Virus record (IMG/VR): IMGVR_UViG_3300037067_027643
Coordinates: 96,001 to 160,000 of that record
Direction: 5' to 3' (one strand)
Length of the DNA: 64,000 bases
Source of the DNA: a virus
Lineage: Duplodnaviria > Caudoviricetes
Of the stretch, positions 1 through 64,000 are shown piece after piece. A program made the translations under genes and the position numbers. How positions within the stretch are numbered: position 1 is the first letter of the stretch; each line of letters starts with the position of its first letter. Below the pieces are notes generated by a model. It saw nothing but the letters and a program-made list of their open reading frames with translations. It was not told the origin of the DNA and searched no databases.

Positions 1-285
1 TAATATATCTTTTTCTTTATTTGTTCGACAATACCATTCTGCTTCTGTTAATATACCATTAATTCCAGACCCAGCTAAATCTTCTGTTCTATCTTTAATT
101 GTATCAGTATTTATTTTTATTTGAGGATATGTTCCTGTATAAATAGTAGCTGGTATTTTAAAAGCTTGTACTTCAAAAATAGATGGTAAATCATCTCCTA
201 ACATATCATCGGGAACAACCGCAACCAATATCATCTTACCATCAACTGATTTTTGTCCTATCATTTTAAAATATGTTGTTTCCAT
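1..285 (-). CDS. hypothetical protein, partial (runs off window start)
   Basis: ATG at 285, open frame METTYFKMIGQKSVDGKMILVAVVPDD... with no stop before position 1. Confidence 0.7.
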   Translation of the reverse strand, partial: METTYFKMIGQKSVDGKMILVAVVPDDMLGDDLPSIFEVQAFKIPATIYTGTYPQIKINTDTIKDRTEDLAGSGINGILTEAEWYCRTNKEKDIL

Positions 286-311
286 AATTACTATTTTTAT
301 ATATAATAATT

Positions 312-578
312 TTATTTTTTCATACTTTTCAATATTCTATAAATTGTTGAAAGTTCGTTAGACATTAAATTATCTAATGATATCATACCAGATTTTATTG
401 AAGTTGCATGTGGGTGATACATTTCATAAATTTTTAATAGAATTTGATGTCTTTGAGTGCTATTTAGTTTATGCCATATTTTTTCATAATAAGGATCAAC
501 TTTACTTTCATTAATAACTTTCTTTGTAATATCTTCTACAAGTTTATTTAATTCTGAACGTTTAATTGTTGTTGCCAT
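312..578 (-). CDS. putative internal head protein with shared leader motif
   Basis: N-term IKRSELNKLVEDITKKVINE; AAAGGA SD; both early- and late-type promoters upstream. Confidence 0.6.
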   Translation of the reverse strand: MATTIKRSELNKLVEDITKKVINESKVDPYYEKIWHKLNSTQRHQILLKIYEMYHPHATSIKSGMISLDNLMSNELSTIYRILKSMKK

Positions 579-607
579 ATTTTATTTCCTTTTTTAAATT
601 TATACCA

Positions 608-639
608 CAAATATATAACTATTATTTTAATTTACCAAA
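608..639 (-). promoter_or_regulatory. Bacteroidota primary-sigma type promoter
   Basis: TTTG-N20-TATATTTG on minus strand, upstream of ORF starting at 578. Confidence 0.75.
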
Positions 640-649
640 TAATATATTA

Positions 650-660
650 TATAAATAGTA
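650..660 (-). promoter_or_regulatory. putative late promoter (ACTATTTATA)
   Basis: Recurrent intergenic motif, always oriented toward the downstream gene. Confidence 0.65.
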
Positions 661-668
661 AAATTATT

Positions 669-812
669 TTAATTATTACTTTTATTCATCAATCTTATAA
701 GTTTAACAAGGCCCAAAAAAACAACTATAAAACCAAGTACAACAAAAATCTTAATTGGTAATAATAGTCCAAATAAAAATATAATTGAAAATAGTATTGT
801 AAAATTCTTCAT
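669..812 (-). CDS. small membrane protein (47 aa)
   Basis: MKNFTILFSIIFLFGLLLPIKIFVVLGFIVVFLGLVKLIRL..., two hydrophobic stretches, fills the gap in the operon. Confidence 0.5.
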   Translation of the reverse strand: MKNFTILFSIIFLFGLLLPIKIFVVLGFIVVFLGLVKLIRLMNKSNN

Positions 813-825
813 ATTATTGCTTTAT

Positions 826-1260
826 TTATTTTAAAATCTTTTCAACTAACCTAATCGTCTCCTCGCTAGTGTTCTGCAACTGACGAAAATGTTCCAACTC
901 AATCTTATTATCAATCAAAAACTGATTAGCCTTCCTCACAATCTGTCTCTTAGCTCTTTCGTTTACCATCATCTTCTCACTCTCATAATCTCCAAACCAT
1001 CCACTTCTATAATATCTTCCATTATAACCCCAACATTTATTCCAACTAGTAATATGTTCGTGCCTATAATGTGTTATCATGTTAGCCAACCACAACACCT
1101 TCTCATCCTTTATCACAGTTTTAAGATATGCACTACAAGAGAATACATGATTGCAAATTGGACATCTGAGATTATAACCTGATTTATGATAGTTGAAAAG
1201 TGGATTCATTGGATTATGGTTTAAGTTAGCATATATTCTATTATCTTTAACATTACCCAA
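826..1260 (-). CDS. hypothetical protein with C2H2-like zinc finger
   Basis: CPIC ... MITHYRHEH. Confidence 0.55.
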   Translation of the reverse strand: MGNVKDNRIYANLNHNPMNPLFNYHKSGYNLRCPICNHVFSCSAYLKTVIKDEKVLWLANMITHYRHEHITSWNKCWGYNGRYYRSGWFGDYESEKMMVNERAKRQIVRKANQFLIDNKIELEHFRQLQNTSEETIRLVEKILK

Positions 1261-1580
1261 GCTATATTATCAAAACTATGTGAACAGATAACCTTTTTAT
1301 CTCGAATTATATTTAGTAAATAACCTGAACTATTGTGATTATCTTTATCAAAAAATACATCCAAATTAATAGTTAGATTTTCAAATGTTGAAACTGTATA
1401 AATACATCTATCTTCGCTTACTCCGATTGACAAAATATCAAGATCTTCAAAATATAATAAAGCATTTAATACCATATTAACACTATTATTTATATCTATG
1501 ATATGTACATCTCCTAAATAGTCTGAGTTTAGTTGATATGACTTATCAAACATTTCTTTTAATTCTCTTTTGGTTTTCAT
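1221..1580 (-). CDS. hypothetical protein
   Basis: ORF in tightly packed minus-strand operon. Confidence 0.6.
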   Translation of the reverse strand: MKTKRELKEMFDKSYQLNSDYLGDVHIIDINNSVNMVLNALLYFEDLDILSIGVSEDRCIYTVSTFENLTINLDVFFDKDNHNSSGYLLNIIRDKKVICSHSFDNIAWVMLKIIEYMLT

Positions 1581-1585
1581 ATATT

Positions 1586-2083
1586 TTATAGTTTAAATGG
1601 TTTAATTTTCAAATCAAAATGTTCTATTAATTTATTTAATGTTTCTGGAGATGGAATAAAACCAAACTCAATTTTTAATTTTTTCTTAATCATATTTCGT
1701 TTTCTATCATATTCAATTCTAAATTTATTACTTCTATAAGTATTATTAGTATATTCTTCTATAAAAAATTTAATATCTTCAAAATTAAACTTTGAAATTA
1801 TACCGTGTACTACTCCAAATATAAAACCATGACTAGGTAATTTTATCATTTTAAATTCAGGATATTTATTACAATACCACAAAAATACTTTATTACAAAA
1901 TTTAATACTTTCGTAACATTCTTTATATATTTCATCTTCTGTCATATTATTATACAATTTGTAATCAGTATATAACTGTATATTTAAATAGTAAGAAAGA
2001 ATCTTAGATAACGATTGTTGTTTTGTTCTATCTACATTATTCCATGGATTAAAATAAGTTGAGTTTATAGTATGATCTAACAT
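1586..2083 (-). CDS. hypothetical protein
   Basis: ORF in operon, 165 aa. Confidence 0.6.
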   Translation of the reverse strand: MLDHTINSTYFNPWNNVDRTKQQSLSKILSYYLNIQLYTDYKLYNNMTEDEIYKECYESIKFCNKVFLWYCNKYPEFKMIKLPSHGFIFGVVHGIISKFNFEDIKFFIEEYTNNTYRSNKFRIEYDRKRNMIKKKLKIEFGFIPSPETLNKLIEHFDLKIKPFKL

Positions 2084-2087
2084 ATTC

Positions 2088-2357
2088 TTAGGTATAAGCT
2101 GTTAAATTATCAACTGCTTCAAAATATAAACCAGCTTGTTTATAACTTCTTATATATTTAACCCATTTAGCATATGCTACATCTCTTGGATCTCCCTCTC
2201 CGTTTACATAACTATCTAGAGTTAAATCAAAAAACTTTTGTAAACTTTTATTAAATTTTTTATAATCATGTTTGCCTCCCAATCGTTGATATTCTTTATA
2301 ATAATGAGGTACCATTTCAAATTCATCTAAGTTTGTATAATCTACATTTTCTTCCAT
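2088..2357 (-). CDS. hypothetical protein
   Basis: ORF in operon, 89 aa. Confidence 0.6.
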   Translation of the reverse strand: MEENVDYTNLDEFEMVPHYYKEYQRLGGKHDYKKFNKSLQKFFDLTLDSYVNGEGDPRDVAYAKWVKYIRSYKQAGLYFEAVDNLTAYT

Positions 2358-2383
2358 TATTTCGACTTTTTAAATTGTTAATA

Positions 2384-2965
2384 TTATTTATTATTATTTT
2401 TCATATTATGTCCGCTTATATAATCTACTCTATAAGGTGGTTGATTAAGTAATGCTACTCTTTGTCCACATCCACATTTACAAACTTGTATTTCGTTTTT
2501 AAATACAATTTGTTTTACATAATCCATTTTATTCATTTTATGAACTAATCGAATATGATAAGTTAATAATCTTTCACTACCAAATTTTTCTGGACATAAC
2601 AAACATTGTATCTGATTTTGTTCTGCTCTTTCTTTATAATCTAATTGTTTAGGACGATATTCTCCATATTTTTCAACATATTGATCCGGTGTTAAATTAT
2701 GAGCATCACGTAAATGTGTATGAAATCCAGATAATGAACAAATACATGGACAACATTTACATTGAATTTTCTTAATTTTTCTTTTTCCTTCTTTTACATT
2801 TAATTTATTTTTTCTATATTCTCCATATTGTTCAACGTATTCTTCTACAGTTATTTCATTTGGATGTGTGTATTTCAAATGATTTGTAAAACCATAAGTA
2901 GATATCATGCTATCACATAATTTACATTTCATTTCTGGAGCTGTATTTACCATATTTCTTTTCAT
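2384..2965 (-). CDS. tandem C2H2-type zinc-finger protein
   Basis: Three CxxC-x12-H-x4-H repeats each followed by YVxxYG-like motif; C-terminal CKCGCG. Confidence 0.7.
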   Translation of the reverse strand: MKRNMVNTAPEMKCKLCDSMISTYGFTNHLKYTHPNEITVEEYVEQYGEYRKNKLNVKEGKRKIKKIQCKCCPCICSLSGFHTHLRDAHNLTPDQYVEKYGEYRPKQLDYKERAEQNQIQCLLCPEKFGSERLLTYHIRLVHKMNKMDYVKQIVFKNEIQVCKCGCGQRVALLNQPPYRVDYISGHNMKNNNK

Positions 2966-2989
2966 AATGTTTAATTTTAATTATTTTTA

Positions 2990-3021
2990 CAAATTTACGA
3001 ATAATTTTTAATATATACAAA
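2990..3021 (-). promoter_or_regulatory. Bacteroidota primary-sigma type promoter
   Basis: TTTG-N20-TAAATTTG upstream of ORF starting at 2965. Confidence 0.75.
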
Positions 3022-3022
3022 T

Positions 3023-4117
3023 TTATTTTATTAATTGATAAACTATTTCTTTTAAACTTAAATCCATTTTTGCTTCTTCTTTATTTAATTCTATTATATA
3101 TTTTATTATTTTAAGCATTTCATTATCATTAAACCAATAACTAATTATTACATCATCTATTATATCTTTATCTGGAAATGTTGGTTGAAATATTCGAATA
3201 AATTTTAATATCATATTTACATATTTAAACATTTTTCCTAAATTATGTTTTTGAATATATCTATTAATATATTTCTTATTCATTATAATATCATTATAAT
3301 TTAATATATAATTTGGTATATGTGAATTTTCTTTTAATGTATCTACATTAATAATTTTTGGTAAATTATATAACGATATTTTATATAGTGTATATTGACT
3401 ATTTTTAATTAATTGAAGTTTTGTATAGTCATTTAATAATGAATTTATTTGTGTTAATTTTAAATTTTTAAATTTTAGTGGATGATGAAATTTACCTTCG
3501 ATTTCAAACACGTCATTTCCTATACGTATATCAAAATCTTTATTCTCAAAAATAAAATGATGTTCTCCTCCTATTATATCAAATATTTTATCTTCTGGAA
3601 TAGACCCCTTTCTTTTTTTATGAAATACATATACATTATCAATGTTATATCTATCTTTTATTGTCTGCCTATGTTTTTCGATATTATTATAATTTGGATC
3701 ATTATGATTTTTTTCTTTAGTTACTTTTATTTTATCTACTACTCCTGGTATATACATAGAATTAGTTACTCCATATTCTCTTAACATTGTTTCTACACAA
3801 GTCTTTTTCATTTTTTGTTTAGATTCTTCTGTATGTGGTTTTCTTGGAAAATGATTTTTTGTATAATCCCTAAACCAAATTCCAAACGGACTATCAACAA
3901 ATTTCATTTTTGTATTACATTTACCACATTTACATATCGGATATTCATTATTAAAATAATTTTGCATTATATATTGTTCATATGTTAACCCATGTACTCG
4001 TTTAATATGCCAATTTCTATCGTGCGCATTTTTAAATTTTACTCCATCTAAAATACATAATAATTCATGTTCTTTTGGAACTACATTTGCGTAACTTTTA
4101 TTTTGATTAATATTCAT
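3023..4117 (-). CDS. putative free-standing homing endonuclease (Zn finger + NUMOD3-like + PD-(D/E)xK/Vsr-like domain)
   Basis: CKCGKC, PHTEESKQKMK (NUMOD3-like), YGVTN repeat, DFDIRIGNDVFEIEGKFHH; sits right after the capsid gene terminator. Confidence 0.65.
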   Translation of the reverse strand: MNINQNKSYANVVPKEHELLCILDGVKFKNAHDRNWHIKRVHGLTYEQYIMQNYFNNEYPICKCGKCNTKMKFVDSPFGIWFRDYTKNHFPRKPHTEESKQKMKKTCVETMLREYGVTNSMYIPGVVDKIKVTKEKNHNDPNYNNIEKHRQTIKDRYNIDNVYVFHKKRKGSIPEDKIFDIIGGEHHFIFENKDFDIRIGNDVFEIEGKFHHPLKFKNLKLTQINSLLNDYTKLQLIKNSQYTLYKISLYNLPKIINVDTLKENSHIPNYILNYNDIIMNKKYINRYIQKHNLGKMFKYVNMILKFIRIFQPTFPDKDIIDDVIISYWFNDNEMLKIIKYIIELNKEEAKMDLSLKEIVYQLIK

Positions 4118-4141
4118 AAATTTATTTTATTGATGTAATTA

Positions 4142-4175
4142 TTTTAATATACAAAATTATTTCTAGATAAACAAA
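4142..4175 (-). promoter_or_regulatory. TTTG + AAATAATTTTGTATATTAAAA box (putative promoter/operator, copy 1 of 3)
   Basis: Exact 21-nt copies at 37620 and 40448. Confidence 0.55.
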
Positions 4176-4201
4176 TTATTTTTAAAATGTTTTTAAGTAA
4201 T

Positions 4202-4230
4202 AAAAAACTGGATAATAATATCCAGTTTTT
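4202..4230 (-). terminator. intrinsic terminator after major capsid gene
   Basis: AAAAACTGGATA/TATCCAGTTTTT inverted repeat with T/A tails. Confidence 0.8.
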
Positions 4231-4255
4231 ATTTTTATCGTATAATTTCTATTGT

Positions 4256-5932
4256 TTATACGTAGTTTAAGTGGGTTACCACTAGCTTTCCGAAAAATTC
4301 GGGGCGAACTATTTTTTTTGCATATCTCGTAAGTACACCTTTTCTCGGCGTGAAGTTAGTACTATCATATACTAATGGTGTCATAATCAATGGAACATAA
4401 GGACAAAAAACGGCACCGCACTCTAAGAACTGACTACCTCTAAATCCCATCAATATGATATTTTCTTTCATATAAGGATTTTTGTAAACAGTAAAGCGAT
4501 TATTCAATAAACCTACTTTTTGTACTCCCATTGCAAATTGCATTTGGTTTCCATCAGTATCAGCTGCATAACCAGGAATTGATTCGATTATAGTAGCAAT
4601 ATCAGGAGAGCAAACCATAAAGTTAGCACCACCACGCATTGTTTTTTGGTGAATCTTGTTGCTGATTTTTTGCAATTTAGTACCTAAAGTTTGGAACCAA
4701 GTCTGTTGAGTATATTTAAGAGCGTATCCACTTTGTAAATCTTGACTTGTAAAGTTAGATTCACCATTAGTAGTTTGTCCTGTGTGTACAGTTCCTATTT
4801 TAGCTGACCAATAATCAGTTGTGATAGCGTTAAGAATCAACATATCTAAGATTTCTAAGTCAATTTCCATTGAAATATATTCACTCAACATACTTGTTAA
4901 TTCTGCTTCAGCATCAATTGAATGGTAAGCGTTTAAGTCCTGTGCAAATTCAGGAGTCCATACTGCTTTTAACTTTTTAGTTTTAGCAACAATTGGTTCA
5001 CTTCTCAATGATACGTTTATTTCTGGGATATCTAATGCGTTAGCACCTACTGATGTACCAGGAGCGTATTTATCGGGACCAGTTGTTCCACTTCCCCATG
5101 CAGGATCACCTTGAGCTTGGAAATCACCTCTATCGTAAGCTAATGGAGCTTTGCTATATTTTACCAATACTGTTGAAGCACTACCACTACACATAAAGGT
5201 TACATAACGAGTTGAAGCTGCTCCAGCACTTGTTACAGGCATTGTATTAGCTGGGTAATAAGCTTCGATACCACTACCACTAATATAGAAACTTCTTACA
5301 CCTTCTACATCGTGATTGGTTGTATTCATATCTACAGTTACTCTTTTCATTTCATCTGCTGCTACAGAAGCACTTAATGGAGCTGAATAGTTACAATCTG
5401 CCCAAGAAGCTGAAGTAATAGTTGTTGATAAACTTGCTGTATAGTCGTTAGTACTATATCCAAATCTACCTGCACCATATAAACCTTGTTCTGCATCAAA
5501 TGTTTGGTTAGTAATACCAAATACTGAATTGTTTTGTTCGTAAGTAGTATTAGTAGTATTGAAACCTGGTTGATCAGTTCCATATTTGAAATCTAAGTAG
5601 AATACAAGTCCACTAGGTAAGTTCATTGGTTGTACTGATACGAAGTCTTTAGCTGCTATTTCTGCAAAGATACGTCTTACTAATGGTAAAGCTACTCCTG
5701 ACCATTCTTCTGCACCTGTTGCTGTTCCTGTTTGTGATACTTCACTGATTAACTGTCTTGCTTGGTTTTCTAACAAAATAGCCATTCCATCTCTTTCGTA
5801 ATCACTTTTAAGACCGTCTAACAGTCCTGTTTTTTCCCATTTCTGGTTCAGAGCAATACTATCATTACGCATATTTTTATACGTAGATTTTATTTGTCCC
5901 TCTCCTATCAAATCACTAAATTTTTTATTCAT
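4256..5932 (-). CDS. major capsid protein (T4 gp23-like)
   Basis: LPLVRR, VSVQPMNLPSGLVF, KLKAVWTPEFAQDLNAYHSIDAEAEL, EIDLEIL, PYVPL, TRYA motifs. Confidence 0.95.
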   Translation of the reverse strand: MNKKFSDLIGEGQIKSTYKNMRNDSIALNQKWEKTGLLDGLKSDYERDGMAILLENQARQLISEVSQTGTATGAEEWSGVALPLVRRIFAEIAAKDFVSVQPMNLPSGLVFYLDFKYGTDQPGFNTTNTTYEQNNSVFGITNQTFDAEQGLYGAGRFGYSTNDYTASLSTTITSASWADCNYSAPLSASVAADEMKRVTVDMNTTNHDVEGVRSFYISGSGIEAYYPANTMPVTSAGAASTRYVTFMCSGSASTVLVKYSKAPLAYDRGDFQAQGDPAWGSGTTGPDKYAPGTSVGANALDIPEINVSLRSEPIVAKTKKLKAVWTPEFAQDLNAYHSIDAEAELTSMLSEYISMEIDLEILDMLILNAITTDYWSAKIGTVHTGQTTNGESNFTSQDLQSGYALKYTQQTWFQTLGTKLQKISNKIHQKTMRGGANFMVCSPDIATIIESIPGYAADTDGNQMQFAMGVQKVGLLNNRFTVYKNPYMKENIILMGFRGSQFLECGAVFCPYVPLIMTPLVYDSTNFTPRKGVLTRYAKKIVRPEFFGKLVVTHLNYV

Positions 5933-5951
5933 AATTTTTTAATCTCCTTCT

Positions 5952-7094
5952 TTATTTTTTATTGTTTGTTTGTTTATTATCATTACTTATGTTTGCTAAT
6001 TTTTGAAAGCGATCTCTTATTTCATTACTTTCTAAAATAACTTTTTTCTTGTTAACTTGGGTATTACCGACTATTCCTGATGCAATACTTTCGGTTAATC
6101 TTTTTGTTGTTCCGTTTACTTCTTTTTTAACTGATGTGGATTTTAAACTTTCTACTAATGTTACATATACTAATTTTACTTCTCTTAAACTGTTAGCTTT
6201 ATCCATATTATCAATTATCTTTAGTTTTTGAGATTCTGATAATTTTTCATATTGTCTAAATAATTTGTTAGCATATAAAAGTTTACTATTTAACAAGTTA
6301 ACTTCATTCATAGTAGTTTTTAATGACTTAATAACTTTGATAGCTTCTGATAAGTTTTTTTCAGCTCTTGCTGTTTTTTTCTTTTGTTCTTCTAATTCGT
6401 AATTGTTATATTCGTCATTAGGTTCATCTTCTTCTTTCATATCAGCTACTAATTCATCAATGTTGATGTCTTCATCATCGTCATCTGTTTTAGGTTCTTC
6501 TGCTGGAATTTCTTCTTCCTCTGTAGTTGTTTCTTTAGGTTCATCTTCTACTGGATCAGTATCAACTGGAATGTCATCTTCATCATTGTCTTCGTTTTCC
6601 ATTTTGATTTCGTCATCTTCTGTAGCTGGGTTTTCATCACCTTCAAGTTCTTTTAAGATTTCTTCCAATTCTTTTTCATCTTCTGATTTTTCATCTTCTT
6701 CTTGAACTGGTTCATCTTCTGTTTTAGGTTCGTCGTCTTCGATGTCAATATCTTTGTCATCTTCTTCTGATACTACTGGTTCTTCAGTATCAATTTTTTC
6801 TCCGTCTTCTTCTTTTACTGTTTGATCATCGTCGGCTGTAGATTTTACTTCGTCTTCTCCATCATCTTCCATTCCTTCTTCGTTAGTTGCTACTGGTTCG
6901 TCTTCGACTTCGATATTTTCGTCGTCTTCTCCACCTTCAACTTCTTGTTTAATTTTTTCACTAAACATTGCCTGTAATTTAGGATTGAATGCATCTGCTA
7001 TTGCTATTTTTGCATTTTTTAATGCTACTTCTTTAATCTGTTTAGCATCTGCAATTGCTTCGTCAAACAATGTTTTGTTTGTTGTTTTTGCCAT
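5952..7094 (-). CDS. prohead core scaffolding protein (gp22-like)
   Basis: Highly acidic, coiled-coil C-term NEVNLLNSKLLY, many L/I-x-E sites, directly upstream of capsid gene. Confidence 0.8.
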   Translation of the reverse strand: MAKTTNKTLFDEAIADAKQIKEVALKNAKIAIADAFNPKLQAMFSEKIKQEVEGGEDDENIEVEDEPVATNEEGMEDDGEDEVKSTADDDQTVKEEDGEKIDTEEPVVSEEDDKDIDIEDDEPKTEDEPVQEEDEKSEDEKELEEILKELEGDENPATEDDEIKMENEDNDEDDIPVDTDPVEDEPKETTTEEEEIPAEEPKTDDDDEDINIDELVADMKEEDEPNDEYNNYELEEQKKKTARAEKNLSEAIKVIKSLKTTMNEVNLLNSKLLYANKLFRQYEKLSESQKLKIIDNMDKANSLREVKLVYVTLVESLKSTSVKKEVNGTTKRLTESIASGIVGNTQVNKKKVILESNEIRDRFQKLANISNDNKQTNNKK

Positions 7095-7240
7095 AATTTA
7101 ATATCTCCTTAATAAGATTATTTGTTGTTTTTAATAGAAAATTTGTTTGTGTTTTCTATAATATAGATACTAGGATTAATCTATAATAGTTCGTTTTGAA
7201 TTTTTTGGGATGACACATATAAAAATGTCATATTTTAATA

Positions 7241-7250
7241 TATAAGTAGT
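7241..7250 (-). promoter_or_regulatory. putative late promoter (ACTACTTATA variant)
   Basis: Variant of recurrent motif upstream of scaffold-capsid operon. Confidence 0.6.
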
Positions 7251-7308
7251 ATTAAAAAAATAAAAAATTTGGAAAGATGGAAATATTTTTGTATAGAAAT
7301 GACAACTT

Positions 7309-8013
7309 TTAATGTAACTCTTTGATTATTACAGTAGTTACATCATCAAAAATATTTTTATAAATATTTTCTTGGAGAGTATATAATGTTGGTTTTTTTA
7401 AAATATTTCTTTGTTTTGGAAATTTTAATAATTCTGAATATGAACTTTGAATTAATTGTACTGATTTAATTACAGTTTTATCGACTTTATCAAATAATTC
7501 TTTTGTTTCTAATGTAGCTGTATTTATATTATTCTGAATAACTATAATGGAATGATTTCCTTTAACATAATTTAATATAAGTGCTATTAATGGTTTTAAT
7601 TTTACATCACTTGATATTTTCATTGTAGATATATCATCTGATAATGGAACATTATAACCATGACTTTTTATTCTATCAACTTCATGTTTAAATACTAAAC
7701 CATGCATTCCACCTACTTCTTGTAAATTATTTTGCATTATATAAACATGTATCATTTCATGTATAAGTAAGTTTATAAAATTATCATAGTCTCTTTCATA
7801 TAATTTATTCATTGCTAGATAATTAATTCTATATCCAGTATGTTTATTATAAACTCCATCTACATAACCACCATGCCTATTTGATGTAATCCATTTTAAA
7901 GGTATTTTTATTAATTTTCCAGAAAATAATTCATGATTTAACCTATCATACTCATGTTGTAGATTAAATTCTTTGTGGCTTATTTCTTGTAGAATTTTCT
8001 TTAATGATATCAT
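7309..8013 (-). CDS. SprT-like zinc metalloprotease
   Basis: YDRLNHELFSGKL, LIHEMIH (HExxH), downstream HGLVFK. Confidence 0.8.
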   Translation of the reverse strand: MISLKKILQEISHKEFNLQHEYDRLNHELFSGKLIKIPLKWITSNRHGGYVDGVYNKHTGYRINYLAMNKLYERDYDNFINLLIHEMIHVYIMQNNLQEVGGMHGLVFKHEVDRIKSHGYNVPLSDDISTMKISSDVKLKPLIALILNYVKGNHSIIVIQNNINTATLETKELFDKVDKTVIKSVQLIQSSYSELLKFPKQRNILKKPTLYTLQENIYKNIFDDVTTVIIKELH

Positions 8014-8018
8014 ATCAA

Positions 8019-8708
8019 TTAATAATATTTATCATAATTGTTTTTTGCTGCTCCATTAAAGAAAGTTAACGCTTGATCTAATCTACATGGACCTTTTATT
8101 GCTCCTAAATATTTCTTTTCTCCGCTTTTTGTAATAATATCAACTCTAGCTATATAAGCTATATTACCATTTGTAATTGATTTTGGTAATGGATTTAACG
8201 TGAATTCAATTTCTGGATATTTTTCTTTTAATTGTTCTAATGATAAATTGTTATTAGTTTCTTCTTGTTCTTTTAAAACTTTTCTAATTGTATTTTCTAT
8301 TAATGTATTTAATTCAGTTCTTTTCATTTTACTTTCTGTTTTTGGGTTTTCTAATTTTGGTATTCTTATTCTTAATATTGATTTACCATTAATAGTAGGT
8401 GACCCATGTTCATCTTTTCCAATTTCCTTTACTACTACTAGTTTATTAAGAAATTTTCCAGTCTTCACGGTATCTCCAGGTTCTATATCTATTGTAATTA
8501 CTTCTCTTAAAATAGCAGATAATGATAATTTTTTATTTTCATTTTTATTAACATACTTAGCAGCTAATTGATAAAACATACTTTCCAGTTCGTGTGTATT
8601 TATTCCAAGCTGATCAGAAAAATCATGAACATCACTATCTGGAATATTTCCATCTGGATACTGTTTTAAAAACTCAATAACCTTTTGTTTTATTTCTGCT
8701 TTGCTCAT
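8019..8708 (-). CDS. multi-module putative internal head protein
   Basis: Internal LSLSAILRE and MKRTELNTLIENTIRKVLKE motifs separate three modules. Confidence 0.55.
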   Translation of the reverse strand: MSKAEIKQKVIEFLKQYPDGNIPDSDVHDFSDQLGINTHELESMFYQLAAKYVNKNENKKLSLSAILREVITIDIEPGDTVKTGKFLNKLVVVKEIGKDEHGSPTINGKSILRIRIPKLENPKTESKMKRTELNTLIENTIRKVLKEQEETNNNLSLEQLKEKYPEIEFTLNPLPKSITNGNIAYIARVDIITKSGEKKYLGAIKGPCRLDQALTFFNGAAKNNYDKYY

Positions 8709-8723
8709 TGTTAGTATCCTCTA

Positions 8724-9053
8724 TTACTTGTATTGAGATTTACTAGCTTCCTTTTCGTTCTTTACATCAACTTGATTATAAAATATAGCTTTATTTTTTG
8801 ATTCCCTCTTCTTAACCGATGGTTTAATAAACATTTGTCTATCTCTTAATTCTTGTATTCTACCCGATTCTCTTACTACTTTCTTAAATATTTTTAAAGC
8901 CATTTCAATATTACCATCAATTACCTTTACTGCACAAGCGGCTGTTCCATCTACTTTTGTTTTTTTAGGTTGACGTTTTGGTTCATTGTTATTATTAAAA
9001 TGTTGAGTTTGATTACTATCTCCTCCTTGTTTTTTCTTAGTTTGTTTTTTCAT
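8724..9053 (-). CDS. rpsU: phage-encoded 30S ribosomal protein bS21 with ~40-aa N-terminal extension
   Basis: VKVIDGNIEMALKIFKK...G.IQELRDRQMFIKPSVKKR...KAIF matches the bS21 pattern; located in head module as reported for large Bacteroidota phages. Confidence 0.9.
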   Translation of the reverse strand: MKKQTKKKQGGDSNQTQHFNNNNEPKRQPKKTKVDGTAACAVKVIDGNIEMALKIFKKVVRESGRIQELRDRQMFIKPSVKKRESKNKAIFYNQVDVKNEKEASKSQYK

Positions 9054-9076
9054 TAAATGGATTTTTAAATTTCTTA

Positions 9077-9331
9077 TTAAAAATTATTATTCATATAATA
9101 ACTAACAGCTGCCCATAAATCAACACTAATTACTCCATCTTTTATTTTTTTAGCATTATACTTGTAATGTCTATTATTATTTATCAATTCAATTTCTTTA
9201 TCTGTGTTTGATTCATTATATAATGTAATTATTATTTTATCTCCCTTTATTTCAAAGTGTTTTGCAGCATTTTCATTTAATACTTGTTTAACTTTATTTT
9301 CTATTAATTTTTCTAATTCTAACTTTTTCAT
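9077..9331 (-). CDS. putative internal head protein (shared leader)
   Basis: MKKLELEKLIENKVKQVLNE. Confidence 0.6.
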   Translation of the reverse strand: MKKLELEKLIENKVKQVLNENAAKHFEIKGDKIIITLYNESNTDKEIELINNNRHYKYNAKKIKDGVISVDLWAAVSYYMNNNF

Positions 9332-9358
9332 CTTATATTGTTCTCCTTTATTTTTTAT

Positions 9359-10009
9359 CTACAAATAGTCATCTTTTACCGGGCTAATTATCTTCCTTAA
9401 TTTACCATCAAAATTATTAAACAATTGATTTACATTGCTTATTATCTGTTCGTATTGTTCTCGATCTGTTTCAAATTCATCACTATTTCTTAAACAATCT
9501 ATTAAAGAATTGATGGCACTTTTTAATAATGGGAATGTTTTATCATCGTATTCATTGATTACATATACAGGAGTTGACGATTCTTTTAAAATAGTTCTTA
9601 CTGTATTTTCTATTAGTTTTTCCAGTTCTTTTTGTTTCATACTTAACTTTCCTTCATGTATTTTATTGTAATCCAATGTATAAGAACCATGTGTTGATTT
9701 ACTTGTTCCTGTAGAAAATAGTTGTCTATTAATAACTAAATTATACTTTTTTAATATCGTTGTCAATTCTTTTTGTATAGTATTTTCTGAAATAGTAAAA
9801 CTTTTAGCTCTCTTAAAAGCCGATTCCATTATTATTGTTAATTCGAACTGACCATCGTTATTTAAATCATATTGAAATGCTAATATATCAGGATAATAAT
9901 CTAAACGAGACGTTTTTTTAGCCCATTCTATTATCTTATCAATTTTTATTTTAGCCTCTTTGGAAGCCTTTTTAATATCGTTAATTTGATCTGGTGTAAT
10001 ACTAGCCAT
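9359..10009 (-). CDS. putative internal head protein (internal leader motif)
   Basis: Internal MKQKELEKLIENTVRTILKE starting at 9640. Confidence 0.55.
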   Translation of the reverse strand: MASITPDQINDIKKASKEAKIKIDKIIEWAKKTSRLDYYPDILAFQYDLNNDGQFELTIIMESAFKRAKSFTISENTIQKELTTILKKYNLVINRQLFSTGTSKSTHGSYTLDYNKIHEGKLSMKQKELEKLIENTVRTILKESSTPVYVINEYDDKTFPLLKSAINSLIDCLRNSDEFETDREQYEQIISNVNQLFNNFDGKLRKIISPVKDDYL

Positions 10010-10026
10010 TATTTATATTTTCCTAT

Positions 10027-11115
10027 TTATTTCTTGATAGATTCGATTCTTTTCAATTGTTGAGCGTGTTCTAACTGTTTTGCAAATTTATTTAACATTT
10101 GAATTTTCTTTTCCATTTCTGTAGATTTATGATTGATAAAGTTATTAACTCCATGTATAAATCCTTTTACCCAATCTATTAATTTTGATACTACATTAGC
10201 TTCGTTCTTTTTCTTTAATTCACCTTTTAATGATGGAGCTACTTTTGTAATTTTATAAGAAGTGTCTATCATCTTTTTAACAGATTCTATCATGTCTTTT
10301 GTTAATTCACTTTTATCTAACTGTTCCAAAAATGTATCCATTTTAAAATCTTTTCTTTCACTTTCTTTAGATAATGTAATTAACATTCTATTAGTTTCAA
10401 TTACTCTGGTATAAAGTTTATCTTCATCATTAAATATTTCTGATATATACTGCTTAATTTGTGGATCTATACTTTCTTTTAATATTTTTAGTTTATTTAA
10501 TTCAGTTACTATTTCTTCATATTGAGATACTATACGATTTACATAACCGGATTTTTGTTTATGAAGTTCGGCTATTACTTTACCCCCACCATTTTTAGCT
10601 TCTTTGACCAAATATTCGATATCAGTACTTCTGTTTTCATTTAATTTATTTTCTATTAAAGCTTCTACATGTATTTTATCAAATAATTTTTCATGTACAA
10701 CATCTGCTACAGCAGTATCACCTAATCCAGCATTTGGATATTTATCATATATTTTTTTATAAACTATACCAAACTTATCAATTAATTTATCTAACAAATT
10801 GGTAACAGTTTCACCTTCTTCTTGTGATTTACATAATAAAGCATATTTATTAACATTTGTTAAATACCATTCATTTTCTTCATTAATTATACATCTAACA
10901 ATATTCTCAATTATTTTTTCTATCGCTTCTTTTTTCATTTTCTTAGGTAATCCTTTCGTTGGTGTTTCGGCATAATCTTTAACATCTTTTTCTTTCATAT
11001 TATTAGCAACATCCTTTACATTCTTACTAACATCAGATGATTTAATATCACCTTTCTGAACTGCATGTACTACATTAAAGAATTTTTGTTGAGCTTTTGA
11101 AACTGCTGGACACAT
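10027..11115 (-). CDS. DUF3008-like N-terminal module fused to leader-tagged modules
   Basis: PAVSKAQQ...QKG...AETPTKGLP resembles DUF3008; then MKKEAIEKIIENIVRCIINE. Confidence 0.55.
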   Translation of the reverse strand: MCPAVSKAQQKFFNVVHAVQKGDIKSSDVSKNVKDVANNMKEKDVKDYAETPTKGLPKKMKKEAIEKIIENIVRCIINEENEWYLTNVNKYALLCKSQEEGETVTNLLDKLIDKFGIVYKKIYDKYPNAGLGDTAVADVVHEKLFDKIHVEALIENKLNENRSTDIEYLVKEAKNGGGKVIAELHKQKSGYVNRIVSQYEEIVTELNKLKILKESIDPQIKQYISEIFNDEDKLYTRVIETNRMLITLSKESERKDFKMDTFLEQLDKSELTKDMIESVKKMIDTSYKITKVAPSLKGELKKKNEANVVSKLIDWVKGFIHGVNNFINHKSTEMEKKIQMLNKFAKQLEHAQQLKRIESIKK

Positions 11116-11130
11116 ATTTGTTATTTCCTT

Positions 11131-11514
11131 TTACTTTATTGTATTAAAAATATAATCTGCTAAAACATGTCGCATTATTTCAAAGTGTAATACAGAACTA
11201 TCATGTGATGTTCTTGATTGAACATGTATTTTAAGCTTCTTAGTTAAATTATTTTCTATTCCTTGTACAAATACATCTAATGTATCTTTATCTTCCATTT
11301 CCTCTATTAATTCTAAGTCTCTATGTGTTTTTGGTGTAAGTGTAATTATAACTGTATCTGATTTTAAAATTAATCCAAATTGAAATGTAATCATACTATT
11401 ATTTATAGTCTTATATCTAAGATCTTCACTTTCATTTAATCTAATAGTTCTTTTAGACGATGAATTAATCATCATACAATCATTTTCAAGTAAGAATTCT
11501 TTTAGAGATGGCAT
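11131..11514 (-). CDS. putative internal head protein (short leader)
   Basis: MPSLKEFLLE resembles T4 capsid-targeting sequence MKTYQEFIAE. Confidence 0.55.
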   Translation of the reverse strand: MPSLKEFLLENDCMMINSSSKRTIRLNESEDLRYKTINNSMITFQFGLILKSDTVIITLTPKTHRDLELIEEMEDKDTLDVFVQGIENNLTKKLKIHVQSRTSHDSSVLHFEIMRHVLADYIFNTIK

Positions 11515-11541
11515 TTTATTTCCTTTTATTTTACTTTATTT

Positions 11542-12294
11542 TTATTCTAAACTATTAACAAATGATATAAAACTACTATCTCTTGTTAATTTTGAATATG
11601 CTTTTAACCATTTCATAAAAATTTGAAAATTAATTAATGGAAAATAGACATCTAAAGATTGTATTTTTTCATCACTTATTTTTATTTTACCAGTGTCAAC
11701 TCTCTCGTCAATATCTTTAATAATTTTATCTAATTTCAAATATTTATCTTCGCCAATTCTATTAAGTAGTCCAGTACATAATGATTCTTTTTCAATTAAT
11801 GTTTCATATATATAACTATGTCTAATTAAACTCTTAATTCTTAAAATATTTGTTCTTTTATCATCTTCTTTTAAAATCTTTCTTATTTTATTTTCTATCA
11901 AAGTTTCTAATGATTTAATCTTTTTACTTTCATTTACATTAGGAATAAAATAAATTATCTTTTTATTATTAAGTAATACAATATGCTTCTTATCATAGTT
12001 ATAATAAACAGAACAACAATAAGGTTTTCCTTTATTTATAGTTTGTGATATATAATCATACAATTCTACTCCACTTCTAAACTGTAATGTTGCTTTATCA
12101 TCATTATCAATAATATCAAATACTTGATACTGAACAGATTTATATAAACCCATCAAATCAGATAAAAACTTTTTCTCTTGCCATTCTGGAGTTCTTACAT
12201 TATCTTTATTTAATGTATCAATACTAGCTAAATTTTGATAATTCTTTGATTTACTTAAATCATCGATAGTTGGTAAAACCATATTTATTGCCAT
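11542..12294 (-). CDS. putative internal head protein (internal leader motif)
   Basis: SLETLIENKIRKILKE internal. Confidence 0.55.
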   Translation of the reverse strand: MAINMVLPTIDDLSKSKNYQNLASIDTLNKDNVRTPEWQEKKFLSDLMGLYKSVQYQVFDIIDNDDKATLQFRSGVELYDYISQTINKGKPYCCSVYYNYDKKHIVLLNNKKIIYFIPNVNESKKIKSLETLIENKIRKILKEDDKRTNILRIKSLIRHSYIYETLIEKESLCTGLLNRIGEDKYLKLDKIIKDIDERVDTGKIKISDEKIQSLDVYFPLINFQIFMKWLKAYSKLTRDSSFISFVNSLE

Positions 12295-12305
12295 GTTAAT
12301 TTCCT

Positions 12306-12899
12306 TTATTTTGTTTTAAAAGCTTTCTTTTTATTATTAACTGATTCTTTTTGAACATCTTTGATATCATAGTATCTATTTAAGATAGAACCAATGTTTT
12401 CAAAGTTTCCTTCCAATCTTTTTTGTAATATAGTAACATCCTTAGCTGTTTTCTCAAAGTTTTTTAAAGCGTCGTTTAACGACTTGAAGTCACGTTGAAT
12501 TGAGGAAATATCACTCCAATCATCTGTTTCTTCTAACGCGATTTGTTCAGCGAGTTTGCCTATTTGTAGCATCTCTTTACAGATTTCTTTCAAATTTCCT
12601 TCTCTATAAATAGATTCACTATACTTATTGAAATCGGCTACTGCTTCTCTAAAAGCATTTTTCATCTCTTTAGTAACCTCTTTACTTCCTTCTTCCTCTT
12701 GACCAAATAACAGTTTTTTCTTTTCCGTTGGTTTAGAGTCATTATCAACTGGTTTTCCTTCGTCATCCATTTCATACAATACCTTTCCATCCCAGCCACG
12801 CGCGTAAGATGGACCATCATTACCTGTTTTAATTCCATCTAAAAGACTGATATTTACTTCATTAAGAAGTGTTTTTAATTTTGTATCATTTTTTGCCAT
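12306..12899 (-). CDS. conserved head-module protein (possible prohead core component)
   Basis: KLKTLLNE leader, helical C-term ENIGSILNRYYDI; position in head module. Confidence 0.5.
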   Translation of the reverse strand: MAKNDTKLKTLLNEVNISLLDGIKTGNDGPSYARGWDGKVLYEMDDEGKPVDNDSKPTEKKKLLFGQEEEGSKEVTKEMKNAFREAVADFNKYSESIYREGNLKEICKEMLQIGKLAEQIALEETDDWSDISSIQRDFKSLNDALKNFEKTAKDVTILQKRLEGNFENIGSILNRYYDIKDVQKESVNNKKKAFKTK

Positions 12900-12915
12900 G
12901 ATTGTATTCCTTTTA

Positions 12916-13275
12916 TTATTTATATAATTTTAATATCTTATCTTTAAATTCATTCATTAATTGAATTATATCTATTAAATGATCACTATGTTTATCCATC
13001 ATAATCTGACCATATTCATTTTCTACCCACATAGCCATACTCCTTATAATATATTGATAGTGATAATGTCTGATTGCAGTTAATAAATCTCTATAATGTT
13101 TAAAATATTGTTCAAATGTTACTTTATTATTAGTAAACAAATCAAATGTTCTTCTATCAATTTGAAATAAATCTCTACATACTTCTACATAAGTCATCTC
13201 AGGAGTGATTCTAAATTCCTTTAAAATCTTCCTTACTTTATTTTCAATTAATATTTCTAATTCTTTTCGATTCAT
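12916..13275 (-). CDS. putative internal head protein (shared leader)
   Basis: MNRKELEILIENKVRKILKE. Confidence 0.6.
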   Translation of the reverse strand: MNRKELEILIENKVRKILKEFRITPEMTYVEVCRDLFQIDRRTFDLFTNNKVTFEQYFKHYRDLLTAIRHYHYQYIIRSMAMWVENEYGQIMMDKHSDHLIDIIQLMNEFKDKILKLYK

Positions 13276-13598
13276 TATGAATTCAACAATTTGCTGTTTA
13301 CTTTATTATTAATTTCATTTAATTTTTTAAACAAATTTTCAAAACCAAACTCTTTAGCCAATTCTATACTTTCATTAATATTACTTTGTATAGTCTTCAT
13401 AGCTTGTTTCTTTTTTGTAGATTCTGATAACTGTTTATTACTTGTTTTTAAATCGTCCTTTGTACCAATACCTAATCGTTTTAAAGTATCCATACTAATT
13501 GATGGTTGCTGTGAAGCTGCTGTTACTATTCTAACTCCACCAAACATTTCAAGTAATAGTTCGTCTTGTTTTTCTTTTAATTTATCTTTGTCGATCAT
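13275..13598 (-). CDS. hypothetical head-module protein
   Basis: AAGGAG SD, LLLE/LSE/INE sites. Confidence 0.55.
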   Translation of the reverse strand: MIDKDKLKEKQDELLLEMFGGVRIVTAASQQPSISMDTLKRLGIGTKDDLKTSNKQLSESTKKKQAMKTIQSNINESIELAKEFGFENLFKKLNEINNKVNSKLLNS

Positions 13599-13618
13599 TA
13601 TATTATTTCTCCTTGTAT

Positions 13619-13975
13619 TTATTTATTAGCTATAATTTTTTTTAATTTAAACGCATTTGCTTTAGTTTCAATATTATAAGTATTTTGTGCTGTTTCAAAC
13701 TCTTTATAAACTTTTATCCATCTATTATAATCTTCTTTTAATCTATTTAATAAATTTATCATATCCGAAGTTTTAAATAATTCTGGGTTTGATTTTAAAA
13801 TCGAAGTTAATTCTGTATGTAATTCTTTAACCCAAGGTACCCATTCAGAATCTTTACCAACATTTGATATAAGCATTACATTTAATATCTTAGTAATTTC
13901 TTTAGGATCCAAATTTTCTTTTAATATTTCTCTTACTTTATTTTCTATTAAAATTTCTAATTCTTTTTGTTTCAT
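13619..13975 (-). CDS. putative internal head protein (shared leader)
   Basis: MKQKELEILIENKVREILKE. Confidence 0.6.
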   Translation of the reverse strand: MKQKELEILIENKVREILKENLDPKEITKILNVMLISNVGKDSEWVPWVKELHTELTSILKSNPELFKTSDMINLLNRLKEDYNRWIKVYKEFETAQNTYNIETKANAFKLKKIIANK

Positions 13976-13992
13976 ATTTAATATTCCTTTAC

Positions 13993-14670
13993 TTAATTTA
14001 AATCTATCAAAATTTCGCTTATTAGTGTATTTACTCGATCATATTTATATGGAACTAGCAAACCCGTACTAGTCTTGACAAATCCTTCGTTAATCTGTTC
14101 TTTTACTGGATACATAAAGGCATTAATCGTGCTCGGATTAGAAACGAAGTCCCAACTAAGGATTTCAAAGTCATCTTGTACTTCAACTTGGTCATCATCT
14201 TCTTCATGTAATGGTTTCACACTTCCTAATCCTCTACTTGATATACCTATTGTCAATCCACGTTTTAAAACGGCTTCCACAATCCTACCGCATGGAGTAT
14301 CAAGTAATTCAATACGTCCATAAAGGTCATCTCCTGACCACCACAGTTTCTGTATCCAATGGGAGGCAGTCTGCATAGACACTACGCTAGTCGCTGGGTG
14401 ATCGAGCTCGCCGAAAGATCTTCGTTCTGTAACAAAGGTTTTAACATAATTGTTAGCTTCTCTTTCTAATATTCGCTTAGGATATTTTCTTCCATTTTGA
14501 TTAATAGCGTTTGCTCTTTGTAAAATTCCTTCTACAATCATTCCATGAACAAATTTATCATCTTTATAAACAGCTTCTGATATAATATTCTTACGAAATT
14601 TACCGCTACCAAAACTATCTACTATTAGTTCCTTTTTATTTTTTTGCTGTTGTATCTTATTATTATCCAT
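13993..14670 (-). CDS. prohead core protease (T4 gp21-like)
   Basis: NQNGRKYP, GELDHP, SH, GISSRGLGS, DFVSNPS catalytic motifs. Confidence 0.95.
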   Translation of the reverse strand: MDNNKIQQQKNKKELIVDSFGSGKFRKNIISEAVYKDDKFVHGMIVEGILQRANAINQNGRKYPKRILEREANNYVKTFVTERRSFGELDHPATSVVSMQTASHWIQKLWWSGDDLYGRIELLDTPCGRIVEAVLKRGLTIGISSRGLGSVKPLHEEDDDQVEVQDDFEILSWDFVSNPSTINAFMYPVKEQINEGFVKTSTGLLVPYKYDRVNTLISEILIDLN

Positions 14671-14695
14671 ATCTCAATATCCTTTTTCTTAATAT

Positions 14696-15031
14696 TTAAG
14701 AACCTAAATGTTTCATCTTTTGATTTAGTCTTGTTATTCTTTCTTGTATTCGATTAATTTTTTGCTTGGTCTGCTCCCAATAGTGATCTGAACTAACACT
14801 AGCTTCTTGTTTTAATCGTGAAGCATGTGTAGCAAGTCTTTCTATTTGCAAAAGTTTACTATTAATCTCAGAAATAGCTCTATTGACTTTCTTTCTTGGA
14901 GTATCATCATTTTCTGTTTTAAAGACTCCATAGCTTACTTCGTTTAAATCAACTTTATCTTGTTCTTGATGTTCAATTATGACTTTATTTACTATTTGTT
15001 CTATTAATTGTTCAAGTTCTGTTCTGTTCAT
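14696..15031 (-). CDS. putative internal head/core protein (shared leader)
   Basis: MNRTELEQLIEQIVNKVIIE. Confidence 0.6.
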   Translation of the reverse strand: MNRTELEQLIEQIVNKVIIEHQEQDKVDLNEVSYGVFKTENDDTPRKKVNRAISEINSKLLQIERLATHASRLKQEASVSSDHYWEQTKQKINRIQERITRLNQKMKHLGS

Positions 15032-15036
15032 AATTT

Positions 15037-15330
15037 CTATTTCCCTTGATTGTTTTTTAGGTATTCAACTATTGACATAAATATATTATGAAAATCTTTC
15101 ATATAATTTACTAATTTAGTATCATGTGTTTTGTCAAATTCGCGTTTTAGTAATGTATAACAGTTGATATAATGTTTATAGCATTGTTTAATTGTATCTG
15201 CTAAATGCACATCTTGTGATAAGGTAATAACACTTTCTAACAATGAATTTAATGATTCTTCATTAAGGTTTTCTGATACTATCGCTCTTACTCGATTTTC
15301 TATTAGTTTTTCTAATTCTTTTTGTTTCAT
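15037..15330 (-). CDS. putative internal head protein (shared leader)
   Basis: MKQKELEKLIENRVRAIVSE. Confidence 0.6.
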   Translation of the reverse strand: MKQKELEKLIENRVRAIVSENLNEESLNSLLESVITLSQDVHLADTIKQCYKHYINCYTLLKREFDKTHDTKLVNYMKDFHNIFMSIVEYLKNNQGK

Positions 15331-15338
15331 AATATTAT

Positions 15339-15992
15339 CTACTCCATACCAAACTTCTTAATCATATCTTTAAACTCTGCACTTTGTAAAAATTTAATTT
15401 CCTTATTTGGTAATTCTTTCCAAGTAACTCCTTTATTTTTTTCCAAATATTTCTTAGCTAATTTTAATTCAGCATCATTAGCGAATTTAATTGATTCTTT
15501 TTCTTTGTTTATTTTAGGTTGATAAAATTTAATTTTCTTCCCTGTTTGTGGATTAATAGTATTATCTTCTTTCTTTTTTGGTGTTTCTTTACTTTTAGCA
15601 TCTTTGGCTTTAGTACTATTTGGATGTTTTTCTATATAATCTTTCTGACCTTCTGCACCCAAATCATTCCACCAATCTTCATTCATTAATACTGTATTAG
15701 CCATTTCTTTTAACGTTCTTGTAACAACAGGAACCTCTCTTCCCTTATTATCTGCTTTTTCTTTCTTACCAACTCTAGTCATCCCACTCATATTAGATAC
15801 TTTATCATTAGTAGTAGATGAGAATGCCCCCGGAGTTTGATATCCGGGAACTCCCGCAGTAGTTGACATTTCATCTATATCGTCTTCTTCATTATCTTTT
15901 TTAATATCTTCTTTTTTAACTGTTCTCTTATTTTCAGATAATGCTTTGATAACTAAGTCTTCTATAATTTTATCTAATTCACTTCTTTTCAT
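15339..15992 (-). CDS. multi-module putative internal head protein (shared leader)
   Basis: MKRSELDKIIEDLVIKALSE; modules EMSTTAGVPGYQTP, EDWWNDL..QKDYIEKHPNS, NPQTGKKIK. Confidence 0.6.
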   Translation of the reverse strand: MKRSELDKIIEDLVIKALSENKRTVKKEDIKKDNEEDDIDEMSTTAGVPGYQTPGAFSSTTNDKVSNMSGMTRVGKKEKADNKGREVPVVTRTLKEMANTVLMNEDWWNDLGAEGQKDYIEKHPNSTKAKDAKSKETPKKKEDNTINPQTGKKIKFYQPKINKEKESIKFANDAELKLAKKYLEKNKGVTWKELPNKEIKFLQSAEFKDMIKKFGME

Positions 15993-16009
15993 TATATATT
16001 GTTCTCCAA

Positions 16010-16558
16010 TTAAAATTTATTATCATTTCTTAGTTGCTGTATTGTTTTTAATATATCAGATACATAATCTCTTTTTAATTTTAAATCATCATAACTAGGA
16101 AATGTACGACTTACATTTAAATCTTTATCATCTCGTTTCATTTTATCAATTTTATTAATAACCTTAGTCATAATAGCATTATCCTTTTGCATGCTTCTTA
16201 TTATTTTATCGCGTTTATCTCTTGACTGTTTTTTAATATGTTCAACTCCAACATTTATACCATCCTTATATGTCTTTCCAGTTGTATTATTTTCTATAGT
16301 ATCAATTAATTTATTTGTCTCACTACTTCCAATTTTATCAATTTTTTTATTTACTTTAGGATGTGTATCTTTAGCAACCATGTTCTTTGCTGTTTTGTAT
16401 ACAGGGGAATTTTTATCATAACTTAATGCCGTTGATAATTTTATATCTCTTCCTGTTTTTGGGTTTTTTATTGTTTTATCATAATCAGTTTCTGATAACA
16501 CTTTTTTTGTAATATCTTCTACTAACTTATTTAATTCACTTCTTTTAATTGTTGTCAT
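16010..16558 (-). CDS. putative internal head protein (shared leader)
   Basis: MTTIKRSELNKLVEDITKKVLSE; IKNPKTGRDIK module. Confidence 0.6.
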   Translation of the reverse strand: MTTIKRSELNKLVEDITKKVLSETDYDKTIKNPKTGRDIKLSTALSYDKNSPVYKTAKNMVAKDTHPKVNKKIDKIGSSETNKLIDTIENNTTGKTYKDGINVGVEHIKKQSRDKRDKIIRSMQKDNAIMTKVINKIDKMKRDDKDLNVSRTFPSYDDLKLKRDYVSDILKTIQQLRNDNKF

Positions 16559-16577
16559 GTTATAATATTTCTCCTTA

Positions 16578-17447
16578 TTATTTACTAATATTCTTTAATT
16601 CATCTATCAACTGATAAAATTTTAATAAGGCTACCACAGTTGAATCTTTAATCTGAGTCTTACTTTCTTTAATTAAATTGAGCTGGTTAAGTGTTTCTTT
16701 TAATTTTATCTTAATTACTTTATCATCTATCGTCTTAGCTACCTCTACCACCTGTTTTTTAATCTTTGGAATCTCTTTACAAATAAATTCTTTTAACTTT
16801 ACATTATCACTAATATTATTGATATATTCTCTTAATAGATTCTTCTGTTCATTATTTAAATTTTGATATTTCTTATTAAATATTTCCAACATTTTCTTAT
16901 ATGAAAACAACTGCATATCCCTATCTAATGAATCAAATTCTTTTGTTGTATTTTCTTTTATTGTTTCGACTGAGCTTTTATTCTTTTTATTATTTGTAAT
17001 ATGTTCTATCAAAGTAAATCTACTATCTACTATTTCTGTCGCTGGAACATTACCGATACAACTTTCAAATAACTGATATATAGAAGCTAGTTCTTTGTAA
17101 TTATTTATTTTAGCTTTTACAAATTCATTTATCTTATAACATTCATTAATTTTTTTAACTAAATTATATTTCTGTTTTCTTAGTTCATTGTTATTTAATG
17201 ATTTTCTTTGAGATATAACAGTTTCTATTAAATGAACAGCTTTATCTTGATTTCCTTCGTATTTAGTTTGAAGCAAAGTATTGTATAAATAATACTCTTT
17301 ACTAAGTTCAGAATTCTTTTTAAAAAATTCAGATAATATAGTTGTTGCTTTACATTGTACACCACTAAGTGTATCCGAAGCAATTTGTCTTACAAGTAAC
17401 TCAAATAAAATACCTGTGTTTTTAAATTTACTGTGCTTATTCTTCAT
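16578..17447 (-). CDS. conserved head morphogenesis protein (function uncertain)
   Basis: KHSKFKNTGILFELLVRQI N-term; lies between portal and protease with own late promoter. Confidence 0.55.
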   Translation of the reverse strand: MKNKHSKFKNTGILFELLVRQIASDTLSGVQCKATTILSEFFKKNSELSKEYYLYNTLLQTKYEGNQDKAVHLIETVISQRKSLNNNELRKQKYNLVKKINECYKINEFVKAKINNYKELASIYQLFESCIGNVPATEIVDSRFTLIEHITNNKKNKSSVETIKENTTKEFDSLDRDMQLFSYKKMLEIFNKKYQNLNNEQKNLLREYINNISDNVKLKEFICKEIPKIKKQVVEVAKTIDDKVIKIKLKETLNQLNLIKESKTQIKDSTVVALLKFYQLIDELKNISK

Positions 17448-17488
17448 ACCTTTTAATTTCCTTTATAAACAGAAATAGAATATATTTA

Positions 17489-17499
17489 TATAAATAGTA
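17489..17499 (-). promoter_or_regulatory. putative late promoter (ACTATTTATA)
   Basis: Recurrent motif. Confidence 0.65.
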
Positions 17500-17514
17500 A
17501 AAATTTTAATAAAA

Positions 17515-20500
17515 TTATTTTGTCTTTTTCTTTGTTTCGATTATGTCTTTTTTATCTTTTTTAAAATATTTTTCATCCAACTTATTTACCATCCTATTAA
17601 CTTGATTAATTTTACTTTCAATTGATAGTGGACTAACTTTATGATGATTTACTCTCAGTTCAGTATCCCTTTTATATCTTTTACCATCGTCTTTCTTTCC
17701 ATAAATATCATCAAAAGGTTCTGCTGCCGGTGATTTAGTAGATGGTTCTTTTTCTTTATTTCTATCTATATAATCTTTGTCTTCTTCAAATTTATAATCT
17801 CTCTTTCCTTCTTCCTCTTTTTCTTTGCTGTCTTTATCCAATTCCCAATTATTTGTTCCTTTACCATCTTGAGCGTCTTTCTTAGCTTTTAATGCTAACA
17901 TCTTTGGATCTTGCCCTGTTGTTTTTATTTGTTCTAATCTAAATTTAAATTTGGCATCTGTAATTAACTTTGATTTCATTTCCTTAGCCTGTTCATCACT
18001 CATATCCATTACATTTTCATAAATAAAATCAGAATCTAATAAATCTTTATCTAACATCTCTCCTGCTACTTCCATCTTTGCCTTCCACAGTTCTAACTGT
18101 TCTTTTTCGTATATCTTTGATGATGGTGTAAGAGATAATTTAAAATCCGCCATATCTTTCTGAGAAAATCCTTGAACATATAAATGAATCATTCCAATTT
18201 TATACAATTCACTTTCAATAAAACGTTGTACTCTCTCTGTACTCCTAGCAAAACGTAGATCTAAAGCAGCAACGCTACCTTTCGAACCCAGTTCATCGTC
18301 ATACCCAATAAAGGATTTAGGGACTTTCAATGCAGCTAACATACGATTCTTAATGTAATTAATATCTTCTATTCCGTCAAATGTAATCCCACCTAACTCT
18401 TCAATAGCAGTACCACTCTGTCCTCCACGTGTAGGTACATAGAAATCCTCTAAAAGATTTTGCATATTAAATTTTAGATTATAATTTCCTGTGTCTGGGT
18501 CCATATATGGAACTTTCTTAATCTTATTAAGAATATTATTCATATGACTATCAATTTCTTGTGGTGGTATTCCACCAACATCAATTTTAAATACTCTTTT
18601 AGCAGGCGCTCGCATTATCCTATTAATTAACATGGCGTCCTCCAAAAGGCAGTTGGATGTAGTGATACCGTTGACAATAAAATTATGTAAATCATTATCA
18701 ACTTCTATATCGTATACTTCTTCATTATTTAATTCTGTAATTAATTTTATTTTTTCTACTTTTTTATTATTAAATATTTTAGTAAAATGTGTTTTACTAA
18801 ATCCAAAACAAAATGCATACATAGTAGATATTGGACTTTTTCTTTCTCCCCATCCCTCGTAAGCCTTAGTTGGTGTATTAAATGTAATATTACTTACTGA
18901 CAATCCAGTTCGTTGAGCAATATGATGTAATTGAGTCAATAATAATTTATTAATGCCCCCAATTTGCCATCTATCATCTCCAACTTTACATCCATCTGCA
19001 TCGGCAAACCCAAGTAAAAATTCAGTTTGATATTCATTAGGTAATTCATAAATCCAAGAAGGTACAATTTTATTTTTAGTTCCAGTTCTAAAATCAAGAG
19101 ATATCATTAAATTTCTAAAATATAAAGAATTTATATTAAATGTATTATGAGATTTTTTCTTTTTTACTCCTTCTTTTCCACTCTTACATATAATTTTAGA
19201 AAAATCGATATATTTTTGACTCTTATCTCTTCTATCCCCGATACTAAAGCATACTGAAAATTTATCTAACCAACCATCACCCAACATAAAACCAAAGAAT
19301 CTAACAAACATTTTAAAATTATCTTTTAGATCTTTTTCATAGACTGCTTCGATATTAGATTCTCTTATATAAAGTTTCAATTGATTAATATCTACTTTAT
19401 ATTTATTACATATTTCAATAGCATCTTTATAAGGAATTCTACTATTATTTACTATTAATTTTTGTTGATATTTATTTATTTTATATTTTTCTACATACTC
19501 TGTATAATTCATATTATAGTTTATATGTAAATATTCACACATAGAATTTTTATGTTTAGTTCCATCTAATTCACATATATCATATATTTGTTCAAAAACA
19601 TCATCGTTAAAATTAGCATATAATAAATCAGGTAATATTAAATCGGGATATTTTATATCTTTTTCTTCTATACTATTATTTTCAAAATCACTTATTAGAA
19701 TATCATCGTTTACAGTTAAATCTTTTACTTGTTTATATGTACCATCTACTAACATTATAGGATGATAATCTGTAGCTTTAATTAATCTATGACTAGTTCT
19801 TATTTCGTATAATGTTTTTCTACCTGTTAATGCGTGATGTTTTACTTTTGTTGGTATATATTTATTTTCTTTATAATCATAACAATATATATCATCTCCT
19901 GGTTTTAAATCCTTTATTTCTGTATATCCTGTAGGTGTCCATACTTCGCTATCTCCCGATAAACATAGCTGTTCCCAAGCCTTCCTCGCTGGTTCGAGTA
20001 TGCTACGTCCATATGGTAGAAAATTCGAATCGCTAATCAACCTAAAATGGGCTATTTCGTACTCTTCAAAGTTCTGTATCTTACGACCTAACATAGAATT
20101 ATCAATTCCGAACGTTGGATCATATACAAACTTAATAGGACTCTTAGGATTGGTTATATCTTCTACCCTTACCATAGAATAAGTGGAAAGTGGTTGTACA
20201 TTTACTACTCCATATTTATCTACTACGTTGATCTTCAAGAACATATCACCGTATTTTACAAGCCCTCTCACCCAACTCCAAAGATTAAATTCAATGTTCA
20301 TTACATCATAGTATAAATTTTGAAGTACTTCTTGAACATTTTCGTTAGATGTTTTTATTCTAATAATATCACCATATTCATTCCTTTGGGAACAGTTATG
20401 ACAAAACAATTTACTTCCATCTTTTGTTTCAATTGCATATATATGACTATCTCCTACGTTTACTAAATCATAGGCATCTTGTTCGCCAATATCAGTTATA

Positions 20501-21150
20501 TTGATTATTTTATGCCCAAATTCACGATCTGATAGTATTGTATTACCTACACTCAAATCAGTTGTATAAGTTAAGATATTAGGTAAATTTTTACCCATTG
20601 GAGTAACCCAGATGTGATTTTCACTAGCTTCTATTTCTGTTCCATCATCTAATGTTAATCGATACATTTTTTTCTTACCATTGTATTTTACATATTGACA
20701 TTTATTTGGTAAGAACTTATTTAATTCCATATCTAAAGAATATACCCAAAAATCTTTTTCATTATTATCATATAATTCTTTTATCGTTAATTTACGTCCA
20801 TCTAACAGTGGTATAACTGTTTGAGAACCAAGGCATTCGTCTGCATAAACGTCCAAAATAGAAGCAAGTATAGAATCTCTGTCCATGTCTTCATAAGCTT
20901 TATACAATTCTATCTTTGCTAACTGATAATTAAATGCTGCTGTTGAATTATAAAGACTTACTGGTAAGGTACTATATAGTCTACCATATCTTTCATAATC
21001 ATAAAATTGAAAGTTATTAGGAATATTAGATAGTTGTTTATGATTTATATCAACTACCTTTATCTTATTACCACCTAGATTTACTATTGTGGATTGTGAG
21101 GAGAATATCTTTTTTAATCTGTCAACAAATGAAGTACTAATATCTGACAT
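17515..21150 (-). CDS. portal protein (T4 gp20-like) with two inteins
   Basis: PYGRSILEPAR, LLEDAMLINRIMRAPAKRVFKIDVG, LEDFYVPTRGG, ALKVPKSF; mature length about 626 aa. Confidence 0.93.
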   Translation of the reverse strand: MSDISTSFVDRLKKIFSSQSTIVNLGGNKIKVVDINHKQLSNIPNNFQFYDYERYGRLYSTLPVSLYNSTAAFNYQLAKIELYKAYEDMDRDSILASILDVYADECLGSQTVIPLLDGRKLTIKELYDNNEKDFWVYSLDMELNKFLPNKCQYVKYNGKKKMYRLTLDDGTEIEASENHIWVTPMGKNLPNILTYTTDLSVGNTILSDREFGHKIINITDIGEQDAYDLVNVGDSHIYAIETKDGSKLFCHNCSQRNEYGDIIRIKTSNENVQEVLQNLYYDVMNIEFNLWSWVRGLVKYGDMFLKINVVDKYGVVNVQPLSTYSMVRVEDITNPKSPIKFVYDPTFGIDNSMLGRKIQNFEEYEIAHFRLISDSNFLPYGRSILEPARKAWEQLCLSGDSEVWTPTGYTEIKDLKPGDDIYCYDYKENKYIPTKVKHHALTGRKTLYEIRTSHRLIKATDYHPIMLVDGTYKQVKDLTVNDDILISDFENNSIEEKDIKYPDLILPDLLYANFNDDVFEQIYDICELDGTKHKNSMCEYLHINYNMNYTEYVEKYKINKYQQKLIVNNSRIPYKDAIEICNKYKVDINQLKLYIRESNIEAVYEKDLKDNFKMFVRFFGFMLGDGWLDKFSVCFSIGDRRDKSQKYIDFSKIICKSGKEGVKKKKSHNTFNINSLYFRNLMISLDFRTGTKNKIVPSWIYELPNEYQTEFLLGFADADGCKVGDDRWQIGGINKLLLTQLHHIAQRTGLSVSNITFNTPTKAYEGWGERKSPISTMYAFCFGFSKTHFTKIFNNKKVEKIKLITELNNEEVYDIEVDNDLHNFIVNGITTSNCLLEDAMLINRIMRAPAKRVFKIDVGGIPPQEIDSHMNNILNKIKKVPYMDPDTGNYNLKFNMQNLLEDFYVPTRGGQSGTAIEELGGITFDGIEDINYIKNRMLAALKVPKSFIGYDDELGSKGSVAALDLRFARSTERVQRFIESELYKIGMIHLYVQGFSQKDMADFKLSLTPSSKIYEKEQLELWKAKMEVAGEMLDKDLLDSDFIYENVMDMSDEQAKEMKSKLITDAKFKFRLEQIKTTGQDPKMLALKAKKDAQDGKGTNNWELDKDSKEKEEEGKRDYKFEEDKDYIDRNKEKEPSTKSPAAEPFDDIYGKKDDGKRYKRDTELRVNHHKVSPLSIESKINQVNRMVNKLDEKYFKKDKKDIIETKKKTK
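18652..19965 (-). mobile_element. intein with LAGLIDADG homing endonuclease (438 aa) in portal
   Basis: Starts CLSGDSEV, ends VYDIEV...HNFIVNGITTSN before Cys; FFGFMLGDG and FLLGFADADG motifs. Confidence 0.9.
20395..20835 (-). mobile_element. mini-intein (147 aa) in portal
   Basis: ADE/CLGSQT ... SENH ... YDL...FCHN/C. Confidence 0.9.
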
Positions 21151-21200
21151 GAAATTTTAATTTATTTTAAAATTATTTCGAACATACTATAATATATTTA

Positions 21201-21210
21201 TATAAATAGT
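21201..21210 (-). promoter_or_regulatory. putative late promoter (ACTATTTATA)
   Basis: Upstream of portal. Confidence 0.65.
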
Positions 21211-21265
21211 TAAAAAATAATTTAAAATAAATTTGGAAAGAAAATGAATTTTTTGTATCAGTTTT

Positions 21266-22954
21266 TTATAATTTAAAATCACTAAAAATTCCGTAAGCTA
21301 ATGATCCAGTTTCCCTATTATATAAAGTTACATTTATTAATCCACTCGCATAAGGTGTTACTGTTGTGGTTAAATATTCCCATGTATTCTCCGCTCCTGT
21401 AGCTGTTACTATTGAACTTGAAACTACGTCTTCACTTGAACTTATTATTAACTGAGGTTTTAAACTTCCACTATTTAGATCAAAATATGTCCAGCAACTA
21501 ATAGTTTTTACACTTCCACTATTTACTGTGATTGTTAATCTTTTTTGTCCAGCGTATGATATTTTTATAGCAGGTGTGGTTGTCTTATATGTATTCCATT
21601 CCATAGATACGTTAGAATATTCAAATGCTCCACAATCCAGTTTTCCATTTCCCATTCTTCTTGGTTGTCCTAAAATATCATAATCCTCTGTAAATACAAT
21701 AGGTGTATATGTTGAAGTAACTATTGATCCACTCCATGAACCTGTAACTGTATACGAACCTGTAACTGTAGAACAATATGCATAATCAGAAACTATTTCA
21801 TTTGGAGTTATTGATCCTGTAGCTTCTATTATCCAATTACTTGGATTTGCTGTTGTTGAATTAAATATTAAATAATCCTTATAAATTGATTGATATAATG
21901 ATTGACTATTATATGTTCCAATATTTACATAATCATTATTAGCTGTTGATGGACTAATTGTACCAGATACTGTTAAATCATGTATATCTGTACTCCAATC
22001 ATTTTCAAATATATTAAATTTAAGAACTTCTGCAAGTTTTAATATTTTTGAAATATCGTTATATCCTTCATATTTTGAGGATGTTGCTGTTCCTGTTATA
22101 AGACCGGCAGATATTATATTACATTGTGAATATGTACAATCAGTAATATTTAAATTAGTTGTAACACCATTAAATCCAGTATAACAATTTATAGATTTAC
22201 ATTTTTTTAGAATTGTAATAATATTACCAGTAAACCCATAAAAACAATTAAATGTATTACAATTATTTATATTAACTGCTAAAGATGCTATAAAGCCATT
22301 ATAGCAGTTTAATGCAGAACAATTTGTCGAAATTACATTTATAAACCCATGTCGATTTCCTATAGCTATACATTTAGTTGCTATTCCACTTGAAAATCCT
22401 CCAAGCCCAATAGAATTTTCACAGTTACAATTTTCAAACCCATATACACCACCAAGTCCAAAACATCTGACTGTTGTCATATAATAAAAACCACTATAAG
22501 TTGATGAAGAAATACAATCATAAGCAATATTTGTTAGTGCTGCTACACCGATTATTCCTCTATATGTACCCGCACTTGCTTGTCCATCAATAACTAAATT
22601 ATAAAAATTATTATATCCTTTTGAATTACAATTAATTATTGATGTGGTTGCGGTTCCAATTCCTGTTATTGAATTACATCCAGTTAATCTAACAGGTCCT
22701 GGTTTCATATCTAAAAAATATTTTGCTTCTTTATCTCCAATCCATTTTATTATATTACTAGAATTACCAGAAGTTGCAAGAACAACTAATTCATAAAATG
22801 TACTATTTGGTGAAAAATATACAGTATCTCCAGCTGCTACAGTACTAGTTGCTTTAGCCCATGTAGCCCAAGCATGACCAGCTCCAGTACCACTTAGATA
22901 TCCTAAGCCGTCATTTCCATTATCTCCATCCGGGCGTACAAAATATACTGCCAT
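21266..22954 (-). CDS. beta-helix tail spike / receptor-binding protein
   Basis: YFVRPDGDNGNDG..AWATWAKA N-cap of pectin-lyase-like fold, Cys/Gly-Phe ladder, DILGQPR...DCGAFEY. Confidence 0.65.
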   Translation of the reverse strand: MAVYFVRPDGDNGNDGLGYLSGTGAGHAWATWAKATSTVAAGDTVYFSPNSTFYELVVLATSGNSSNIIKWIGDKEAKYFLDMKPGPVRLTGCNSITGIGTATTSIINCNSKGYNNFYNLVIDGQASAGTYRGIIGVAALTNIAYDCISSSTYSGFYYMTTVRCFGLGGVYGFENCNCENSIGLGGFSSGIATKCIAIGNRHGFINVISTNCSALNCYNGFIASLAVNINNCNTFNCFYGFTGNIITILKKCKSINCYTGFNGVTTNLNITDCTYSQCNIISAGLITGTATSSKYEGYNDISKILKLAEVLKFNIFENDWSTDIHDLTVSGTISPSTANNDYVNIGTYNSQSLYQSIYKDYLIFNSTTANPSNWIIEATGSITPNEIVSDYAYCSTVTGSYTVTGSWSGSIVTSTYTPIVFTEDYDILGQPRRMGNGKLDCGAFEYSNVSMEWNTYKTTTPAIKISYAGQKRLTITVNSGSVKTISCWTYFDLNSGSLKPQLIISSSEDVVSSSIVTATGAENTWEYLTTTVTPYASGLINVTLYNRETGSLAYGIFSDFKL

Positions 22955-23003
22955 ATATTATATAATTTTTTAAATTTTAAATCTTTAAATGTTAGTTAAT
23001 ATG

Positions 23004-23285
23004 TCATAAATTCCAAACCAAATATGAATATAATGAACTTGTATAATTATTAAAACTAGAAGTTAAAATATAATTACTTTGTGATAAATATGTATTATTT
23101 ATTTTTGCATCAAATGAACTGCTATCTTGTAAATATGATTGTGTAAAATTATTAAATGAACTTGATGTTAATAAATTACTTGTATCTATAAAAGAACCAG
23201 TCAAAGAATTACTTGAACTAACATACATTAGATATTGATTATCTTGTAATCCTTCTTTATTAACAGGTATAACTACATTTTCCAT
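23004..23285 (-). CDS. small Ser-rich fibre-module protein
   Basis: SSSFN repeats, near-identical segment in 29784..32699. Confidence 0.5.
   Translation of the reverse strand: MENVVIPVNKEGLQDNQYLMYVSSSNSLTGSFIDTSNLLTSSSFNNFTQSYLQDSSSFDAKINNTYLSQSNYILTSSFNNYTSSLYSYLVWNL
23048..23135. repeat. dispersed repeat shared with 31388..31475
   Basis: Encodes YLQDSSSFD(A/T)KINNTYLSQSNY(I/L)LTSSFN in both genes. Confidence 0.75.
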
Positions 23286-23310
23286 TTAATTATAATATTT
23301 ATTAATCTTA

Positions 23311-23320
23311 TATAAATAGT
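23311..23320 (-). promoter_or_regulatory. putative late promoter (ACTATTTATA)
   Basis: Recurrent motif. Confidence 0.65.
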
Positions 23321-23342
23321 TTTAAAAAATAATTTAAAATAA

Positions 23343-25415
23343 TTAGTACAACCAACTCAAATCATCATCTCCTTTTGTACTATTACCGTTCCAATTTTTT
23401 CCACTTCCATAACCTTTATTATTAATATTCCAATTTTTCATAAGTGGTGAACCATAATGTCCTACATTTCCTCCTGTTGATACTACCGAGCCATAATAAT
23501 TATTTGAAGTATTAAACAATTCTAATGTCTTTCTATTTATTTCTACACCTTCTGACATTAATTTAACGGCTGTATCCCTTATCCACAAACCGATCCCCAA
23601 ACTTAAAACTAAATCGTCATTATACCCATGAGCAGCCTGTGCTTTATTATTTAACCAAATAAATACTTTTAATTCTTCTATAGTTCTCTTTGATTGTATA
23701 ACTACTAATTTTTCTCTTAATAGTAATTCTATCTTACTTACTAATAATGGTCTAGTTTTAGTTGATGTAGTAAATCCAGGCACTTTATCTTCATTACTTT
23801 TTAAATCATATCCTTTATTTAAATAACTTTGTACATCGGAAACTTGAGAATCTTTATAAGAATAAAATAAATTTGGATATTGTCTATCTACTGCTACTTG
23901 AATAGCTGCCCATCCAACATTTGCATTTTCTATTACTAATAATGCGTTATTATATTCAGTTGCTATATTTACTAATAAATGTCCATAATCTTTTGTTGGG
24001 ATCTGGGATCTAAATTCTGCTACTTGTACAAGGTTAACTACATCTATTACATGAAATGCTGAATAATCTGTTCCATCTCCTCTAGCAACGTCTGCTGCAA
24101 CTAAATATTGTTTATTATAATCTGGATAATCCCATATCCATAATGCTTGATCTATGCCTCTTTTTTCTATTGGTTCTTTTACATACGTTTGCTCATAAAA
24201 TTCTAATATTGAAAATTCTACTAATGTATTACCTGACGATTCGAAAGATGTATCGCAATTATGGCAGACTACATGTTCAGTAATATAAGAGTGGTCATCC
24301 TCTACTTCTAAATTATATACTTCAATTAATTTATCAACAATTAAATTTCCCTTATATAATACAGTATATTCATGATGTGTTCGTTCATTTTCTTTAACAT
24401 AAATAAAACTACAAACTTTATCACCATCATTAATTTCTTCTATTGATTTCCATTCGTTATCAAATGTATAAAATGGATGATTTGAAGTTACTTTTCTTTT
24501 TTTATGATTCTTTGATGTATTAAACTCATAATATTTATTTGATGTTTGTTCTACTTTTTTAATTACTTTTTTATAATTTCCTAAATGTGTTAATACTATA
24601 TCTCCTTCTGTGATTTCTTTTATTGGTGTTAATCCTTCTATTGTATGTATTAATGTATCTCCAGAAAAACATTCTTGAGCCGCTAGTTTTGGACCTAATA
24701 ATTCGTCTTGTTCTTGTCTCCAGGCTAAATCTCTTTCAGGATGTACATCCCATTTTAATTTTATTGGATTAAACTTTGTTTCATGTGCTTCTGCTTTTAC
24801 CCATTGTCTGTGAAATATATTACCAATACCATTTGGCGTCGAGAGCATTATACAATCTCCACCAGTACCAAGAGTTTGCTGTGCAGATGCCCAGATTTCA
24901 TTAATATTATCAATGAAAGCGCACTCGTCAAGTATTAAAAGAGCACAAGAATCAGATCTTCCAGCTGTCGGGCTGCTTGTTTCTGCTTGTACTTGTGAAC
25001 CGTTTTTCCATTTTATTGATAATTTATTATCTTCTGTAGTATGTGCATTTTTTTTAATCCAAACAGGTAAATCACCATACATTATTCTAACTTTAGTTAC
25101 AAGAGCCTTTGCAACTTTTTCTTTTGTAGCAATTACTAATACATTTTTATCATCATGAAAAATACATAACCAAAGTGCATAAGCAGCAACTAATGTAGAT
25201 ATTCCAAGTTGTCTAGATTTAAGAATAATATTGTATCTATGATTCATTAAATCAATTAATGTACGTTCTTGAAATGGATATAATTCAAAAAATATTCTAC
25301 CTCTTGTTTGATGCTGAATTCTACAATACTTTTTAATAAAATAAACTATATCAACTGCACATTTAGCATATTCCTGTTTTATTATTTCTCTTAGATTTTG
25401 TTCATCTGTTGGCAT
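23343..25415 (-). CDS. terminase large subunit (T4 gp17-like) with one intein; probable start MPTDEQ at 25415
   Basis: KSRQLGIST Walker A, LLILDE Walker B, STPNG, ADVARGDGTDYS, NDDLV. Confidence 0.95.
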   Translation of the reverse strand: MPTDEQNLREIIKQEYAKCAVDIVYFIKKYCRIQHQTRGRIFFELYPFQERTLIDLMNHRYNIILKSRQLGISTLVAAYALWLCIFHDDKNVLVIATKEKVAKALVTKVRIMYGDLPVWIKKNAHTTEDNKLSIKWKNGSQVQAETSSPTAGRSDSCALLILDECAFIDNINEIWASAQQTLGTGGDCIMLSTPNGIGNIFHRQWVKAEAHETKFNPIKLKWDVHPERDLAWRQEQDELLGPKLAAQECFSGDTLIHTIEGLTPIKEITEGDIVLTHLGNYKKVIKKVEQTSNKYYEFNTSKNHKKRKVTSNHPFYTFDNEWKSIEEINDGDKVCSFIYVKENERTHHEYTVLYKGNLIVDKLIEVYNLEVEDDHSYITEHVVCHNCDTSFESSGNTLVEFSILEFYEQTYVKEPIEKRGIDQALWIWDYPDYNKQYLVAADVARGDGTDYSAFHVIDVVNLVQVAEFRSQIPTKDYGHLLVNIATEYNNALLVIENANVGWAAIQVAVDRQYPNLFYSYKDSQVSDVQSYLNKGYDLKSNEDKVPGFTTSTKTRPLLVSKIELLLREKLVVIQSKRTIEELKVFIWLNNKAQAAHGYNDDLVLSLGIGLWIRDTAVKLMSEGVEINRKTLELFNTSNNYYGSVVSTGGNVGHYGSPLMKNWNINNKGYGSGKNWNGNSTKGDDDLSWLY
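24258..24671 (-). mobile_element. mini-intein (138 aa) in terminase
   Basis: QE/CFSGDT ... TSNHPF ... VYNLEVEDDHSY..VVCHN/C. Confidence 0.9.
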
Positions 25416-25441
25416 TGTTTTAATTTTAAATTGTTTTAATT

Positions 25442-27829
25442 TTAATATATATAAGCACCAATGTCCCAAGCAGCACTTTGTTGTTTTGTTACAATACTCG
25501 GTAATTGTGTATCTGTTCCCCAAACTGTAGATGAATCTAAACCATCATCATAAGCCGAATCTAATGTTAATCCTGTCCCTATTGCTGTACTTCCTACTTT
25601 TAACGAATAATCACCATTTACATAATCTGTAAATAAATTATTTGCTTGCGTGTCATCTAATAAAATAGAATGAGTATCAAAACCAAGTGCCTGCCACTGT
25701 GTCCATGTTAACGCTGTTCCATCAATCTGTGCGAATTCTGTATCAGTATTCGTCTTGTAATAAATATTATAGTCTATTTCAGCATCTACAAGGTCGTTTG
25801 TAGTTGCCTGTATAAAAATTGTATTTATAGCAGTTCTATAATCACATATTATATTATTCTTAAATTTACATCCTGTAGAATAGCTGCCAGAATATATTGG
25901 ATCTTCCATTAATACCAATCCTATTGTGCTATATGTTGTTTCTGTCCATATTGCAGTATTGTTATACCATTCGACATCTGGAGCACCTTTTGCTAAAAAT
26001 GGATTACTTGTATTAACAACAATTTCGTGATGAATAACACTTGGATATGATACTCCAGCAGATTTTATTACATGGCCTAAAAATGTACCATCTATATAAT
26101 GATATTTTAATTCAACATTTTGCGAATAAATGAAAACACCATGTTGCATAGCCGGATCATTCCCATAATGAAATGGACCTAATAATTTATTATTTGAAAC
26201 AGTACTTCCATTTAATTTACCAAATGAAATATCACTTGGATTTTCCGTTCCTAATTGAATAAATGCATTATCCGAAATTTTGTTACTTATTAAATTATTA
26301 CTTATTGAACAAGTATATGATTCATTAATAGTAACAGTATAATATATTTTTCCAGAAACAGTAGAGTTTAATAAATTATTATTTATATTACCATTACAAT
26401 TTGCGACGGTAATAGCTGTTCCTCTGTTATTAAAATTATTATCACATATAGAAACACTATCAGTTGATGATGCTCCTATGATATTATATGTGTTATCAGT
26501 CAAGCTACCAGTTACTGAATTATTATCAAATGTAGTAACCCCTGAACCAGACAAATTAAGAATTGTTCCACTACTTCCAATTGTAGTAATTGTACTATCA
26601 CTTATATTAATTGTTTTAACTCCGGTATTATTTACACAAGATAAAACTGGTTTAGTATTAACTTTTATTTTACAATGTAATAATGACAATGAAAATATAT
26701 AATCTTTTACTGCGTCAACGTAGGTATTAGCATAATAATCACAATCATTCATTATAATAGTCGAAGACGTTGCAAGATTATAAATAAAACCTGTTGAAAT
26801 ATTTTCTGTAAATTTACAATGGTTTAATGTGAGAATAACTCCATATAAAGTAAAAATATAAGAAGTTGGTTTAGTAAATAAACAATTATTATAAACTATA
26901 TTCCCTCTAATTTCTTGTATTCCCTTTAAATAACTATTGTTTAAGGTTATCAAATTAACACCCGCTGAATTTCTGATATCATTAGTGGATCCCATTATTC
27001 GTTGATTACTAAAAGAAACATTACAACCGGCGTTGTTAAATAGAATTTTATTAGCTAAAGTTGCTTCACATGAAAAGTTTTTTATATTAGTGGTAGAAAC
27101 TGTAGATGAATAAGTATATGTTCCACTTGTTGTGCTTATTAGTTTATTTCGTCCAATACCAATTATTGTTTCGGTTTTTCCAACAAATGTTAATATTTCA
27201 TTATAATCTCCAGTTTTAACATAACAAGTCTTATTGTTGCCTACAGAAATAAATTTCGTAATTGTAAGATATGATTTTGCTTTTGTACCATCATTAGGAG
27301 CACTATCACTTCCTAATTTGCTCACCCATAGTGCGTTTATATCTTCTGTTGGAACTTCATAGTAAGAATTACAAGTCGTTAATTGTGTTCCGGTTTTTAC
27401 ATTGTTATATAAAACTACTTCCATTACTCTAGGTTCATAAATTTCAACCCCATTATTATCTAATACTTGATTTGTATGTTTACAAAAAAACTTATGTTCG
27501 TAATCGATATCTTGATAAAGAGAAACCACTGGTATCTGATTTGGTGTAGCGCTTCCAGAAGCATATAAATAATAATTTAAATCGGAAGCTATTAATTCAG
27601 TATCTTCTGCTGGAGCTGATATAGTAGCTGAACTTTTATATGGAAAACCTCTTTTCCAATTTGTAGGAAAATCATACCCTGTAATTAAAAAATGTCTAGC
27701 ATTTCCTGTTTTATCTTTAAAATATTTATTTCCTGAAATGGTAATTATTTCTCCATTAAGATGAACATTAGCATCCTTTTGATAAGGTATTATTCTTGTA
27801 ATGCTTTTCCACCAATTTAATATTGCCAT
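25442..27829 (-). CDS. beta-helix tail spike / depolymerase-like protein
   Basis: LWVSKLGSDS..DGTKAK N-cap, Asn-ladder repeats, DYNIY, DYSLK..S.AIG, WDIGAY. Confidence 0.65.
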   Translation of the reverse strand: MAILNWWKSITRIIPYQKDANVHLNGEIITISGNKYFKDKTGNARHFLITGYDFPTNWKRGFPYKSSATISAPAEDTELIASDLNYYLYASGSATPNQIPVVSLYQDIDYEHKFFCKHTNQVLDNNGVEIYEPRVMEVVLYNNVKTGTQLTTCNSYYEVPTEDINALWVSKLGSDSAPNDGTKAKSYLTITKFISVGNNKTCYVKTGDYNEILTFVGKTETIIGIGRNKLISTTSGTYTYSSTVSTTNIKNFSCEATLANKILFNNAGCNVSFSNQRIMGSTNDIRNSAGVNLITLNNSYLKGIQEIRGNIVYNNCLFTKPTSYIFTLYGVILTLNHCKFTENISTGFIYNLATSSTIIMNDCDYYANTYVDAVKDYIFSLSLLHCKIKVNTKPVLSCVNNTGVKTINISDSTITTIGSSGTILNLSGSGVTTFDNNSVTGSLTDNTYNIIGASSTDSVSICDNNFNNRGTAITVANCNGNINNNLLNSTVSGKIYYTVTINESYTCSISNNLISNKISDNAFIQLGTENPSDISFGKLNGSTVSNNKLLGPFHYGNDPAMQHGVFIYSQNVELKYHYIDGTFLGHVIKSAGVSYPSVIHHEIVVNTSNPFLAKGAPDVEWYNNTAIWTETTYSTIGLVLMEDPIYSGSYSTGCKFKNNIICDYRTAINTIFIQATTNDLVDAEIDYNIYYKTNTDTEFAQIDGTALTWTQWQALGFDTHSILLDDTQANNLFTDYVNGDYSLKVGSTAIGTGLTLDSAYDDGLDSSTVWGTDTQLPSIVTKQQSAAWDIGAYIY

Positions 27830-27833
27830 ATAT

Positions 27834-28217
27834 TTATTTTAAATTAATTGAAGCCCAATATTCAGTATTATCATATATTAATGTAATCAAATTTACTTGA
27901 TTTAAAGTATTATCAAAAACATCATTACAATTAATTCCTGAAAAAACAATACTTCCAGTTCCATTACCTACTGCTCTCCAAATTGAACCATAACCAGCAA
28001 TTGATCCTGTCGTATTAGGTGTTATTGTCAAACTACTAGAAATAATTTCAGTGTTATATACTGTCACTGGTGTTGTAAATGATACTGAATAACTTGGATA
28101 TAAGCTTCCGGTTTGCATATATGTAAATGTAGTCCCAGTTCCTCCATTAGATCCGGAATTAACCATATCCATTTGTCCTGTAATTGGATTTAATTTATAT
28201 TGTATTGTATCTGTCAT
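27834..28217 (-). CDS. tail fibre-associated protein
   Basis: YKLNPITGQMDMV N-term shared with 29784..32699. Confidence 0.5.
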   Translation of the reverse strand: MTDTIQYKLNPITGQMDMVNSGSNGGTGTTFTYMQTGSLYPSYSVSFTTPVTVYNTEIISSSLTITPNTTGSIAGYGSIWRAVGNGTGSIVFSGINCNDVFDNTLNQVNLITLIYDNTEYWASINLK

Positions 28218-28238
28218 ATATTATATTTTAAATTTAAA

Positions 28239-29765
28239 TTATTTACTATCTATCAACCATGATACATCTTGTACTATTACGGTATCTCCATTTGTTCCAT
28301 TTGTTGTTACCCACAATTCAAAATAATCATTTGCTGTAACTTCTTCTAAATATACAGTTGTTGATATTGGATAAGTAGAAGCATTTGACGCACACGAAAC
28401 TGTCATCTGACCAAATATACCATATAATACATTACCATTCTTTACAATAGCTATATCCGTATTCCTTCCATTTCTAGAATTAATGACATTACAACTTACC
28501 CACATCATCATATCTCTTGTATTTGTAGGTTGATAAAGAACTTTATTAGCTGTTATTGTAAATTTTGTCTGATATGAACTTGACTTTACGTATGATCTTG
28601 TCGTTGTTGTCAATCCAGAAGTATTGCAACTCTGTGCTACCCATCCTTCATCAGTTGTATCAAAACTAATAATCCATTCTTTTGATGCTACGACTTGAGT
28701 AACTGTCACTGTTGTTACATTACTTAACGCTTCTAAAGCTGCTTTAAAATTTGCCGCTGATACATTATATGCAATAGCTGCTGTTGTCTGATCACCTACT
28801 GTATATGTAAATGTTCCAGCTGTTGCTGCTAAATCAAAGGATAATATTGTTTTTGATAAAAATCCAGCAGCTTTATAAAATGTATTTGCTGTTGTTATTG
28901 TAGTGGTAGTTGTATTATTTAAAATTCCAACTTTAGCATGTGGGTTTTTATTTTCATACCCTGGATTATTAACAAGTACTATTCCTGCATCTCTATTTAA
29001 TGGTGATACTCCTCCCGAAAAATTAAAACCAGAAAAAAATGTTCCAACATTATTAAATGTACAATCAGAAATAGTAGTTATTCCAGTATAAACATAATTA
29101 CCAGTTCCTCCGGTATATTTTACTGCTATTTGATTTGAAGAATTTATAAAAAAACATGTATTAATATAAAATCCGCCGGTATTTGCTTTTAATAAATCAA
29201 TTCCTATTCCACAATTTTCGAATGTCACAACCTCACAATCTAAATATTGATTAGTTTCTGTTGTATTTATTCTTATTGCCGCTGTTGTTATATTTAAATA
29301 TAAGGCATTAAATGTAAATATATCTGTTCCTTTAGTATCGTATAATCCAATATTAAATGTATCAATTATTATATCAGTTACTTCTGTTCCTATATTTACA
29401 GTTCCATCAAAATTAATTGCGTTTTCTGTAGATAATGTACCATAGCTTGTTAATGTATTTCCAGCTAATGTTACTTTATTAATATCACAATTTGTTTTAA
29501 ATGAAAACATAGGTTTATTAGTTAAACCTGTTGATGCTTCTATTATTGTAATAAGACTACCTAATCCTCTAATTTGTAAATCGTAACTGGAATTATTAAC
29601 TGTAATTGTATCTGTTATTAAATGATGTCCAGCGTCTACTAATATTTCCATATTACTTGTAGCACTAGAATTAAAATAATCAACTGCTTCTTTTAGAGTA
29701 TCATATTGTCCAGTAGATCCTACATATATTCTTTGATTTAATTTATATGGTTTTATATATGTCAT
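28239..29765 (-). CDS. beta-helix tail fibre/spike protein
   Basis: IYVGSTGQYDTLKEAV N-cap, beta-rich repeats, C-terminal jelly-roll-like region. Confidence 0.6.
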   Translation of the reverse strand: MTYIKPYKLNQRIYVGSTGQYDTLKEAVDYFNSSATSNMEILVDAGHHLITDTITVNNSSYDLQIRGLGSLITIIEASTGLTNKPMFSFKTNCDINKVTLAGNTLTSYGTLSTENAINFDGTVNIGTEVTDIIIDTFNIGLYDTKGTDIFTFNALYLNITTAAIRINTTETNQYLDCEVVTFENCGIGIDLLKANTGGFYINTCFFINSSNQIAVKYTGGTGNYVYTGITTISDCTFNNVGTFFSGFNFSGGVSPLNRDAGIVLVNNPGYENKNPHAKVGILNNTTTTTITTANTFYKAAGFLSKTILSFDLAATAGTFTYTVGDQTTAAIAYNVSAANFKAALEALSNVTTVTVTQVVASKEWIISFDTTDEGWVAQSCNTSGLTTTTRSYVKSSSYQTKFTITANKVLYQPTNTRDMMMWVSCNVINSRNGRNTDIAIVKNGNVLYGIFGQMTVSCASNASTYPISTTVYLEEVTANDYFELWVTTNGTNGDTVIVQDVSWLIDSK

Positions 29766-29783
29766 TTTATATATTCCTGTTTA

Positions 29784-32699
29784 TTAAATTATAAGCCAAT
29801 TACTTCCATTTGATATAATAAATAATGCATCTTGTGTATTTAATACAAATGTTACGCTTCCATCTATTGTTTCATTATTATATCCGTCTAATATTATAGA
29901 ACCTGTACCACTATTTTTAATTATAAACTCTTTTCCTTTTATTCCAACACTTGTAGGTATATTAACAGTAAAATTTCCAGTAGTACATTCTATAGCTAAA
30001 TCTGATAAAGACATAGAATATGAACTACTAATTCTTGATAATGGTTGATAAATTAAATTATTTATTCTTGAATCAAATGAACTACTATTAATACTTAACG
30101 AACTTGATTCTGCTGCTGTTAAATGATATCTTTCTGTAGATATTCCTCCTTGAATTCCACTTAAATCATTATGATTTGCTGTTGTTGACAATGCAAAGGC
30201 TGCTGCAAATATACTATCAATTTGATACGATGTATCCAAACTTTGTTGAACTATTATTCTACCTACTAATATAGCATGAGATGTTATTAATGATGGTAAA
30301 TTTGCTGGTGGTAAACTTCCTTGAGCTTCTAATAATGTATAGTTTCCTTCTCCTAAAACTAAATAACATTCATTTTCTACTTCAACACCTCTATAAATAT
30401 AATTTACCGCATATTTATTTGGATTTAGACTATGTAATCCAGTATTATCATTGTATTGAGTATTATTGTATGTTGTTACCAGACTAGAAGTTTGCCAAGC
30501 TCCGCCAATTTGATATAAAAAATATAAACTATTGGCTGAAGAATTAAATTCGGATAATGTATAACTATTTGCTCCGACCCAAACAATACCTTCTGTTAAT
30601 GTAACTATTCTTGTTGGTGTTTCTCCTAACATTAACCCACTTTGTAATCTATATCTTTGTGTTTTTATTATCGATTGATGTAATTTATTTACAAGTGCTA
30701 AACCTAAATTATTCCAAGGTAATAAATGTAATCTTGTTCCTTCTCTGTATACAGTGAATACTGGTATTATTGTGGTTTCATTGATAATAGTAACATCTGT
30801 TGTAACTCTAATTATCGGGGTTCCATCATTATAATCAGCTATTACGTAATTTGTTGTTAAATCTGTTAATAAAAATGTACTTCCAGTTATTTCGTATGAA
30901 CTTATAGGAGCACTTCCATCTGTTTTACTATTTAAATTATATACTCCATCATTACCCACAATAACAGATCCACTCAAATTATCTTCGTATGTTGGTGATA
31001 ATATTATACCAGTTGATAATCTATCAAATGTGGTTGTTGCATTCCAATCACCTAAACCATTACTTAAATATTTTACATGAGTTCTTGGGTTGATTTGTAA
31101 CTTATAAGATTTTCCGTTGATTGTATCAGAACCAGATGGTAACACTTTTATTCTATTTGTTATATTTACAGAACCACTTTCATCTAAGATATATATAAAT
31201 TGTCCTTCTCTTGTCGAAGATGGTAATGTTACTATTCTTTTTGCTGATATACTCGTATATGATATAAGTTGATCATTTGATCCAGTTACGCTATAATCAC
31301 TATCTGAAACAGGAATTCTTGTTATTTCTATATTATCTAACCTATTATCAAAACTTGTACTATCATTATAATAGCTTTGTGAAAATATATTAAAACTAGA
31401 AGTTAATAAATAATTACTTTGAGAAAGATAAGTATTATTTATTTTTGTATCAAATGATGAGCTATCTTGTAAATAAGAACTGGTATCTAATTTTTGATTT
31501 ATCAAATTTAAAAAACTTCCACTATCTATTTCATAACTCGATGTAAAATTATTAAATGATTCTGTTATATTATTTATTTTTGTATTAAATGAACTACTAT
31601 CATTAAAATAACTACTTGATATATTTAAAGTAGTAATAAATTGTTGTTCTGTTAAATGTTGATAATCACCTGTATTTAAATTACTTGTACTATTATGGTC
31701 AATTGTACTCGATTGGGCAAATGTAGTAGAAAATGCACTTTGTATTAATCCAGTAGATGCTCCTTTTTGAACTATTATTCTTCCAATTAATATTCCAATA
31801 TTTACTAATTTAGCTGGTACATCACTAGGTAATGTCGATGCTAATGCGGTTGTTGTATCGCTAAATTGTCCTGTTGACCAGACATACCCAGCTTCATTAC
31901 TATTTTCTGCTTTAAATTTATATACCCAAAGAGTTGAATAATAACTTCCACTTAATTCAAGTAATTCGGTTCCATTATCAAAATGAGTATTATCATAATA
32001 AGAACCACTACTTTCTATCCAAACAGAACTACTGTGATGCCAACTATATAATACATTTGTGCTCGAATTATAAGGTGGTATTGTTGTTCTATTTACTCCG
32101 TTCCAACATCTTCCAGAAGTAATAACTAATGTTCCAGTAACAGGAGTAGCCAACTCACTCATTATTAATCCATCTTCTCTTTCAAATCTTTGTGTTTTTA
32201 CAACTCGTTGATGTAATTTATTAGGTAATCCTACTGCCATCTGATCCCATCCAACTATATATAATTCATCATCGTCTTTATAAACTGTAAAAATTGGAAT
32301 TACATCACTTTCCGTTATCAATTCTACATTTTGAATTACATTATATATTGGTAATCCATTATTATAATCAGCTATTACATAATTTGTAATATCATTAACA
32401 AAAGAAGCAGTTATTGGACTAATATAATATTCAATTAAAGAACTACTAAATCCTGAATTATTATATATTCTTACATAAGATTCTGATACATATAATGTCC
32501 CATCACCTTTATCAATATATCCTGGTAGTGATACTGCACCAGCACTTATAAATTCAAATCGTTGATTAAATGAACTACTATCATTATAATAAGAAGATGA
32601 GAATGTATTAAATGCAGATGATTGTAATACAGAACCAGAATCTACTAAATCTAATTGATTTGTAATCGGATTTACCCTATAAGAATAATTGTTTGGCAT
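29784..32699 (-). CDS. long tail fibre-like protein with internal ~300-aa duplication
   Basis: Two copies of NYVIADYN.G.PI...IP.FTVY...NKLHQ..KTQR...IL.GRIIVQ...HN; SSSF stalk repeats; two DTING/ETIDG..SNG..W domains. Confidence 0.7.
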   Translation of the reverse strand: MPNNYSYRVNPITNQLDLVDSGSVLQSSAFNTFSSSYYNDSSSFNQRFEFISAGAVSLPGYIDKGDGTLYVSESYVRIYNNSGFSSSLIEYYISPITASFVNDITNYVIADYNNGLPIYNVIQNVELITESDVIPIFTVYKDDDELYIVGWDQMAVGLPNKLHQRVVKTQRFEREDGLIMSELATPVTGTLVITSGRCWNGVNRTTIPPYNSSTNVLYSWHHSSSVWIESSGSYYDNTHFDNGTELLELSGSYYSTLWVYKFKAENSNEAGYVWSTGQFSDTTTALASTLPSDVPAKLVNIGILIGRIIVQKGASTGLIQSAFSTTFAQSSTIDHNSTSNLNTGDYQHLTEQQFITTLNISSSYFNDSSSFNTKINNITESFNNFTSSYEIDSGSFLNLINQKLDTSSYLQDSSSFDTKINNTYLSQSNYLLTSSFNIFSQSYYNDSTSFDNRLDNIEITRIPVSDSDYSVTGSNDQLISYTSISAKRIVTLPSSTREGQFIYILDESGSVNITNRIKVLPSGSDTINGKSYKLQINPRTHVKYLSNGLGDWNATTTFDRLSTGIILSPTYEDNLSGSVIVGNDGVYNLNSKTDGSAPISSYEITGSTFLLTDLTTNYVIADYNDGTPIIRVTTDVTIINETTIIPVFTVYREGTRLHLLPWNNLGLALVNKLHQSIIKTQRYRLQSGLMLGETPTRIVTLTEGIVWVGANSYTLSEFNSSANSLYFLYQIGGAWQTSSLVTTYNNTQYNDNTGLHSLNPNKYAVNYIYRGVEVENECYLVLGEGNYTLLEAQGSLPPANLPSLITSHAILVGRIIVQQSLDTSYQIDSIFAAAFALSTTANHNDLSGIQGGISTERYHLTAAESSSLSINSSSFDSRINNLIYQPLSRISSSYSMSLSDLAIECTTGNFTVNIPTSVGIKGKEFIIKNSGTGSIILDGYNNETIDGSVTFVLNTQDALFIISNGSNWLII

Positions 32700-32715
32700 T
32701 AATATCTCCTAGAAA

Positions 32716-32988
32716 TTAGACCACTGTAATTAAAAAATCTGTTGGAACAGAACCACTATATTGATATTGCTGAGTAAATACTAAAGAGCCACTATTACTA
32801 AATGATGTAGCTCCACTATAGAAATCTATTTGTGTTACATTACCAGAACCATCGTAGGTGAATTTTTTATAATTATAAGATCCTGGAAAAACACTAGGAT
32901 CTACTTGATTATAATATGTACCTGGATTTTGTGCTTCTATTATACGAGGTAACGATTCGTTTGGATATTGTGGATTGAAATCTGACAT
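32716..32988 (-). CDS. small virion-associated protein
   Basis: FTYDGSGNVTQIDFY beta-hairpin motif; late promoter upstream. Confidence 0.5.
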   Translation of the reverse strand: MSDFNPQYPNESLPRIIEAQNPGTYYNQVDPSVFPGSYNYKKFTYDGSGNVTQIDFYSGATSFSNSGSLVFTQQYQYSGSVPTDFLITVV

Positions 32989-33026
32989 AGCTATTTATAT
33001 TTTTAAATTAGACATAATATTATTAA

Positions 33027-33037
33027 TATAAATAGTA
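33027..33037 (-). promoter_or_regulatory. putative late promoter (ACTATTTATA)
   Basis: Recurrent motif heading the fibre operon. Confidence 0.65.
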
Positions 33038-33052
33038 AAATTTTAAATAAAC

Positions 33053-33083
33053 AAAAAAGGAATTAATCTCTTAATTCCTTTTT
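33053..33083 (-). terminator. intrinsic terminator
   Basis: AAAAAGGAATTAA-TCTC-TTAATTCCTTTTT hairpin after ORF stop at 33112. Confidence 0.75.
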
Positions 33084-33111
33084 ATTAATTAACTTTAAAT
33101 TTTTAAAATGG

Positions 33112-33729
33112 TTATTCTTCTGATTTCATTAATTTGACAGCTTCTTTATATTTTTCATTAGCTGTAGCAAGTTCTCTATCTAAATTTTTAATGATATCAA
33201 TATGACGATCACGTAATTTCATCTTTTTATCTCTATCTTTTTCACCTTTGAAATCATGTACAAAAGATTTCATTAAACCTTCTTTTTTATTATTTAAATC
33301 CACAACATGTTTTTCTAATACTGAGATATCTACATTTTCTTTTAATACTCGTTTAACTGTATTTTCTATTAATCGTTCTAATTCACTTCTTTTCATATTT
33401 ATTTTTCCTTCGTTTTTATTATTGTATGGTAATGGATAATCTTTTAAAGTTTTATTATACAAGTCAATTGCTTCCTTTTCATCTACAATCCCGCTTTTTA
33501 TAAGTTTAATATAATAGAAACCGTTTTCAGTTAAGTGATCTCTACTGACTTCGGAAGCTAAATCATCCCGTTGTCCAGTATGTTCGCGCTCTATAATAAT
33601 ACCAACATCTAATTGTTTTTGAATAAAATCCACAGGTAAATCATGTTTTTTAGCTATGTCTTTTACAGACATCTTGTCGCCTTTACCACCTGGAATTAAA
33701 TCTTCATTTAATAAACTTCTAAGTTTCAT
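33112..33729 (-). CDS. DUF5661-like protein with leader motifs
   Basis: GIIIEREHT...RDHLTENGFYYIKL; MKLRSLLNE and internal MKRSELERLIENTVKRVLKE. Confidence 0.6.
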   Translation of the reverse strand: MKLRSLLNEDLIPGGKGDKMSVKDIAKKHDLPVDFIQKQLDVGIIIEREHTGQRDDLASEVSRDHLTENGFYYIKLIKSGIVDEKEAIDLYNKTLKDYPLPYNNKNEGKINMKRSELERLIENTVKRVLKENVDISVLEKHVVDLNNKKEGLMKSFVHDFKGEKDRDKKMKLRDRHIDIIKNLDRELATANEKYKEAVKLMKSEE

Positions 33730-33744
33730 ATACTATTCCTAAAA

Positions 33745-34026
33745 TTAATTTTTATAACTACCATCATTTTTAAAATGTGTAAGATAAAATTTTATTTCAT
33801 TATCACTCATTTTTCTATCATCTACTTTTTTACCATGTTGATATATTTCAATACCTTTAGAAATTCCATGTTTATCTTCTATATATTTTACTTCCATTGG
33901 ATTTCCTTTCATATCTTTTAATTTTAATGTTTCTCCTGACATTAATCTTTGATAAAATGTATTAGATTCTTTTAAAATTTGTCTAACTTTATTTTCAATT
34001 AAAATATTTAATTCTGATAGTTTCAT
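33745..34026 (-). CDS. putative internal head protein (shared leader)
   Basis: MKLSELNILIENKVRQILKE. Confidence 0.6.
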   Translation of the reverse strand: MKLSELNILIENKVRQILKESNTFYQRLMSGETLKLKDMKGNPMEVKYIEDKHGISKGIEIYQHGKKVDDRKMSDNEIKFYLTHFKNDGSYKN

Positions 34027-34595
34027 TTATTATCTCCAAATTTTTCTTGAACTATATTTTCTAACTTTTCTAGTTTTTCATTCATTATTTTTTCAACTTC
34101 TTTTTTATTTTGTTTTCCAATCCATTCTTCTACATCTCCTTGTTCAGTAACAAAATGTTTAGCTCCATAACTATCTATATATGATCGTACTTCTTCTTTT
34201 ATATCTTTAGTAAAAGCATTTATATTTTGTTGTATTACTTGTTTACTATATTCTTTAAATGTTCCGTTTTCTATTCGTTCATTATCTTCTTCTATAACAC
34301 AATCCATACACATACCTCTCATATTCCAGAACTTTTTATCTAAATGTTTTTTCATTGGACGGTGGCATTTTGGACATAATATAGGCATTAATATTAATTT
34401 TCTTACATCATCTAATTTTGTAACACTTTGTTTTATTCCATTTTTTATCTGCCATTGTTTTCCATCTTCTTCCCAGCAATCGCCCTCGATGTGATCTTCT
34501 TTTGATTTTTTATATCCAGCTATTATTTTGGTATTGTCTGTAACTTTACCATCTAAAATATTTCTAATACGTTGACTGTTTGTTAATTTTGACAT
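34023..34595 (-). CDS. conserved zinc-binding hypothetical protein
   Basis: CPKC...CMDC; GDCWEEDGKQWQIKNGIKQ. Confidence 0.6.
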   Translation of the reverse strand: MSKLTNSQRIRNILDGKVTDNTKIIAGYKKSKEDHIEGDCWEEDGKQWQIKNGIKQSVTKLDDVRKLILMPILCPKCHRPMKKHLDKKFWNMRGMCMDCVIEEDNERIENGTFKEYSKQVIQQNINAFTKDIKEEVRSYIDSYGAKHFVTEQGDVEEWIGKQNKKEVEKIMNEKLEKLENIVQEKFGDNK

Positions 34596-34610
34596 TATAA
34601 ATAATTTTAA

Positions 34611-35111
34611 TTAATTTTGATATGGACGTATTTGTTTTAAAACTTCTGTTTCTGGAATAGCAAAATCCCAATGTGAAAAATCTTTATTTTGAATTTCGTA
34701 AGAATGTTTACCATTTTTAAATCCAATATATTTTAATTTAAAAATTCCACCTAAACCACTATCAGTTTTATAATATTTATTTTTTTCAGTTAAATCTTTT
34801 ATTGTATATTGTTCTTCTTTTATAATTTCTCTTACTTTATTTTCTATTAAATTTTCTAATTCTTGTTTTTTCATAACTTCCTTTATTATTTTTTTAACAT
34901 CTATATTTTCATTTATATGATTTAACCTCCATTGATAAAAATAATCTAATGCTTCCAGTTCTCTTTTATCATGAAATCGTTGTTTGGCATCTTGATATAT
35001 TTTTGATAATTTTACTTTATCCCTAATATTACCAAAAAGTTTTTCTAATATACTTCCAGCAAATAAAGCCCAAAAACTTATTTCTTGATGTGTTAATTCG
35101 TTGATATTCAT
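34611..35111 (-). CDS. putative internal head protein (internal leader motif)
   Basis: MKKQELENLIENKVREIIKE internal. Confidence 0.55.
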   Translation of the reverse strand: MNINELTHQEISFWALFAGSILEKLFGNIRDKVKLSKIYQDAKQRFHDKRELEALDYFYQWRLNHINENIDVKKIIKEVMKKQELENLIENKVREIIKEEQYTIKDLTEKNKYYKTDSGLGGIFKLKYIGFKNGKHSYEIQNKDFSHWDFAIPETEVLKQIRPYQN

Positions 35112-35115
35112 AATA

Positions 35116-35388
35116 TTATTTATGTTTATTAATAGATTTTATCTTTTTACGAACTAATTCTTCGACAACTTTTTTAATGTTTTCCTTGGAATTCTTATTT
35201 TCATTTTGTACATTAACATCTGTATTTTCATTCTTTTCATATTTCCAACCATTTTTTAATTCATCAAAAAATTTAAATTTAGCATCATCATCTAAATCAG
35301 CTGGAGTATCTACATTATATGATTGTAATGTATCTAAAAAGAAATTAAAATATTTCTTTTGAGTCTGGGATAAATTTCTTTTTGTCAT
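35116..35388 (-). CDS. hypothetical late protein; its 5' end is duplicated at 37533..37570
   Basis: MTKRNLSQTQKKYFNFF...; late promoter at 35416. Confidence 0.7.
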   Translation of the reverse strand: MTKRNLSQTQKKYFNFFLDTLQSYNVDTPADLDDDAKFKFFDELKNGWKYEKNENTDVNVQNENKNSKENIKKVVEELVRKKIKSINKHK

Positions 35389-35415
35389 AATTACATTAAT
35401 ATTTTTATTACATAA

Positions 35416-35426
35416 TATAAATAGTA
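35416..35426 (-). promoter_or_regulatory. putative late promoter (ACTATTTATA)
   Basis: Recurrent motif. Confidence 0.65.
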
Positions 35427-35543
35427 AAAAAATAAATTAAATAAAATTTTATTTTTAAATATAAATAATTAAAAATATTTTAAAAATTCTATCATTGATT
35501 ATCAGCTACATACAATATTTTTAATAAAAAATTAAACAATTCA

Positions 35544-35577
35544 ACAATTTTTTAATTTATTTTTTACTACTTATATA
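35544..35577 (+). repeat. 34-bp direct repeat (1 mismatch) with 37707..37740, contains late promoter
   Basis: ACAATTTTTTAATTTATTTTTTACTA(C/T)TTATATA. Confidence 0.85.
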
Positions 35578-35620
35578 ATATATTACATTTAATTAAACAT
35601 TAATTAAAATAAAAATAAAG

Positions 35621-35785
35621 ATGAAAACAAGAACAAAGAACGAAAATATATTCAAAGTCAATTTTAATTTTCCAACTGATTTATATGAATATATTAAAGA
35701 ACAATCTAAAATAGAATATATGAGTATGACTCAATATATTGTTGAATTGGTAAAAGAAGATTTAAAGAAGAAAGCTAAGATATAA
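35621..35785 (+). CDS. ribbon-helix-helix (Arc/CopG-like) DNA-binding protein, 54 aa, absent from ORF track
   Basis: MKTRTKNENIFKVNFNFPTDLYEYIKEQSKIEYMSMTQYIVELVKEDL: alternating beta-strand, P, helix, SM..YI helix. Confidence 0.75.
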   Translation: MKTRTKNENIFKVNFNFPTDLYEYIKEQSKIEYMSMTQYIVELVKEDLKKKAKI

Positions 35786-35794
35786 ATAATTTTA

Positions 35795-37492
35795 ATGTTA
35801 CAAGAATCAACATATTCAATGTCTTTTTATTCTACTGCTGATTTAAACAGTATTAAATATCAACATCTGCATGATAAAGCTGTTAAGATTAGAGATTTTA
35901 AGAATGATCTAAGTCAAAGAATATGTCAAAATCCAATGTCAATACAAGATTTAAGTAAGTTTGATTTTTTGAAATTATTTGATATTCAAATAGAGGGATT
36001 AGTTGGAAAGGAAATACAGCCAGCATTAAAAGAAGTCTATACATGTTATCAAAATAAATTTACTCAATTAAATCAAAAAATAAGTTTTAAAATACAAAGT
36101 AAACCACTAAAAATTGAATATTATAAAAAGAATACAAAGAAACACAAAAAAGGAGATATTAAAAATAATTCTATTTCATTAAAATCAACTCCTTTAACCA
36201 AAGTTATTTCTTTTCTTAGTAAATATTACAATGAAACAACTGTTGATTATTTGATTAAAGAAATTGATAATATTAATACAACTAAATCTTTAGAACAAAT
36301 TGAGTTTTACAAATCTATTCTTTATTATCTTAATAAATTTGGAACGAGACTTTTAAAGTTAGCTAACGATAGAAAAACGAGATTAATCAAAGAATTATTT
36401 TCTAAACCAATATTATTTAAAGAATTAACTTATGATGGAATAAATAATTTAGAATATATTGTTTCAAAAAATAAAAATAATCATTCTATAATAGAACATT
36501 TTATTTGTTTAAGTGGTTTTGGGAATTATATAGATGGGAAATATAAAAAAATTACTCGAGATGGTAAATTATATATCCCAATTAAATATAGTAAAAAATA
36601 TCATGGTGAGTTAAATGATTATAATCTAAAATATCAAACATCCTATACTATTCAATTTGTTAAAAATAAAATTAGAATTATACTTACAAAGAAAGGAAAT
36701 AGAGAAACTATTACAGATTGTGATAGTGCAGTTGGAGTAGATACTAACTTAAAACATAATTTATTTTCATTAAGTAACGGTAAGACAATCGACTACAATA
36801 GAGAATTGATTAAAAATTATGTCAAGTTTCAACTTAAAATAGATAAGAAACATGATTTTTTGTATAAATCAAATGATAAAGATTTAACCGAAAAACAGAT
36901 TAAACAAAAATACAATTTAATATCTAGAAAACAAACTTGGAATAGACGATTGATTGCTGAGCAAAATTTAAATGTTAGCGACTTAATCAAAGAGACTAAA
37001 TCGGATAACAAAGATCATATCATTTGTGAAGGACTTCTATTAAAAGATAAAACATGGTGTAGGAGTGAAGAATTCTTTGGAATTAAATACAGTAGATTAG
37101 TAAAGATGTTACATCTTTCCAACGTAAAGAATATTCTTGTTAATCAATGTAGAAATAAAAATATTCAACTTACAATAGTTCCATCTTACTATACTTCACA
37201 ACGTTGTTCTGTTTGTGGTTATGTAGACAGGGATAATAGAAAAACTCAGGAAGATTTTGTTTGTCAAAACTGTGGTCATTCAGAGAATGCCGATCTAAAT
37301 GCTAGCAAAAATATAAAACAATTCAAAGAGATAGATGTTCTGTCTCAGTCATTTTTAAAACTTGATAATAGTACTAGTTGGTTAGTTCCAAAGAAACTTG
37401 GAAAACAAACTATTAAAAAAGTTTTGGATGATTATTTTGAAAATAATAACAAATATAGTAATGATACTGATATTAATTATCAGTTAGAGTAG
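35795..37492 (+). CDS. tnpB: TnpB/Cas12f-like RNA-guided nuclease, RuvC triad intact
   Basis: GVDTNLKH (D), IICEGL (E), YTSQRCSVCG..FVCQNCG zinc ribbon, NADLNASKNI (D); 565 aa. Confidence 0.92.
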   Translation: MLQESTYSMSFYSTADLNSIKYQHLHDKAVKIRDFKNDLSQRICQNPMSIQDLSKFDFLKLFDIQIEGLVGKEIQPALKEVYTCYQNKFTQLNQKISFKIQSKPLKIEYYKKNTKKHKKGDIKNNSISLKSTPLTKVISFLSKYYNETTVDYLIKEIDNINTTKSLEQIEFYKSILYYLNKFGTRLLKLANDRKTRLIKELFSKPILFKELTYDGINNLEYIVSKNKNNHSIIEHFICLSGFGNYIDGKYKKITRDGKLYIPIKYSKKYHGELNDYNLKYQTSYTIQFVKNKIRIILTKKGNRETITDCDSAVGVDTNLKHNLFSLSNGKTIDYNRELIKNYVKFQLKIDKKHDFLYKSNDKDLTEKQIKQKYNLISRKQTWNRRLIAEQNLNVSDLIKETKSDNKDHIICEGLLLKDKTWCRSEEFFGIKYSRLVKMLHLSNVKNILVNQCRNKNIQLTIVPSYYTSQRCSVCGYVDRDNRKTQEDFVCQNCGHSENADLNASKNIKQFKEIDVLSQSFLKLDNSTSWLVPKKLGKQTIKKVLDDYFENNNKYSNDTDINYQLE

Positions 37493-37532
37493 GTAAAAGA
37501 CTGTATTACTGTTTTTTATTGAAAATTATTAC

Positions 37533-37570
37533 TATTTCTTTTGAAGTGGAGAAAGATTTCTTTTAGCCAT
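37533..37570 (-). pseudogene. 12-codon remnant of the 35116..35388 gene start (MAKRNLSPLQKK*)
   Basis: 29/38 nt colinear identity to 35351..35388; retains late promoter at 37599. Confidence 0.75.
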
Positions 37571-37598
37571 AATATTAATCCTTTATTGATTATATTAG

Positions 37599-37608
37599 TA
37601 TAAATAGT
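37599..37608 (-). promoter_or_regulatory. putative late promoter in front of the gene remnant (second copy at 37667..37676)
   Basis: TATAAATAGT on plus strand. Confidence 0.6.
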
Positions 37609-37640
37609 TTGAAATTTCAAAATAATTTTGTATATTAAAA
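37608..37640 (+). promoter_or_regulatory. TTTG + AAATAATTTTGTATATTAAAA box (copy 2 of 3)
   Basis: Exact 21-nt match to 4142(-) and 40448(+). Confidence 0.55.
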
Positions 37641-37706
37641 TAAAATATTATATGTAAATACAAAAATATAAATAGTTTAAAAAATTTTAAAAATATTTTT
37701 CGTTTT

Positions 37707-37740
37707 ACAATTTTTTAATTTATTTTTTACTATTTATATA
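37707..37740 (+). repeat. 34-bp direct repeat copy with late promoter ACTATTTATA
   Basis: Matches 35544..35577. Confidence 0.85.
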
Positions 37741-37765
37741 AAAATAATCGTTACTAAAAAATATA

Positions 37766-37873
37766 AATGAGTGGGAAACTAGATTTTGCAAACCTAGTTA
37801 TTTTAATGTAACCCTTTAAATCCCACTCGTTTTTTAAATAATATAAAGGGTTAAATAAAAAATAAGGGTTACA
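37766..37873 (+). ncRNA. putative structured 5' leader (nested stems plus pseudoknot/alternative pairing)
   Basis: GAGTGGGA/TCCCACTC, AACTAG/CTAGTT, TGTAACCCTT/AAGGGTTACA, TAACCCTTTA/TAAAGGGTTA. Confidence 0.5.
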
Positions 37874-37874
37874 A

Positions 37875-39638
37875 ATGAGTTCCATCCCAAAGTACAAAAT
37901 TTTTACACTCAACAATCTTGTTTTAGAAGATATGATAGGTTATAAACCTAAATATCATGCTTGTTATCAATATATGATACATACTCTAATTCAAAAAAAT
38001 ATTAATTTTAGGAATCAATCTACATTAAACTGGGTTCCTCTTAATATGAAAGTATTAAAATCAATATTTGAAGTTGATAAATCAACAGTAAATAATATAA
38101 TAAAAACTCTTACAAATAATAATATTCTACATAGAGTTGGAACACCTATTCCGGGAGTTCATAGTTATTCTTATGTATTCAACCAAGAACAAAATCACAA
38201 TTACTCTTTTAATGGAAATATAGATAATATTTATTTTATCAAAAGAATAAAACAGTTTGAAAAAACAAGACAAAAACAACGAGTAAAACCAATTAAAAAT
38301 TATAATCAAATATTCAACGCTACAAAAAAAGTTGTATGTGATTTTAAAAAAATGGACACTTTTGTCAACATGATAAGAAATGAAAATGTCAAAGCACAAT
38401 TTCAATACGCAGTTGACAAACTTAAAAAAAGAGATTATTATTTAGTCAAAGATAAAAATGGAAGAATTCATACCAATTTTACAAATTTAAGCAAAGATCT
38501 TCTATATTATACCGACACAGGTTACTTCGATGACTGTGCAAATTCACAACCTCTTTTGCTAAGTCAATTCGTAATATCCTATATTCAAAAGTATGAATCA
38601 ACATCGTCAAATGAAGTAGTCGTCAATGAATCTAATGATACATATATATATAATAGTGATTTTTCCGAAAAAAATGATGAAAATCAAAATCCAGATTTTG
38701 AAAATAATATATATAATAATATAGTATCTTATGGGTTGAATCCTAGTGGTAACTATAAGACTGATAACGGATTACAAATCTGGAATATCACACAGAATTT
38801 ACCACAAGATGTGTTAGATTTTCAAGAAAATTGTAAGACTGGAAAATTTTGGGACGACATTTTATATCATTTTAAAAGTGAAAGTAGAGAAACAGTAAAA
38901 ACAAAAACATTTGCTTCAGTTTTATATGGAGAAGCATATTATGAAAGTAAGTATAAAGACTATTTTAAATTGAAATATCCAAATGTATTAAGAATAGTTG
39001 AAGAAGATAAACAACGAAACGGATATAAGCATATAAGTAATGTTATGCAAAAAATGGAGAGTAAATTGTGGATTGAAACAATTTGTAAAAAATTGCATAA
39101 TAGAGGAATATTTAATTTCTATCCTGTACACGATAGTATTAATTTCTTTGGAGAAATGACAGAAGAAAAAAAACAAATAGCAGAAAAAATAATCAAGATG
39201 AGTTATAAAAAAATGTTTGGAATAGAATGTACACTACATTCAGGAGAATTTAAAAATCATTTAAATTCAGATTATACTTATTCATTTACAAATGCGTTAG
39301 GAATTAATTTTACGTATGAAAAAGATGATGAGTATGTTACTTTAACAGATCAAAATACCGTTACATATCTAACAGGTAGTAAAAAGAAAAAAGAATCTAA
39401 ATTAGATAGGATTCGGGTTAAGAAAACAGTCTTAGGTAGCGTATTAAAAAATTTAGTAGAAAATTGTAATAATGTAAATGCAATAGATGCTATTGGCTAT
39501 CATACATTTGGAGAGCTAATTAACTGTCAAATAAATGATTTTGAAGAAGAATATATGAAATATTTTTGTACTCAGTTACATAATAACGCAATAAATATAA
39601 ATTCAAATTCAAAGAAATTTCAACCTCTCAAAAAATAA
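37875..39638 (+). CDS. superfamily-A polymerase-like protein (TV-Pol/primase-polymerase-like), no exonuclease domain seen
   Basis: GRIHT, motif A DCANSQP, motif B R..VK....VLYG, Q..ES, motif C PVHDSI. Confidence 0.65.
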   Translation: MSSIPKYKIFTLNNLVLEDMIGYKPKYHACYQYMIHTLIQKNINFRNQSTLNWVPLNMKVLKSIFEVDKSTVNNIIKTLTNNNILHRVGTPIPGVHSYSYVFNQEQNHNYSFNGNIDNIYFIKRIKQFEKTRQKQRVKPIKNYNQIFNATKKVVCDFKKMDTFVNMIRNENVKAQFQYAVDKLKKRDYYLVKDKNGRIHTNFTNLSKDLLYYTDTGYFDDCANSQPLLLSQFVISYIQKYESTSSNEVVVNESNDTYIYNSDFSEKNDENQNPDFENNIYNNIVSYGLNPSGNYKTDNGLQIWNITQNLPQDVLDFQENCKTGKFWDDILYHFKSESRETVKTKTFASVLYGEAYYESKYKDYFKLKYPNVLRIVEEDKQRNGYKHISNVMQKMESKLWIETICKKLHNRGIFNFYPVHDSINFFGEMTEEKKQIAEKIIKMSYKKMFGIECTLHSGEFKNHLNSDYTYSFTNALGINFTYEKDDEYVTLTDQNTVTYLTGSKKKKESKLDRIRVKKTVLGSVLKNLVENCNNVNAIDAIGYHTFGELINCQINDFEEEYMKYFCTQLHNNAININSNSKKFQPLKK

Positions 39639-39689
39639 TTTAAAATTTTTTAACTATTTATTTTAAATTATTCATTTAATTTTAAAATT

Positions 39690-40433
39690 ATGGGAAAAAG
39701 AAGAATGAAATCAATTTTTGATGAAGACGAAGAATTATTAATTAACACAGTGAAATTGAAGAAGTTAACAGACAGTGAATTAAAAGTCAAACATATTAAA
39801 ATTAAACACAAAAACGAACATCAAAAACAATTTACAAAGCTAATAGAAGACAATCAGATTACAATCTGTAAGGGTCCGGCAGGCACAGGTAAGAGCTTCC
39901 TTAGCATTGCTAAGGCATTTGAAATAATACAAGATGAAAGTCAACCACAACGTAAGATATTTTTAATTACTCCTGCTGTAGAAGCCGAAGAAAAAATAGG
40001 GTTTTTACCCGGAGATATGCTGGAAAAGCTTTATCCATACTTGTATTCGACATATTATATTATTGATATACTTATTGGAACAGAAACAAGAAAGAAATTA
40101 ATAGACAATGGTACAATAGAACCAATAGCTATAGGATTTCTTAGAGGTGTAAATATTGACAATGCTGTATTAATATGTGAAGAAGCTCAAAATACTTCTG
40201 TAACTACTATGTTAACTTTACTTACTAGAATTGGATTTAATAGTAAATTTATTATTTCTGGTGATATTGAACAAATTGATAATAAAGCAATAAGAACTGT
40301 TAAAGAAAGTGGTTTGGATTATGCTTATAACAATTTAGGTAGTATAGATGGAATTGGAAGATTTGAATTTATTAATGAAGATATTATAAGAAATAAATTA
40401 ATTTCAAAAATTTTAGAAAGATTTAAAAAATAA
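39690..40433 (+). CDS. phoH: PhoH family ATPase
   Basis: GPAGTGKS, GFLPGD..EK, LRG, EEAQN, LTRIG, GD.EQ.D, IIRN. Confidence 0.95.
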   Translation: MGKRRMKSIFDEDEELLINTVKLKKLTDSELKVKHIKIKHKNEHQKQFTKLIEDNQITICKGPAGTGKSFLSIAKAFEIIQDESQPQRKIFLITPAVEAEEKIGFLPGDMLEKLYPYLYSTYYIIDILIGTETRKKLIDNGTIEPIAIGFLRGVNIDNAVLICEEAQNTSVTTMLTLLTRIGFNSKFIISGDIEQIDNKAIRTVKESGLDYAYNNLGSIDGIGRFEFINEDIIRNKLISKILERFKK

Positions 40434-40468
40434 TTTGGATAATGTCAAAATAATTTTGTATATTAAAA
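40434..40468 (+). promoter_or_regulatory. TTTG + AAATAATTTTGTATATTAAAA box (copy 3 of 3)
   Basis: Exact 21-nt match. Confidence 0.55.
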
Positions 40469-40472
40469 ATAT

Positions 40473-40697
40473 TAAAAAATAAATAATAACTATTAAATAA
40501 TAACAGATAACTATTAACAATTGAAAATTAACAGATTAACTAATGAATAATAAACAGTAACAATTAAAAAATAACAAACGACGATTAAATAATGACAAAT
40601 AACAAATAACAAATAACTATTAAAAAGTAACTATTACCTAGTAACAAATGAATGATGACAATTAAAAATTAATTATTAACTATTAAATGATAACAAA
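40473..40697 (+). repeat. degenerate heptamer tandem array (about 32 units, T(A/G)A-led, e.g. TAACAAA, TAACTAT, TGACAAT)
   Basis: 7-nt phase kept throughout except a 1-nt insertion at 40536. Confidence 0.85.
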
Positions 40698-41020
40698 TGA
40701 TCAGAAAAATTAAATCCTTAACAAGACAGGAAGAACTTATAAGATATAAGAATGCAGTAAAGAAACAATTTCCAAATGCTGTTATAAAACAATATCATGA
40801 TAAATATTATGTTGAAGACGGAGAAGGAAATAAAATTAAATCAAAAGATTTTGATGTAAGTAATTCAAATACTGTATTTGGAGCTTGGAAACAGGCTAAA
40901 CTTATATTACAAAACATTCCTATTATAGAAAGAAATTTTTATAAATTTAGTGATGATAAGATTTATGATAGTTTTGTTAGGATAAAACCAGATAAGAACA
41001 GTAAATTAGATAAAGATTAA
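40697..41020 (+). CDS. hypothetical protein flanked by heptamer arrays
   Basis: 107-aa ORF whose start and stop codons overlap array units. Confidence 0.7.
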   Translation: MIRKIKSLTRQEELIRYKNAVKKQFPNAVIKQYHDKYYVEDGEGNKIKSKDFDVSNSNTVFGAWKQAKLILQNIPIIERNFYKFSDDKIYDSFVRIKPDKNSKLDKD

Positions 41021-41108
41021 CAAATGACAATTAAATAGTAACAGATAGCAAATAAATAATAATTATTGAACATTGACAAATAACAATTGAAAATTGAAAA
41101 TTAACTAA
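41018..41108 (+). repeat. degenerate heptamer tandem array (13 units)
   Basis: TAACAAA TGACAAT TAAATAG TAACAGA TAGCAAA TAAATAA TAATTAT TGAACAT TGACAAA TAACAAT TGAAAAT TGAAAAT TAACTAA. Confidence 0.85.
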
Positions 41109-41160
41109 ATAAACTAATATGATAAAAGAGTAATAGTAATAATATTTGGTGGAGATTGAT

Positions 41161-41871
41161 ATGGCTGTAGTAAATAACAACGTAAAACAACAAAAAACTA
41201 TTGTGAGTATTCCTATTAAGTACACAGATCTTTACAATCTGGATAAACTTAAAGAAATAGTAGAAAATCATACTAATATCAATAAAGCTAATGTTACTGT
41301 TAAAAATGAACCTAATGTAACAAATAACAATAATAGTATTGATATACATACTCCAATAGAAGATGAATTAATGGATGTATATCAACAGACTTGGATGGAT
41401 TTAAGATATAAATATCTTTTTGATAATCAGTTTGAATTATATGTCATTTGGATGGATTGTGTTGAAGAACATTTTATGGATATCTATTTTACAAGATTAG
41501 AAGATGATACTTTAACTGAATTTGATATTAAAAATAATGTAGATTATGATAATATTTGGTATCATTATTGTGAGTGTGGTAAAAATATCGATAATTTTTT
41601 CAAATGGATAAATTCGCCAAGTGAAGTAGAAGATAGTAAACCAGTTCAATTATCAATATCGGATATTTATACATTAATAGATTCAAAAATATCACAGTTA
41701 CCTAATTTTAGTATTATTACACCAAGGTATGTTATTTTAGTAGCTAAGTCAGCAAAACAAATTATTGAATTAAAAGGAAAGGTAATATTACCTAAAGATG
41801 TAACTTGTAGAGATACAATATATCATCATAAAAAAGAAGGTAATTTATTTGTTTCTATAATTGATTATTAA
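41161..41871 (+). CDS. hypothetical protein (probable ATG start 41161)
   Basis: Long ORF in plus-strand operon. Confidence 0.6.
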   Translation: MAVVNNNVKQQKTIVSIPIKYTDLYNLDKLKEIVENHTNINKANVTVKNEPNVTNNNNSIDIHTPIEDELMDVYQQTWMDLRYKYLFDNQFELYVIWMDCVEEHFMDIYFTRLEDDTLTEFDIKNNVDYDNIWYHYCECGKNIDNFFKWINSPSEVEDSKPVQLSISDIYTLIDSKISQLPNFSIITPRYVILVAKSAKQIIELKGKVILPKDVTCRDTIYHHKKEGNLFVSIIDY

Positions 41872-42127
41872 CATTATGAAAACTTATAATATAGAATATG
41901 AAATTGATCAAGAGGTATATGTAAATGTATTTAAATCAATTTTATTTGGAACGATACAAGGTATTAATATTGATGATAGAAAATATAATAAAGATAATAG
42001 AAAAATAATAATACAATATTATGTAAATTTTCATAATGGTAATCATTCCTCTTTTATGAATTCATATAGTCCAAGTGATATAGCTTTAACTAAAGAAGAA
42101 TTAATAGAAAAACTTAAACAAAATTAA
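41861..42127 (+). CDS. hypothetical protein
   Basis: ORF in operon. Confidence 0.55.
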   Translation: MIINIMKTYNIEYEIDQEVYVNVFKSILFGTIQGINIDDRKYNKDNRKIIIQYYVNFHNGNHSSFMNSYSPSDIALTKEELIEKLKQN

Positions 42128-42319
42128 ATTATAAAAAGTGAAGAAATTTAAATTTCAAAAACCATTTATTTCTTTAAAATTTGATGATAATTATACAAAT
42201 AAATCATTAAAAGAAAGATGGAAAATTGCATTACATGATCCAGCATATTTAGTATTAACATGTATTGCTATTACATCATTAATTATCGCAATAATAAATT
42301 ATTATAAATAAAAAATTAA

Positions 42320-42496
42320 ATGAGATACAAACAATTAGTAGTAAATGACATAGAGAAAGCAGATCAACTTTGTCTAAGTCTAATCAACGGAATGAGTACA
42401 AATGTTATCAACCGTGAAAAAGCATTAGATTTGCTTAATAAATTAAAATACTTTATTGAACAAGCTAAAGAAAAAGTAGATTTAGAATCCGATTAA
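42320..42496 (+). CDS. small helical hypothetical protein (58 aa, absent from ORF track)
   Basis: MRYKQLVVNDIEKADQLCLSLINGMSTNVINREKALDLLNKLKYFIEQAKEKVDLESD. Confidence 0.55.
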   Translation: MRYKQLVVNDIEKADQLCLSLINGMSTNVINREKALDLLNKLKYFIEQAKEKVDLESD

Positions 42497-42521
42497 AAAA
42501 TAAATAATTGGAAATTACAAT

Positions 42522-43640
42522 TTGAAAAATTATAAATATTTAACTCTTATTGTTGGTATTCTTATTGCTAGTTGTACTGCTTACTTTTCTATATTTGGTT
42601 TAACTAAAACATTTGGAGCGGCAGTTATACCAGTAATGTTGATGGGTATAACTATAGAACTAGGTAAGATTATTTTAGTTGGGTATTTATCTTTTGTTTG
42701 GGATCGATTAAAATGGATAAGAAGGATAGTTCATTTAATATTGATTTCTATATTAATGGTTATCACTTCTGTTGGTATATATTGTTTTTTAAGTAATGCA
42801 TACCAGTTAACAGCAAATAAAATTGAATTAGCCTCTCAAAAGAATCAAATAATAAACACTAAAAAATTAACTTATCAAGATCAATTAAATAGATTTACCA
42901 ATGATATTAAAATTAAACAAGATAGACTATTAACACTTTCAAATCTAAGAAATGATCAAGAAACTAGGTTAACTAATGAAAAATATTCGATTAGAAAATT
43001 TGCTGCTAATAGTATTACAAATTGTGATGTTCAAATATTATCAATTCAAAAAACATTAGATTCATTAAATACAAAGGTATCTACAATCAATGATAGTATT
43101 GCTAGTTATGATATTCAAATAATAAATAATGAACAGGAAAGTACACGAGGAAATGAAATAGGTCCACTTAAATATTTATCTCGATTATTAAATGTTGAGA
43201 TGAATAAGATAGTGAACTGGATGATATTATTATTAATATTTGTATTTGACCCATTAGCAGTTGTTTTAATCGTAGCTTCAAATCATACTAGTAAATTAAT
43301 TAATAATGAAAAAAAGAAAGTAGTAATAGAAGATAAAGAACTAATTAAAGAAGATATTAATAATGTTAATACTATTACTGAACAACCAAAAATCGAACCA
43401 AGTAAACCTAAAAAAACTAGTTTCAAAGATTTAAAAATAAAAGATGATTTTGTTCTAAATAATTTTCATAAGAAAAAAGTAAAAGAAGTTGTTAATGCAG
43501 AAGATATTAAAATAGATGATGAAGTAATAGAACAACCAGTAATAAATGAGGTAAAACAACAAACTATTACTAATAATGGTAACTGGCCAGGAAAAATGAT
43601 TGAAGTGCATCCACACGATGGAGGAATAAGCGTAAAATGA
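42522..43640 (+). CDS. membrane-anchored coiled-coil protein
   Basis: Three N-terminal TM helices, long coiled coil, TM IFVFDPLAV. Confidence 0.7.
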   Translation: MKNYKYLTLIVGILIASCTAYFSIFGLTKTFGAAVIPVMLMGITIELGKIILVGYLSFVWDRLKWIRRIVHLILISILMVITSVGIYCFLSNAYQLTANKIELASQKNQIINTKKLTYQDQLNRFTNDIKIKQDRLLTLSNLRNDQETRLTNEKYSIRKFAANSITNCDVQILSIQKTLDSLNTKVSTINDSIASYDIQIINNEQESTRGNEIGPLKYLSRLLNVEMNKIVNWMILLLIFVFDPLAVVLIVASNHTSKLINNEKKKVVIEDKELIKEDINNVNTITEQPKIEPSKPKKTSFKDLKIKDDFVLNNFHKKKVKEVVNAEDIKIDDEVIEQPVINEVKQQTITNNGNWPGKMIEVHPHDGGISVK

Positions 43641-43765
43641 AAGACACAATTAAACAAAATTTAGAAATTGTTAAAATAGTTAAAGAAGCTAGTAAAAATT
43701 TACATCATAAAAAATGGAATGGGAAAATAATGAAAATACCCAAATTAATTTCAAAATAAATAAAA

Positions 43766-44041
43766 ATGGAAATTTTAAATTTTCTAGTACATTTTGACGG
43801 AGGAACAATAGAAATAGTGACCAACGAAGGAAGTTATTGTTTTGATGGAAGAACTAAATCAAAAACTAAAGGTAGATTATATTATGGATATCCCAAAAAA
43901 GATAATAGTAATTTAATCGAAAATTACATAGAACTTGAAGTGGATATAGTTAATGCCTTAGAAGAATATAATAATAAAATTGGTTTTGATACAGACCAAA
44001 TTAACTATTATTTAAAAAACAAACAAAATAAAAATAAATAA
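43766..44041 (+). CDS. hypothetical protein
   Basis: ORF in operon. Confidence 0.55.
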   Translation: MEILNFLVHFDGGTIEIVTNEGSYCFDGRTKSKTKGRLYYGYPKKDNSNLIENYIELEVDIVNALEEYNNKIGFDTDQINYYLKNKQNKNK

Positions 44042-44674
44042 ATGGATTTAAAAGATATAGAAAAAACAACATTACTACCGTATAAAGAAGTATTATCAAC
44101 TCAAAGTCAATTAGTAACAGATGTATATGTCGGTATAACAGTAGCACATCAATTATTTAAAGTATTAGATACTTGTACATCTGCTAAATTTCTATCGGCT
44201 AATCAACTTGGAATAAATTTTTCTGTTGGGGTAATCAATGTAAGAGAACCATTGTATTTTATTAATCCAAAAATAATTGATACATTTGGTTTACAATTTG
44301 ATTATATAGAAGGAGATAATAGCTTACCAGGAGAAATAATTGAAACAATGCGATTTGGTAGAATATTAGTATCAGCTATGAACTTTAAAAATCCTATTTG
44401 GTTCGGAGTAAAACAAGATCAAACACATTTATTATACTCTGATAAAATAGCAAGAACTCATCCAGTTGTAGAAGAATGTATAGCTATTCAACACATGATA
44501 GATAATATAAATGGAATATCTGTTTATAATAGAAACGCTGAATACAGTTATAAAAATAAACCAGAACATCACAGAAATGAAGTTGTTACATTAGTAAAAG
44601 ATAATGAAACAATGAAAATCAAATATAAAAAAGCTAAAACATTTATTGATGACGGTTGGTCAATTAAAAATTAA
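44042..44674 (+). CDS. peptide deformylase-like protein, catalytic motifs degenerate
   Basis: LSANQLG, INPKII, EGDNSLPG (for EGCLS), IQHMIDNING (for QHExDHLxG). Confidence 0.75.
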   Translation: MDLKDIEKTTLLPYKEVLSTQSQLVTDVYVGITVAHQLFKVLDTCTSAKFLSANQLGINFSVGVINVREPLYFINPKIIDTFGLQFDYIEGDNSLPGEIIETMRFGRILVSAMNFKNPIWFGVKQDQTHLLYSDKIARTHPVVEECIAIQHMIDNINGISVYNRNAEYSYKNKPEHHRNEVVTLVKDNETMKIKYKKAKTFIDDGWSIKN

Positions 44675-44685
44675 ATAAATAACTC

Positions 44686-45282
44686 ATGACAGAAGAATTA
44701 GGAAAAGACATTACTAGTATAGAAGACTCCAGCATTTTATTTGATATTTATGTTAAAGAAGCAGATTTTGGAATAGATATTGTTAGAAGACTTATTTATT
44801 TTTCAGGTGATATTACAGATGAATCTTCTGAATATATTATTAAAAGAATTAATATACTATTAAATTATGATCCAACCAAAGATATTACTATTATAACAAA
44901 CTCAGGAGGAGGAGATGTTTATGATGCTTTAGGAGTAATAGATTTTATGGAATCAATATTACCTGTCAAAATAAATAGTTTAACTTATACCAAAGTAATG
45001 AGTGGAGCTGCTTATATGTTATGCGCTTCTACTGGAAAAAGAACTTTATCTAAACGTGCTACTATTATGTTACATGGAATTTCTATTGAACATTCATCTA
45101 TGAAAACCACTGATGCAACTAATACAACTAAGCATGTAAAATTATTACAAAAATCTATAATAGATTTATTAACCGAACATAGTAATAAATCAAAAACATT
45201 TTGGAAACATAAATTAGAAAATGATTTTATATTAACAGCCGAAGAAGCATTGAAATATGAATTAATTGATGAAATAATTTAA
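44686..45282 (+). CDS. clpP: ClpP-like serine protease
   Basis: RLIYFSGDI, NSGGGDV, VMSGA (Ser), IMLH (His), LTAEEALKYELIDEI. Confidence 0.85.
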   Translation: MTEELGKDITSIEDSSILFDIYVKEADFGIDIVRRLIYFSGDITDESSEYIIKRINILLNYDPTKDITIITNSGGGDVYDALGVIDFMESILPVKINSLTYTKVMSGAAYMLCASTGKRTLSKRATIMLHGISIEHSSMKTTDATNTTKHVKLLQKSIIDLLTEHSNKSKTFWKHKLENDFILTAEEALKYELIDEII

Positions 45283-45305
45283 ACCTACAAGAACCAGATT
45301 AAACA

Positions 45306-45632
45306 ATGTTAACATATATCTTAATTTACACACCAATTTCTATTGCTATAATAATCTTATTAATTTATGGATTAAAAAACATTACTAAAAAACATGAAAA
45401 TTTAGAAAGATATATTTTAAAACAAAATGGATTATTTGAATCATTAAAATATATTGTTGATATGTCTGATAAAAAAATTCATGAATTAGATGTAAGACAA
45501 ACATTTGAAAGTGATGATGAAGTAGGTACTTTTTTTAAAAATGTAAAAGAAATTCAAAGACAATTAAATAACTATTTTGAACTAGAACAAACAAATCCGG
45601 ATGAGAATAAACCAAAAGCAAAAACTTACTAA
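45306..45632 (+). CDS. single-pass membrane protein
   Basis: N-terminal TM, FESDDEVGTFF. Confidence 0.6.
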   Translation: MLTYILIYTPISIAIIILLIYGLKNITKKHENLERYILKQNGLFESLKYIVDMSDKKIHELDVRQTFESDDEVGTFFKNVKEIQRQLNNYFELEQTNPDENKPKAKTY

Positions 45633-46473
45633 AAAGACGACTGTTTCTAAAAACAGCGATACTACTAAACCAACCACAAAAAAAATAAATAATATCACTA
45701 CTACCAAAAGAAATTATTTTACAATTGAAACACAAAGAGCAATTCTAAATTACAATAAATCTAATAATGAAAATATTAGAAATGAATTGTATATGAAATT
45801 CATTAAAAATGCGTTTGAAGAAATAGTAAGACAACTAATTCATAAAGGTGGTTATGATAAAGTTCCTAATATTAATTTAGCTGAATTAAAAAGTGATTCA
45901 ATACATTACTTATTAGAACAAATGCATTTATATAGGGAAGAAAAAGGAAAAGCATTTTCTTATTTTACTTATATATGTAGAAATTTTTTAATGACATGTT
46001 CAAAAGAAAGATATAAAAAAATAATAACAGAAACAGAAATTGAATATGTTGATTATAATAGAAATATAATAAATGAAAGAGATAAAGAAATAGTCGATAG
46101 TACAATTTCTATTTTTATGGACGCTTTTGTAAATCATATTGACACTAATATAGATTATTATTTTGATAGAAAAGAAGATCATGCTATTGTATATGCTATA
46201 TTAACTATTCTTACTAATAGAATTAAATTAGAAGATTTTAATAAAAAAGCATTATATATTATGATTAGAGAGATGACAAATGCTAAAACTATCGGAATTA
46301 CTAAAATTGTTAAAATAGTAAAACATTATTATTGTATTTTATATAAATTTTATCAAACACATGATTTTATTAAACGATTAGATAGTGAACATATTATATC
46401 TAATTTACCTTTACCAAGAGGAGGAAGCAACTTAGTTCCAGAAGAAAATGAATATATAGAAAATGATAACTAA
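45601..46473 (+). CDS. late-transcription sigma factor (T4 gp55-like)
   Basis: KRNYFT, AI..YN, region-2-like KGKAFSYFTYICRNFL. Confidence 0.65.
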   Translation: MRINQKQKLTKKTTVSKNSDTTKPTTKKINNITTTKRNYFTIETQRAILNYNKSNNENIRNELYMKFIKNAFEEIVRQLIHKGGYDKVPNINLAELKSDSIHYLLEQMHLYREEKGKAFSYFTYICRNFLMTCSKERYKKIITETEIEYVDYNRNIINERDKEIVDSTISIFMDAFVNHIDTNIDYYFDRKEDHAIVYAILTILTNRIKLEDFNKKALYIMIREMTNAKTIGITKIVKIVKHYYCILYKFYQTHDFIKRLDSEHIISNLPLPRGGSNLVPEENEYIENDN

Positions 46474-46484
46474 AAATTAAAGAT

Positions 46485-46778
46485 ATGCAAGAACGAGAAT
46501 ATGATAAATTTTTTGAAAACGAACCAAAATTAACTGATATAACTGATCCAAAAGCTTGGATAAATCCAAATAATGATGAATTAGAACAGTTAGTTAAAGA
46601 AAAACGTTTTGAAGAAGCTAAACAATTAATAAAAGAAAATGAAACAAGTTTTCCAGAAGATTTGAAAAATAAAATTTTAAAGTTCATTCAAGAACAAAGA
46701 CAAAAAGGAACAAGAGAAAGAACAATAAGAAGACTTGTTAAAAAGAAATTTGGAATTATTGTTTTATCAAATAACTAA
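46485..46778 (+). CDS. hypothetical protein
   Basis: ORF at end of plus-strand operon. Confidence 0.55.
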   Translation: MQEREYDKFFENEPKLTDITDPKAWINPNNDELEQLVKEKRFEEAKQLIKENETSFPEDLKNKILKFIQEQRQKGTRERTIRRLVKKKFGIIVLSNN

Positions 46779-46793
46779 CTACTTGATAATCAA

Positions 46794-47099
46794 TCACATA
46801 TCGAAGCGAATTACGAAAGTGATATCGCTATGTAAAGGTTTCTTTACTGGTTGTCCTAACTTTCCAATAATCAACAATTCACCATCTTCATTATACAATC
46901 CAATTGTAGTTATATAAGGTGAAAATTCACTATGAGTAGCAAATGGTAATATAGTTTGACTATTCATATCTCTATTCGGTCTAATAGTAGGATTTAAAGT
47001 CATGTTAAATTCACCTTCTTCAACAGTACAGAATACTTCTACCTCATAGATAGTTCTACTTGATTCTGAACGCATTATAAAATTTGGTATTACTGTCAT
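46794..47099 (-). CDS. baseplate/collar-like structural domain (C-terminal piece of a split gene)
   Basis: EFNMTLNPT...PYITTIGLYNEDGELLIIGKLGQP, paralogous to C-term of 49499..50719. Confidence 0.65.
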   Translation of the reverse strand: MTVIPNFIMRSESSRTIYEVEVFCTVEEGEFNMTLNPTIRPNRDMNSQTILPFATHSEFSPYITTIGLYNEDGELLIIGKLGQPVKKPLHSDITFVIRFDM

Positions 47100-47105
47100 C
47101 TTGTA

Positions 47106-47115
47106 TATAAATAGT
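47106..47115 (-). promoter_or_regulatory. putative late promoter 6 nt from the ATG
   Basis: ACTATTTATA-TACAAG-ATG. Confidence 0.55.
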
Positions 47116-47116
47116 T

Positions 47117-47299
47117 TTATAATTTATTTAAGTTCCCATCGTATAAACTTCCAGTTGAGTAACTAGCACTTACCATTCCTCCATCAACATAATTATTAGT
47201 TGGAAAGTTTTGATATGGAAAATACCAATAAGGATACGATGGAGCAATACTAGCGGAAACCATTGGTTCGTAAAGATAATATGATGCTATTGTTGTCAT
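47117..47299 (-). CDS. small structural peptide (60 aa)
   Basis: VSAS repeats, DGG motif; fills operon gap. Confidence 0.5.
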   Translation of the reverse strand: MTTIASYYLYEPMVSASIAPSYPYWYFPYQNFPTNNYVDGGMVSASYSTGSLYDGNLNKL

Positions 47300-47304
47300 A
47301 ATTT

Positions 47305-48183
47305 TTAATTAAATAATAACATACTATTTATACCACCATCTAATAAATCATCAGATCCAGTTGGAATTAAAGGAGCTTCTACATTTTTTATAAAATCAGA
47401 ATAATGTGAACTTGGACAAGCTATTGTTAACAATCCAAATTCATAAAATACATTTCCAATAATATAATTATAACTTCCACTTAATTCATTTTGTGCTAAT
47501 ATCATTATTGAACCGCTATCAATAGCACTATTACATATCTTTACTTCATCGATAGTACCTTTAAAACCTTGTTTACTTGAGCCTAACATTCCTATAAAAG
47601 TATCTGATAATGTCTGTGTATCTCCAAGTGATCCGGTTATATTAATTGGTATATCACTATAATCAGAACCACTACTTACTAAAGAACCATCTAAATATAT
47701 TTCTAACTGACTCCCTGTTTTCTGACATACTACATGATAAGTAATTGGTTTTTGAAGTAAAAAACTCGTTGATATTTCTGGTTTAATATTTCCATCGTTT
47801 CTTGAAAAATGTACACTTCCAAATTCATTATTGCTTCCACTTCTTTCTATTTCTATTGCAAACGGATAAGGTCCTGTATATACTCTATCTCTAAATGTAG
47901 TTCTATTATTACTGTATATAGTATCTTTAATTAATCCGTTTTTAGTTATAATAGTTTGGGTATCATTATTTGTTAAAGTTGTATAATAGTTGCTATTTAA
48001 GTTATAAGATAATACATTTGATCCAAAGGTCGAACTACCATAATTAATACTACCTGTTTTAATACCAACAATAGAAAATGAAGATGTTCCCATATATTTA
48101 TAAAGAGTATTTGTAATTACAGAAGAAGATATAGAAGCACTTCCATCAGTATCAAGTAATATGTTTAATTCCGGTATTATCAT
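47305..48183 (-). CDS. LamG-like jelly-roll structural protein (middle piece of a split gene)
   Basis: YHVVCQKTGSQLEIYLDG, FIG, FKGTIDEVKICN; IGNVFYEFGLLTI. Confidence 0.7.
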   Translation of the reverse strand: MIIPELNILLDTDGSASISSSVITNTLYKYMGTSSFSIVGIKTGSINYGSSTFGSNVLSYNLNSNYYTTLTNNDTQTIITKNGLIKDTIYSNNRTTFRDRVYTGPYPFAIEIERSGSNNEFGSVHFSRNDGNIKPEISTSFLLQKPITYHVVCQKTGSQLEIYLDGSLVSSGSDYSDIPINITGSLGDTQTLSDTFIGMLGSSKQGFKGTIDEVKICNSAIDSGSIMILAQNELSGSYNYIIGNVFYEFGLLTIACPSSHYSDFIKNVEAPLIPTGSDDLLDGGINSMLLFN

Positions 48184-48187
48184 TTTT

Positions 48188-49465
48188 CTAATCTAATTGA
48201 ATCATTGTACTAATTGCAAAATCTTCGTCTCTTTTAAAGTTGTATAAATTCTTATCTCTGTCATTCGGAATTCTAATATTACTATCAGGCAACATCATCT
48301 GTATATCAACTGGTTGTTCTATTATATTACCAAATTCATCTTGTACTAAAACAGTAATAGTATCTACAGTAACAGATCCAGTATGTCCAAATACTCCTCT
48401 TGTACTATATAATCCATCACTAAATTCTACATTACTAATTATTCCATGGTTTTTATTAACCGTAGCATCTCTTGTTGTAAAATTATTACTAATTATTACA
48501 TCTTTCTTTCTATATCCGTTTCTAAAATTCCATTCTCCTTCTTTTAAAGGATCTATTATTTGTTTAGTAGCATAACTGGATTGACTAAAAATAGTATCAA
48601 TTAAATTACCATGTGAGTCATCTACTATTTTATGAGTAACAAGCTTTTGAAGAGAAACATAATTATATATAATAGTATTAGCTAACGGATTCATATAACT
48701 AATAATTATATATGTATCAATATTAGCTGTCAATGTAATTTTACTTTCCATCGGAGCATTTAAACTAGTTATATTTAAATTATAAGTTGTATCTTGACTT
48801 CCACTTTGAAAAACTTCTACACTAACAAATCTAATATCAGGATCAGTTATGTTATTAAAATTAATTGTTAATAAATAATCTCCTCCATCTATTGAACTAG
48901 ATGGAATTAACTGATATAAATCGCTACTTAATAAAGTTCCATCATTTATTATTGTCAATTGTTTATCACTTATAGAAGCAGTAGTATCTAAATTAGTATA
49001 CCAAACAGAAGCGGTTGGAATAGTAAATGGGTCACTAATATTAGGAACAGTATTATTATATTCAAAAGCACTATTAGCTAATACGTGATATTCTGGAAAA
49101 TCAATATCCATGTCAACAGTTCCTTTTTTAATTCCTTCTCCGAATAACTTTTGAGGAATACTAATTACTCTAACATGTTCATATAATATTCTTTCTTGAA
49201 TTAGATCATATTGTCCAGCTGTTGATGTTGGATTATCAGCAAATTCTCCAATAAACATACTGTTTAATAATTGATGTACAAAAATAGGATATTGATTGTT
49301 ATCTTGTTGTAATGTATTTATATTAAGTGTACGAAATGATCCATTAAAATATTGTCCATAATAAGTTTGTACACTACTGGTATCACTGCTATTTATTTCA
49401 TAATATTTATGTGCTACAAATGGAGTAACTGAAATGTCATTTGGACGTAATTGTTTGAATATCAT
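48188..49465 (-). CDS. baseplate-like structural protein (N-terminal piece of a split gene)
   Basis: VISIPQKLFGEGIKKGT, DDSHGNLID, ends at first LamG strand DFAIST. Confidence 0.6.
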   Translation of the reverse strand: MIFKQLRPNDISVTPFVAHKYYEINSSDTSSVQTYYGQYFNGSFRTLNINTLQQDNNQYPIFVHQLLNSMFIGEFADNPTSTAGQYDLIQERILYEHVRVISIPQKLFGEGIKKGTVDMDIDFPEYHVLANSAFEYNNTVPNISDPFTIPTASVWYTNLDTTASISDKQLTIINDGTLLSSDLYQLIPSSSIDGGDYLLTINFNNITDPDIRFVSVEVFQSGSQDTTYNLNITSLNAPMESKITLTANIDTYIIISYMNPLANTIIYNYVSLQKLVTHKIVDDSHGNLIDTIFSQSSYATKQIIDPLKEGEWNFRNGYRKKDVIISNNFTTRDATVNKNHGIISNVEFSDGLYSTRGVFGHTGSVTVDTITVLVQDEFGNIIEQPVDIQMMLPDSNIRIPNDRDKNLYNFKRDEDFAISTMIQLD

Positions 49466-49498
49466 TATGTAATATGTAACTCATTAATAATCAATAAA

Positions 49499-50719
49499 TT
49501 AAAAATTCAAACAAACGCGAATCAGACTCTCGCGTTCAAATGTCTTTAACAACGGTTTACTCAACTTAGCAATAGCAAGTAATTCGTTAGCATCATTATA
49601 AAGACCAACACTTGTAACATAAGTGCTCGGATTGTTAATCATACTACTATGTCTAAAATCACCTAAACTACCAGTTGTAAACGATGGATTATTACTAAAA
49701 TTAAAATCATTATGTTTAACTCTAATAAAATAATATGTAGAAGTAACCTCTTGACTATTTCTAGCTTTAAAAAATCCAGCAGCATTTGTCATCCATCCTT
49801 TAAATAAATTGGTATTGGTATTATAATATAAAGGACTTGATTGACATGGTAAAGCGGTATCTAAATAACTATAAAATGAACCACTAGCATTAAATAATAA
49901 CATTCCAAGATCTGGATAAGCAATACCCATCACTACTTTATTATTATTTCCATCCAAATAAGGTCCGTTTACAATACTTCCACTAACAACAGCATATATT
50001 CTTCCACCATCTCCATAGGTACCTGTAACTGTTTCATTTCCAGCATCATCTATCATTGTAACAGATGTACTTCCACTAACAATATTTAATTCCCAGTTAC
50101 CTGGATCTAATTTTTCTTTAAGTCTATTTCTGCTAAAATTAACAAAATAAAAACTATTCATATTCTGTCCGTTCTGCATAGTAAACTGTTCTGTACCTGG
50201 AGGAAGTAATAAATTTCTATACTGACTATACATAGCAGCTGTAGGTGATACAGAAGAACTTACATAAGTTAATGTTCTAGATAAATCAGTACTTGGTGTT
50301 AGACTTGTACCTAATCCGTATCTATCAGCATATCCTATAGCATATTGAGTTGTAGCACTTGAACTAATAGCAGGATCACTACAATATATATCTAAATAAT
50401 ATTCACAACTAGCAGAATATTGTGGAATACTGATATACATACTACTACCGCTTAATGCGCTTTCACCGTTACTCCAAATAGTTTCTGTAACTTTCTGTTT
50501 AACATTACTAATCACATCATCTGTTTGATTAATAGGTTCAAATACTTTACCACTTCCACCACCTATTGCTTTACTTAATGTTCCTATATTAGTAGAAGAG
50601 GTACTAGTTACATTAGTAGTTTTTGTATTAAGTTTATTAAAATCTACGGATGTTTGTTGAGTAGTTGTTGCTACAGATGGTGATAATGTTGAATCTGTAT
50701 TTATTACTTGTTTTGCCAT
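49499..50719 (-). CDS. baseplate/tail structural protein
   Basis: RNRLKEKLDPGNWEL, FNFSNNPSF, TYVTSVGLYNDANELLAIAKLSKP. Confidence 0.65.
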   Translation of the reverse strand: MAKQVINTDSTLSPSVATTTQQTSVDFNKLNTKTTNVTSTSSTNIGTLSKAIGGGSGKVFEPINQTDDVISNVKQKVTETIWSNGESALSGSSMYISIPQYSASCEYYLDIYCSDPAISSSATTQYAIGYADRYGLGTSLTPSTDLSRTLTYVSSSVSPTAAMYSQYRNLLLPPGTEQFTMQNGQNMNSFYFVNFSRNRLKEKLDPGNWELNIVSGSTSVTMIDDAGNETVTGTYGDGGRIYAVVSGSIVNGPYLDGNNNKVVMGIAYPDLGMLLFNASGSFYSYLDTALPCQSSPLYYNTNTNLFKGWMTNAAGFFKARNSQEVTSTYYFIRVKHNDFNFSNNPSFTTGSLGDFRHSSMINNPSTYVTSVGLYNDANELLAIAKLSKPLLKTFERESLIRVCLNF

Positions 50720-50752
50720 GTTTATATTCTCTTTTATAAATATTTAAAATTG

Positions 50753-51451
50753 TTATATAATACCACTATCAGTTAAACTATTATTATCCGATACATCTGG
50801 AATAGTAATTACTTCTTGTTTTTTAACTGTAATACTAATAGTAACTCTACCGCCAGTTTCATTTCCAATAATAGTTAATGTTGCACTCTTATCTGATAAT
50901 GGTTGTCCCTTTGCTGTTATCTTAAATTGGAACCCTATTGCAGTAATTGATTCAGTATTTCCATCTGTAACAAATTCTGGAAAAGTTGGCAATCCGTTAA
51001 AATTAACCTGTGTTCCAACTGGTTCTAACATTGCTACAGTTGAATCACTTAATATTGCTGTATATCCAAACGTACTATTACCATTTTGATAATTTATAGT
51101 TTGTGGACTAACGGTTTGACTTTGACCATTTGTTGTAAATGTTAAAGTAGTTGCACCTGCTACTGACAATACTGGAATTCTATTAGTACTTTTCTTCAAT
51201 GATACTAACTTATATTTCATTGATTGGTTTTCATCGGGACTCGCTTCTATGATTGGCATATTTTCTATAGCCTCTCCGTAGTAGTCTGAACCAAGTGGAT
51301 GATTGGGATTCCATAGTCTGTAGTCGCATTCGTCATCTGCCAGCGCAAACATACTGATTTTAAAAGCTCCTTGGCCTTTCGCTAGAATGGAACGGCCTTT
51401 GGCTGTAAGGATTGCGTCGCAAATGATTGATTGATTATTTAAAAATGACAT
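50753..51451 (-). CDS. baseplate/tail structural protein
   Basis: DAILTAKGR..LA, FALADDE.DY, YKLVSL, GNETG. Confidence 0.6.
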   Translation of the reverse strand: MSFLNNQSIICDAILTAKGRSILAKGQGAFKISMFALADDECDYRLWNPNHPLGSDYYGEAIENMPIIEASPDENQSMKYKLVSLKKSTNRIPVLSVAGATTLTFTTNGQSQTVSPQTINYQNGNSTFGYTAILSDSTVAMLEPVGTQVNFNGLPTFPEFVTDGNTESITAIGFQFKITAKGQPLSDKSATLTIIGNETGGRVTISITVKKQEVITIPDVSDNNSLTDSGII

Positions 51452-51472
51452 CGTATAATCTCCTATATTTTA

Positions 51473-51802
51473 TTATTTATTATTTATTATTTCTCTTATT
51501 TTGTTTTCTATTAATTGTTCTAATTTATTTAAATTGTTATTATTTTCCTTTATAACAATAAAATCTGTTAACGATTGATTTAATAAATCATTAATCTTAT
51601 TATCACTATAATTAGTAATATTTTTTATTTTTGTTTTTATATCATTTTTATTTCCTTCAAATTGCACTCTTCCATTTCTATATAGTACATACCAATCACC
51701 TTTACCAGCTCTTAATTTAAGACTGTTCATCTCACTTGATGATTTAAGTGGTTGTTCAGATAATTGTTTTTGATTTGAAGATTTCATTAAAAAATGATAC
51801 AT
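51473..51802 (-). CDS. putative internal head protein (C-terminal leader-like motif)
   Basis: LNKLEQLIENKIREII at C-term; late promoter at 51817. Confidence 0.5.
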   Translation of the reverse strand: MYHFLMKSSNQKQLSEQPLKSSSEMNSLKLRAGKGDWYVLYRNGRVQFEGNKNDIKTKIKNITNYSDNKINDLLNQSLTDFIVIKENNNNLNKLEQLIENKIREIINNK

Positions 51803-51816
51803 TATATTTATTATAT

Positions 51817-51826
51817 TATAAATAGT
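51817..51826 (-). promoter_or_regulatory. putative late promoter (ACTATTTATA)
   Basis: Recurrent motif. Confidence 0.65.
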
Positions 51827-51847
51827 TAAAAAATAATTTAAAATAAA

Positions 51848-51879
51848 TTTGGTAGTCTGATTTATTTGTTGTATATTTG
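51848..51879 (+). promoter_or_regulatory. Bacteroidota primary-sigma type early promoter
   Basis: TTTG-N20-TATATTTG. Confidence 0.8.
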
Positions 51880-51908
51880 TAGTGTTAAATTAATTAAAAA
51901 TAAACAAT

Positions 51909-52391
51909 ATGAAAACAGTAAAATTAACAAAACGTACACAAGAATTAATTTCTAATGGAATGAGTGCTTTAGGATTTAATAATCCAAACGATGTATATTA
52001 TTATATTGAAGAAGAATTATATTGTAAAGAAGCTAAATTAATTCAAGAATTTTTACAATGGTTATTTAAAATTAATAGACCTTACGGTAGAGTAAATGCA
52101 CAACAAAGATGGAATGAATTCATTTCTGGAGAAAAAGCTCCTGAACATTATTTTTTATTAAAATATGAATTTGATTATGATGTAAAATGTACTAATGGAA
52201 TTTTTCATAATACATCTAAACAAGTAGAAAGAATTACTAATCCAAACGATATTAATGAAGTTGCAAATATTATGAAAAATTTCAATTTTGTTAACAATGA
52301 ATATAGAATTAAAACTGTTAATGAAAATGGAGAATTAATTAAAGAATATACTCATAATGAAATTAAAACTACGGTAGATAAATTAAAATAA
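51909..52391 (+). CDS. early hypothetical protein
   Basis: Follows host-type promoter, A-rich SD-less start. Confidence 0.65.
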   Translation: MKTVKLTKRTQELISNGMSALGFNNPNDVYYYIEEELYCKEAKLIQEFLQWLFKINRPYGRVNAQQRWNEFISGEKAPEHYFLLKYEFDYDVKCTNGIFHNTSKQVERITNPNDINEVANIMKNFNFVNNEYRIKTVNENGELIKEYTHNEIKTTVDKLK

Positions 52392-52392
52392 A

Positions 52393-52424
52393 TTTGTTTA
52401 TCTCAAAAATTATAATTATCTTTG
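52393..52424 (+). promoter_or_regulatory. Bacteroidota primary-sigma type early promoter
   Basis: TTTG-N20-TATCTTTG. Confidence 0.8.
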
Positions 52425-52459
52425 TACTGTTAAATTAAAAAACTAAAAATATATAAAAC

Positions 52460-52771
52460 ATGGAAACAACAACTATTAAAAAGAAAATAACTTTAGCTAC
52501 ATTAAAAAGTTTTGTTAAGAAAAATAAAGAAAATCTATTTATTAATGTGACATCAGAATTCGATGGAATGGTAGATGGAATTTCTTATTGTAATGATGGT
52601 TTTCAAAAAGCTAAATTAACAGAAGATAATATCAAAAATACTTTAGGAATTCAAGGAGCTTGGCTCGTTGGAGGTAGTAGAAATTATTTTGATAGTTATG
52701 AAGACGATAATTATATTGGCTACAATGTATATAATTGCTGTGGAGCGTTTTATTTGGTAATTAAAAAATAA
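52460..52771 (+). CDS. early hypothetical protein
   Basis: KITLATLKSF, FDGMVDG, NTLGIQGAWLVGGSR, VYNCCG. Confidence 0.65.
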   Translation: METTTIKKKITLATLKSFVKKNKENLFINVTSEFDGMVDGISYCNDGFQKAKLTEDNIKNTLGIQGAWLVGGSRNYFDSYEDDNYIGYNVYNCCGAFYLVIKK

Positions 52772-52781
52772 AAAATATAAT

Positions 52782-53048
52782 ATGAAAACAATTAAAAGTT
52801 TAATTTTAGAAAGAATTAACAAAATAAAAACAGAAGAAAATAATTTTAAATCTATATATTGGAACAATAATTATGTTTCTTATTTTGAATTTAACTCTGA
52901 TATAACAAAACATATTTCAGAAGTAATTTTTGAAAATTTAAATGATGATGATTTAGTTAGATTATTTGAATACATACTTTTGTGTCGAGCTGATATTGTA
53001 ACCAATAGAGTAAATCAAACATATTTTAATTATAAATCATCAAAATAA
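52782..53048 (+). CDS. hypothetical protein
   Basis: ORF in early operon. Confidence 0.55.
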   Translation: MKTIKSLILERINKIKTEENNFKSIYWNNNYVSYFEFNSDITKHISEVIFENLNDDDLVRLFEYILLCRADIVTNRVNQTYFNYKSSK

Positions 53049-53056
53049 ATATAATA

Positions 53057-53284
53057 ATGGAAAAAAGAGTTTGTAATGAAGATTGTAATAATTGTCCAAT
53101 AGTAGGACATCCAAATTCAAGAATGATAACCAAAGTTTTAAATGAACTATTAGATAAATTTGGTGAAGATGTATATGAAGTAGTTCAAAATAATTGTCCT
53201 AATTTAACAGTTTGTTATGACTGTAGAATTGATGATTTTTGTCACATTGAAGGATGTGAATTAATTAATGATAATAAAGAATAA
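53057..53284 (+). CDS. small Cys-rich metal-binding protein
   Basis: CNEDCNNCP ... NCP..VCYDCRIDDFCH..GC. Confidence 0.6.
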   Translation: MEKRVCNEDCNNCPIVGHPNSRMITKVLNELLDKFGEDVYEVVQNNCPNLTVCYDCRIDDFCHIEGCELINDNKE

Positions 53285-53702
53285 TATGGAAAACGATAAT
53301 TGGATAAACTATGCAGAACTTGATTTTAATGATATTACTAGTAAACAATATCACATAGATACAAGAGATTTTTATTCTTTGATAAATAAAAAACCAACAG
53401 AACATGATTTACATTTGGATAAAATTAAAAATTATCCAGATAAATTCTTTTATACTCCAGAAGAAATTGTAGAAATCCTAAATAAATTATATAATGAAAG
53501 TAGTGGTAAAAATGAATGGAGAATGTTGATGTTAGATGGAGAAGGAGAAAAACTTACATCTAATTGGAAATTTAAGTATATCAGAATTTATAGAACAGAA
53601 TTTGGTTTGATTATCTGTAATAGTGATAATATAGCAATGAAAAAATCAGAAGTGAATTCTAAAGTAAATCAAACATATTTACATGCACATTCAACAAATT
53701 AA
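53268..53702 (+). CDS. hypothetical protein
   Basis: ORF in early operon. Confidence 0.55.
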   Translation: MIIKNNMENDNWINYAELDFNDITSKQYHIDTRDFYSLINKKPTEHDLHLDKIKNYPDKFFYTPEEIVEILNKLYNESSGKNEWRMLMLDGEGEKLTSNWKFKYIRIYRTEFGLIICNSDNIAMKKSEVNSKVNQTYLHAHSTN

Positions 53703-53703
53703 T

Positions 53704-54231
53704 ATGGAAAAAGAAAATTTAATTGAAATAGCCAAAGAATACGCAATATTTTGCCACACTTCGACTAATCATTTTTATGATATTGATAAACCTTATGATG
53801 TACATTTACAATTAACATTTGAATATGGGTTAAAGTTTGATTATTTACTCGAAGAAAATGAATGGGTATATACTTTAGCTGCTTGTTGGTGTCATGATTT
53901 GATAGAAGACACTAGAAGGACATATAATGATGTAAAAAATAAAACCAACAAAATTGTTGCAGATATAGTGTATGCAGTTACAAATGAAAAAGGAAAGAAT
54001 AGAAAAGAACGAGCAAATGATAAATATTATACAGGAATTAAAAATACTCCATTAGCTACTTTTGTAAAGTGTTGTGATCGATTAGCAAATATTAAATATT
54101 CTGTTGATAACGATAGTAAAATGTTGGATGTTTATAAAAAAGAAAACAACCATTTTAAAGCGATGTTGTATATAGAACAACTAAAACCAATGTTCGAAGA
54201 AATGGATAAATTATTAAACAATCAAAAATAA
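53704..54231 (+). CDS. HD-domain hydrolase, RelA/SpoT-hydrolase (Mesh1/SAH)-like
   Basis: H...PY..HL, AA.WCHDLIEDT, V.AVT, VKCCDRLAN. Confidence 0.8.
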   Translation: MEKENLIEIAKEYAIFCHTSTNHFYDIDKPYDVHLQLTFEYGLKFDYLLEENEWVYTLAACWCHDLIEDTRRTYNDVKNKTNKIVADIVYAVTNEKGKNRKERANDKYYTGIKNTPLATFVKCCDRLANIKYSVDNDSKMLDVYKKENNHFKAMLYIEQLKPMFEEMDKLLNNQK

Positions 54232-54237
54232 CTCAAT

Positions 54238-54852
54238 ATGTCACTATTCAGTAAAATTTCAAAAAATAGAGAAGAATTAAATCGTTTAGAAACAAAACTA
54301 AAAGAATACGATTCTCAAATCGACAAATATATAGAGTCTCAAAAGAAATGGGATTCAAATTATAAATTAACATTAAAAGAAAAATACATTTTTACTCTTT
54401 TTATAATGTTTAATTGGTACAAAATAGATTCATCTGTATTATATGGTATCGATTTAAAAAGAGTAGAAAATACAGAAAATTCTTATAGTACAGGTAATAT
54501 TGATCGATTACATCAACGAAATGATTCAATGTACGAACGTTATTATGGTTCTACTAGTTTATTTATAACCAATAACATAAAAGAAATTTTTATATATTTA
54601 TTAAAACATAATAGTCATTTATTTTGGAAACAAGAAGTAAACGAAGGTCATACTGTTTTATCTTGTGTAGATTGGTGTAAAAATGCTATTGATACATATA
54701 CAACAGAACAAATGTACGATTTATTAAGTTTGAAATATGATATTTATTCAAATGAATCTATTTTGTTTGATGAAGAATATGTTGTATTTATTAGTAAAGA
54801 TAAAATTTATGATAAATATGATAATATTATAAAAATTGATTTAAACAATTAA
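54238..54852 (+). CDS. hypothetical protein
   Basis: ORF in early operon. Confidence 0.55.
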   Translation: MSLFSKISKNREELNRLETKLKEYDSQIDKYIESQKKWDSNYKLTLKEKYIFTLFIMFNWYKIDSSVLYGIDLKRVENTENSYSTGNIDRLHQRNDSMYERYYGSTSLFITNNIKEIFIYLLKHNSHLFWKQEVNEGHTVLSCVDWCKNAIDTYTTEQMYDLLSLKYDIYSNESILFDEEYVVFISKDKIYDKYDNIIKIDLNN

Positions 54853-54993
54853 TAAAAATGATACAAGATTTAAATTTAGAAATAGATAAAATTATAAATA
54901 ATAAAGATAATAGTAATAGAATTGATAATACTATTATAATAAAAGAATCTAATTATTCAAATTCTGAATTATTTGATATAGATAATGAATTAA

Positions 54994-55263
54994 TTGAAAG
55001 AAAATATAACCCAATTGTTATGTACGGAATATAAATTTAAAAATAAATATATTATGAAACCAAAATTCAAATACGATTACGATATATTAGCATCATTTAA
55101 TATATTAATATTTTTAACCGGATTAGTATTTATTATTTTAAAGTTATTTAATTATATAACATGGAGTTGGTGGTGGGTAACTTGTCCATTTTGGGGAGGT
55201 ATAATATTTATTATTGCTATTATCATATTAATAGTTATATTTTTAAAACAAGAATTAGGATAA
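54994..55263 (+). CDS. small membrane protein
   Basis: LVFIILKL..ITWSWWWV..P.W motif, two TM helices; true start may be downstream. Confidence 0.6.
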   Translation: MKENITQLLCTEYKFKNKYIMKPKFKYDYDILASFNILIFLTGLVFIILKLFNYITWSWWWVTCPFWGGIIFIIAIIILIVIFLKQELG

Positions 55264-55287
55264 AGTATAATATAAAAATCAAAAAAT

Positions 55288-56166
55288 ATGAAAACCTATT
55301 GCTTAAATTTAGACAAAACATTTGATCCGTGTATAGATTGTGGATATTATTATAATATTGAATACGAAATGATTCAATTTAGTGGAGGAGAATTACATAT
55401 CAAACTAAAAAATGAATTTTTTAACTTAGCTAATAATTTTTCGGATATAGAAACTGTTACTATTACTCAACGAATTAGAAATAGTGATGATCTAATGAAA
55501 ATTTTAATAGCTAAAGACGCATTAGAGCGAAAAGGAATAAAACATTTTAATTTAGTTATACCATATATTCCCTACGCTAGACAGGATCGACAATGTAATG
55601 AAGGAGAATCATTTACATTAAAAGTATTTACAAATATAATTAATTCAGCAAATTTTGAAGAAGTTATTGTTTTAGATGCTCATAGTGATGTTGCCCCAGC
55701 TTTATTAAATAATTGTACTAATATATTAAATACAAGATATGTTGAAGAAGCAATAACAGATATTAATTCTACAGCTGGATTATTATTGATTAGTCCTGAT
55801 AGCGGAGCAAATAAAAAAATAAATAAATTATTTGATAACTTAAAATGTTTTGATAGAATTATTAATTGTGATAAAAAACGTGATTTAACAACTGGTAAAT
55901 TAAGTGGATTTAAAGTATTTGCTACAGATTTAAGCAAACGAGATTGTATTATTGTGGATGATATTTGTGATGAAGGAAGAACATTTATTGGAATTGCGGA
56001 AGAATTAAAAAAATTAAATACTGGAAACATTTATTTATTTGTGACTCATGGTATATTTAGTAATGGTTTTGATGAATTAAGTAAATATTTTACAAAAATA
56101 TATTGTACCAATTCGTTTAAAGATATTGATGATCCAATAGTTACTCAATTTAAAATTCAATTATAA
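55288..56166 (+). CDS. ribose-phosphate pyrophosphokinase-like protein (candidate NARP1 Adps)
   Basis: FSGGELHI, PYIPYARQDR, DAHS, SPDSGA, IVDDICDEGRTF, VTHGIFS. Confidence 0.88.
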   Translation: MKTYCLNLDKTFDPCIDCGYYYNIEYEMIQFSGGELHIKLKNEFFNLANNFSDIETVTITQRIRNSDDLMKILIAKDALERKGIKHFNLVIPYIPYARQDRQCNEGESFTLKVFTNIINSANFEEVIVLDAHSDVAPALLNNCTNILNTRYVEEAITDINSTAGLLLISPDSGANKKINKLFDNLKCFDRIINCDKKRDLTTGKLSGFKVFATDLSKRDCIIVDDICDEGRTFIGIAEELKKLNTGNIYLFVTHGIFSNGFDELSKYFTKIYCTNSFKDIDDPIVTQFKIQL

Positions 56167-56170
56167 AGAT

Positions 56171-56572
56171 ATGGAAGACAGATATCTAGATTTTAATGAA
56201 AATGTAAATCGATTAATTAACGATTATAAAAAACATGGTAACTTATTTATTGCGTTTGACTTTGATAATACAGTTTTTGATTATTTTAATGTAGGAGATA
56301 TATATCCAAAAATAGAATCAATACTAAGATATTTGAAACAGAATAATTTCGATCTAATATTATTTACAGGAAATGAAGGAAATAAATTACAAGAAATAAT
56401 CAAGTATTGTAGAGATCATGGTTATAAACCAACGTATATAAATGAAAACCCAATTATGAAGACAAGAAAACCATATTATAATCTTTTATTAGATGATAGA
56501 GCTGGTTTAAAAGAAGCTTACGAAATTTTATTATTAACCCTTAAACAATTAAATTATGATTACAAGTATTAA
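56171..56572 (+). CDS. small HAD-superfamily hydrolase
   Basis: AFDFDNT (DxD), LFTG, K..Y..LLDDRA. Confidence 0.75.
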   Translation: MEDRYLDFNENVNRLINDYKKHGNLFIAFDFDNTVFDYFNVGDIYPKIESILRYLKQNNFDLILFTGNEGNKLQEIIKYCRDHGYKPTYINENPIMKTRKPYYNLLLDDRAGLKEAYEILLLTLKQLNYDYKY

Positions 56573-58046
56573 CCCAATGTGCTTAATTGATGGATACAAA
56601 GCAGATCACAGAAGGCAGTATCCAGAAGGAACAGAATATGTTTATTCAAATTTTACTCCTAGAATGAGTAGACTTAATGGAGTCAATGAAATTGTATTTT
56701 TTGGTCTACAATATTTTATTAAAGAATACTTAATTGACAGATGGAATACTGGATTTTTTAATAAACCTAAAGAAAAAGTATTAGCCGATTATAAACGCAG
56801 AATGGATAATTATTTAGGTAAAGATGCTATACCAATAGAACATATTGGAGAATTACACGATTTAGGTTATTTACCTATTCAAATTAAAGCATTACCAGAA
56901 GGAACATTATGTCCAATAGGAATTCCATGTTTAACAATTATCAATACAATTCCAAAATTCTTTTGGTTAACAAATTATTTTGAAACATTATTAAGTAATG
57001 TACTTTGGAAACCTATTACCTCAGCAACTACAGCTCGTCAATACCGTAAAAGATTTGAAGAATATGCTAATAAAACTGGTTATGATAAATCATTTATTCA
57101 ATGGCAAGGACATGATTTTAGTTTTAGAGGAATGAGTGGAAATGAAGATGCTTTAATGAGTGCCGCTGGACATTTACTTTCATTTACAGGAACAGATACA
57201 ATTCCAGCAATTGACTTCCTAGAAATGTATTACAATGCAGATTCGACTAAAGAACTAGTAGGAGGTTCGGTTCCAGCATCTGAACATAGTTGTATGTGTT
57301 TAGGAGAACAGGAAGGAGAGATTGAAACCTTTAGAAGACTTATTACTAAACTATATCCAAGTGGTGTCGTTAGCGTTGTCAGCGATACATGGGATTTTTT
57401 TAAGGTAATGACTGAATATCTACCGGAATTAAAGGAAGAAATCTTAGCAAGAGATGGAAGATTGGTTATTAGACCTGATAGCGGAGATCCAGTTAAAATT
57501 ATTTGTGGAGATATGGAAAGTCCAGAATCTATGATTACAGAAAGCCAAAGAAAAGGTGCGTACGAAATACTTTGGGATATATTTGGTGGTACTATTAATG
57601 AAAAAGGATATAAAGTACTTAATCCTAAAGTTGGAATGATTTACGGCGATTCTATTACATTAGATAGACAAAAACAAATACTTGAAAGATTAGAAACGAA
57701 AGGATTTTCTGCTAGTAATTTAGTATTAGGTATTGGTTCATTTACTTATGAGTATGTTACAAGAGATACATTTGGATTTGCTATGAAAGCTACTTGGGGA
57801 CAAGTAAATGGAATAGCTAAAGATATTTTCAAAAACCCAAAAACCGATTCTGGATTTAAAAAATCTGCAAAAGGTTTATTAATGGTTTATTCTGAAGATG
57901 GAATATTAAAATTAAAAAATCAATGTACTCCAGAAGAAGAAACTCAAGGACTACTACAAGAAGTATTTAAAGATGGAGTATTATTAAAAGATTTTACTTT
58001 ATCAGAAATAAGAAATAATGTTTTAAGTAATTTATCAAAATATTGA
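56556..58046 (+). CDS. nicotinamide phosphoribosyltransferase-like protein (candidate NARP1 Namat)
   Basis: DGYK..H..QYP, HDFSFRG, SVPASEHS, VSDTWD, RPDSGDP, IYGDSIT, TRDT.GFAMKAT. Confidence 0.92.
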   Translation: MITSINPMCLIDGYKADHRRQYPEGTEYVYSNFTPRMSRLNGVNEIVFFGLQYFIKEYLIDRWNTGFFNKPKEKVLADYKRRMDNYLGKDAIPIEHIGELHDLGYLPIQIKALPEGTLCPIGIPCLTIINTIPKFFWLTNYFETLLSNVLWKPITSATTARQYRKRFEEYANKTGYDKSFIQWQGHDFSFRGMSGNEDALMSAAGHLLSFTGTDTIPAIDFLEMYYNADSTKELVGGSVPASEHSCMCLGEQEGEIETFRRLITKLYPSGVVSVVSDTWDFFKVMTEYLPELKEEILARDGRLVIRPDSGDPVKIICGDMESPESMITESQRKGAYEILWDIFGGTINEKGYKVLNPKVGMIYGDSITLDRQKQILERLETKGFSASNLVLGIGSFTYEYVTRDTFGFAMKATWGQVNGIAKDIFKNPKTDSGFKKSAKGLLMVYSEDGILKLKNQCTPEEETQGLLQEVFKDGVLLKDFTLSEIRNNVLSNLSKY

Positions 58047-58050
58047 TAAT

Positions 58051-58299
58051 ATGATAATAGAAATAGATAATATAAAATACATCAAATATTTTAAAGAAAA
58101 AGGTAGTAAAGATTATAAATTTTCTGATAATGGAAATCTTACCTATATAACTAAAAGAGGATCTTTTTCTGTTTGTTGTGGACATACAATTGATGATAGT
58201 GATCAATTATGGGGTAATGCCTATAAATATAAAACTATTATTAAAGAAACTAACGAATATTTAATTATTGGAATGGATCCAGAATATTTAATAGAATAA
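58051..58299 (+). CDS. hypothetical protein
   Basis: Last ORF before terminator. Confidence 0.55.
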   Translation: MIIEIDNIKYIKYFKEKGSKDYKFSDNGNLTYITKRGSFSVCCGHTIDDSDQLWGNAYKYKTIIKETNEYLIIGMDPEYLIE

Positions 58300-58329
58300 C
58301 ACTTCATATTTTTATTTTCTTAATTTAAC

Positions 58330-58365
58330 AAGATCCATTGGAATTAATTTTTCGGTGGATTTTTT
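58330..58365 (+). terminator. intrinsic terminator ending early operon
   Basis: AAGATCCATTGGAA...TTCGGTGGATTTTTT hairpin with G-U pairs and T tail. Confidence 0.65.
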
Positions 58366-58381
58366 GTTTTTAAATCTTTTT

Positions 58382-58391
58382 ACTATTTATA
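58382..58391 (+). promoter_or_regulatory. putative late promoter (ACTATTTATA)
   Basis: Upstream of neck operon. Confidence 0.65.
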
Positions 58392-58436
58392 TAAATATAA
58401 TGTATTAAACTTTTTTATAATAGATAGTAAAATAAC

Positions 58437-59654
58437 ATGGCAGAATACATAGATAATCAATATCCAAATGAAATTATTATTCCTGTTTGGGATAACAACC
58501 CACAAGCTATTCATCCAAATCAAAAAGCTACACCATGGGGATATTATGATGCCGATCCATTGTTTCAATGTGATGCTGTAAAATTCTCTCTTTGGGCTGC
58601 TGGAAGATTGGGATTTCCACAGATGGAAGTAGAATTGCAATCTGGAAGTTTCTATGCTTGTTATGAAGAAGCTATTAACGAATACTCTTCTATTGTAAAT
58701 CAGTTCAACATGCGTGAAAATATGTTAACCTTACAAGGAAGTGAATTCAGTGTAAGTACGAATTTATCGCAACAGGTAGTAAGACCAAATTTAGGAAGAG
58801 TAATTCAAATAGCAACAGAATATGGAACAGAAGCTGGAAGTGGTGGAGATGTAGCTGTTTATTCAGCATCTATACAAGCATTTCCGGGTACTCAGGTATA
58901 TGATTTAGAAGCTTGTGTTTCACAATCTATGTATGATCAAGGAATTACAGATAAAGGAATTGAAAATAATATAGAAATTAGACAGGTATTTCAGTATGCT
59001 CCTCCTGCTATTAATAGATATTTTAATCCATTTATAGGAACAGGGAATCAATATTTAATGAGTAGTTTTGGATGGGATAAAATAAGTGGAGTAAACTATA
59101 TTATGATGCCACTTAGTAATGATTTACTTAGGGTACAAGCTATTAAGATGAGTGATCAAGTAAGAAAAAGTGCTTATTCATTTCAAATATTAGATAATAA
59201 GATTAGAGTATTTCCAAAACCATTAGATTTTATGACTATTTGGTTTAGCTTTATTTTTAAAAGTGATAGAAACTCTACAATGTTTCCTACTGCTAACGAT
59301 GGTTCTACATTTATATCTGATATGAGTGATGTACCCTACGGATTAATGCGTTATGGCGGAATTAATATGCCGGGTAAACAATGGATAGCAAAATGGGGAT
59401 TAGCATTAAGTAGAGAATTATTAGGAGCTATAAGAAGTAAATATACAAGTGTACCAAGTTTAAATGAAGGTATTACATTAGATGGAGAAGCATTAAAAGC
59501 TCAAGCAGCGACAGAAAAAGAAATATTACTTACAGAAATAAAAGATACATTGGAAGCTATGAGCAAAAAAGTACAATTGGAAAATAAAGCAGCAGAAAGT
59601 GAACAAGTTAAAAATATATTAAACAACGTACCGATGCCAATTTATATCGGGTAA
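58437..59654 (+). CDS. neck / head-tail adaptor (T4 gp13-like)
   Basis: RLGFPQMEVEL, LG.IRSKY, ITLDGEAL, PMPIYIG. Confidence 0.8.
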   Translation: MAEYIDNQYPNEIIIPVWDNNPQAIHPNQKATPWGYYDADPLFQCDAVKFSLWAAGRLGFPQMEVELQSGSFYACYEEAINEYSSIVNQFNMRENMLTLQGSEFSVSTNLSQQVVRPNLGRVIQIATEYGTEAGSGGDVAVYSASIQAFPGTQVYDLEACVSQSMYDQGITDKGIENNIEIRQVFQYAPPAINRYFNPFIGTGNQYLMSSFGWDKISGVNYIMMPLSNDLLRVQAIKMSDQVRKSAYSFQILDNKIRVFPKPLDFMTIWFSFIFKSDRNSTMFPTANDGSTFISDMSDVPYGLMRYGGINMPGKQWIAKWGLALSRELLGAIRSKYTSVPSLNEGITLDGEALKAQAATEKEILLTEIKDTLEAMSKKVQLENKAAESEQVKNILNNVPMPIYIG

Positions 59655-59660
59655 AACAAG

Positions 59661-60278
59661 ATGGAAAACAGACAAATTCTTAGACAAATAACAGCTAATT
59701 ACAAAAAACTACAGGAATATCCATTCATGAGTATTCATCCTGAAATAATGGCTAATCGTTTAAGATATCAATCAGAATTAGATAAATTATTTAATGAATT
59801 TGGAATACATGGAGCGATGTTAGATAATACAACAATTGATAATAATGCTTTAATTAAATTAATGAAAAGATTAAATAACTTTTTAAATAAATACAAAATA
59901 AAAGATATTGACCCAATGAGTACTAAACAATTAGAAATGGAACAACAGGTTCATCGAGAACTTTATAAAATGATGAATGAAGTAGAAACAGATAATAAAG
60001 AAGCTAATAAAGATGAAAAACTTGAACAATTACTAAATGATATGAATGATATTTCTACTTTACTTTCTAAAAAATTTAATGAACTTAAAAAGAGCGAGGA
60101 ACAATTAATAGCAGCTAATACATCAGAAGATGAATATGGAACAATACAATCAGAAAACATGAAAGAATCATTAAGTTCAATTAAGAAAACATTAGTAAAC
60201 TTAGGTAAGACATATCAATTCTTTTTGACTTATATTGAAAAATATGGGTATTCAACAACAAAAAATAAGGAGAATTAA
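59661..60278 (+). CDS. hypothetical helical protein
   Basis: ORF in neck operon. Confidence 0.55.
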   Translation: MENRQILRQITANYKKLQEYPFMSIHPEIMANRLRYQSELDKLFNEFGIHGAMLDNTTIDNNALIKLMKRLNNFLNKYKIKDIDPMSTKQLEMEQQVHRELYKMMNEVETDNKEANKDEKLEQLLNDMNDISTLLSKKFNELKKSEEQLIAANTSEDEYGTIQSENMKESLSSIKKTLVNLGKTYQFFLTYIEKYGYSTTKNKEN

Positions 60279-60280
60279 AG

Positions 60281-60823
60281 ATGTGTGCTATGTGGGGTAG
60301 TAGTCGTGATGTAAGTTTCTTTAGACAAATAAATAGAGAGATGTTCGGTAGAATACTTCAACAAGAAGTAGATATTTATAAAGCGGCTATATATCAAGAA
60401 GATATTAATTTATATGGAGAAACTTTAAATAAATTATTTTTTAAAGGTGTTAGATTAGCTGGACTAGTTGGTACAGAAACAGAAACAGTAGATTATGAAG
60501 AAAATAATTTAGATACCGGACAAAATTCAATATTTAGATTTTTAAGGGATGATTTAAAAGCAAGAAATATAGTATTAGATATAGGTGATATAATTCATTG
60601 GGATAATAAATATTGGGAAGTAGATAATACAAATGAAAGCAATTATTTTATGGGAAGAAATCCAGATACTAATAAATCAATTGGAAGTGGATTTGGATGG
60701 AATATATCAATTGTTTGTCCTTGTCACTTAACCAAGAAAAGTACAATTAGTAAATTAGAAAAAGTTAGAGCTGGTAAGAACACTCAAAATAAATCAACTA
60801 AAAAGAAAAACAATCTATACTAA
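60281..60823 (+). CDS. neck / head closure protein (T4 gp14-like)
   Basis: NLYGE, F.FLRDDL, IGDII.W...YWEV; synteny. Confidence 0.7.
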   Translation: MCAMWGSSRDVSFFRQINREMFGRILQQEVDIYKAAIYQEDINLYGETLNKLFFKGVRLAGLVGTETETVDYEENNLDTGQNSIFRFLRDDLKARNIVLDIGDIIHWDNKYWEVDNTNESNYFMGRNPDTNKSIGSGFGWNISIVCPCHLTKKSTISKLEKVRAGKNTQNKSTKKKNNLY

Positions 60824-60835
60824 TATATATTATAA

Positions 60836-61636
60836 ATGACTCCAAGAACACCTAAAATAAAATCTCAAACTGAATTATCCTCAGGAAAACCTGATAAAAG
60901 GATTCGTGCAAATGATATTCGTAGAGATGAAGATACACATGGAGATTTAAGAATTGGATTATATGACATAGATGGTTGCATTCAATATTACTTTGACAAT
61001 GTTATTAAACCAAGAGTAATGGAAGGAGATGAAGTAATTGATGTTCCTTGTTTATTTAGCAATCCTGAACGTTGGGTATCAGTACAAAGAGATGGATATT
61101 ATAGGGATACAAAAGGAAAGATTCAATGTCCTCTTATCATGTTAAAAAGAACAAGTATATCAAAGAATAGAGATTTAGCGAGAAACATAGATGCTAATAT
61201 GCCAAGAGTGATAAGAACATTTACAACCAATTATTCTAAAAAAAATAATTATGATGCTTGGAGTGTATTAACAAATACAAAAAAAACTAAAGAACAATAT
61301 AATGTAGTAATTCCTGATTATGTAAAACTTACCTATGAATGTATGATTTGGACTTCTTATATCGAACAACTAAATAAGGTACAAGAAGCGATTAGTTATG
61401 CAGAAAGTTCATATTGGGGAGATCCAGATGAGTTTAAATTTTTAGCTGTAATAAATGAATTTAGCAATCAAACAGAAGTAAGTGATGGTAAGGATAGAAT
61501 GATAAGATGTAATTTTACTATTAATTTGAACGGATATATAATATCCAATGCATTACAGAAACAGATTAATGAATATCAAAAGAACTTTACTACACAAATT
61601 ATTAAAATTGATGGAAAGATTATAGGAGAGCAATAA
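60836..61636 (+). CDS. tail terminator / sheath stabiliser (T4 gp15-like)
   Basis: VP......PERW, PLI..KR, P.YV.LTY...IWT; synteny. Confidence 0.7.
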   Translation: MTPRTPKIKSQTELSSGKPDKRIRANDIRRDEDTHGDLRIGLYDIDGCIQYYFDNVIKPRVMEGDEVIDVPCLFSNPERWVSVQRDGYYRDTKGKIQCPLIMLKRTSISKNRDLARNIDANMPRVIRTFTTNYSKKNNYDAWSVLTNTKKTKEQYNVVIPDYVKLTYECMIWTSYIEQLNKVQEAISYAESSYWGDPDEFKFLAVINEFSNQTEVSDGKDRMIRCNFTINLNGYIISNALQKQINEYQKNFTTQIIKIDGKIIGEQ

Positions 61637-61638
61637 AA

Positions 61639-62262
61639 ATGGACCAATACCACAATAAATTAGCCTTTTACACTAGAGATAAACGTTTATATATTCTCAT
61701 AATAGATAATGTCAATAATAGTACTGGTATGGTCTATTTCAAACCTAATGAAGCTTATAGACTAAGAACCGATTTAACCTTTGGTCAATATGAAACTACT
61801 AAAACAAATCTTTCAAATTTTCCAATTGGAATGAAGATGGATCGATTACCGGGTGGAAAAGCTATATTAATGGAAACAGTTAAATACTCAAATGTTCCTA
61901 CACTTTTACAATCAGAAAAACTTAGACAATGGTTAGCTAATCGTTTTAATTATGAATCTAAACGACAAAAATTAGAAAAATTAATAGAAAATACAATTAG
62001 ACGAATATTAAAAGAAGAAAGTGCATTAGTAGCTCCTAATAAAAATTTATGTTTAACTGATTTTAATGCTGTTATTAATTTAGGAGATAAACTTCAAAAT
62101 ATCACAACTGGAGTAGAATTTACTGTTGATAGTATAGAAAATGGAATCTTAACAGGAACAATAATTCAATCTGGATATGAATCACTTTCACAACTTGGAA
62201 AAGAAATTAAGGTTGGATTAAATCTTATTGGAAATAAATACAAAATAGTAAACAAAAAATAA
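61639..62262 (+). CDS. putative internal head protein (internal leader motif)
   Basis: KLEKLIENTIRRILKE. Confidence 0.5.
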   Translation: MDQYHNKLAFYTRDKRLYILIIDNVNNSTGMVYFKPNEAYRLRTDLTFGQYETTKTNLSNFPIGMKMDRLPGGKAILMETVKYSNVPTLLQSEKLRQWLANRFNYESKRQKLEKLIENTIRRILKEESALVAPNKNLCLTDFNAVINLGDKLQNITTGVEFTVDSIENGILTGTIIQSGYESLSQLGKEIKVGLNLIGNKYKIVNKK

Positions 62263-62266
62263 ATAA

Positions 62267-62539
62267 ATGGAAACAAAAAAAGTATCATCAGAAGATTTAA
62301 AAAAATTAACAGACTTAGAAGAAACTTATCAACGTATAACTATCGAACTTGGTCAGAACTATGTAGAAAAAATGTTAACTGAAATACATTTAAATGATCT
62401 ATTAACAGTAGAAGAAAATTTAAAAAATCTTTGGTTTGAAACAGAAAAAACACAAGATGAACTACATAAATATTTTACTAAAACTTACGGCGAAGGTGAA
62501 ATAAATATCGAAACAGGAGATTGGACACCAAAAATCTAA
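62267..62539 (+). CDS. small coiled-coil protein
   Basis: ELGQ...YGEGEINIETG. Confidence 0.6.
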   Translation: METKKVSSEDLKKLTDLEETYQRITIELGQNYVEKMLTEIHLNDLLTVEENLKNLWFETEKTQDELHKYFTKTYGEGEINIETGDWTPKI

Positions 62540-62578
62540 AATTATTTTCGTTACTCTTAATTTTTACAAAAATTTTTT

Positions 62579-62588
62579 ACTATTTATA
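62579..62588 (+). promoter_or_regulatory. putative late promoter (ACTATTTATA)
   Basis: Upstream of tail sheath. Confidence 0.65.
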
Positions 62589-62637
62589 TAATATAAAAAA
62601 TTTTTTATTTAATAACTAAAATTAGGAGTAATTATTC

Positions 62638-64000
62638 ATGAGTCAAGAAAGAATTGTCAGTCCTGGTGTATTTACGAGAGAAAATGATATCACGTATTTA
62701 CCTCAAGGAGTTGGAGAAATTGGAGCAGCTATTATAGGACCAACAGAAAAAGGTCGAGCATTTGTTCCAGAAAAAATATATAGTAACACAGAGTTCACAC
62801 AAAAATATGGTGGTAAGACTGACGAGTCTTATACCGCTTTTGCTGTAGAATCTTATTTACAAGATGCAGGTAATATTACAGTAACCAGAATACTTGGATT
62901 AGATGGATATACCGAAAACACAATACCATTAATTATCAATACCACAACCGGAAGTTTCTTAGCTGGAGTATTACATCCAAGTAGAACAGTTGATAGTGAT
63001 ACTGCGTTTAAATCTACATTCTTAGCAAGTGCAAGTTTTTCTAGTTCATACAACGGATATGATTATGCTGGTAGTGCTATGACAACTTTAAATGTTAATA
63101 TCAATAAAGGTGGTACATTATTAGTAAGTGGGTTAGCAGGAACATTAGCAGGAACATTCTATAGTGCAAATTCAGATGGAATGATTATCAGTGCTAGTGG
63201 AGCTAATATCGTAGTAAGTGGTTCTCTTAGTGGATCTGTAATAGGATCTGTAATAGGATTAGAAAACGGAACAGCAATAACAGAATCAAGTTATACATTT
63301 ACTGGTAGTTTATTTAGTGGTAGTATAGGTGGAGCAGCTAACTTAGAAGTAGTTGACGGATTATTTGGTGTATCTACTGTAACTACATCAACAGTAGCAA
63401 GTGGTTTATATACAATGACAGCAGGAACTACAAGTGGATCAGTTTCTACAGTAGCAGCTCATTTTACATCATCGGTAATACCAGATGCAGTTGGAGCAGC
63501 TTTTGTAAAAGGAAATAATATTATATTTGCTAGTGATTTCTTTTTTACATTAAAAGATGATCAATACCCATTATCATTAGATCCAACTAGTGTAAATTAT
63601 ATTGGTAAAGTTTATGGTTATAGCCCTAAAACAACATTAAATACTTCATTTGCAGAAGATAAAGATAAAGCTTATAATTATTTATTATTTGAAAATAAAT
63701 TAACATCATTAGTAGGATTAGATACCAATGCAACTGTATCTACTGCATCGGTTAATATTAATTTATTAGGTGACCAATACATGCCAGCAGAAACTCCTTG
63801 GATTACTTCACAAATATTAGGTGGTAAAGCGCATAATTTATTTAAAGTAGTTACATTAGGTGATGGTAATTATTCTAATAGTGAAATTAAAATTGGTATT
63901 CTTAATGTTAAAAAATCCGGTGAAGTAGGTGGAACAAATTATGGTTCATTTAGTTTAGTTGTAAGAACAGTAAGTGACACAGATAAACAACAAAATGTTA
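62638..64000 (+). CDS. tail sheath protein (gp18-like), partial
   Basis: MSQERIVSPGVFTREND...GAAIIGPTEKG.AFVP; AGGAG SD; open to window end. Confidence 0.9.
   Translation, partial: MSQERIVSPGVFTRENDITYLPQGVGEIGAAIIGPTEKGRAFVPEKIYSNTEFTQKYGGKTDESYTAFAVESYLQDAGNITVTRILGLDGYTENTIPLIINTTTGSFLAGVLHPSRTVDSDTAFKSTFLASASFSSSYNGYDYAGSAMTTLNVNINKGGTLLVSGLAGTLAGTFYSANSDGMIISASGANIVVSGSLSGSVIGSVIGLENGTAITESSYTFTGSLFSGSIGGAANLEVVDGLFGVSTVTTSTVASGLYTMTAGTTSGSVSTVAAHFTSSVIPDAVGAAFVKGNNIIFASDFFFTLKDDQYPLSLDPTSVNYIGKVYGYSPKTTLNTSFAEDKDKAYNYLLFENKLTSLVGLDTNATVSTASVNINLLGDQYMPAETPWITSQILGGKAHNLFKVVTLGDGNYSNSEIKIGILNVKKSGEVGGTNYGSFSLVVRTVSDTDKQQNV

Follow-up and report, generated by a model that had tools for sequence, protein, structure and literature searches.

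Background

The combination of a capsid-targeting sequence (CTS) with the protease gp21 was already known in the 1990s, and the capsid-targeting sequence of phage T4 was reportedly treated by Mullaney and Black in 1996. The T4 CTS is carried by the internal proteins IPI, IPII and IPIII and by Alt, and is removed by the prohead protease gp21 (PMC9026906, PMC3012670). Propeptides of the T4 internal proteins are 10-19 residues long, and in IPIII residues 4 and 7 are needed for targeting and residues 8 and 10 for processing (PMC9026906). In the T4 record, the leader of IPII and IPIII is MKTYQEFIAE/A (the slash marks the site), and that of IPI has 19 residues. Among T-even phages, the CTS is the only part that variable internal-protein genes retain (PMC3012670; PMC9026906 section 3.1). 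In the giant phages SPN3US and phiKZ, proteases related to gp21 cut long N-terminal propeptides after x-x-Glu, and paralogous head proteins share identical 15-residue N-termini (PMC5694885). In phages and conjugative elements, polyvalent proteins combine up to 15 domains and are processed by a metallopeptidase domain of their own (Iyer et al. 2017, PMC5512222).

Here we describe a tag of comparable design in a 285.7-kb uncultured T4-like phage. The window is the 64,000-nucleotide stretch of this genome that was analysed, and the coordinates of its features are listed in Table 1.

A family of tagged proteins

A 20-residue peptide with the consensus MKxxELExLIENxVRxhhxE, referred to as the tag, was found on 19 small late proteins, the carriers, that are unrelated in other respects. 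The motif was present in all 17 window ORFs for which it had been claimed in an earlier note on this DNA, at the positions given there. A profile HMM recovered 19 carriers over the whole genome (E 1e-11 to 9e-5), 17 of them inside the window and the other two at genome positions 63016-63333 and 180092-180724, and the next-best match had an E value of 0.07. A strict regular expression gave 15 matches in the window and none in any of 20 shuffles. Among 1.84 billion proteins searched, only 41 carriers were found, every one from uncultured phages. The tag is N-terminal in 11 of the 19 carriers, internal in about 6-7 and C-terminal in 2, and the LIE in its middle, which ends at E11, is invariant.

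The tags of ORFs 312 and 16010 form a divergent subtype that begins at residue 5-6. As had been claimed, these two copies are nearly identical as peptides and differ at synonymous sites: over 19 identical residues there are 6 synonymous codon differences, some of which (CGT/AGA, TCA/AGT) need two or three base changes, and the DNA flanking the two tags is unrelated, as it is around the other copies, whose flanks are likewise not conserved. The tag is a real family that is selected at the peptide level. The converse, that the repeat matters mainly as DNA or RNA (a site of recombination, or a 5' coding region that enhances translation) and that the peptide is incidental, would fit the rearrangement breakpoints in or at the tag described below, the codon identity among tags (0.78 vs 0.65 expected from genome codon usage) and the GGA ribosome-binding-like element retained at four of five internal tag Met codons. 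This explanation is very improbable, as the tags are conserved by residue class and not by base, an internal or C-terminal copy could not be a 5' coding enhancer, and the synonymous differences and unconserved flanks noted above also argue against it.

The attached domains had been described as dissimilar, and indeed an all-against-all BLASTP of the 19 carriers with the tag masked gave no match at E<=0.01. The parts behind the tag are 64-283 aa long and mostly basic. A Pfam search of the carriers matched only DUF3008 and DUF5661, and neither an HTH_17 domain nor domains typical of polyvalent proteins were identified in them by Pfam. With these two domains as the only matches, the suggestion that the cargo consists of anti-defence or takeover effectors gained no support.

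Table 1. Positions in the window of the tags, short leaders, head genes and late-promoter-like motifs
Feature	Position	Strand	ORF or remark
Tag, divergent	504..563	-	ORF 312-578; own late-promoter-like motif upstream
Major capsid protein (gp23-like)	4256..5932	-	LISE(64)/V aligns with T4 gp23 maturation site FLTE(65)/A
Acidic scaffold protein (gp22-like)	5952..7094	-	Proposed docking partner; N-terminus ...LFDE/A
Short-class carrier, SprT-like metalloprotease (HEMIH)	7309..8013	-	Leader MISLKKILQE
Tag, internal (residues 128-148)	8265..8327	-	ORF 8019-8708
Tag, N-terminal	9269..9331	-	ORF 9077-9331
Tag, internal (124-144)	9578..9640	-	ORF 9359-10009
Tag, internal (60-80)	10876..10938	-	ORF 10027-11115; immediately behind DUF3008 domain
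Short-class carrier	11131..11514	-	Leader MPSLKEFLLE
Tag, internal (124-144)	11863..11925	-	ORF 11542-12294
Short-class carrier	12306..12899	-	Leader MAKNDTKLKTLLNE
Tag, N-terminal	13213..13275	-	ORF 12916-13275
Tag, N-terminal	13913..13975	-	ORF 13619-13975; sequence MKQKELEILIENKVREILKEN; near consensus
Prohead serine protease (gp21 family)	13993..14670	-	Proposed tag-cleaving enzyme; Pfam Peptidase_S77 (PF03420), E 9e-34
Tag, N-terminal	14969..15031	-	ORF 14696-15031
Tag, N-terminal	15268..15330	-	ORF 15037-15330; ortholog P0002 at 90% identity
Tag, N-terminal	15930..15992	-	ORF 15339-15992
Tag, divergent, KRSELNKLVEDITKKVLSE	16487..16546	-	ORF 16010-16558
Late-promoter-like core ACTATTTATA, full form TTTTACTATTTATATAAATA	17489..17498	-	Before head operon
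Portal (gp20-like, intein-containing)	17515..21150	-	Upstream limit of main carrier cluster
Tag, internal (112-132)	33334..33396	-	ORF 33112-33729
Tag, N-terminal	33964..34026	-	ORF 33745-34026
Tag, internal (80-100)	34812..34874	-	ORF 34611-35111
Tag, C-terminal	51476..51538	-	ORF 51473-51802; ends IINNK, without terminal Glu
Tag, internal (107-127)	61957..62019	+	ORF 61639-62262; gene 5 of late unit starting 58437
More late-promoter-like copies	~659, 21210, 23320, 33036, 35425, 51826, 58382(+), 62579(+)

Head genes and late-promoter-like motifs

Most carriers had been placed around the prohead protease and the scaffold; the stretch from the portal gene to the scaffold gene, with the protease inside it, holds 11 of them. 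PHROG and Pfam matches identified the capsid protein and the portal. The protease is 33-35% identical to gp21 of T4-type (Straboviridae) phages, retains ELDHP and SSRGLG, with its His and Ser motifs aligning with those of T4 gp21, and has LISE near its C-terminus. The scaffold contains no tag copy and begins with ...LFDE/A where T4 gp22 has LIAE/A.

The motif TTTTACTATTTATATAAATA precedes all seven transcription units that hold carriers, and also the portal, the head operon and a sheath-like gene; its core ACTATTTATA occurs 40 times versus 10 expected. This distribution suggests that the motif may act as a promoter and that the carriers would be expressed late, together with the head genes.

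The end of the tag as a candidate cleavage site

All tags followed by a downstream domain (17/17) end in hydrophobic-hydrophobic-x-Glu, whereas the terminal Glu is absent from both C-terminal tags (0/2). In the related phage considered below, the version of one of these C-terminal-tag proteins runs about 70 residues further and has IIKE. The terminal Glu of the tag is linked to the presence of a downstream domain. The ending shares its pattern with LISE/V of the capsid protein, a pattern match only, and such site matching is weak evidence alone because hydrophobic-x-Glu is common in this Lys/Glu/Ile/Leu-rich proteome.

The amphipathic character that had been attributed to the tag helix is only weakly borne out, since its hydrophobic moment is not significantly above that of shuffled sequences. 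An AlphaFold model of ORF 9077-9331, obtained from a 3-sequence alignment with a pLDDT of 75, places the tag helix inside a compact alpha/beta arrangement rather than as a free leader. Outside this phage, HTH_17 DNA-binding proteins encoded by Bacteroidota mobile elements begin with a closely similar helix, ELESLIENSVRKVL; no HTH_17 protein reached E<=1e-3 in the profile search. Unrelated viral contigs encode proteins of about 195 aa, outside head modules, that contain a similar internal helix. The core motif is thus not confined to capsid cargo. These observations bear on the possibility that the tag is an uncleaved docking or oligomerisation helix, joining carriers to one another or to a non-capsid hub in a late cytoplasmic or DNA-associated complex. 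A dimerisation role is plausible for the HTH_17 proteins, the packing of the tag against the cargo in the model is as a docking helix would have it, and N-terminal, internal and C-terminal positions all suit a protein-binding helix. We nevertheless consider such a helix unlikely, because the terminal Glu is kept only with a downstream domain, the invariant LIE and the ending match the maturation site of the capsid protein, and 11 carriers surround the protease between the portal and scaffold genes.

Short leaders and the SprT-like gene

A class of short leaders had been noted as well. They were found on ORFs 7309, 11131, 12306 and 33112 and on three ORFs outside the window; ORF 33112-33729 has, besides its internal tag, a DUF5661 domain and the short leader MKLRSLLNE. 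As a class they define a weak pattern, because a generic hydrophobic-hydrophobic-x-Glu falls within the first 14 residues of 33 of 476 ORFs.

ORF 7309-8013 was considered as the prohead protease and rejected; it is SprT-like, while the Peptidase_S77 match is the ORF at 13993-14670. Could the tag nonetheless be a processing signal for this SprT-like metalloprotease, in the manner of the polyvalent-protein metallopeptidase, instead of for the gp21-like enzyme? The zincin gene (HEMIH) is intact, shares the operon and encodes a short leader of its own, and such peptidases have been proposed to process polyvalent proteins (Iyer et al. 2017, PMC5512222). However, the tag ending fits the gp21-family site pattern and the aligned capsid-protein site, and no evidence ties SprT-like enzymes to Glu-specific cuts, which makes this explanation extremely unlikely.

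Exchange of modules at the tag

In a comparison with metagenome contigs of one relative, whose proteins are roughly 70-95% identical, rearrangement exactly at the tag was seen in 8 of the 13 carriers that could be compared, and the non-carrier neighbours were colinear with the same relative. The ortholog of ORF 9359-10009 is without the N-domain and begins at the tag Met; that of ORF 11542-12294 carries a different domain behind the tag; in that of ORF 34611-35111 both the tag and the C-domain are substituted; and a different cargo occupies the locus of ORF 9077-9331. The relative's form of ORF 15339-15992 is 396 aa long and contains an N-domain and an insert besides the tag, and its ortholog of ORF 14696-15031 has a short ...KLLNE leader in place of the tag. 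The predicted mature part of ORF 15339-15992 is also common to gene 199 of Flavobacterium phage immuto, which has tag-like leaders on its orthologous genes 199 and 191. The earlier note had missed the tag as a module-exchange junction.

Orthologs that agree on one side of the tag but differ on its other side point to module exchange, not divergence, and the tag appears to mark points where protein modules were swapped between related phages. They also argue against the tag being the remnant of one ancestral prohead-core gene that was duplicated repeatedly, with the N-terminus kept, the rest diverged and no portable address function. Such an origin would account for the carriers standing in tandem beside the protease, where T4 has gp67 and gp68, for many carriers being short and helical, and for weak similarity just past the tag in some pairs. 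It is quite unlikely, given that the masked carriers show no similarity, that the known unrelated domains DUF3008 and DUF5661 lie upstream of internal tags and that C-terminal tags exist.

Because about 60 nt of similar DNA lie at each boundary, the tag may also be a joint for the gain, loss, fusion and swapping of modules. We tentatively propose, as a possibility short of an even chance, a cassette boundary with two levels, in which the peptide would be the prohead address and cut mark and the ~60-nt DNA repeat the recombination joint; internal tags that keep the ATG and the ribosome-binding-like element might yield both the fusion and a tagged C-module, and the contents of the capsid would be diversified.

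Proposed pathway

The tag is probably a lineage-specific, lengthened version of the T4 CTS with release by the prohead protease. The corresponding reading in the earlier note, of a T4-type targeting and protease-release tag, is supported in part and indirectly, by the gp21-family protease in a T4-type head module, the LISE/V pattern at the capsid site, the distribution of the terminal Glu and the late units. Carriers would be produced late in infection, and the helical tag would dock them on the scaffold core during prohead assembly. The protease would then cut after the tag-final Glu, for example in ILKE, with a second cut probably after the LIE in mid-tag, and the downstream domain, released within the head, could exit with the DNA at infection. 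With an internal tag, a single copy would carry two modules, much like a polyprotein or a long propeptide, and a C-terminal tag would require no release site.

If this is true, about 20-25 different small proteins enter the head of a T4-like phage with a Bacteroidota-type host, several times the known handful of T4, and module exchange at the tag renews the set quickly. A defined 20-residue peptide and its matching protease could then be tried, in this group of phages, as a means of loading foreign proteins, and candidate injected proteins in uncultured phages could be recognised by a simple sequence rule. Two predictions are concrete and testable: that the terminal Glu goes with a downstream module, and that rearrangements fall at the tag.

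Comparison with known systems

As in T4, a short leader (20 residues here, 19 in IPI) that starts with MK and ends in hydrophobic-hydrophobic-x-Glu is attached to unrelated proteins that are small and basic, as the T4 internal proteins also are; head genes of the gp20, gp21, gp22 and gp23 types are present, and the carrier genes are partly dispersed. In the last ten tag residues, V14, I17, L18 and E20 reproduce the T4 spacing of hydrophobic residues and Glu. The sequence itself differs: only the initial MK and this spacing are common to the tag and MKTYQEFIAE, and there is no demonstrable homology, the peptide being too short for a homology test. In further contrast to T4, there are 19 long-tag and about 7 short-leader carriers here, with packaging and cleavage predicted, the region from the portal gene to the scaffold gene contains most of the carriers, and tags are also internal and C-terminal, without direct precedent for the T4 CTS. 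Fast turnover of cargo between related phages with retention of the leader is common to the T-even internal-protein genes and the present carriers, but here exchange takes place within single ORFs, in the domains flanking the tag, as well as by whole genes.

The propeptides of SPN3US and phiKZ measure about 125 residues, a length similar to the 80-148 residues up to the end of the internal tags here; those propeptides hold several cut sites, and conserved N-termini stand on diverged proteins in both cases. Those phages belong to another lineage without a T4-type scaffold, their cleavage motif is Ala/Ser/Gly-x-Glu, and a portable 20-residue cassette has not been described there. Polyvalent proteins likewise unite unrelated modules in one late protein that presumably travels with the DNA and is then cut into units, whereas here each protein has at most two modules, separated by the tag, and the SprT-like peptidase is a separate gene. 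Compared with the known CTS-plus-gp21 principle, what is new is the extent and the architecture, not the kind of system.

A portable tag on otherwise dissimilar proteins

The earlier note had described a tag of about 20 residues (MKxxELExLIENxVRxILxE) on at least 17 unrelated proteins, and the searches bore this out. A strict tag pattern was found 15 times in the window versus 0 times in 20 shuffles, and a profile built from the tag copies identified 19 carriers genome-wide (E = 1e-11 to 9e-5; next best match, E = 0.07), 17 of which lie inside the window, the remaining two being located at genome positions 63016-63333 and 180092-180724. The tag is N-terminal in 11 carriers, internal in six (tag end at residue 80-148) and C-terminal in two. 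Positions L6, L9, I10, E11, N12, V/I14, hydrophobic 17 and 18, and E20 are near-invariant.

Pairwise comparison of the carriers with the tag masked yielded no match at E ≤ 0.01, in agreement with the earlier description of the attached domains as dissimilar. Selection at the level of the peptide, also proposed earlier, was upheld: the DNA flanks of the tag copies are unconserved, codons for Leu, Ile, Val and Arg differ between copies, and the 19 residues that ORFs 312 and 16010 have in common are encoded with six synonymous codon differences (for two of these, two or three bases must change); selection therefore acts on the peptide. The claim that the tag forms an amphipathic helix found little support, its helical hydrophobic moment being not significant.

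The head module and its protease

A T4-type head module, lying entirely on the minus strand, was identified in the window (bases 96001-160000 of the 285,744-bp contig, which has a G+C content of 25.5%). Its prohead protease is 48% identical to that of Flavobacterium phage immuto and 33-35% identical to gp21 of T4-type (Straboviridae) phages, and retains the motifs ELDHP and SSRGLG, both of which align with T4 gp21. No tag copy was found in the scaffold. The only match among deposited phages by megablast of window positions 1-25000 was a 195-nt stretch of the immuto capsid gene, and an IMG/VR query with the protease returned no relative.

Features of the head region and occurrences of the late-promoter-like motif (window coordinates)
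Feature	Position	Strand	Remarks
Cys/His-rich zinc-finger-like protein	2384-2965	-	just downstream of capsid gene; Pfam ROS_MUCR, E 5e-6
Cys/His-rich zinc-finger-like protein	3023-4117	-	just downstream of capsid gene
Major capsid protein	4256-5932	-	PHROG major head protein, E 9e-70
Acidic scaffold-like protein	5952-7094	-	
SprT-like zincin	7309-8013	-	in head operon; short leader MISLKKILQE
Ribosomal protein S21 homolog	8724-9053	-	amid tagged genes
Prohead protease	13993-14670	-	Pfam Peptidase_S77, E 9e-34
Portal, intein-interrupted	17515-21150	-	Pfam Portal_T4
Large terminase	23343-25523	-	
Conserved motif TTTTACTATTTATATAAATA	~659, 17498, 21210, 23320, 33036, 35425, 51826	-	before structural-looking genes
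Conserved motif TTTTACTATTTATATAAATA	58382, 62579	+	before structural-looking genes

Several other features of this region were observed. ORF 7309-8013, which its position could suggest to be the prohead protease, was ruled out for that role, since it is SprT-like and has an HEMIH motif; this zincin is possibly packaged, or possibly a processing enzyme. An intein (Pfam Intein_splicing, residues 411-830) splits the Portal_T4 domain and thereby brings the portal gene to 1211 codons. Residues ~283-371 of the 726-aa large terminase match non-terminase PHROGs, one of them annotated as ribonucleotide reductase, and may represent an insertion, for example of an intein. Almost all genes of the head cluster (4256-17447) have AAGGA(G/A) at a distance of 8-15 nt from their start codon; genome-wide, no more than 13% of ORF starts have GGA at this place.

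A late-promoter-like motif upstream of the carriers

The portal gene, the head operon (16578), a sheath-like gene (62638) and further large structural-looking genes have the motif TTTT(A)ACTATTTATAT(A)AATA at 15-80 nt upstream. The 10-nt core of this motif, ACTATTTATA, has 40 copies in the genome versus 10 expected. The late promoter of T4 is TATAAATA. Because of its resemblance to this element and because of the genes located downstream of it, the conserved motif is probably the late promoter of this phage, in a form extended relative to that of T4. Every transcription unit holding a carrier is headed by the motif, namely the head operon, 312, the operon from 35116 to 33112, 51473, the operon from 58437 to 62262, the carrier at genome position 63016, and the pair 84687/84092 (window numbering).

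The motif also lies 15 nt upstream of a gene outside the window (genome 191257-192084, minus strand, locus L052) that encodes a zeta-toxin/AAA_33-like P-loop kinase starting with MISLKQILIE, which makes this kinase a candidate for an enzyme cargo with a short leader.

The tag as a junction between modules

A pattern scan of metagenome contigs identified a relative in six contigs of one sample, Ga0172381 (L007, L010, L029, L035, L039 and L045), with proteins roughly 70-95% identical to those of the phage studied here. Non-carrier genes are colinear between the two, and for eight of the 13 comparable carriers the difference lies precisely at the tag. In the relative, the Met of the tag is the first residue of the ortholog of 9359-10009, which is devoid of the 123-residue N-domain; the orthologs of 11542-12294 and 34611-35111 retain their N-domain, followed by a different C-domain; and a protein with a C-terminal tag has gained a C-domain in the relative. 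A short leader (...KLLNE) replaces the tag in the ortholog of 14696-15031, the counterpart of 15339-15992, 396 residues long, has both an N-domain and an insert besides the tag, and the post-tag cargo is replaced at the 9077 locus. ORF 16010-16558 has no counterpart in the relative, which possesses two additional inserted tagged genes (encoding P0005 and P0006). The breakpoints of these rearrangements lie inside the tag or at its edge, and we infer that recombination took place via the tag DNA.

A GGA ribosome-binding-like element was found 5-18 nt upstream of four of the five internal tags that start with Met, compared with 17% of other internal ATGs (p ~0.004), which fits either recent fusion or internal initiation. 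Internal initiation is known in T4 gene 21.

The terminal glutamate and the protease site pattern

A three-way alignment places LISE(64)/V of this phage and IVSE/A of immuto at the maturation site of T4 gp23, FLTE(65)/A. The start of the scaffold reads ...LFDE/A here versus LIAE/A in T4 gp22. LISE is also found near the C-terminus of the prohead protease; T4 gp21 is known to undergo C-terminal processing (PMC9026906).

All 17 tags that precede a domain end in hydrophobic-hydrophobic-x-Glu (ILKE, VLKE, IVSE and others), the simpler pattern hydrophobic-x-Glu being frequent across the proteome of the phage. Both C-terminal tags lack the Glu, ending in IINNK and ILNKLNK, and in the relative the ortholog of one of these two proteins continues for ~70 residues past a tag that ends in IIKE. 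A release site would predict this association of the Glu with a following domain, and a mere binding helix would not.

In the T4 record, the internal proteins IPII and IPIII begin with the leader MKTYQEFIAE/A, and the leader of IPI has 19 residues. Residues 4 and 7 of the IPIII leader are needed for targeting, and residues 8 and 10 for processing (PMC9026906). In the C-terminal ten residues of the tag, V14, I17, L18 and E20 occur at the spacing of these four positions, a resemblance of pattern rather than a sign of homology. Asp at position 10 of the T4 leader blocks processing.

Cargo domains and structure models

The post-tag parts, mostly basic, range from 64 to 283 residues. In Pfam and PHROG, the carriers matched only DUF3008 and DUF5661, apart from sub-threshold entries, and a homolog search with the mature part of ORF 15339-15992 returned only itself. 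The AlphaFold model of ORF 8019-8708, in which the tag is helical, is of low confidence (pLDDT 56). In the model of ORF 9077-9331 (three sequences, pLDDT 75), the tag helix is packed in a compact alpha/beta unit, for which the best PDB match (Z ~6, small aminotransferase C-terminal domains) is too low to mean more than a common arrangement. The post-tag part of ORF 10027-11115 gave a best cluster score of 0.78 in the ESM Atlas, with phiKZ_IP in 11% of the cluster members, a connection that is a lead only. Any role of the cargo as anti-defence effectors is a guess.

Distribution of the tag and of tag-like helices

When 1.84 billion representative proteins were searched with the profile, 41 carriers were identified (E ≤ 1e-3): about 19 from this genome, about 8 from the close relative and about 14 from others. 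All 41 are small, unnamed proteins, the 10 clusters that were looked up derive from short metagenome contigs, and both Met-starting internal tags and two-tag proteins (P0034 and P0039) recur among them. A tblastn search of deposited phages with one carrier detected no match, and the tag pattern had no exact counterpart in IMG/VR.

Genes 199 and 191 of immuto, orthologous to 15339 and to 33112 (the DUF5661 protein), encode related but different leaders (MKKSQ...). Adjacent immuto genes (29011-29310, 29310-30311 and 22474-22701) encode a repeated N-terminal leader of their own, NF-D/N-L-K/R-x-FL-x-ENKLT...LKE, which suggests lineage-specific leader families. Because immuto has both differing leaders on orthologs and its own leader family, lineage-specific leaders seem to be general in this T4-like branch.

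Tag-like helices were also observed elsewhere. In Bacteroidota mobile elements (L012, L014, L016, L019 and L042), HTH_17 proteins of 110-127 aa, encoded next to BT4734-like/PriCT_2 primase genes, start with a helix nearly identical to the tag core, ELESLIENSVRKVL. A conserved family of ~195-aa proteins on viral-looking contigs (L013, L030, L031 and L036; 31-34% G+C) contains an internal LEKLIENTIRRVLDEK helix, and in L030 the neighbours of this protein are non-head genes.

Comparison with known systems

A mechanism resembling that of the T4 capsid-targeting sequence (CTS), in which the tag would target the cargo and the protease would release it, is considered moderately likely. That diverse internal proteins can have only the CTS in common is a principle already published (PMC3012670, PMC9026906), and in giant phages propeptides are long and the N-termini of diverged head proteins are conserved (PMC5694885). 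The protease family, a shared short leader, the site pattern and the probable late context, all judged from sequence, are common to this phage and the T4 CTS system. The tag departs from the T4 CTS in its length and sequence, in the number of its carriers, in its internal and C-terminal use, and in visibly serving as a joint for exchange.

Follow-up and report, generated by a model that had tools for sequence, protein, structure and literature searches.

Why would a phage whose host is of a type that ignores Shine-Dalgarno (SD) sequences place such sequences before the genes of its most abundant virion proteins, with a gene for ribosomal protein bS21 in their midst? In native Bacteroidota ribosomes, the anti-SD tail of 16S rRNA is sequestered by bS21, bS18 and bS6, and SDs are normally ignored. 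The window studied here (the whole stretch of 64,000 nucleotides that was analysed) is part of the 285,744-bp genome of a T4-like jumbo phage with a GC content of 25%, and the promoter type suggests that its host belongs to the Bacteroidota, in agreement with an earlier sequence-only reading of this DNA. Promoters that fit the Bacteroidota -33/-7 consensus (pattern TTTG-N17-21-TAnnTTTG) number 36, and matches genome-wide number 67 compared to about 24 in Markov simulations. Only one of the 36 genes preceded by these early promoters carries an SD, and early-gene leaders are A-rich, which bears out the earlier description of early genes as SD-less. Host-type promoters had been proposed before five genes of the window and are present before those starting at 2965, 51909 and 52460, but the search gave no strict match upstream of 52782 or 55288. 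Given these promoters, the 35 SD-less genes behind them, and the fact that the solved structures most similar to the phage bS21 are chain 9i5v_9 and then chain 7jil_z from Flavobacterium johnsoniae, we count the host as SD-blind by type.

SDs are concentrated in the 20-gene head-morphogenesis module (Table 1), which is probably one late transcription unit. When SDs are defined by a duplex energy (dG) of -5 kcal/mol or lower against CACCUCCUUU, searched at -20 to -1, they precede 16 of the 20 genes compared to 37 of 466 elsewhere (odds ratio 46, p 1.5e-13), and a 17th gene has a weak AGGA. The three SD-less genes are those for bS21 and the SprT-like protein, and gene 12916-13275, where the ATG start overlaps the stop of the gene upstream. 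The motifs are of ordinary strength (AAGGAG or AAAGGA, about -6 to -10 kcal/mol) with spacers of 6-12 nt, and those described earlier for the capsid, scaffold, protease and sheath genes are as claimed. The high-copy set led by SDs comprises the capsid protein, the scaffold, the protease, about a dozen tagged internal head proteins, the tail tube, the sheath and the single-stranded DNA-binding protein (SSB). The putative scaffold has no match in PHROG and has homologues in 232 related loci; no homologue of the SprT-like gene was found among 237 related loci.

Table 1. Features of the window discussed in the text.
Feature	Position	Strand	Evidence or remark
Early promoter, Bacteroidota type	2990..3021	-	before SD-less gene 2384-2965
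Terminator-like hairpin	4203..4230	-	12 bp; past capsid gene
Head-morphogenesis module, 20 genes	4256..17447	-	promoter motif at one end, terminator at other
Major capsid protein (gp23-like)	4256..5932	-	PF07068, E 4e-75
Capsid-gene SD, AAGGAG	5944..5949	-	spacer 11 nt; dG -9.3/-9.7
Putative scaffold (prohead core) protein	5952..7094	-	acidic composition; directly upstream of capsid gene
Scaffold-gene SD, AAGGAG	7105..7110	-	spacer 10 nt
SprT-like zinc protease (HEMIH), SD-less	7309..8013	-	PF10263, E 2e-7; two genes downstream of bS21
Phage bS21, 109 aa	8724..9053	-	PF01165, 45.1 bits, E 8e-12 (cut-off 27); PDB chains 9i5v_9, 7jil_z
Phe91 (codon TTT) of bS21, at the alignment position of F. 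johnsoniae Tyr54	8781..8783	-	HMMER alignment to 7jil_z and 9i5v_9; MAFFT alignment
Basic N-terminal extension, bS21 codons 1-41	8931..9053	-	precedes conserved core; absent from F. johnsoniae bS21 (alignments)
Tagged 84-aa head protein	9077-9331	-	immediately upstream of bS21
SD (AAAGGAG) of gene 9077-9331	9344..9349	-	
Prohead protease (T4 gp21-like)	13993..14670	-	PF03420, E 9e-34
Protease SD, AAAGGA	14680-14685	-	
SD (AAGGAG) of gene 16010-16558	16571..16576	-	
Late-type promoter motif (TTTTTACTATTTATATAAAT family)	17490..17497	-	42 nt before first head-module gene
Portal protein with intein, SD-less	17515..21150	-	PF07230 and PF14890; dG +2.1
Large terminase, SD-less	23343..25414	-	PHROG terminase families; real start ATG 25414
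Early promoter, Bacteroidota type (TTTGGTAGTCTG...TATATTTG)	51848..51879	+	before SD-less gene 51909-52391
Early promoter, Bacteroidota type	52393..52424	+	before SD-less gene 52460-52771
Tail sheath, continues past window end	62638..64000	+	phrog_23, E 6e-58; SD AGGAG, spacer 9 nt

Over the whole genome, 53 of 486 genes pass this threshold, which is no excess over coding windows (45 of 441) or mock anti-SDs (10-45), and AAGGA easily arises by chance in an A-rich context. These facts would suit a reading of the AGGAG-like motifs as RNA-processing sites or promoter parts rather than translation signals, with the link to bS21 being only a shared lineage trait; T4 RegB, for example, cleaves at GGAG. 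We regard this as very improbable. The AGGA/GGAG/GAGG core shows a sharp peak at -16 to -11 relative to start codons genome-wide, the motifs fill nearly all of the short (10-30-nt) intergenic spacers of the head operon at a distance from the promoter motif, from which they differ in sequence, and in about 100 diverged relatives they keep this position ahead of the genes for scaffold and capsid protein. Together with the enrichment in the head module, these observations make the SD motifs look like real start signals.

The claim that the SD bias is specific to late genes is too broad. Comparing SD pairing energies by temporal class, which had been proposed as a check, sets the head module apart from the early genes as expected, but only 6 of the 32 genes adjoining a late-type promoter carry an SD, and the portal and terminase genes were correctly reported to have none. 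This late-type motif is an intergenic 8-mer, enriched about 30-fold, with copies before the portal, sheath and tube genes; a similar TATTTATAA string recurs within 25 nt before several structural genes of the cultured Flavobacterium phage immuto. Because the tail tube, sheath and SSB genes have SDs whereas the portal, terminase and nearly all early genes do not, SDs are a mark of high-copy non-early genes and not of late genes as a class. SSB is a replication gene with a strong SD behind a distinct, middle-like promoter, so that either bS21 acts earlier than the late phase or SDs work without it.

The phage bS21 gene is present in single copy and, as noted in the earlier reading, has no SD in the 25 nt upstream (dG +0.4). 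AlphaFold2 models its core as helices at residues 49-63, 65-73 and 78-108 (pLDDT 82-95) behind a basic N-terminal extension, predicted to be disordered (pLDDT 52-62), whose length of 38-41 residues in two alignments matches the 40 or so residues first described. A bS21 homologue with 93% identity retains the extension with a 2-residue indel. The noted difference between KAIF in the phage protein and KAAY in the host is also correct when the sequence is aligned to chain 7jil_z. The phenylalanine, however, is a conservative change that keeps the aromatic ring and can still stack on A1534, and for this reason loss of the locking tyrosine, which had been offered as the cause, does not account for this phage. 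Moreover, SD-led capsid genes are found alike in relatives with Tyr, Phe, Arg or aliphatic residues at position 54. As the determinant that would free the anti-SD, the basic and phage-specific N-terminal extension is the leading candidate; basic extensions of at least 14 residues are universal in the aromatic class of bS21, where they range from 14 to 22, and many bS21 proteins of the other classes have one too.

The C-terminal helix, which resembles that of the host protein and has Phe-Tyr at positions 54-55, might instead belong to a protein that blocks the anti-SD, as Chen et al. infer for their phages (PMC9723584), and thereby brakes or times the SD-led head genes. Alternatively, such a protein might blunt autoregulation of host rpsU while minority bS21-free subunits read the SD-led messages. 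An SD-less bS21 gene would escape a host-type feedback loop; the same is true of aromatic-54 relatives, in which none of 45 bS21 genes has an SD, in contrast to the scaffold and capsid genes nearby. We nevertheless consider blocking unlikely, given that it would cut translation of the highest-copy proteins from the operon that encodes bS21 itself, and leaves unexplained why SDs disappear wherever bS21 is absent.

This disappearance is seen across 189 related head-gene loci. The capsid gene has an SD in 104 of 108 loci with bS21 and in 1 of 81 without, and the median fraction of genes with SDs is 0.52 compared to 0.07 at similar GC. SDs are at background level in all four low-GC clades that lack bS21, and no bS21 was found anywhere in four bS21-less genomes that are at least 95% complete. 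The cleanest contrast is with the nearest kin. The window's capsid protein falls in a four-member clade, nested among bS21-encoding clades, with three phages that lack both bS21 and SDs and whose promoter type resembles that of the window; among them, this promoter family exceeds the control in L172, and a variant of it recurs in L002. Only 3-5 independent gains or losses of bS21 are evident on the capsid tree, however, so that a sign test cannot reach significance, and there are exceptions: L022 has SDs but no bS21 (53% GC), and at least one relative with bS21, L017, is SD-poor. Two cultured relatives with 52-55% capsid identity and the same T4-like order of head genes also differ from the window phage. 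The complete genome of vB_FspM_immuto (MW353176) has neither bS21 nor head-gene SDs, and Microcystis phage Mel-JY01 (PP395634) has an Arg-type bS21 with SDs on nearly all genes, bS21 included. The latter is as expected of an SD-using host, a type that some bS21-encoding kin probably infect, and the association is therefore partly confounded by host.

That SD use tracks the host in at least this cultured case lends some weight to a different, less probable account, in which the SDs are functional but are read, independently of phage bS21, by host ribosomes that are SD-competent from the outset. These might be subunits without bS21, or the host might belong to a Bacteroidota lineage in which highly expressed genes have SDs; several Bacteroidota classes carry strong SDs on ribosomal protein genes (PMC7797042). 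Phage bS21 would then do something else, for instance keep ribosomes replete after host shut-off or compete for initiation in general. The aromatic residue at position 54 and the SD of SSB behind a non-late promoter would fit this account. If native ribosomes profited from SDs, however, their near-absence behind host-type promoters would be odd, and neither the SD-less nearest kin nor the tightness of the association would be expected.

Our best overall explanation, to which we give an even chance, is that phage bS21 renders infected-cell ribosomes SD-competent and so favours SD-led virion mRNAs; bS21 and SD use are probably coupled in function, though the balance is close. Early genes would be read by unmodified ribosomes from SD-less leaders. 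bS21, whose gene is part of the late head operon and has an SD-less leader of its own, would then be incorporated in place of host bS21 on the 30S platform, leaving the anti-SD available and so providing a fast channel for virion mRNAs. SDs on high-copy proteins would pay off only once ribosomes become SD-competent, with phage bS21 as the most likely agent. The original interpretation thus stands in part: the gene, the host, the SD-less early genes and the concentration of SDs in the head module hold, but neither the position-54 cause nor late-gene specificity does. The link between bS21 and SDs gains new support because relatives without the one also lack the other, and these relatives make the role of phage bS21 directly testable. 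Our literature search found no paper linking phage bS21 to SD-led genes.

The closest parallel is provided by the freshwater Bacteroidetes jumbo myophages of Chen et al. (2022, ISME Commun; PMC9723584), for which bS21 was proposed to substitute late into host ribosomes and its host-like C-terminal helix was taken as a sign that it blocks the anti-SD in the manner of the host protein. As here, bS21 lies on the same strand in a conserved terminase-portal-protease-capsid region, the genomes are large (about 290-330 kb) with many tRNAs and a predicted Bacteroidetes host, and position 54 is aromatic, with one Phe case reported. Our phage differs in its GC content (31-34% in theirs), in an N-terminal extension about twice as long, and in two extra genes between bS21 and the scaffold gene; SDs of phage genes were not analysed in that study, whereas here we document SD-led head genes and their absence in bS21-less kin. 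A basic N-terminal extension is also present in the rpS21 of huge phages (Al-Shayeb et al. 2020, Nature; PMC7162821), proposed either to bind in competition or to favour phage mRNAs at initiation, although that work ties SD absence to phage rpS1 and does not connect bS21 with SD-led genes. Exchange of bS21 paralogues in Francisella tularensis likewise alters which mRNAs are translated well, but this system is cellular rather than viral, and the abstracts mention no anti-SD sequestration (PMC9578407, PMC12262407). The same players, namely bS21, a sequestered anti-SD and SD messages that gain only when the anti-SD is free, appear in rpsU autoregulation in F. johnsoniae (PMC7797042, PMC9976891), where ordinary SDs bring no gain on wild-type ribosomes but 1.7- to 5-fold on those with bS21 Y54A or deltaC (PMC9976891). 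There the SD of the host bS21 gene is unusually strong (below -13 kcal/mol); in the phage, the bS21 gene has none, and SDs of -6 to -10 kcal/mol stand on virion genes. If the phage protein does free the anti-SD, both signs of the rpsU feedback loop would be inverted.

We called 486 genes in the phage genome with a codon-usage ORF caller and scored the 20 nt ahead of each start against the anti-SD sequence CACCUCCUUU, taking as SD-led those genes with a pairing energy of -5 kcal/mol or better. By this measure the genome overall is SD-poor; 53 genes are SD-led, a number not above that obtained for internal coding windows (45 of 441) or with shuffled anti-SDs (10-45). The AGGA/GGAG/GAGG core has a sharp peak at positions -16 to -11, and SD-led genes are concentrated in the head module (16 of 20 genes, versus 37 of 466 in the rest of the genome; p = 1.5e-13), where one more gene carries a weak AGGA. 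The module's motifs are AAGGAG, AAAGGA or GGAG, placed 6-12 nt from the ATG, and its three SD-less genes are those for bS21 and a SprT-like protease together with one whose start overlaps the preceding stop. These counts confirm what a sequence-only reading had observed, namely a bS21 gene without an SD among SD-led head genes. Outside the module, clear SDs precede the tail tube, tail sheath and SSB genes, and weaker ones the genes for a DnaB-type helicase and a QueE-like enzyme. When paired with the full 15-nt tail, the phage SDs reach -6 to -10 kcal/mol; they are of ordinary strength, unlike the exceptional SD of host rpsU, which lies below -13 kcal/mol (PMC9976891).

Three sharply conserved promoter-like motif families occur genome-wide, and they suggest an early, a middle and a late programme. 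The host-type family (TTTGGTAGTGTGAAA...TAnnTTTG), present ahead of 36 genes, fits the -33 TTTG/-7 TAnnTTTG consensus typical of Bacteroidetes promoters, with 15 matches observed in the window versus 4.5 expected, and 67 in the genome versus ~24 expected. It is mainly from this promoter type that we infer a Bacteroidota host. The middle-like family is a near-identical 20-mer (AATAATTTTGTATATTAAAAAT) ahead of ~19 genes, including those for SSB and helicase and the window gene 3023-4117, and the late-like family (TTTTTACTATTTATATAAAT) precedes ~30 genes, among them the first gene of the head module and those for portal, sheath and tube. Several structural genes of vB_FspM_immuto (MW353176), a Flavobacterium phage, have a string akin to the late-like motif, TATTTATAA, within the 25 nt preceding them. 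The unit containing bS21 appears to span the region from a late motif to a hairpin. When genes are classed by their nearest upstream motif, SDs are found in 37 of 176 late- or middle-unit genes versus 14 of 277 early-unit genes (p = 4e-7), and just one of the 36 genes behind host-type promoters is SD-led. The proposed difference between early and later genes therefore stands, whereas its restriction to late genes does not, because only 6 of the 32 genes that immediately follow a late motif have an SD; SDs are thus a mark of non-early genes with high-copy products rather than of the late class as a whole.

Features of the phage in window positions, with strand where assigned
Feature	Position	Strand	Description
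Promoter-like motif	608-639	-	
Promoter-like motif	2990-3021	-	
Promoter-like motif	17490-17497	-	late motif; apparent start of bS21 unit
Promoter-like motif	51848-51879	+	
Promoter-like motif	52393-52424	+	
Hairpin	4203-4230		apparent end of bS21 unit
Head module	4256-17447	-	20 genes
Capsid protein	4256-5932		gp23-type
SprT-like zinc protease	7309-8013	-	HEMIH; two genes downstream of bS21
bS21	8724-9053	-	109 residues; Pfam Ribosomal_S21 (PF01165)
SD-like AAGGAGGAG	9020-9028	-	within bS21 codons 9-11; no start codon follows
Prohead protease	13993-14670		S77
Portal	17515-21150	-	gp20-type, 1211 aa, with intein (Pfam Intein_splicing, two stretches)
Large terminase	25414 (real start)		
Genes with K-ELE-LIEN-VR-ILKE motif	312-35111		e.g. 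9077-9331, 13619-13975, 15037-15330
Transposase-like gene	35795-37492	+	PHROG 12300/506; at strand switch adjoining structural block
NAD salvage block	55288-58046	+	ribose-phosphate pyrophosphokinase, nicotinamide phosphoribosyltransferase
Tail sheath	from 62638		

The virus record is rated 100% complete and consists of a single 285,744-bp sequence with a GC content of ~25% that is uniform along the genome, and 22 tRNA genes lie immediately upstream of the window, which spans bases 96001-160000 of the record. Head genes of the phage are T4-like, almost all head-module proteins being without a match in a PHROGs search, and the tail tube gene sits outside the window, elsewhere in the genome. By capsid protein, the closest cultured relatives are Microcystis phage Mel-JY01, Flavobacterium phage immuto and Rhodothermus phage RM378. 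Phage DNA is present in groundwater and landfill metagenome runs, the former being a possible origin of the assembly, and there are no RNA datasets among those listed as containing it. A transposase-like gene adjoins the structural block, and the NAD salvage genes have SD-less starts. In addition, a motif of ~20 residues, K-ELE-LIEN-VR-ILKE, occurs at the N-terminus of, or within, 15 otherwise unrelated proteins, mostly encoded in the head module. This motif looks like a capsid-targeting tag; it includes an L-I-E site resembling T4 prohead-protease cleavage sites, and 10 of the 15 genes carrying it are SD-led.

The bS21 gene is located inside, and shares a strand with, the terminase-portal-protease-capsid region, and its placement is alike in 108 related loci. 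Its product matches PF01165 over profile positions 2-50 of 55 with 45.1 bits (E = 8e-12), above the curated cut-off of 27, and a six-frame genome search with the bS21 profile (46.5 bits) finds one copy only; neither a phage-encoded bS18 nor a bS6 was found. The protein has the conserved KPS/T motif (IKPSVKKR), and in an AlphaFold2 model helices 49-63, 65-73 and 78-108 (pLDDT 82-95) form a three-helix core, ahead of which residues 1-41 are basic and predicted to be disordered. Foldseek comparison of this model with the PDB gives weak matches, the top three being mitochondrial small-subunit ribosome chains with probabilities of 0.99, 0.99 and 0.92 and poor E-values (0.1-0.3); the title of the matched entry names no protein, and mitochondrial S21 is chain AQ of another entry. 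The best solved chains for the phage protein are 9i5v_9 (E = 1e-9) and 7jil_z from F. johnsoniae (E = 3e-6). A word-index protein search returned a single homologue, 93% identical, which also has the N-terminal extension, with an in-frame two-residue indel. A single-protein genome scan gave no match, and tblastn against phage records gave one match and failed to recover RpsU of Mel-JY01 although it is annotated, which shows that this search is insensitive. No SD precedes the gene (ΔG is +0.4 for pairing with the 10-nt anti-SD and -2.3 when the 15-nt tail is used), in contrast to the SD below -13 kcal/mol on which autoregulation of host rpsU is built. The internal AAGGAGGAG is probably incidental, and we rejected it as a regulatory site because ~70 sites are equally strong genome-wide and this type of site is seen in only 2 of 84 relatives; in related loci L177 and L174 (the latter just below cut-off) the site is followed by an internal ATG, perhaps the true start codon.

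Three capsid-protein scans of viral contigs yielded 237 loci. The bS21 state could be judged in 189 of these, namely those that contain bS21 and those with 5 kb or more of sequence available ahead of the capsid gene. The capsid gene is SD-led in 104 of the 108 loci with bS21 (median SD-led gene fraction 0.52; median GC 0.34) and in one of the 81 loci without it (0.07 and 0.32, respectively), this sole SD-led locus having a GC content of 53%. No bS21 was found anywhere in four bS21-less genomes that are at least 95% complete, nor in the complete genome of the cultured phage immuto, the head genes of which have A-rich, SD-less leaders. On a capsid tree of 160 distinct proteins there are at least five changes of bS21 state, three of them forced by well-supported branches; all 10 bS21-bearing clades are SD-rich, and SD use is at background level in all four low-GC clades lacking bS21. 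The cleanest contrast is that between the window and three bS21-less, SD-less phages, which together with it form a well-supported capsid clade nested among bS21-bearing clades. Among the nearest kin, the window's promoter family exceeds control at locus L172, and a variant of it recurs at L002. A sign test would be unable to reach significance, there being only 3-5 independent contrasts.

The sequence-only reading had noted KAIF in place of KAAY, and loss of the locking Tyr54 (F. johnsoniae numbering) was considered as the cause of SD use. In Bacteroidia-type bS21, Tyr54 stacks on A1534 and Ile55 makes a van der Waals contact, with F and Y being counted as similar (PMC7797042). Alignment upholds the noted difference (KAIFYN versus KAAYIQ), but Phe91 retains the aromatic ring, losing the hydroxyl, which argues against the proposed cause; at position 55 the phage has Tyr where F. 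johnsoniae has Ile55. We classified 87 distinct phage bS21 sequences by this residue, the 87th being gapped at column 54. Capsid genes are SD-led for 48 of 50 sequences with Tyr, Phe or His, 15 of 16 with Arg, and 19 of 20 with an aliphatic or other residue, whereas the bS21 gene itself is SD-led in 0 of 45, 2 of 13 and 6 of 18, respectively. Since SD-led capsid genes accompany Y, F, H, R, V, L and A, and thus occur in every class, residue 54 does not decide the SD trait, and Tyr54 loss was rejected as the cause in this phage. No bS21 gene of the aromatic class is SD-led, in contrast to the genes next to it. All members of that class, and most of the other phage bS21 sequences, have a basic extension of 14 or more residues ahead of the core, and a PG motif in this extension is conserved among 12 aligned sequences. 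The C-terminal domain of the phage protein has a pI of 9.8, under the aromatic-class median of 10.6 in a comparison of phage sequences only; that of Bacteroidia-type bS21 is weakly basic (PMC7797042).

The raw association between bS21 and SDs is partly confounded by host phylum, as illustrated by Mel-JY01 (locus L251, PP395634.1). This phage, recorded as having a cyanobacterial host, carries an annotated RpsU of the Arg type (9143-9370) in its head module and SDs on nearly all genes, bS21 included, and these look like plain adaptation to an SD-using host. Mel-JY01 may also be useful for laboratory work on phage bS21. A bS21 without an aromatic residue 54 occurs also in likely Bacteroidota phages, however, given that the genome at locus L080 (G014; IMGVR_UViG_3300033182_000581, 169 kb), with an Arg-type bS21, contains ~18 copies of the Bacteroidota-type promoter family TTTGGATAATTCAAAAAT..TGTATATTTG. 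The strict host-promoter pattern exceeds control in 2 of 15 relative records (G014/L080 and G015/L172), and we discarded it as a host marker in relatives because it fails even for immuto, for which the host is known, and is uninformative for most.

In F. johnsoniae ribosomes the anti-SD is sequestered (PMC7797042), and native ribosomes draw no benefit from an ordinary SD, while ribosomes in which bS21 is Y54A, truncated or missing raise translation of SD-bearing messages 1.7- to 5-fold and handle SD-less messages less well (PMC9976891). Three features, namely SDs of ordinary strength on the genes with the highest copy number, early genes without SDs, and the disappearance of SDs where bS21 is absent, are hard to explain unless ribosomes are altered in the course of infection, and phage bS21 is the obvious candidate for this change. 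We consider the case for functional coupling of bS21 and SD use to be evenly balanced. The mechanism in which phage bS21 frees the anti-SD is possible yet somewhat doubtful, and the sequence-only interpretation as a whole is partly supported. In the scheme that we put forward, native host ribosomes would make phage bS21 from its SD-less gene, and the protein would turn SD-blind Bacteroidota ribosomes into SD-reading ones, the agent being the basic N-terminal extension, a candidate as the remaining phage-specific feature, and not loss of Tyr54. The outcome would be a private translation channel for high-copy virion and SSB messages, and converted ribosomes would lose efficiency on SD-less leaders, perhaps making bS21 self-limiting. 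We advance this scheme, from extension to self-limitation, only tentatively. If true, it would clearly exemplify viral reprogramming of ribosome specificity, as opposed to ribosome number, and would explain the location of bS21 inside head operons. For annotation of such phages, SD presence predicts high-copy virion genes, and presence or absence of bS21 predicts the start-site model for the gene caller. The pattern also yields concrete predictions, suited to the reporter assays, mutant ribosomes and cryo-EM pipelines already available in F. johnsoniae.

Our search of the literature on bS21, phage and Shine-Dalgarno found no paper linking them. McNutt et al. (2023) speculate that bS21 may be exchanged and that a protease acting on host bS21 may be among the products of bS21 phages. 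In the present phage a gene for a SprT-like protease lies close to bS21, and was rejected as a general exchange factor because none of the 237 related loci has a homologue. N-terminal extensions of phage bS21 were noted by Al-Shayeb et al. (2020; PMC7162821). Chen et al. (2022; PMC9723584) described jumbo phages of Bacteroidetes with bS21 in their head region, reported that it is expressed late, put forward a substitution hypothesis and concluded that phage bS21 blocks the anti-SD as the host protein does, the SDs of phage genes being outside their analysis. As in those phages, bS21 here lies in the terminase-portal-protease-capsid region, the Bacteroidetes host in our case being predicted from promoter type; their GC content is 31-34%, compared to 25% for the present phage. 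The proposed self-limitation of phage bS21 would be the mirror image of host rpsU feedback.

Follow-up and report, generated by a model that had tools for sequence, protein, structure and literature searches.

A transposase-less TnpB cassette within a gene of a large phage as a candidate natural home-and-rescue drive

We examined a 64,000-nucleotide stretch of DNA (the window; positions 96,001 to 160,000 of the IMG/VR record IMGVR_UViG_3300037067_027643) from the 285,744-bp genome of a large uncultured phage. In the 35116-37900 region of the window, a tnpB-bearing element sits inside a 90-aa gene, with a 587-aa gene to its right. The features of this locus are as follows:

35116..35388, minus strand: intact 90-aa gene (PHROG 28651); codons 13-90 are colinear with the 86-aa gene of a relative, and codons 1-12 are the cassette-borne copy
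35351..35579, unstranded: left copy of the duplicated segment, comprising codons 1-12 of the 90-aa gene and the intergenic region, and ending in a 34-nt box at 35544-35578
35354..37535, plus strand: extra segment of 2,182 bp relative to the empty site, holding the replacement start, the intergenic copy, the RHH gene, tnpB and the guide-RNA scaffold (from blastn and a three-way alignment against the relative, L088)
35621..35785, plus strand: RHH gene, 54 aa, ribbon-helix-helix (Arc/CopG-like)
35795..37492, plus strand: tnpB, 565 aa, with RuvC residues D316/E412/D500 intact and a CxxC..CxxC zinc ribbon
37320..37535, plus strand: probable guide-RNA (omega-RNA) scaffold, overlapping the tnpB 3′ end and a 43-nt tail; 5′ limit approximate
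37455..37464, plus strand: 5′ arm of the closing helix, ATAGTAATGA, pairing with 37526-37535
37526..37535, plus strand: 3′ arm of the closing helix, TTATTACTAT, formed by the final 10 nt of the element
37532..37570, minus strand: orphaned original start, reading MAKRNLSPLQKK followed by a stop
37536..37555, plus strand: predicted guide, TTCTTTTGAAGTGGAGAAAG, antisense to codons 6-12 of the orphaned start and positioned from the scaffold end
37571..37741, unstranded: right (resident) intergenic copy; the duplicated segment to which it belongs, 37533-37741, is 87.5% identical to the relative
37875..39638, plus strand: 587-aa gene, the right-hand neighbor of the site in both phages, with 82% aa identity to the relative

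The tnpB product matches PF07282 (E 1.2e-16) and the NF040570 guided_TnpB model (5e-18, below the curated cut-off of that model), and scores 25 bits against NCBIfam IS607_TnpB, for which the cut-off is 350. A preliminary description of this DNA had read an intact D/E/D RuvC triad from the sequence; indeed, D316, E412 and D500, together with the four zinc-finger cysteines, are invariant across 27 TnpB relatives. The TnpB profile matches solved Cas12f and TnpB chains, and Foldseek matches of its AlphaFold model (pLDDT 86) include Cas-lambda, Cas12f, TnpB and Fanzor2, the best being Cas-lambda (E 6e-15, TMq 0.59). A second tnpB copy resides elsewhere in the genome, and the dN/dS between the two copies is 0.23 at a dS of 0.8. 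By this measure tnpB is under purifying selection, and with its catalytic residues intact it appears to have been maintained. The short gene ahead of tnpB does encode the 54-aa RHH protein that had been proposed there: it matches an Arc-like repressor family (PHROG 582, E 2.7e-5), while a search of 5.8 billion proteins for homologues retrieved only the protein itself. It is possibly a regulator of the cassette; its derivation from the N-terminus of an IS607 TnpA was rejected, as the two show no similarity.

The reported lack of a TnpA, a serine recombinase or a CRISPR array in the vicinity extends to the entire genome: profile searches across all 285,744 bp yielded no gene for a serine recombinase (PF00239) or a Y1 transposase (PF01797), and neither a CRISPR-like array nor regularly spaced repeats were found over the same length. 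Among the TnpB relatives, those at 50-55% identity (L005, L170) feature a resolvase-type TnpA gene directly upstream and the same tail motif, and the PF00239 serine recombinase was found in L005, L006, L010, L011 and L170. A blastn search with 7.5 kb of the locus gave no match in the phage GenBank collection, IMG/VR single-protein scans with tnpB and with the 587-aa gene returned nothing close, and M[AT]KRNLS..QKKY, searched in IMG/VR as a degenerate DNA pattern, gave zero matches. The filled allele was recovered from a second sequencing run (SRR6484325), as a contig (L172) whose 1,163 nt match 35463-36625 of the window at 100% identity; moreover, 94% of sampled words of the stretch are present in a 2018 landfill metagenome, and none of the sequencing runs containing the stretch is listed as RNA.

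A cassette-free allele next to the flanking gene had been predicted, and such an allele occurs in a related phage (L088/L089/L090), in which the site is empty and the nuclease gene is absent at exactly the same place. Here the gene P0122 begins MAKRNLSPLQKKY and adjoins, in divergent orientation, the homologue of the 587-aa gene; the three metagenome contigs, from three samples, represent one lineage only. On the right side of the window, homology to the relative resumes exactly at 37533, which is the end of the tnpB tail, with 85% identity over 2 kb. On the other side the two phages are colinear from codon 13 of the 90-aa gene onward, placing the insertion at codon 12/13, in line with the earlier proposal of entry near codon 13. 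The 90-aa protein shares 73% aa identity with P0122, at a dN/dS of 0.41. Left of the 90-aa gene, the comparison of the window with the relative reveals a missing 170-aa gene and a swapped C-terminus in a neighboring gene; hence, ordinary mosaic recombination is clearly active near the locus. For the second tnpB copy, no empty site was found in IMG/VR via its neighbors, a 97-aa gene and a DNA polymerase.

The displaced start of the interrupted gene is still recognizable beyond the tnpB tail. As claimed from the sequence, a colinear copy of the gene start lies there (37532..37570), identical at 29/38 nt to the intact start at 35351..35388 (MTKRNLSQTQKKY), and nowhere else in the 285,744-bp genome is there a place within 11 mismatches of it. 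The protein sequence of the orphaned start equals the first 12 residues of the relative's protein, the 4 nucleotide differences between them all being synonymous. The similarity is part of a wider colinear direct repeat (35342-35578 versus 37523-37741; 68.6% over 242 nt, blastn E 1e-11), which contains the 34-nt box in both copies, at 35544 and 37707, the two differing by a single base. In the three-way comparison, the right copy and the relative agree against the left at 46 sites, the left copy and the relative against the right at 16, and the two copies against the relative at 5. Thus, of the three sequences, the left copy has diverged furthest, and this, together with the exclusively synonymous changes in the orphan (an argument resting on 38 nt), suggests that the cassette-borne copy is old and the orphan young or refreshed.

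The preliminary description held that the cassette brought in a diverged replacement 5′ end. The 2,182 extra bases do begin with a diverged start, and its import from another phage is the origin we favor, though an old in-place duplication under relaxed constraint would fit the divergence of the left copy about equally. That divergence was rejected as proof of import, since a three-taxon comparison has no root and neutral drift after the split would give a similar distance; in the comparison of three sequences with no outgroup, the left branch measures ~0.28 against a neutral expectation of ~0.22. The promoters assigned to this region fared less well. Boxes of the TATAAATA type, present in both intergenic copies and taken earlier for a late promoter kept in each, lie on the plus strand pointing away from the 90-aa gene, and the genome has 213 occurrences of TATAAATA where base composition predicts ~220; the late-promoter reading is therefore unsupported, and these boxes were rejected as a promoter of the 90-aa gene. 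Similarly, of the supposedly duplicated divergent promoter, what stands is the duplicated 34-nt box with its one mismatch, the promoter assignment itself being unsupported. The genome contains 12 instances of the core of this box, 9 lying no more than 75 nt upstream of an ORF, and a sigma-70 promoter scan gave no enrichment over shuffled sequences.

The right end of the element can be placed by means of its predicted RNA. The putative scaffold folds with an MFE of -50.6 kcal/mol (z -4.6 against shuffles), and its tail motif is kept in the TnpB relatives. Across 17 family sequences, 96.8% of the cells of the closing helix are paired and 6 of its 10 pairs show compensatory changes, a level that none of 500 shuffles reached, while slid controls attained at most 58% pairing; RNAalifold predicts the same helix unaided, and compensatory changes are also retained between the two tnpB copies of the genome. 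Near-identical copies of related elements have flanks that diverge just after ...AACTAT. Elements of this clade end in ...CTAT/...TTAT; in clades of the protein family that are more distant, the end is ...CGG. The only Rfam match, to a miRNA, was below threshold and was judged spurious. Since the covarying helix closes with the last 10 nt of the element, the scaffold is predicted to end at 37535 and the guide to start at 37536. The proposal that the orphaned start serves as the guide thus retains its core, in that family-wide conservation and covariation of the scaffold end put the orphan in the guide position, with the guide predicted to begin 3 nt later than the 37533 originally suggested.

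Against the empty allele, this predicted guide matches for 11 nt, mismatches at position 12 and then matches for 5 more, giving 16/17 positions. Hence, the full match to cassette-free alleles claimed at the outset holds for 16 of the first 17 positions and is broken at position 12, which in the sole known empty lineage falls at the border of the seed usual for TnpB. Against the cassette-borne self start, the guide matches for 9 nt followed by 4 mismatches; the expected divergence of that start soon after the junction is thus seen, with a self match of 9 nt rather than the 12 nt reported, and the related suggestion of repression through a seed-only self match found no support. In silico, these substitutions would protect the self allele. 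No other match within 3 mismatches of the guide with a convincing context was found in the genome. In three related copies the left flank ends in ..TAT-like sequence; other subgroups share no motif, and no consistent TAM emerged from the left ends of related copies or of the TnpA-bearing relatives.

Spare gene ends are also seen in two other members of the family. L110 has an orphaned N-terminal segment of 38 codons after its right end, with 71% aa identity to the intact upstream copy (E 2e-17), and L030 has an orphaned C-terminal segment of 26 codons; the catalytic residues are intact in both. Thus, the layout with a spare gene end recurs within the family.

We propose that the locus probably derives from a TnpB element of the serine-recombinase (IS607-like) type and is now TnpA-less, inserted at codon 12/13 of the 90-aa gene and acting as a home-and-rescue drive. 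During co-infection, TnpB with its guide RNA would cut the cassette-free alleles of related phages, and repair from the cassette-bearing genome, with the gene body as the left arm and the orphan and intergenic region as the right arm, would copy the cassette in. The cassette-borne start would meanwhile keep the 90-aa gene working and, offering only 9 nt of match to the guide, would escape cutting. The wider generalization seems to us evenly balanced: that natural home-and-rescue drives have evolved in a jumbo-phage family of ~550-aa TnpBs, with TnpA-less cassettes sitting within genes, a recoded spare 5′ or 3′ end both restoring the gene and providing immunity, and the displaced end supplying the guide for invading cassette-free relatives in co-infection.

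Other interpretations need to be weighed against this proposal. The one that survives best, though we regard it as unlikely, is that the locus is a relic: an IS607-type element transposed into the gene with a TnpA supplied from elsewhere, a partial duplication or recombination with a related phage restored the start, and TnpB and its RNA merely persist without drive. The TnpA genes of the relatives, the junction at the right end of the element (as transposition would give), the mosaic differences nearby and a left-copy divergence compatible with an old in-place duplicate would all accord with such a history. However, both tnpB copies show purifying selection and intact sites in a genome with no TnpA, the scaffold helix has compensatory changes between these two copies, the orphan looks young or constrained, and the layout recurs in L110 and L030, all of which speak against a mere remnant.

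A still less probable alternative is that TnpB and its guide serve as a weapon that cuts competing related phages, with the cassette passed on only vertically and the spare start merely protecting self. The guide matches the rival allele and not self, both alleles occur in nature, and such interference has been reported for an intron endonuclease of jumbo phages (Birkholz 2024, cited in PMC13565253). Yet with extended homology flanking the cut on either side, copying of the cassette during repair would be hard to avoid, and a weapon does not explain why the guide lies at the cassette's own insertion site. Cutting of rivals and homing are compatible and need not exclude each other. It is very improbable that the arrangement arose by chance, the promoter region and gene start having been duplicated in tandem and a later deletion having left the orphan beside tnpB, so that the sequence after the tail is no guide at all: such a path can formally give the order of the parts, but its breakpoint must coincide within 3 nt with the family-wide right end, and two further independent cases show the same coincidence. 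The least credible reading, that of a domesticated TldR-like RNA-guided regulator binding and repressing the start of the 90-aa gene, draws on the antisense guide and the adjacent RHH regulator, but is countered by the intact and conserved RuvC triad, the mere 9 matching nt of the self allele and the nuclease-dead state of the TldRs described in PMC10705468.

For homing through phages, a 2026 review (PMC13565253) gives a theoretical case only. The present locus offers a natural pair of filled and empty alleles, a readable guide, a differing self allele and two further cases. With these, three questions become testable: whether TnpA-less phage tnpB genes act as RNA-guided homing endonucleases, how the carriers survive an insertion within a gene, and whether nature was ahead of the gene-drive engineers with the recoded-rescue design. 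If our proposal of a home-and-rescue drive is true, it would help explain the abundance of tnpB in large phages and would furnish a compact nuclease and guide pair with a defined target.

T-even phages provide known cases of intronless homing by free-standing endonucleases (SegF, SegB, Mob). The locus resembles these in that a nuclease gene is located within or between conserved phage genes, a relative lacks it at the same site, substitutions nearby would distinguish self from non-self, and the flanks would be expected to co-convert; it differs in that recognition would be by an RNA guide rather than by the protein, and in the target gene being interrupted and rebuilt by a duplicated end. With Cas-lambda (Cas12l) of huge phages it shares a jumbo-phage-encoded nuclease, for which Cas-lambda is the best Foldseek match; unlike Cas-lambda, there is no CRISPR array in the genome, and the guide would be fixed by its position at the element end. 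The TnpBs of IS200/IS605 elements with a right-end omega-RNA (ISDra2, Geobacillus IS605) perform RNA-guided “restorative homing” by cutting their own vacated site (Karvelis 2021; Meers 2023, as presented in PMC13565253). As in these, the phage locus has a RuvC/zinc-ribbon nuclease, a predicted scaffold overlapping the 3′ end of the ORF and a putative guide from DNA outside the right end, which would make the empty site the target. It departs from them in having no TnpA in the phage genome, a protein ~150 aa longer with an unmatched N-terminal half, a spare gene start and, as the proposed target, the allele of another phage as opposed to a sister chromatid. The link to IS607 elements (CboIStron, PMC10690162) comes from the relatives at 50-55% identity with an upstream TnpA and the same tail motif, and from more distant clades ending in GG; unlike IS607, the clade of this locus ends in ...CTAT/...TTAT and not in GG, its IS607_TnpB score is 25 bits against 350, and TnpA is missing. 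Spread of IS605 between plasmids independently of TnpA (“non-restorative homing” or gene drive; Mears 2025, as summarized in PMC13565253) has, in that account, been demonstrated by experiment in plasmids alone. Our proposal for the phage follows this logic, namely cutting the orthologous empty site in another replicon and copying the element by repair; the IS605 case is without a rescue copy of the target gene, whereas the phage locus has a candidate for one. A rescue of this kind is part of synthetic HomeR or recoded-rescue CRISPR drives (PMC7968924), in which the drive sits inside a needed gene and a recoded version of the displaced end restores function and is immune to the guide. While those drives are engineered, based on Cas9 and deployed in insects, the locus described here would be a natural counterpart in phages, based on TnpB, with a rescue made up of the 5′ end of the gene and its upstream region.

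The window (bases 96001–160000) belongs to a virus record of 285,744 bp with ~25% G+C. Its gene products include a major head protein, portal, tail fibres and PhoH, hence it represents a large tailed phage, and a search of the GenBank phage collection found nothing that matched it. A cassette lies at the start of its gene for a 90-aa protein, with the following layout:

35342–35578 and 37523–37741: colinear direct repeat of ~240 nt, 68.6% identical (E 1e-11)
35351–35388: start of the intact 90-aa gene, MTKRNLSQTQKKY
between the repeat copies: a 54-aa Arc-like RHH gene and tnpB
37455–37464 and 37526–37535: arms of the scaffold's closing helix, from covariation
37532–37570, minus strand: orphaned gene start, MAKRNLSPLQKK, followed by a stop

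The preliminary description had recognized the orphan as a copy of the intact start (29 of 38 nt); this match is the coding end of the direct repeat, and no other site in the genome comes within 11 mismatches of the orphan. The 34-nt box that it reported as duplicated with one mismatch indeed lies within this repeat. The 565-aa TnpB (PF07282) retains the RuvC triad noted earlier, with D316, E412, D500 and the zinc-ribbon cysteines invariant across 27 relatives, and the reported local lack of a TnpA, serine recombinase or CRISPR array extends to the whole genome, which has no serine recombinase, Y1 transposase or CRISPR-like array.

A cassette-free allele, anticipated in related phages, was found: a search with the 90-aa protein recovered, besides itself, one relative, P0122 (86 aa, 73% identical), encoded next to a homologue of the 587-aa gene. 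It begins MAKRNLSPLQKKY, the orphan sequence, continued by a Tyr absent from the orphan. Each of three samples yielded one contig with this empty-site gene (L088, L089 and L090); in L088 it is divergent from the 587-aa gene homologue across a 290-bp spacer, with no RHH gene or tnpB. The relative aligns to window 37533–39566 at 85% (blastn), beginning exactly at 37533, and at 75–83% (blastn) on the left side of the cassette. In a three-way alignment it is colinear with the left (cassette-borne) copy leftwards and with the right (resident) copy rightwards; therefore, the window has 2,182 extra bases (35354–37535) relative to the empty allele. The filled allele recurs in L172, a contig of another run (SRR6484325), where it is 100% identical over 1,163 nt (window 35463–36625), and a 2018 landfill metagenome was listed as containing 94% of the words sampled from the stretch. 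L090 comes from a run whose accession, like that of L172, belongs to the SRR6484 series, which hints that the filled and empty alleles co-occur.

The neighborhood of the site is otherwise mosaic. In L088, an additional 170-aa gene, absent from the whole window genome, separates the 86-aa gene from its next neighbor (window 34611–35122 compared), and the window's 166-aa protein and the relative's 184-aa protein have only their first 100 residues in common, with different C-termini. In the leader of the 587-aa gene (37767–37835, plus strand), a T-run follows a nested hairpin, GAGTGGGA...TCCCACTC, whose inner stem shows compensatory changes against the relative (CTAG-type versus TTGAG/CTCAA). A conserved structured leader or attenuator is probable here; the only Rfam match, to a miRNA, was rejected as spurious.

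At the right end, near-identical family copies diverge in their flanks directly after ..AACTAT, and the element's last 10 nt pair with a segment ~70 nt upstream. In a 17-member alignment, 96.8% of the cells of this closing helix are paired and 6 of the 10 pairs show compensatory changes, a level reached by 0 of 500 shuffles, while slid registers give at most 58%; the arms were first found by complementarity search, so the count is biased. MAFFT put both arms into a single block of columns, however, and the same helix emerged unaided from RNAalifold. Moreover, the last 216 nt of the element fold with z = −4.6. Thus, the scaffold ends at 37535 and the guide starts at 37536, just past the element end as had been proposed, but 3 nt later than the 37533 named at that time; the TAT at 37533–37535 is common to the element end and the target.

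The predicted guide, TTCTTTTGAAGTGGAG..., matches the relative's empty allele at positions 1–11 and 13–17, with a mismatch at 12, and the cassette-borne start at positions 1–9, followed by four mismatches. Hence, the earlier contention that self diverges early stands, whereas its full match to the empty allele and 12-nt match to self do not. The seed of the ISDra2 TnpB is roughly 12 nt; given a 9-nt match, the self allele should be safe from cutting, and the known empty allele is plausibly, if not certainly, cleavable. No TAM motif could be derived from the left ends of related copies or from TnpA-bearing relatives.

The tnpB family is large, with 234 proteins that are similar in length, many of them encoded on contigs of 100–670 kb. 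A resolvase-type TnpA lies directly upstream of tnpB in members of 50–55% identity (L005/L006, L170) and others, which makes the lineage IS607-like, although elements of the window's clade terminate in ..CTAT/..TTAT and not in GG. Upstream of the relative P0007 (52% identity), a 51-aa gene that overlaps the tnpB start by 4 nt recalls the window's small RHH gene. An AlphaFold model of TnpB (window 35795–37492, pLDDT 86) matches Cas-lambda, Cas12f, TnpB and Fanzor2 structures; the best matches are to Cas-lambda (Cas12l) from huge phages, and Cas12f and TnpB rank behind them. Some members of this long phage TnpB family carry an IS607-like TnpA, and the family may be near the stock that gave rise to Cas-lambda. 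Three further loci bear on the cassette:

G000:C1:31092–32759 (L002 1483–3150), minus strand: intact tnpB copy 2 of the same genome, 555 aa
L110:2887–5217, freshwater-metagenome phage contig: tnpB 3474–5078; intact divergent gene 2887–3318, minus strand; orphan 5092–5217, minus strand
L030:3114–5760: spare 3′ end, in a GG-ended clade member

Copy 2 (75% aa identity) has in common with copy 1 only the ORF and ~30–43 nt of tail. Their dN of 0.19 and dS of 0.80 (ratio 0.23) argue that tnpB is under selection, and the scaffold helix shows a compensatory G-C to A-U change between them. The copy 2 tail reads ..TCATTATTAT, and its flank, CGGTGCATCAATT.., differs from that of copy 1. Copy 2 is located 72 nt upstream of an ORF that resembles a family-B DNA polymerase (FFDIEV exonuclease motif); it lacks an RHH gene, and no empty-site relative was found in IMG/VR via its neighboring genes. 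Upstream of the ORFs, the sole common sequence is ATATAAATAAT, immediately 5′ of the ATG in both (window 35781–35797; L002 for copy 2), which contains a TATAAATA box 0–6 nt from the start codon. Boxes of this type in the two intergenic copies had been taken for a late promoter of the 90-aa gene, but they point away from it, and the box shows no genome-wide enrichment. The 34-nt box, with 9 of its 12 genomic copies at most 75 nt upstream of an ORF, looks like a rightward promoter, which in the left copy would drive the RHH gene and tnpB.

L110 and L030 emerged from a scan of 89 family loci for sequences upstream of tnpB that duplicate the flank beyond the tail. In L110, the orphan ORF after the tail, MELGWKELSLLERVKQRLDKLGYEMHYSKYNHGLSDNN, corresponds to the N-terminal 38–41 codons of the divergent gene; the intact copy of this gene, upstream of tnpB, begins MDIGWKELSLLKRVEERLDKLGYQLFYSKYNNGLEDND (71% identical, E 2e-17; DNA 73.6% over 110 nt). 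In L030, the right end ..GTTACGG is followed by an orphaned last 26 codons, DVMKEASDTVHRVTLEDSVARVTREK*, overlapping the start of the next gene, a DNA methylase, and the intact 248-aa gene upstream of tnpB ends in their diverged copy, DVMAKYSDAVYTIELEDSVSRASRVK*. In both, the TnpB catalytic residues are intact, and the match between the guide and the intact gene copy breaks down after at most a few nucleotides. As these loci share it, the spare-gene-end design is not a one-off.

As to the origin of the spare start, 199 shared columns hold 46 sites unique to the left copy, 16 to the right copy and 5 to the relative; between orthologues in the two phages, dS is ~0.2–1.0. These data do not prove that the start was imported from a more distant phage, because a left copy that had drifted neutrally from around the time of their split would look similar. 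The orphan and the relative differ at four positions, all synonymous, including a TTA/CTT Leu codon, in just 38 nt. This would be expected of recent coding or of renewal at each homing event, and not of a fragment that matches the left copy in age; over this short span, it would count against an in-place origin.

The most likely reading, which we favor with moderate confidence, is that the cassette homes between co-infecting relatives by an RNA-guided, TnpA-independent route and itself carries a rescue for the gene that it interrupts. This reading builds on the observed anatomy, empty allele, scaffold end, match pattern and selection on tnpB. The cassette would produce a guide RNA, with which TnpB would cleave the presumably TAM-compatible empty allele of a co-infecting relative; repair would then copy the cassette into the cut genome, where the cassette-borne start would rescue a 90-aa gene that the phage probably needs. 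The rivals are that the cassette is a compensated relic, that it is a pure interference weapon, or that the repeat is a chance duplication. A repressor is disfavored by the intact RuvC site and the short self match, and the suggested seed-only repression of self found no support.

A review sets out 'transposon non-restorative homing', with co-infecting phages or plasmids as recipients, as a theoretical type (PMC13565253), with plasmids as its experimental basis (Mears 2025, as presented therein). In our literature search, neither a natural case in phages nor a rescue copy was found described. The logic proposed here for the cassette is the same as that of the synthetic HomeR drives (PMC7968924).
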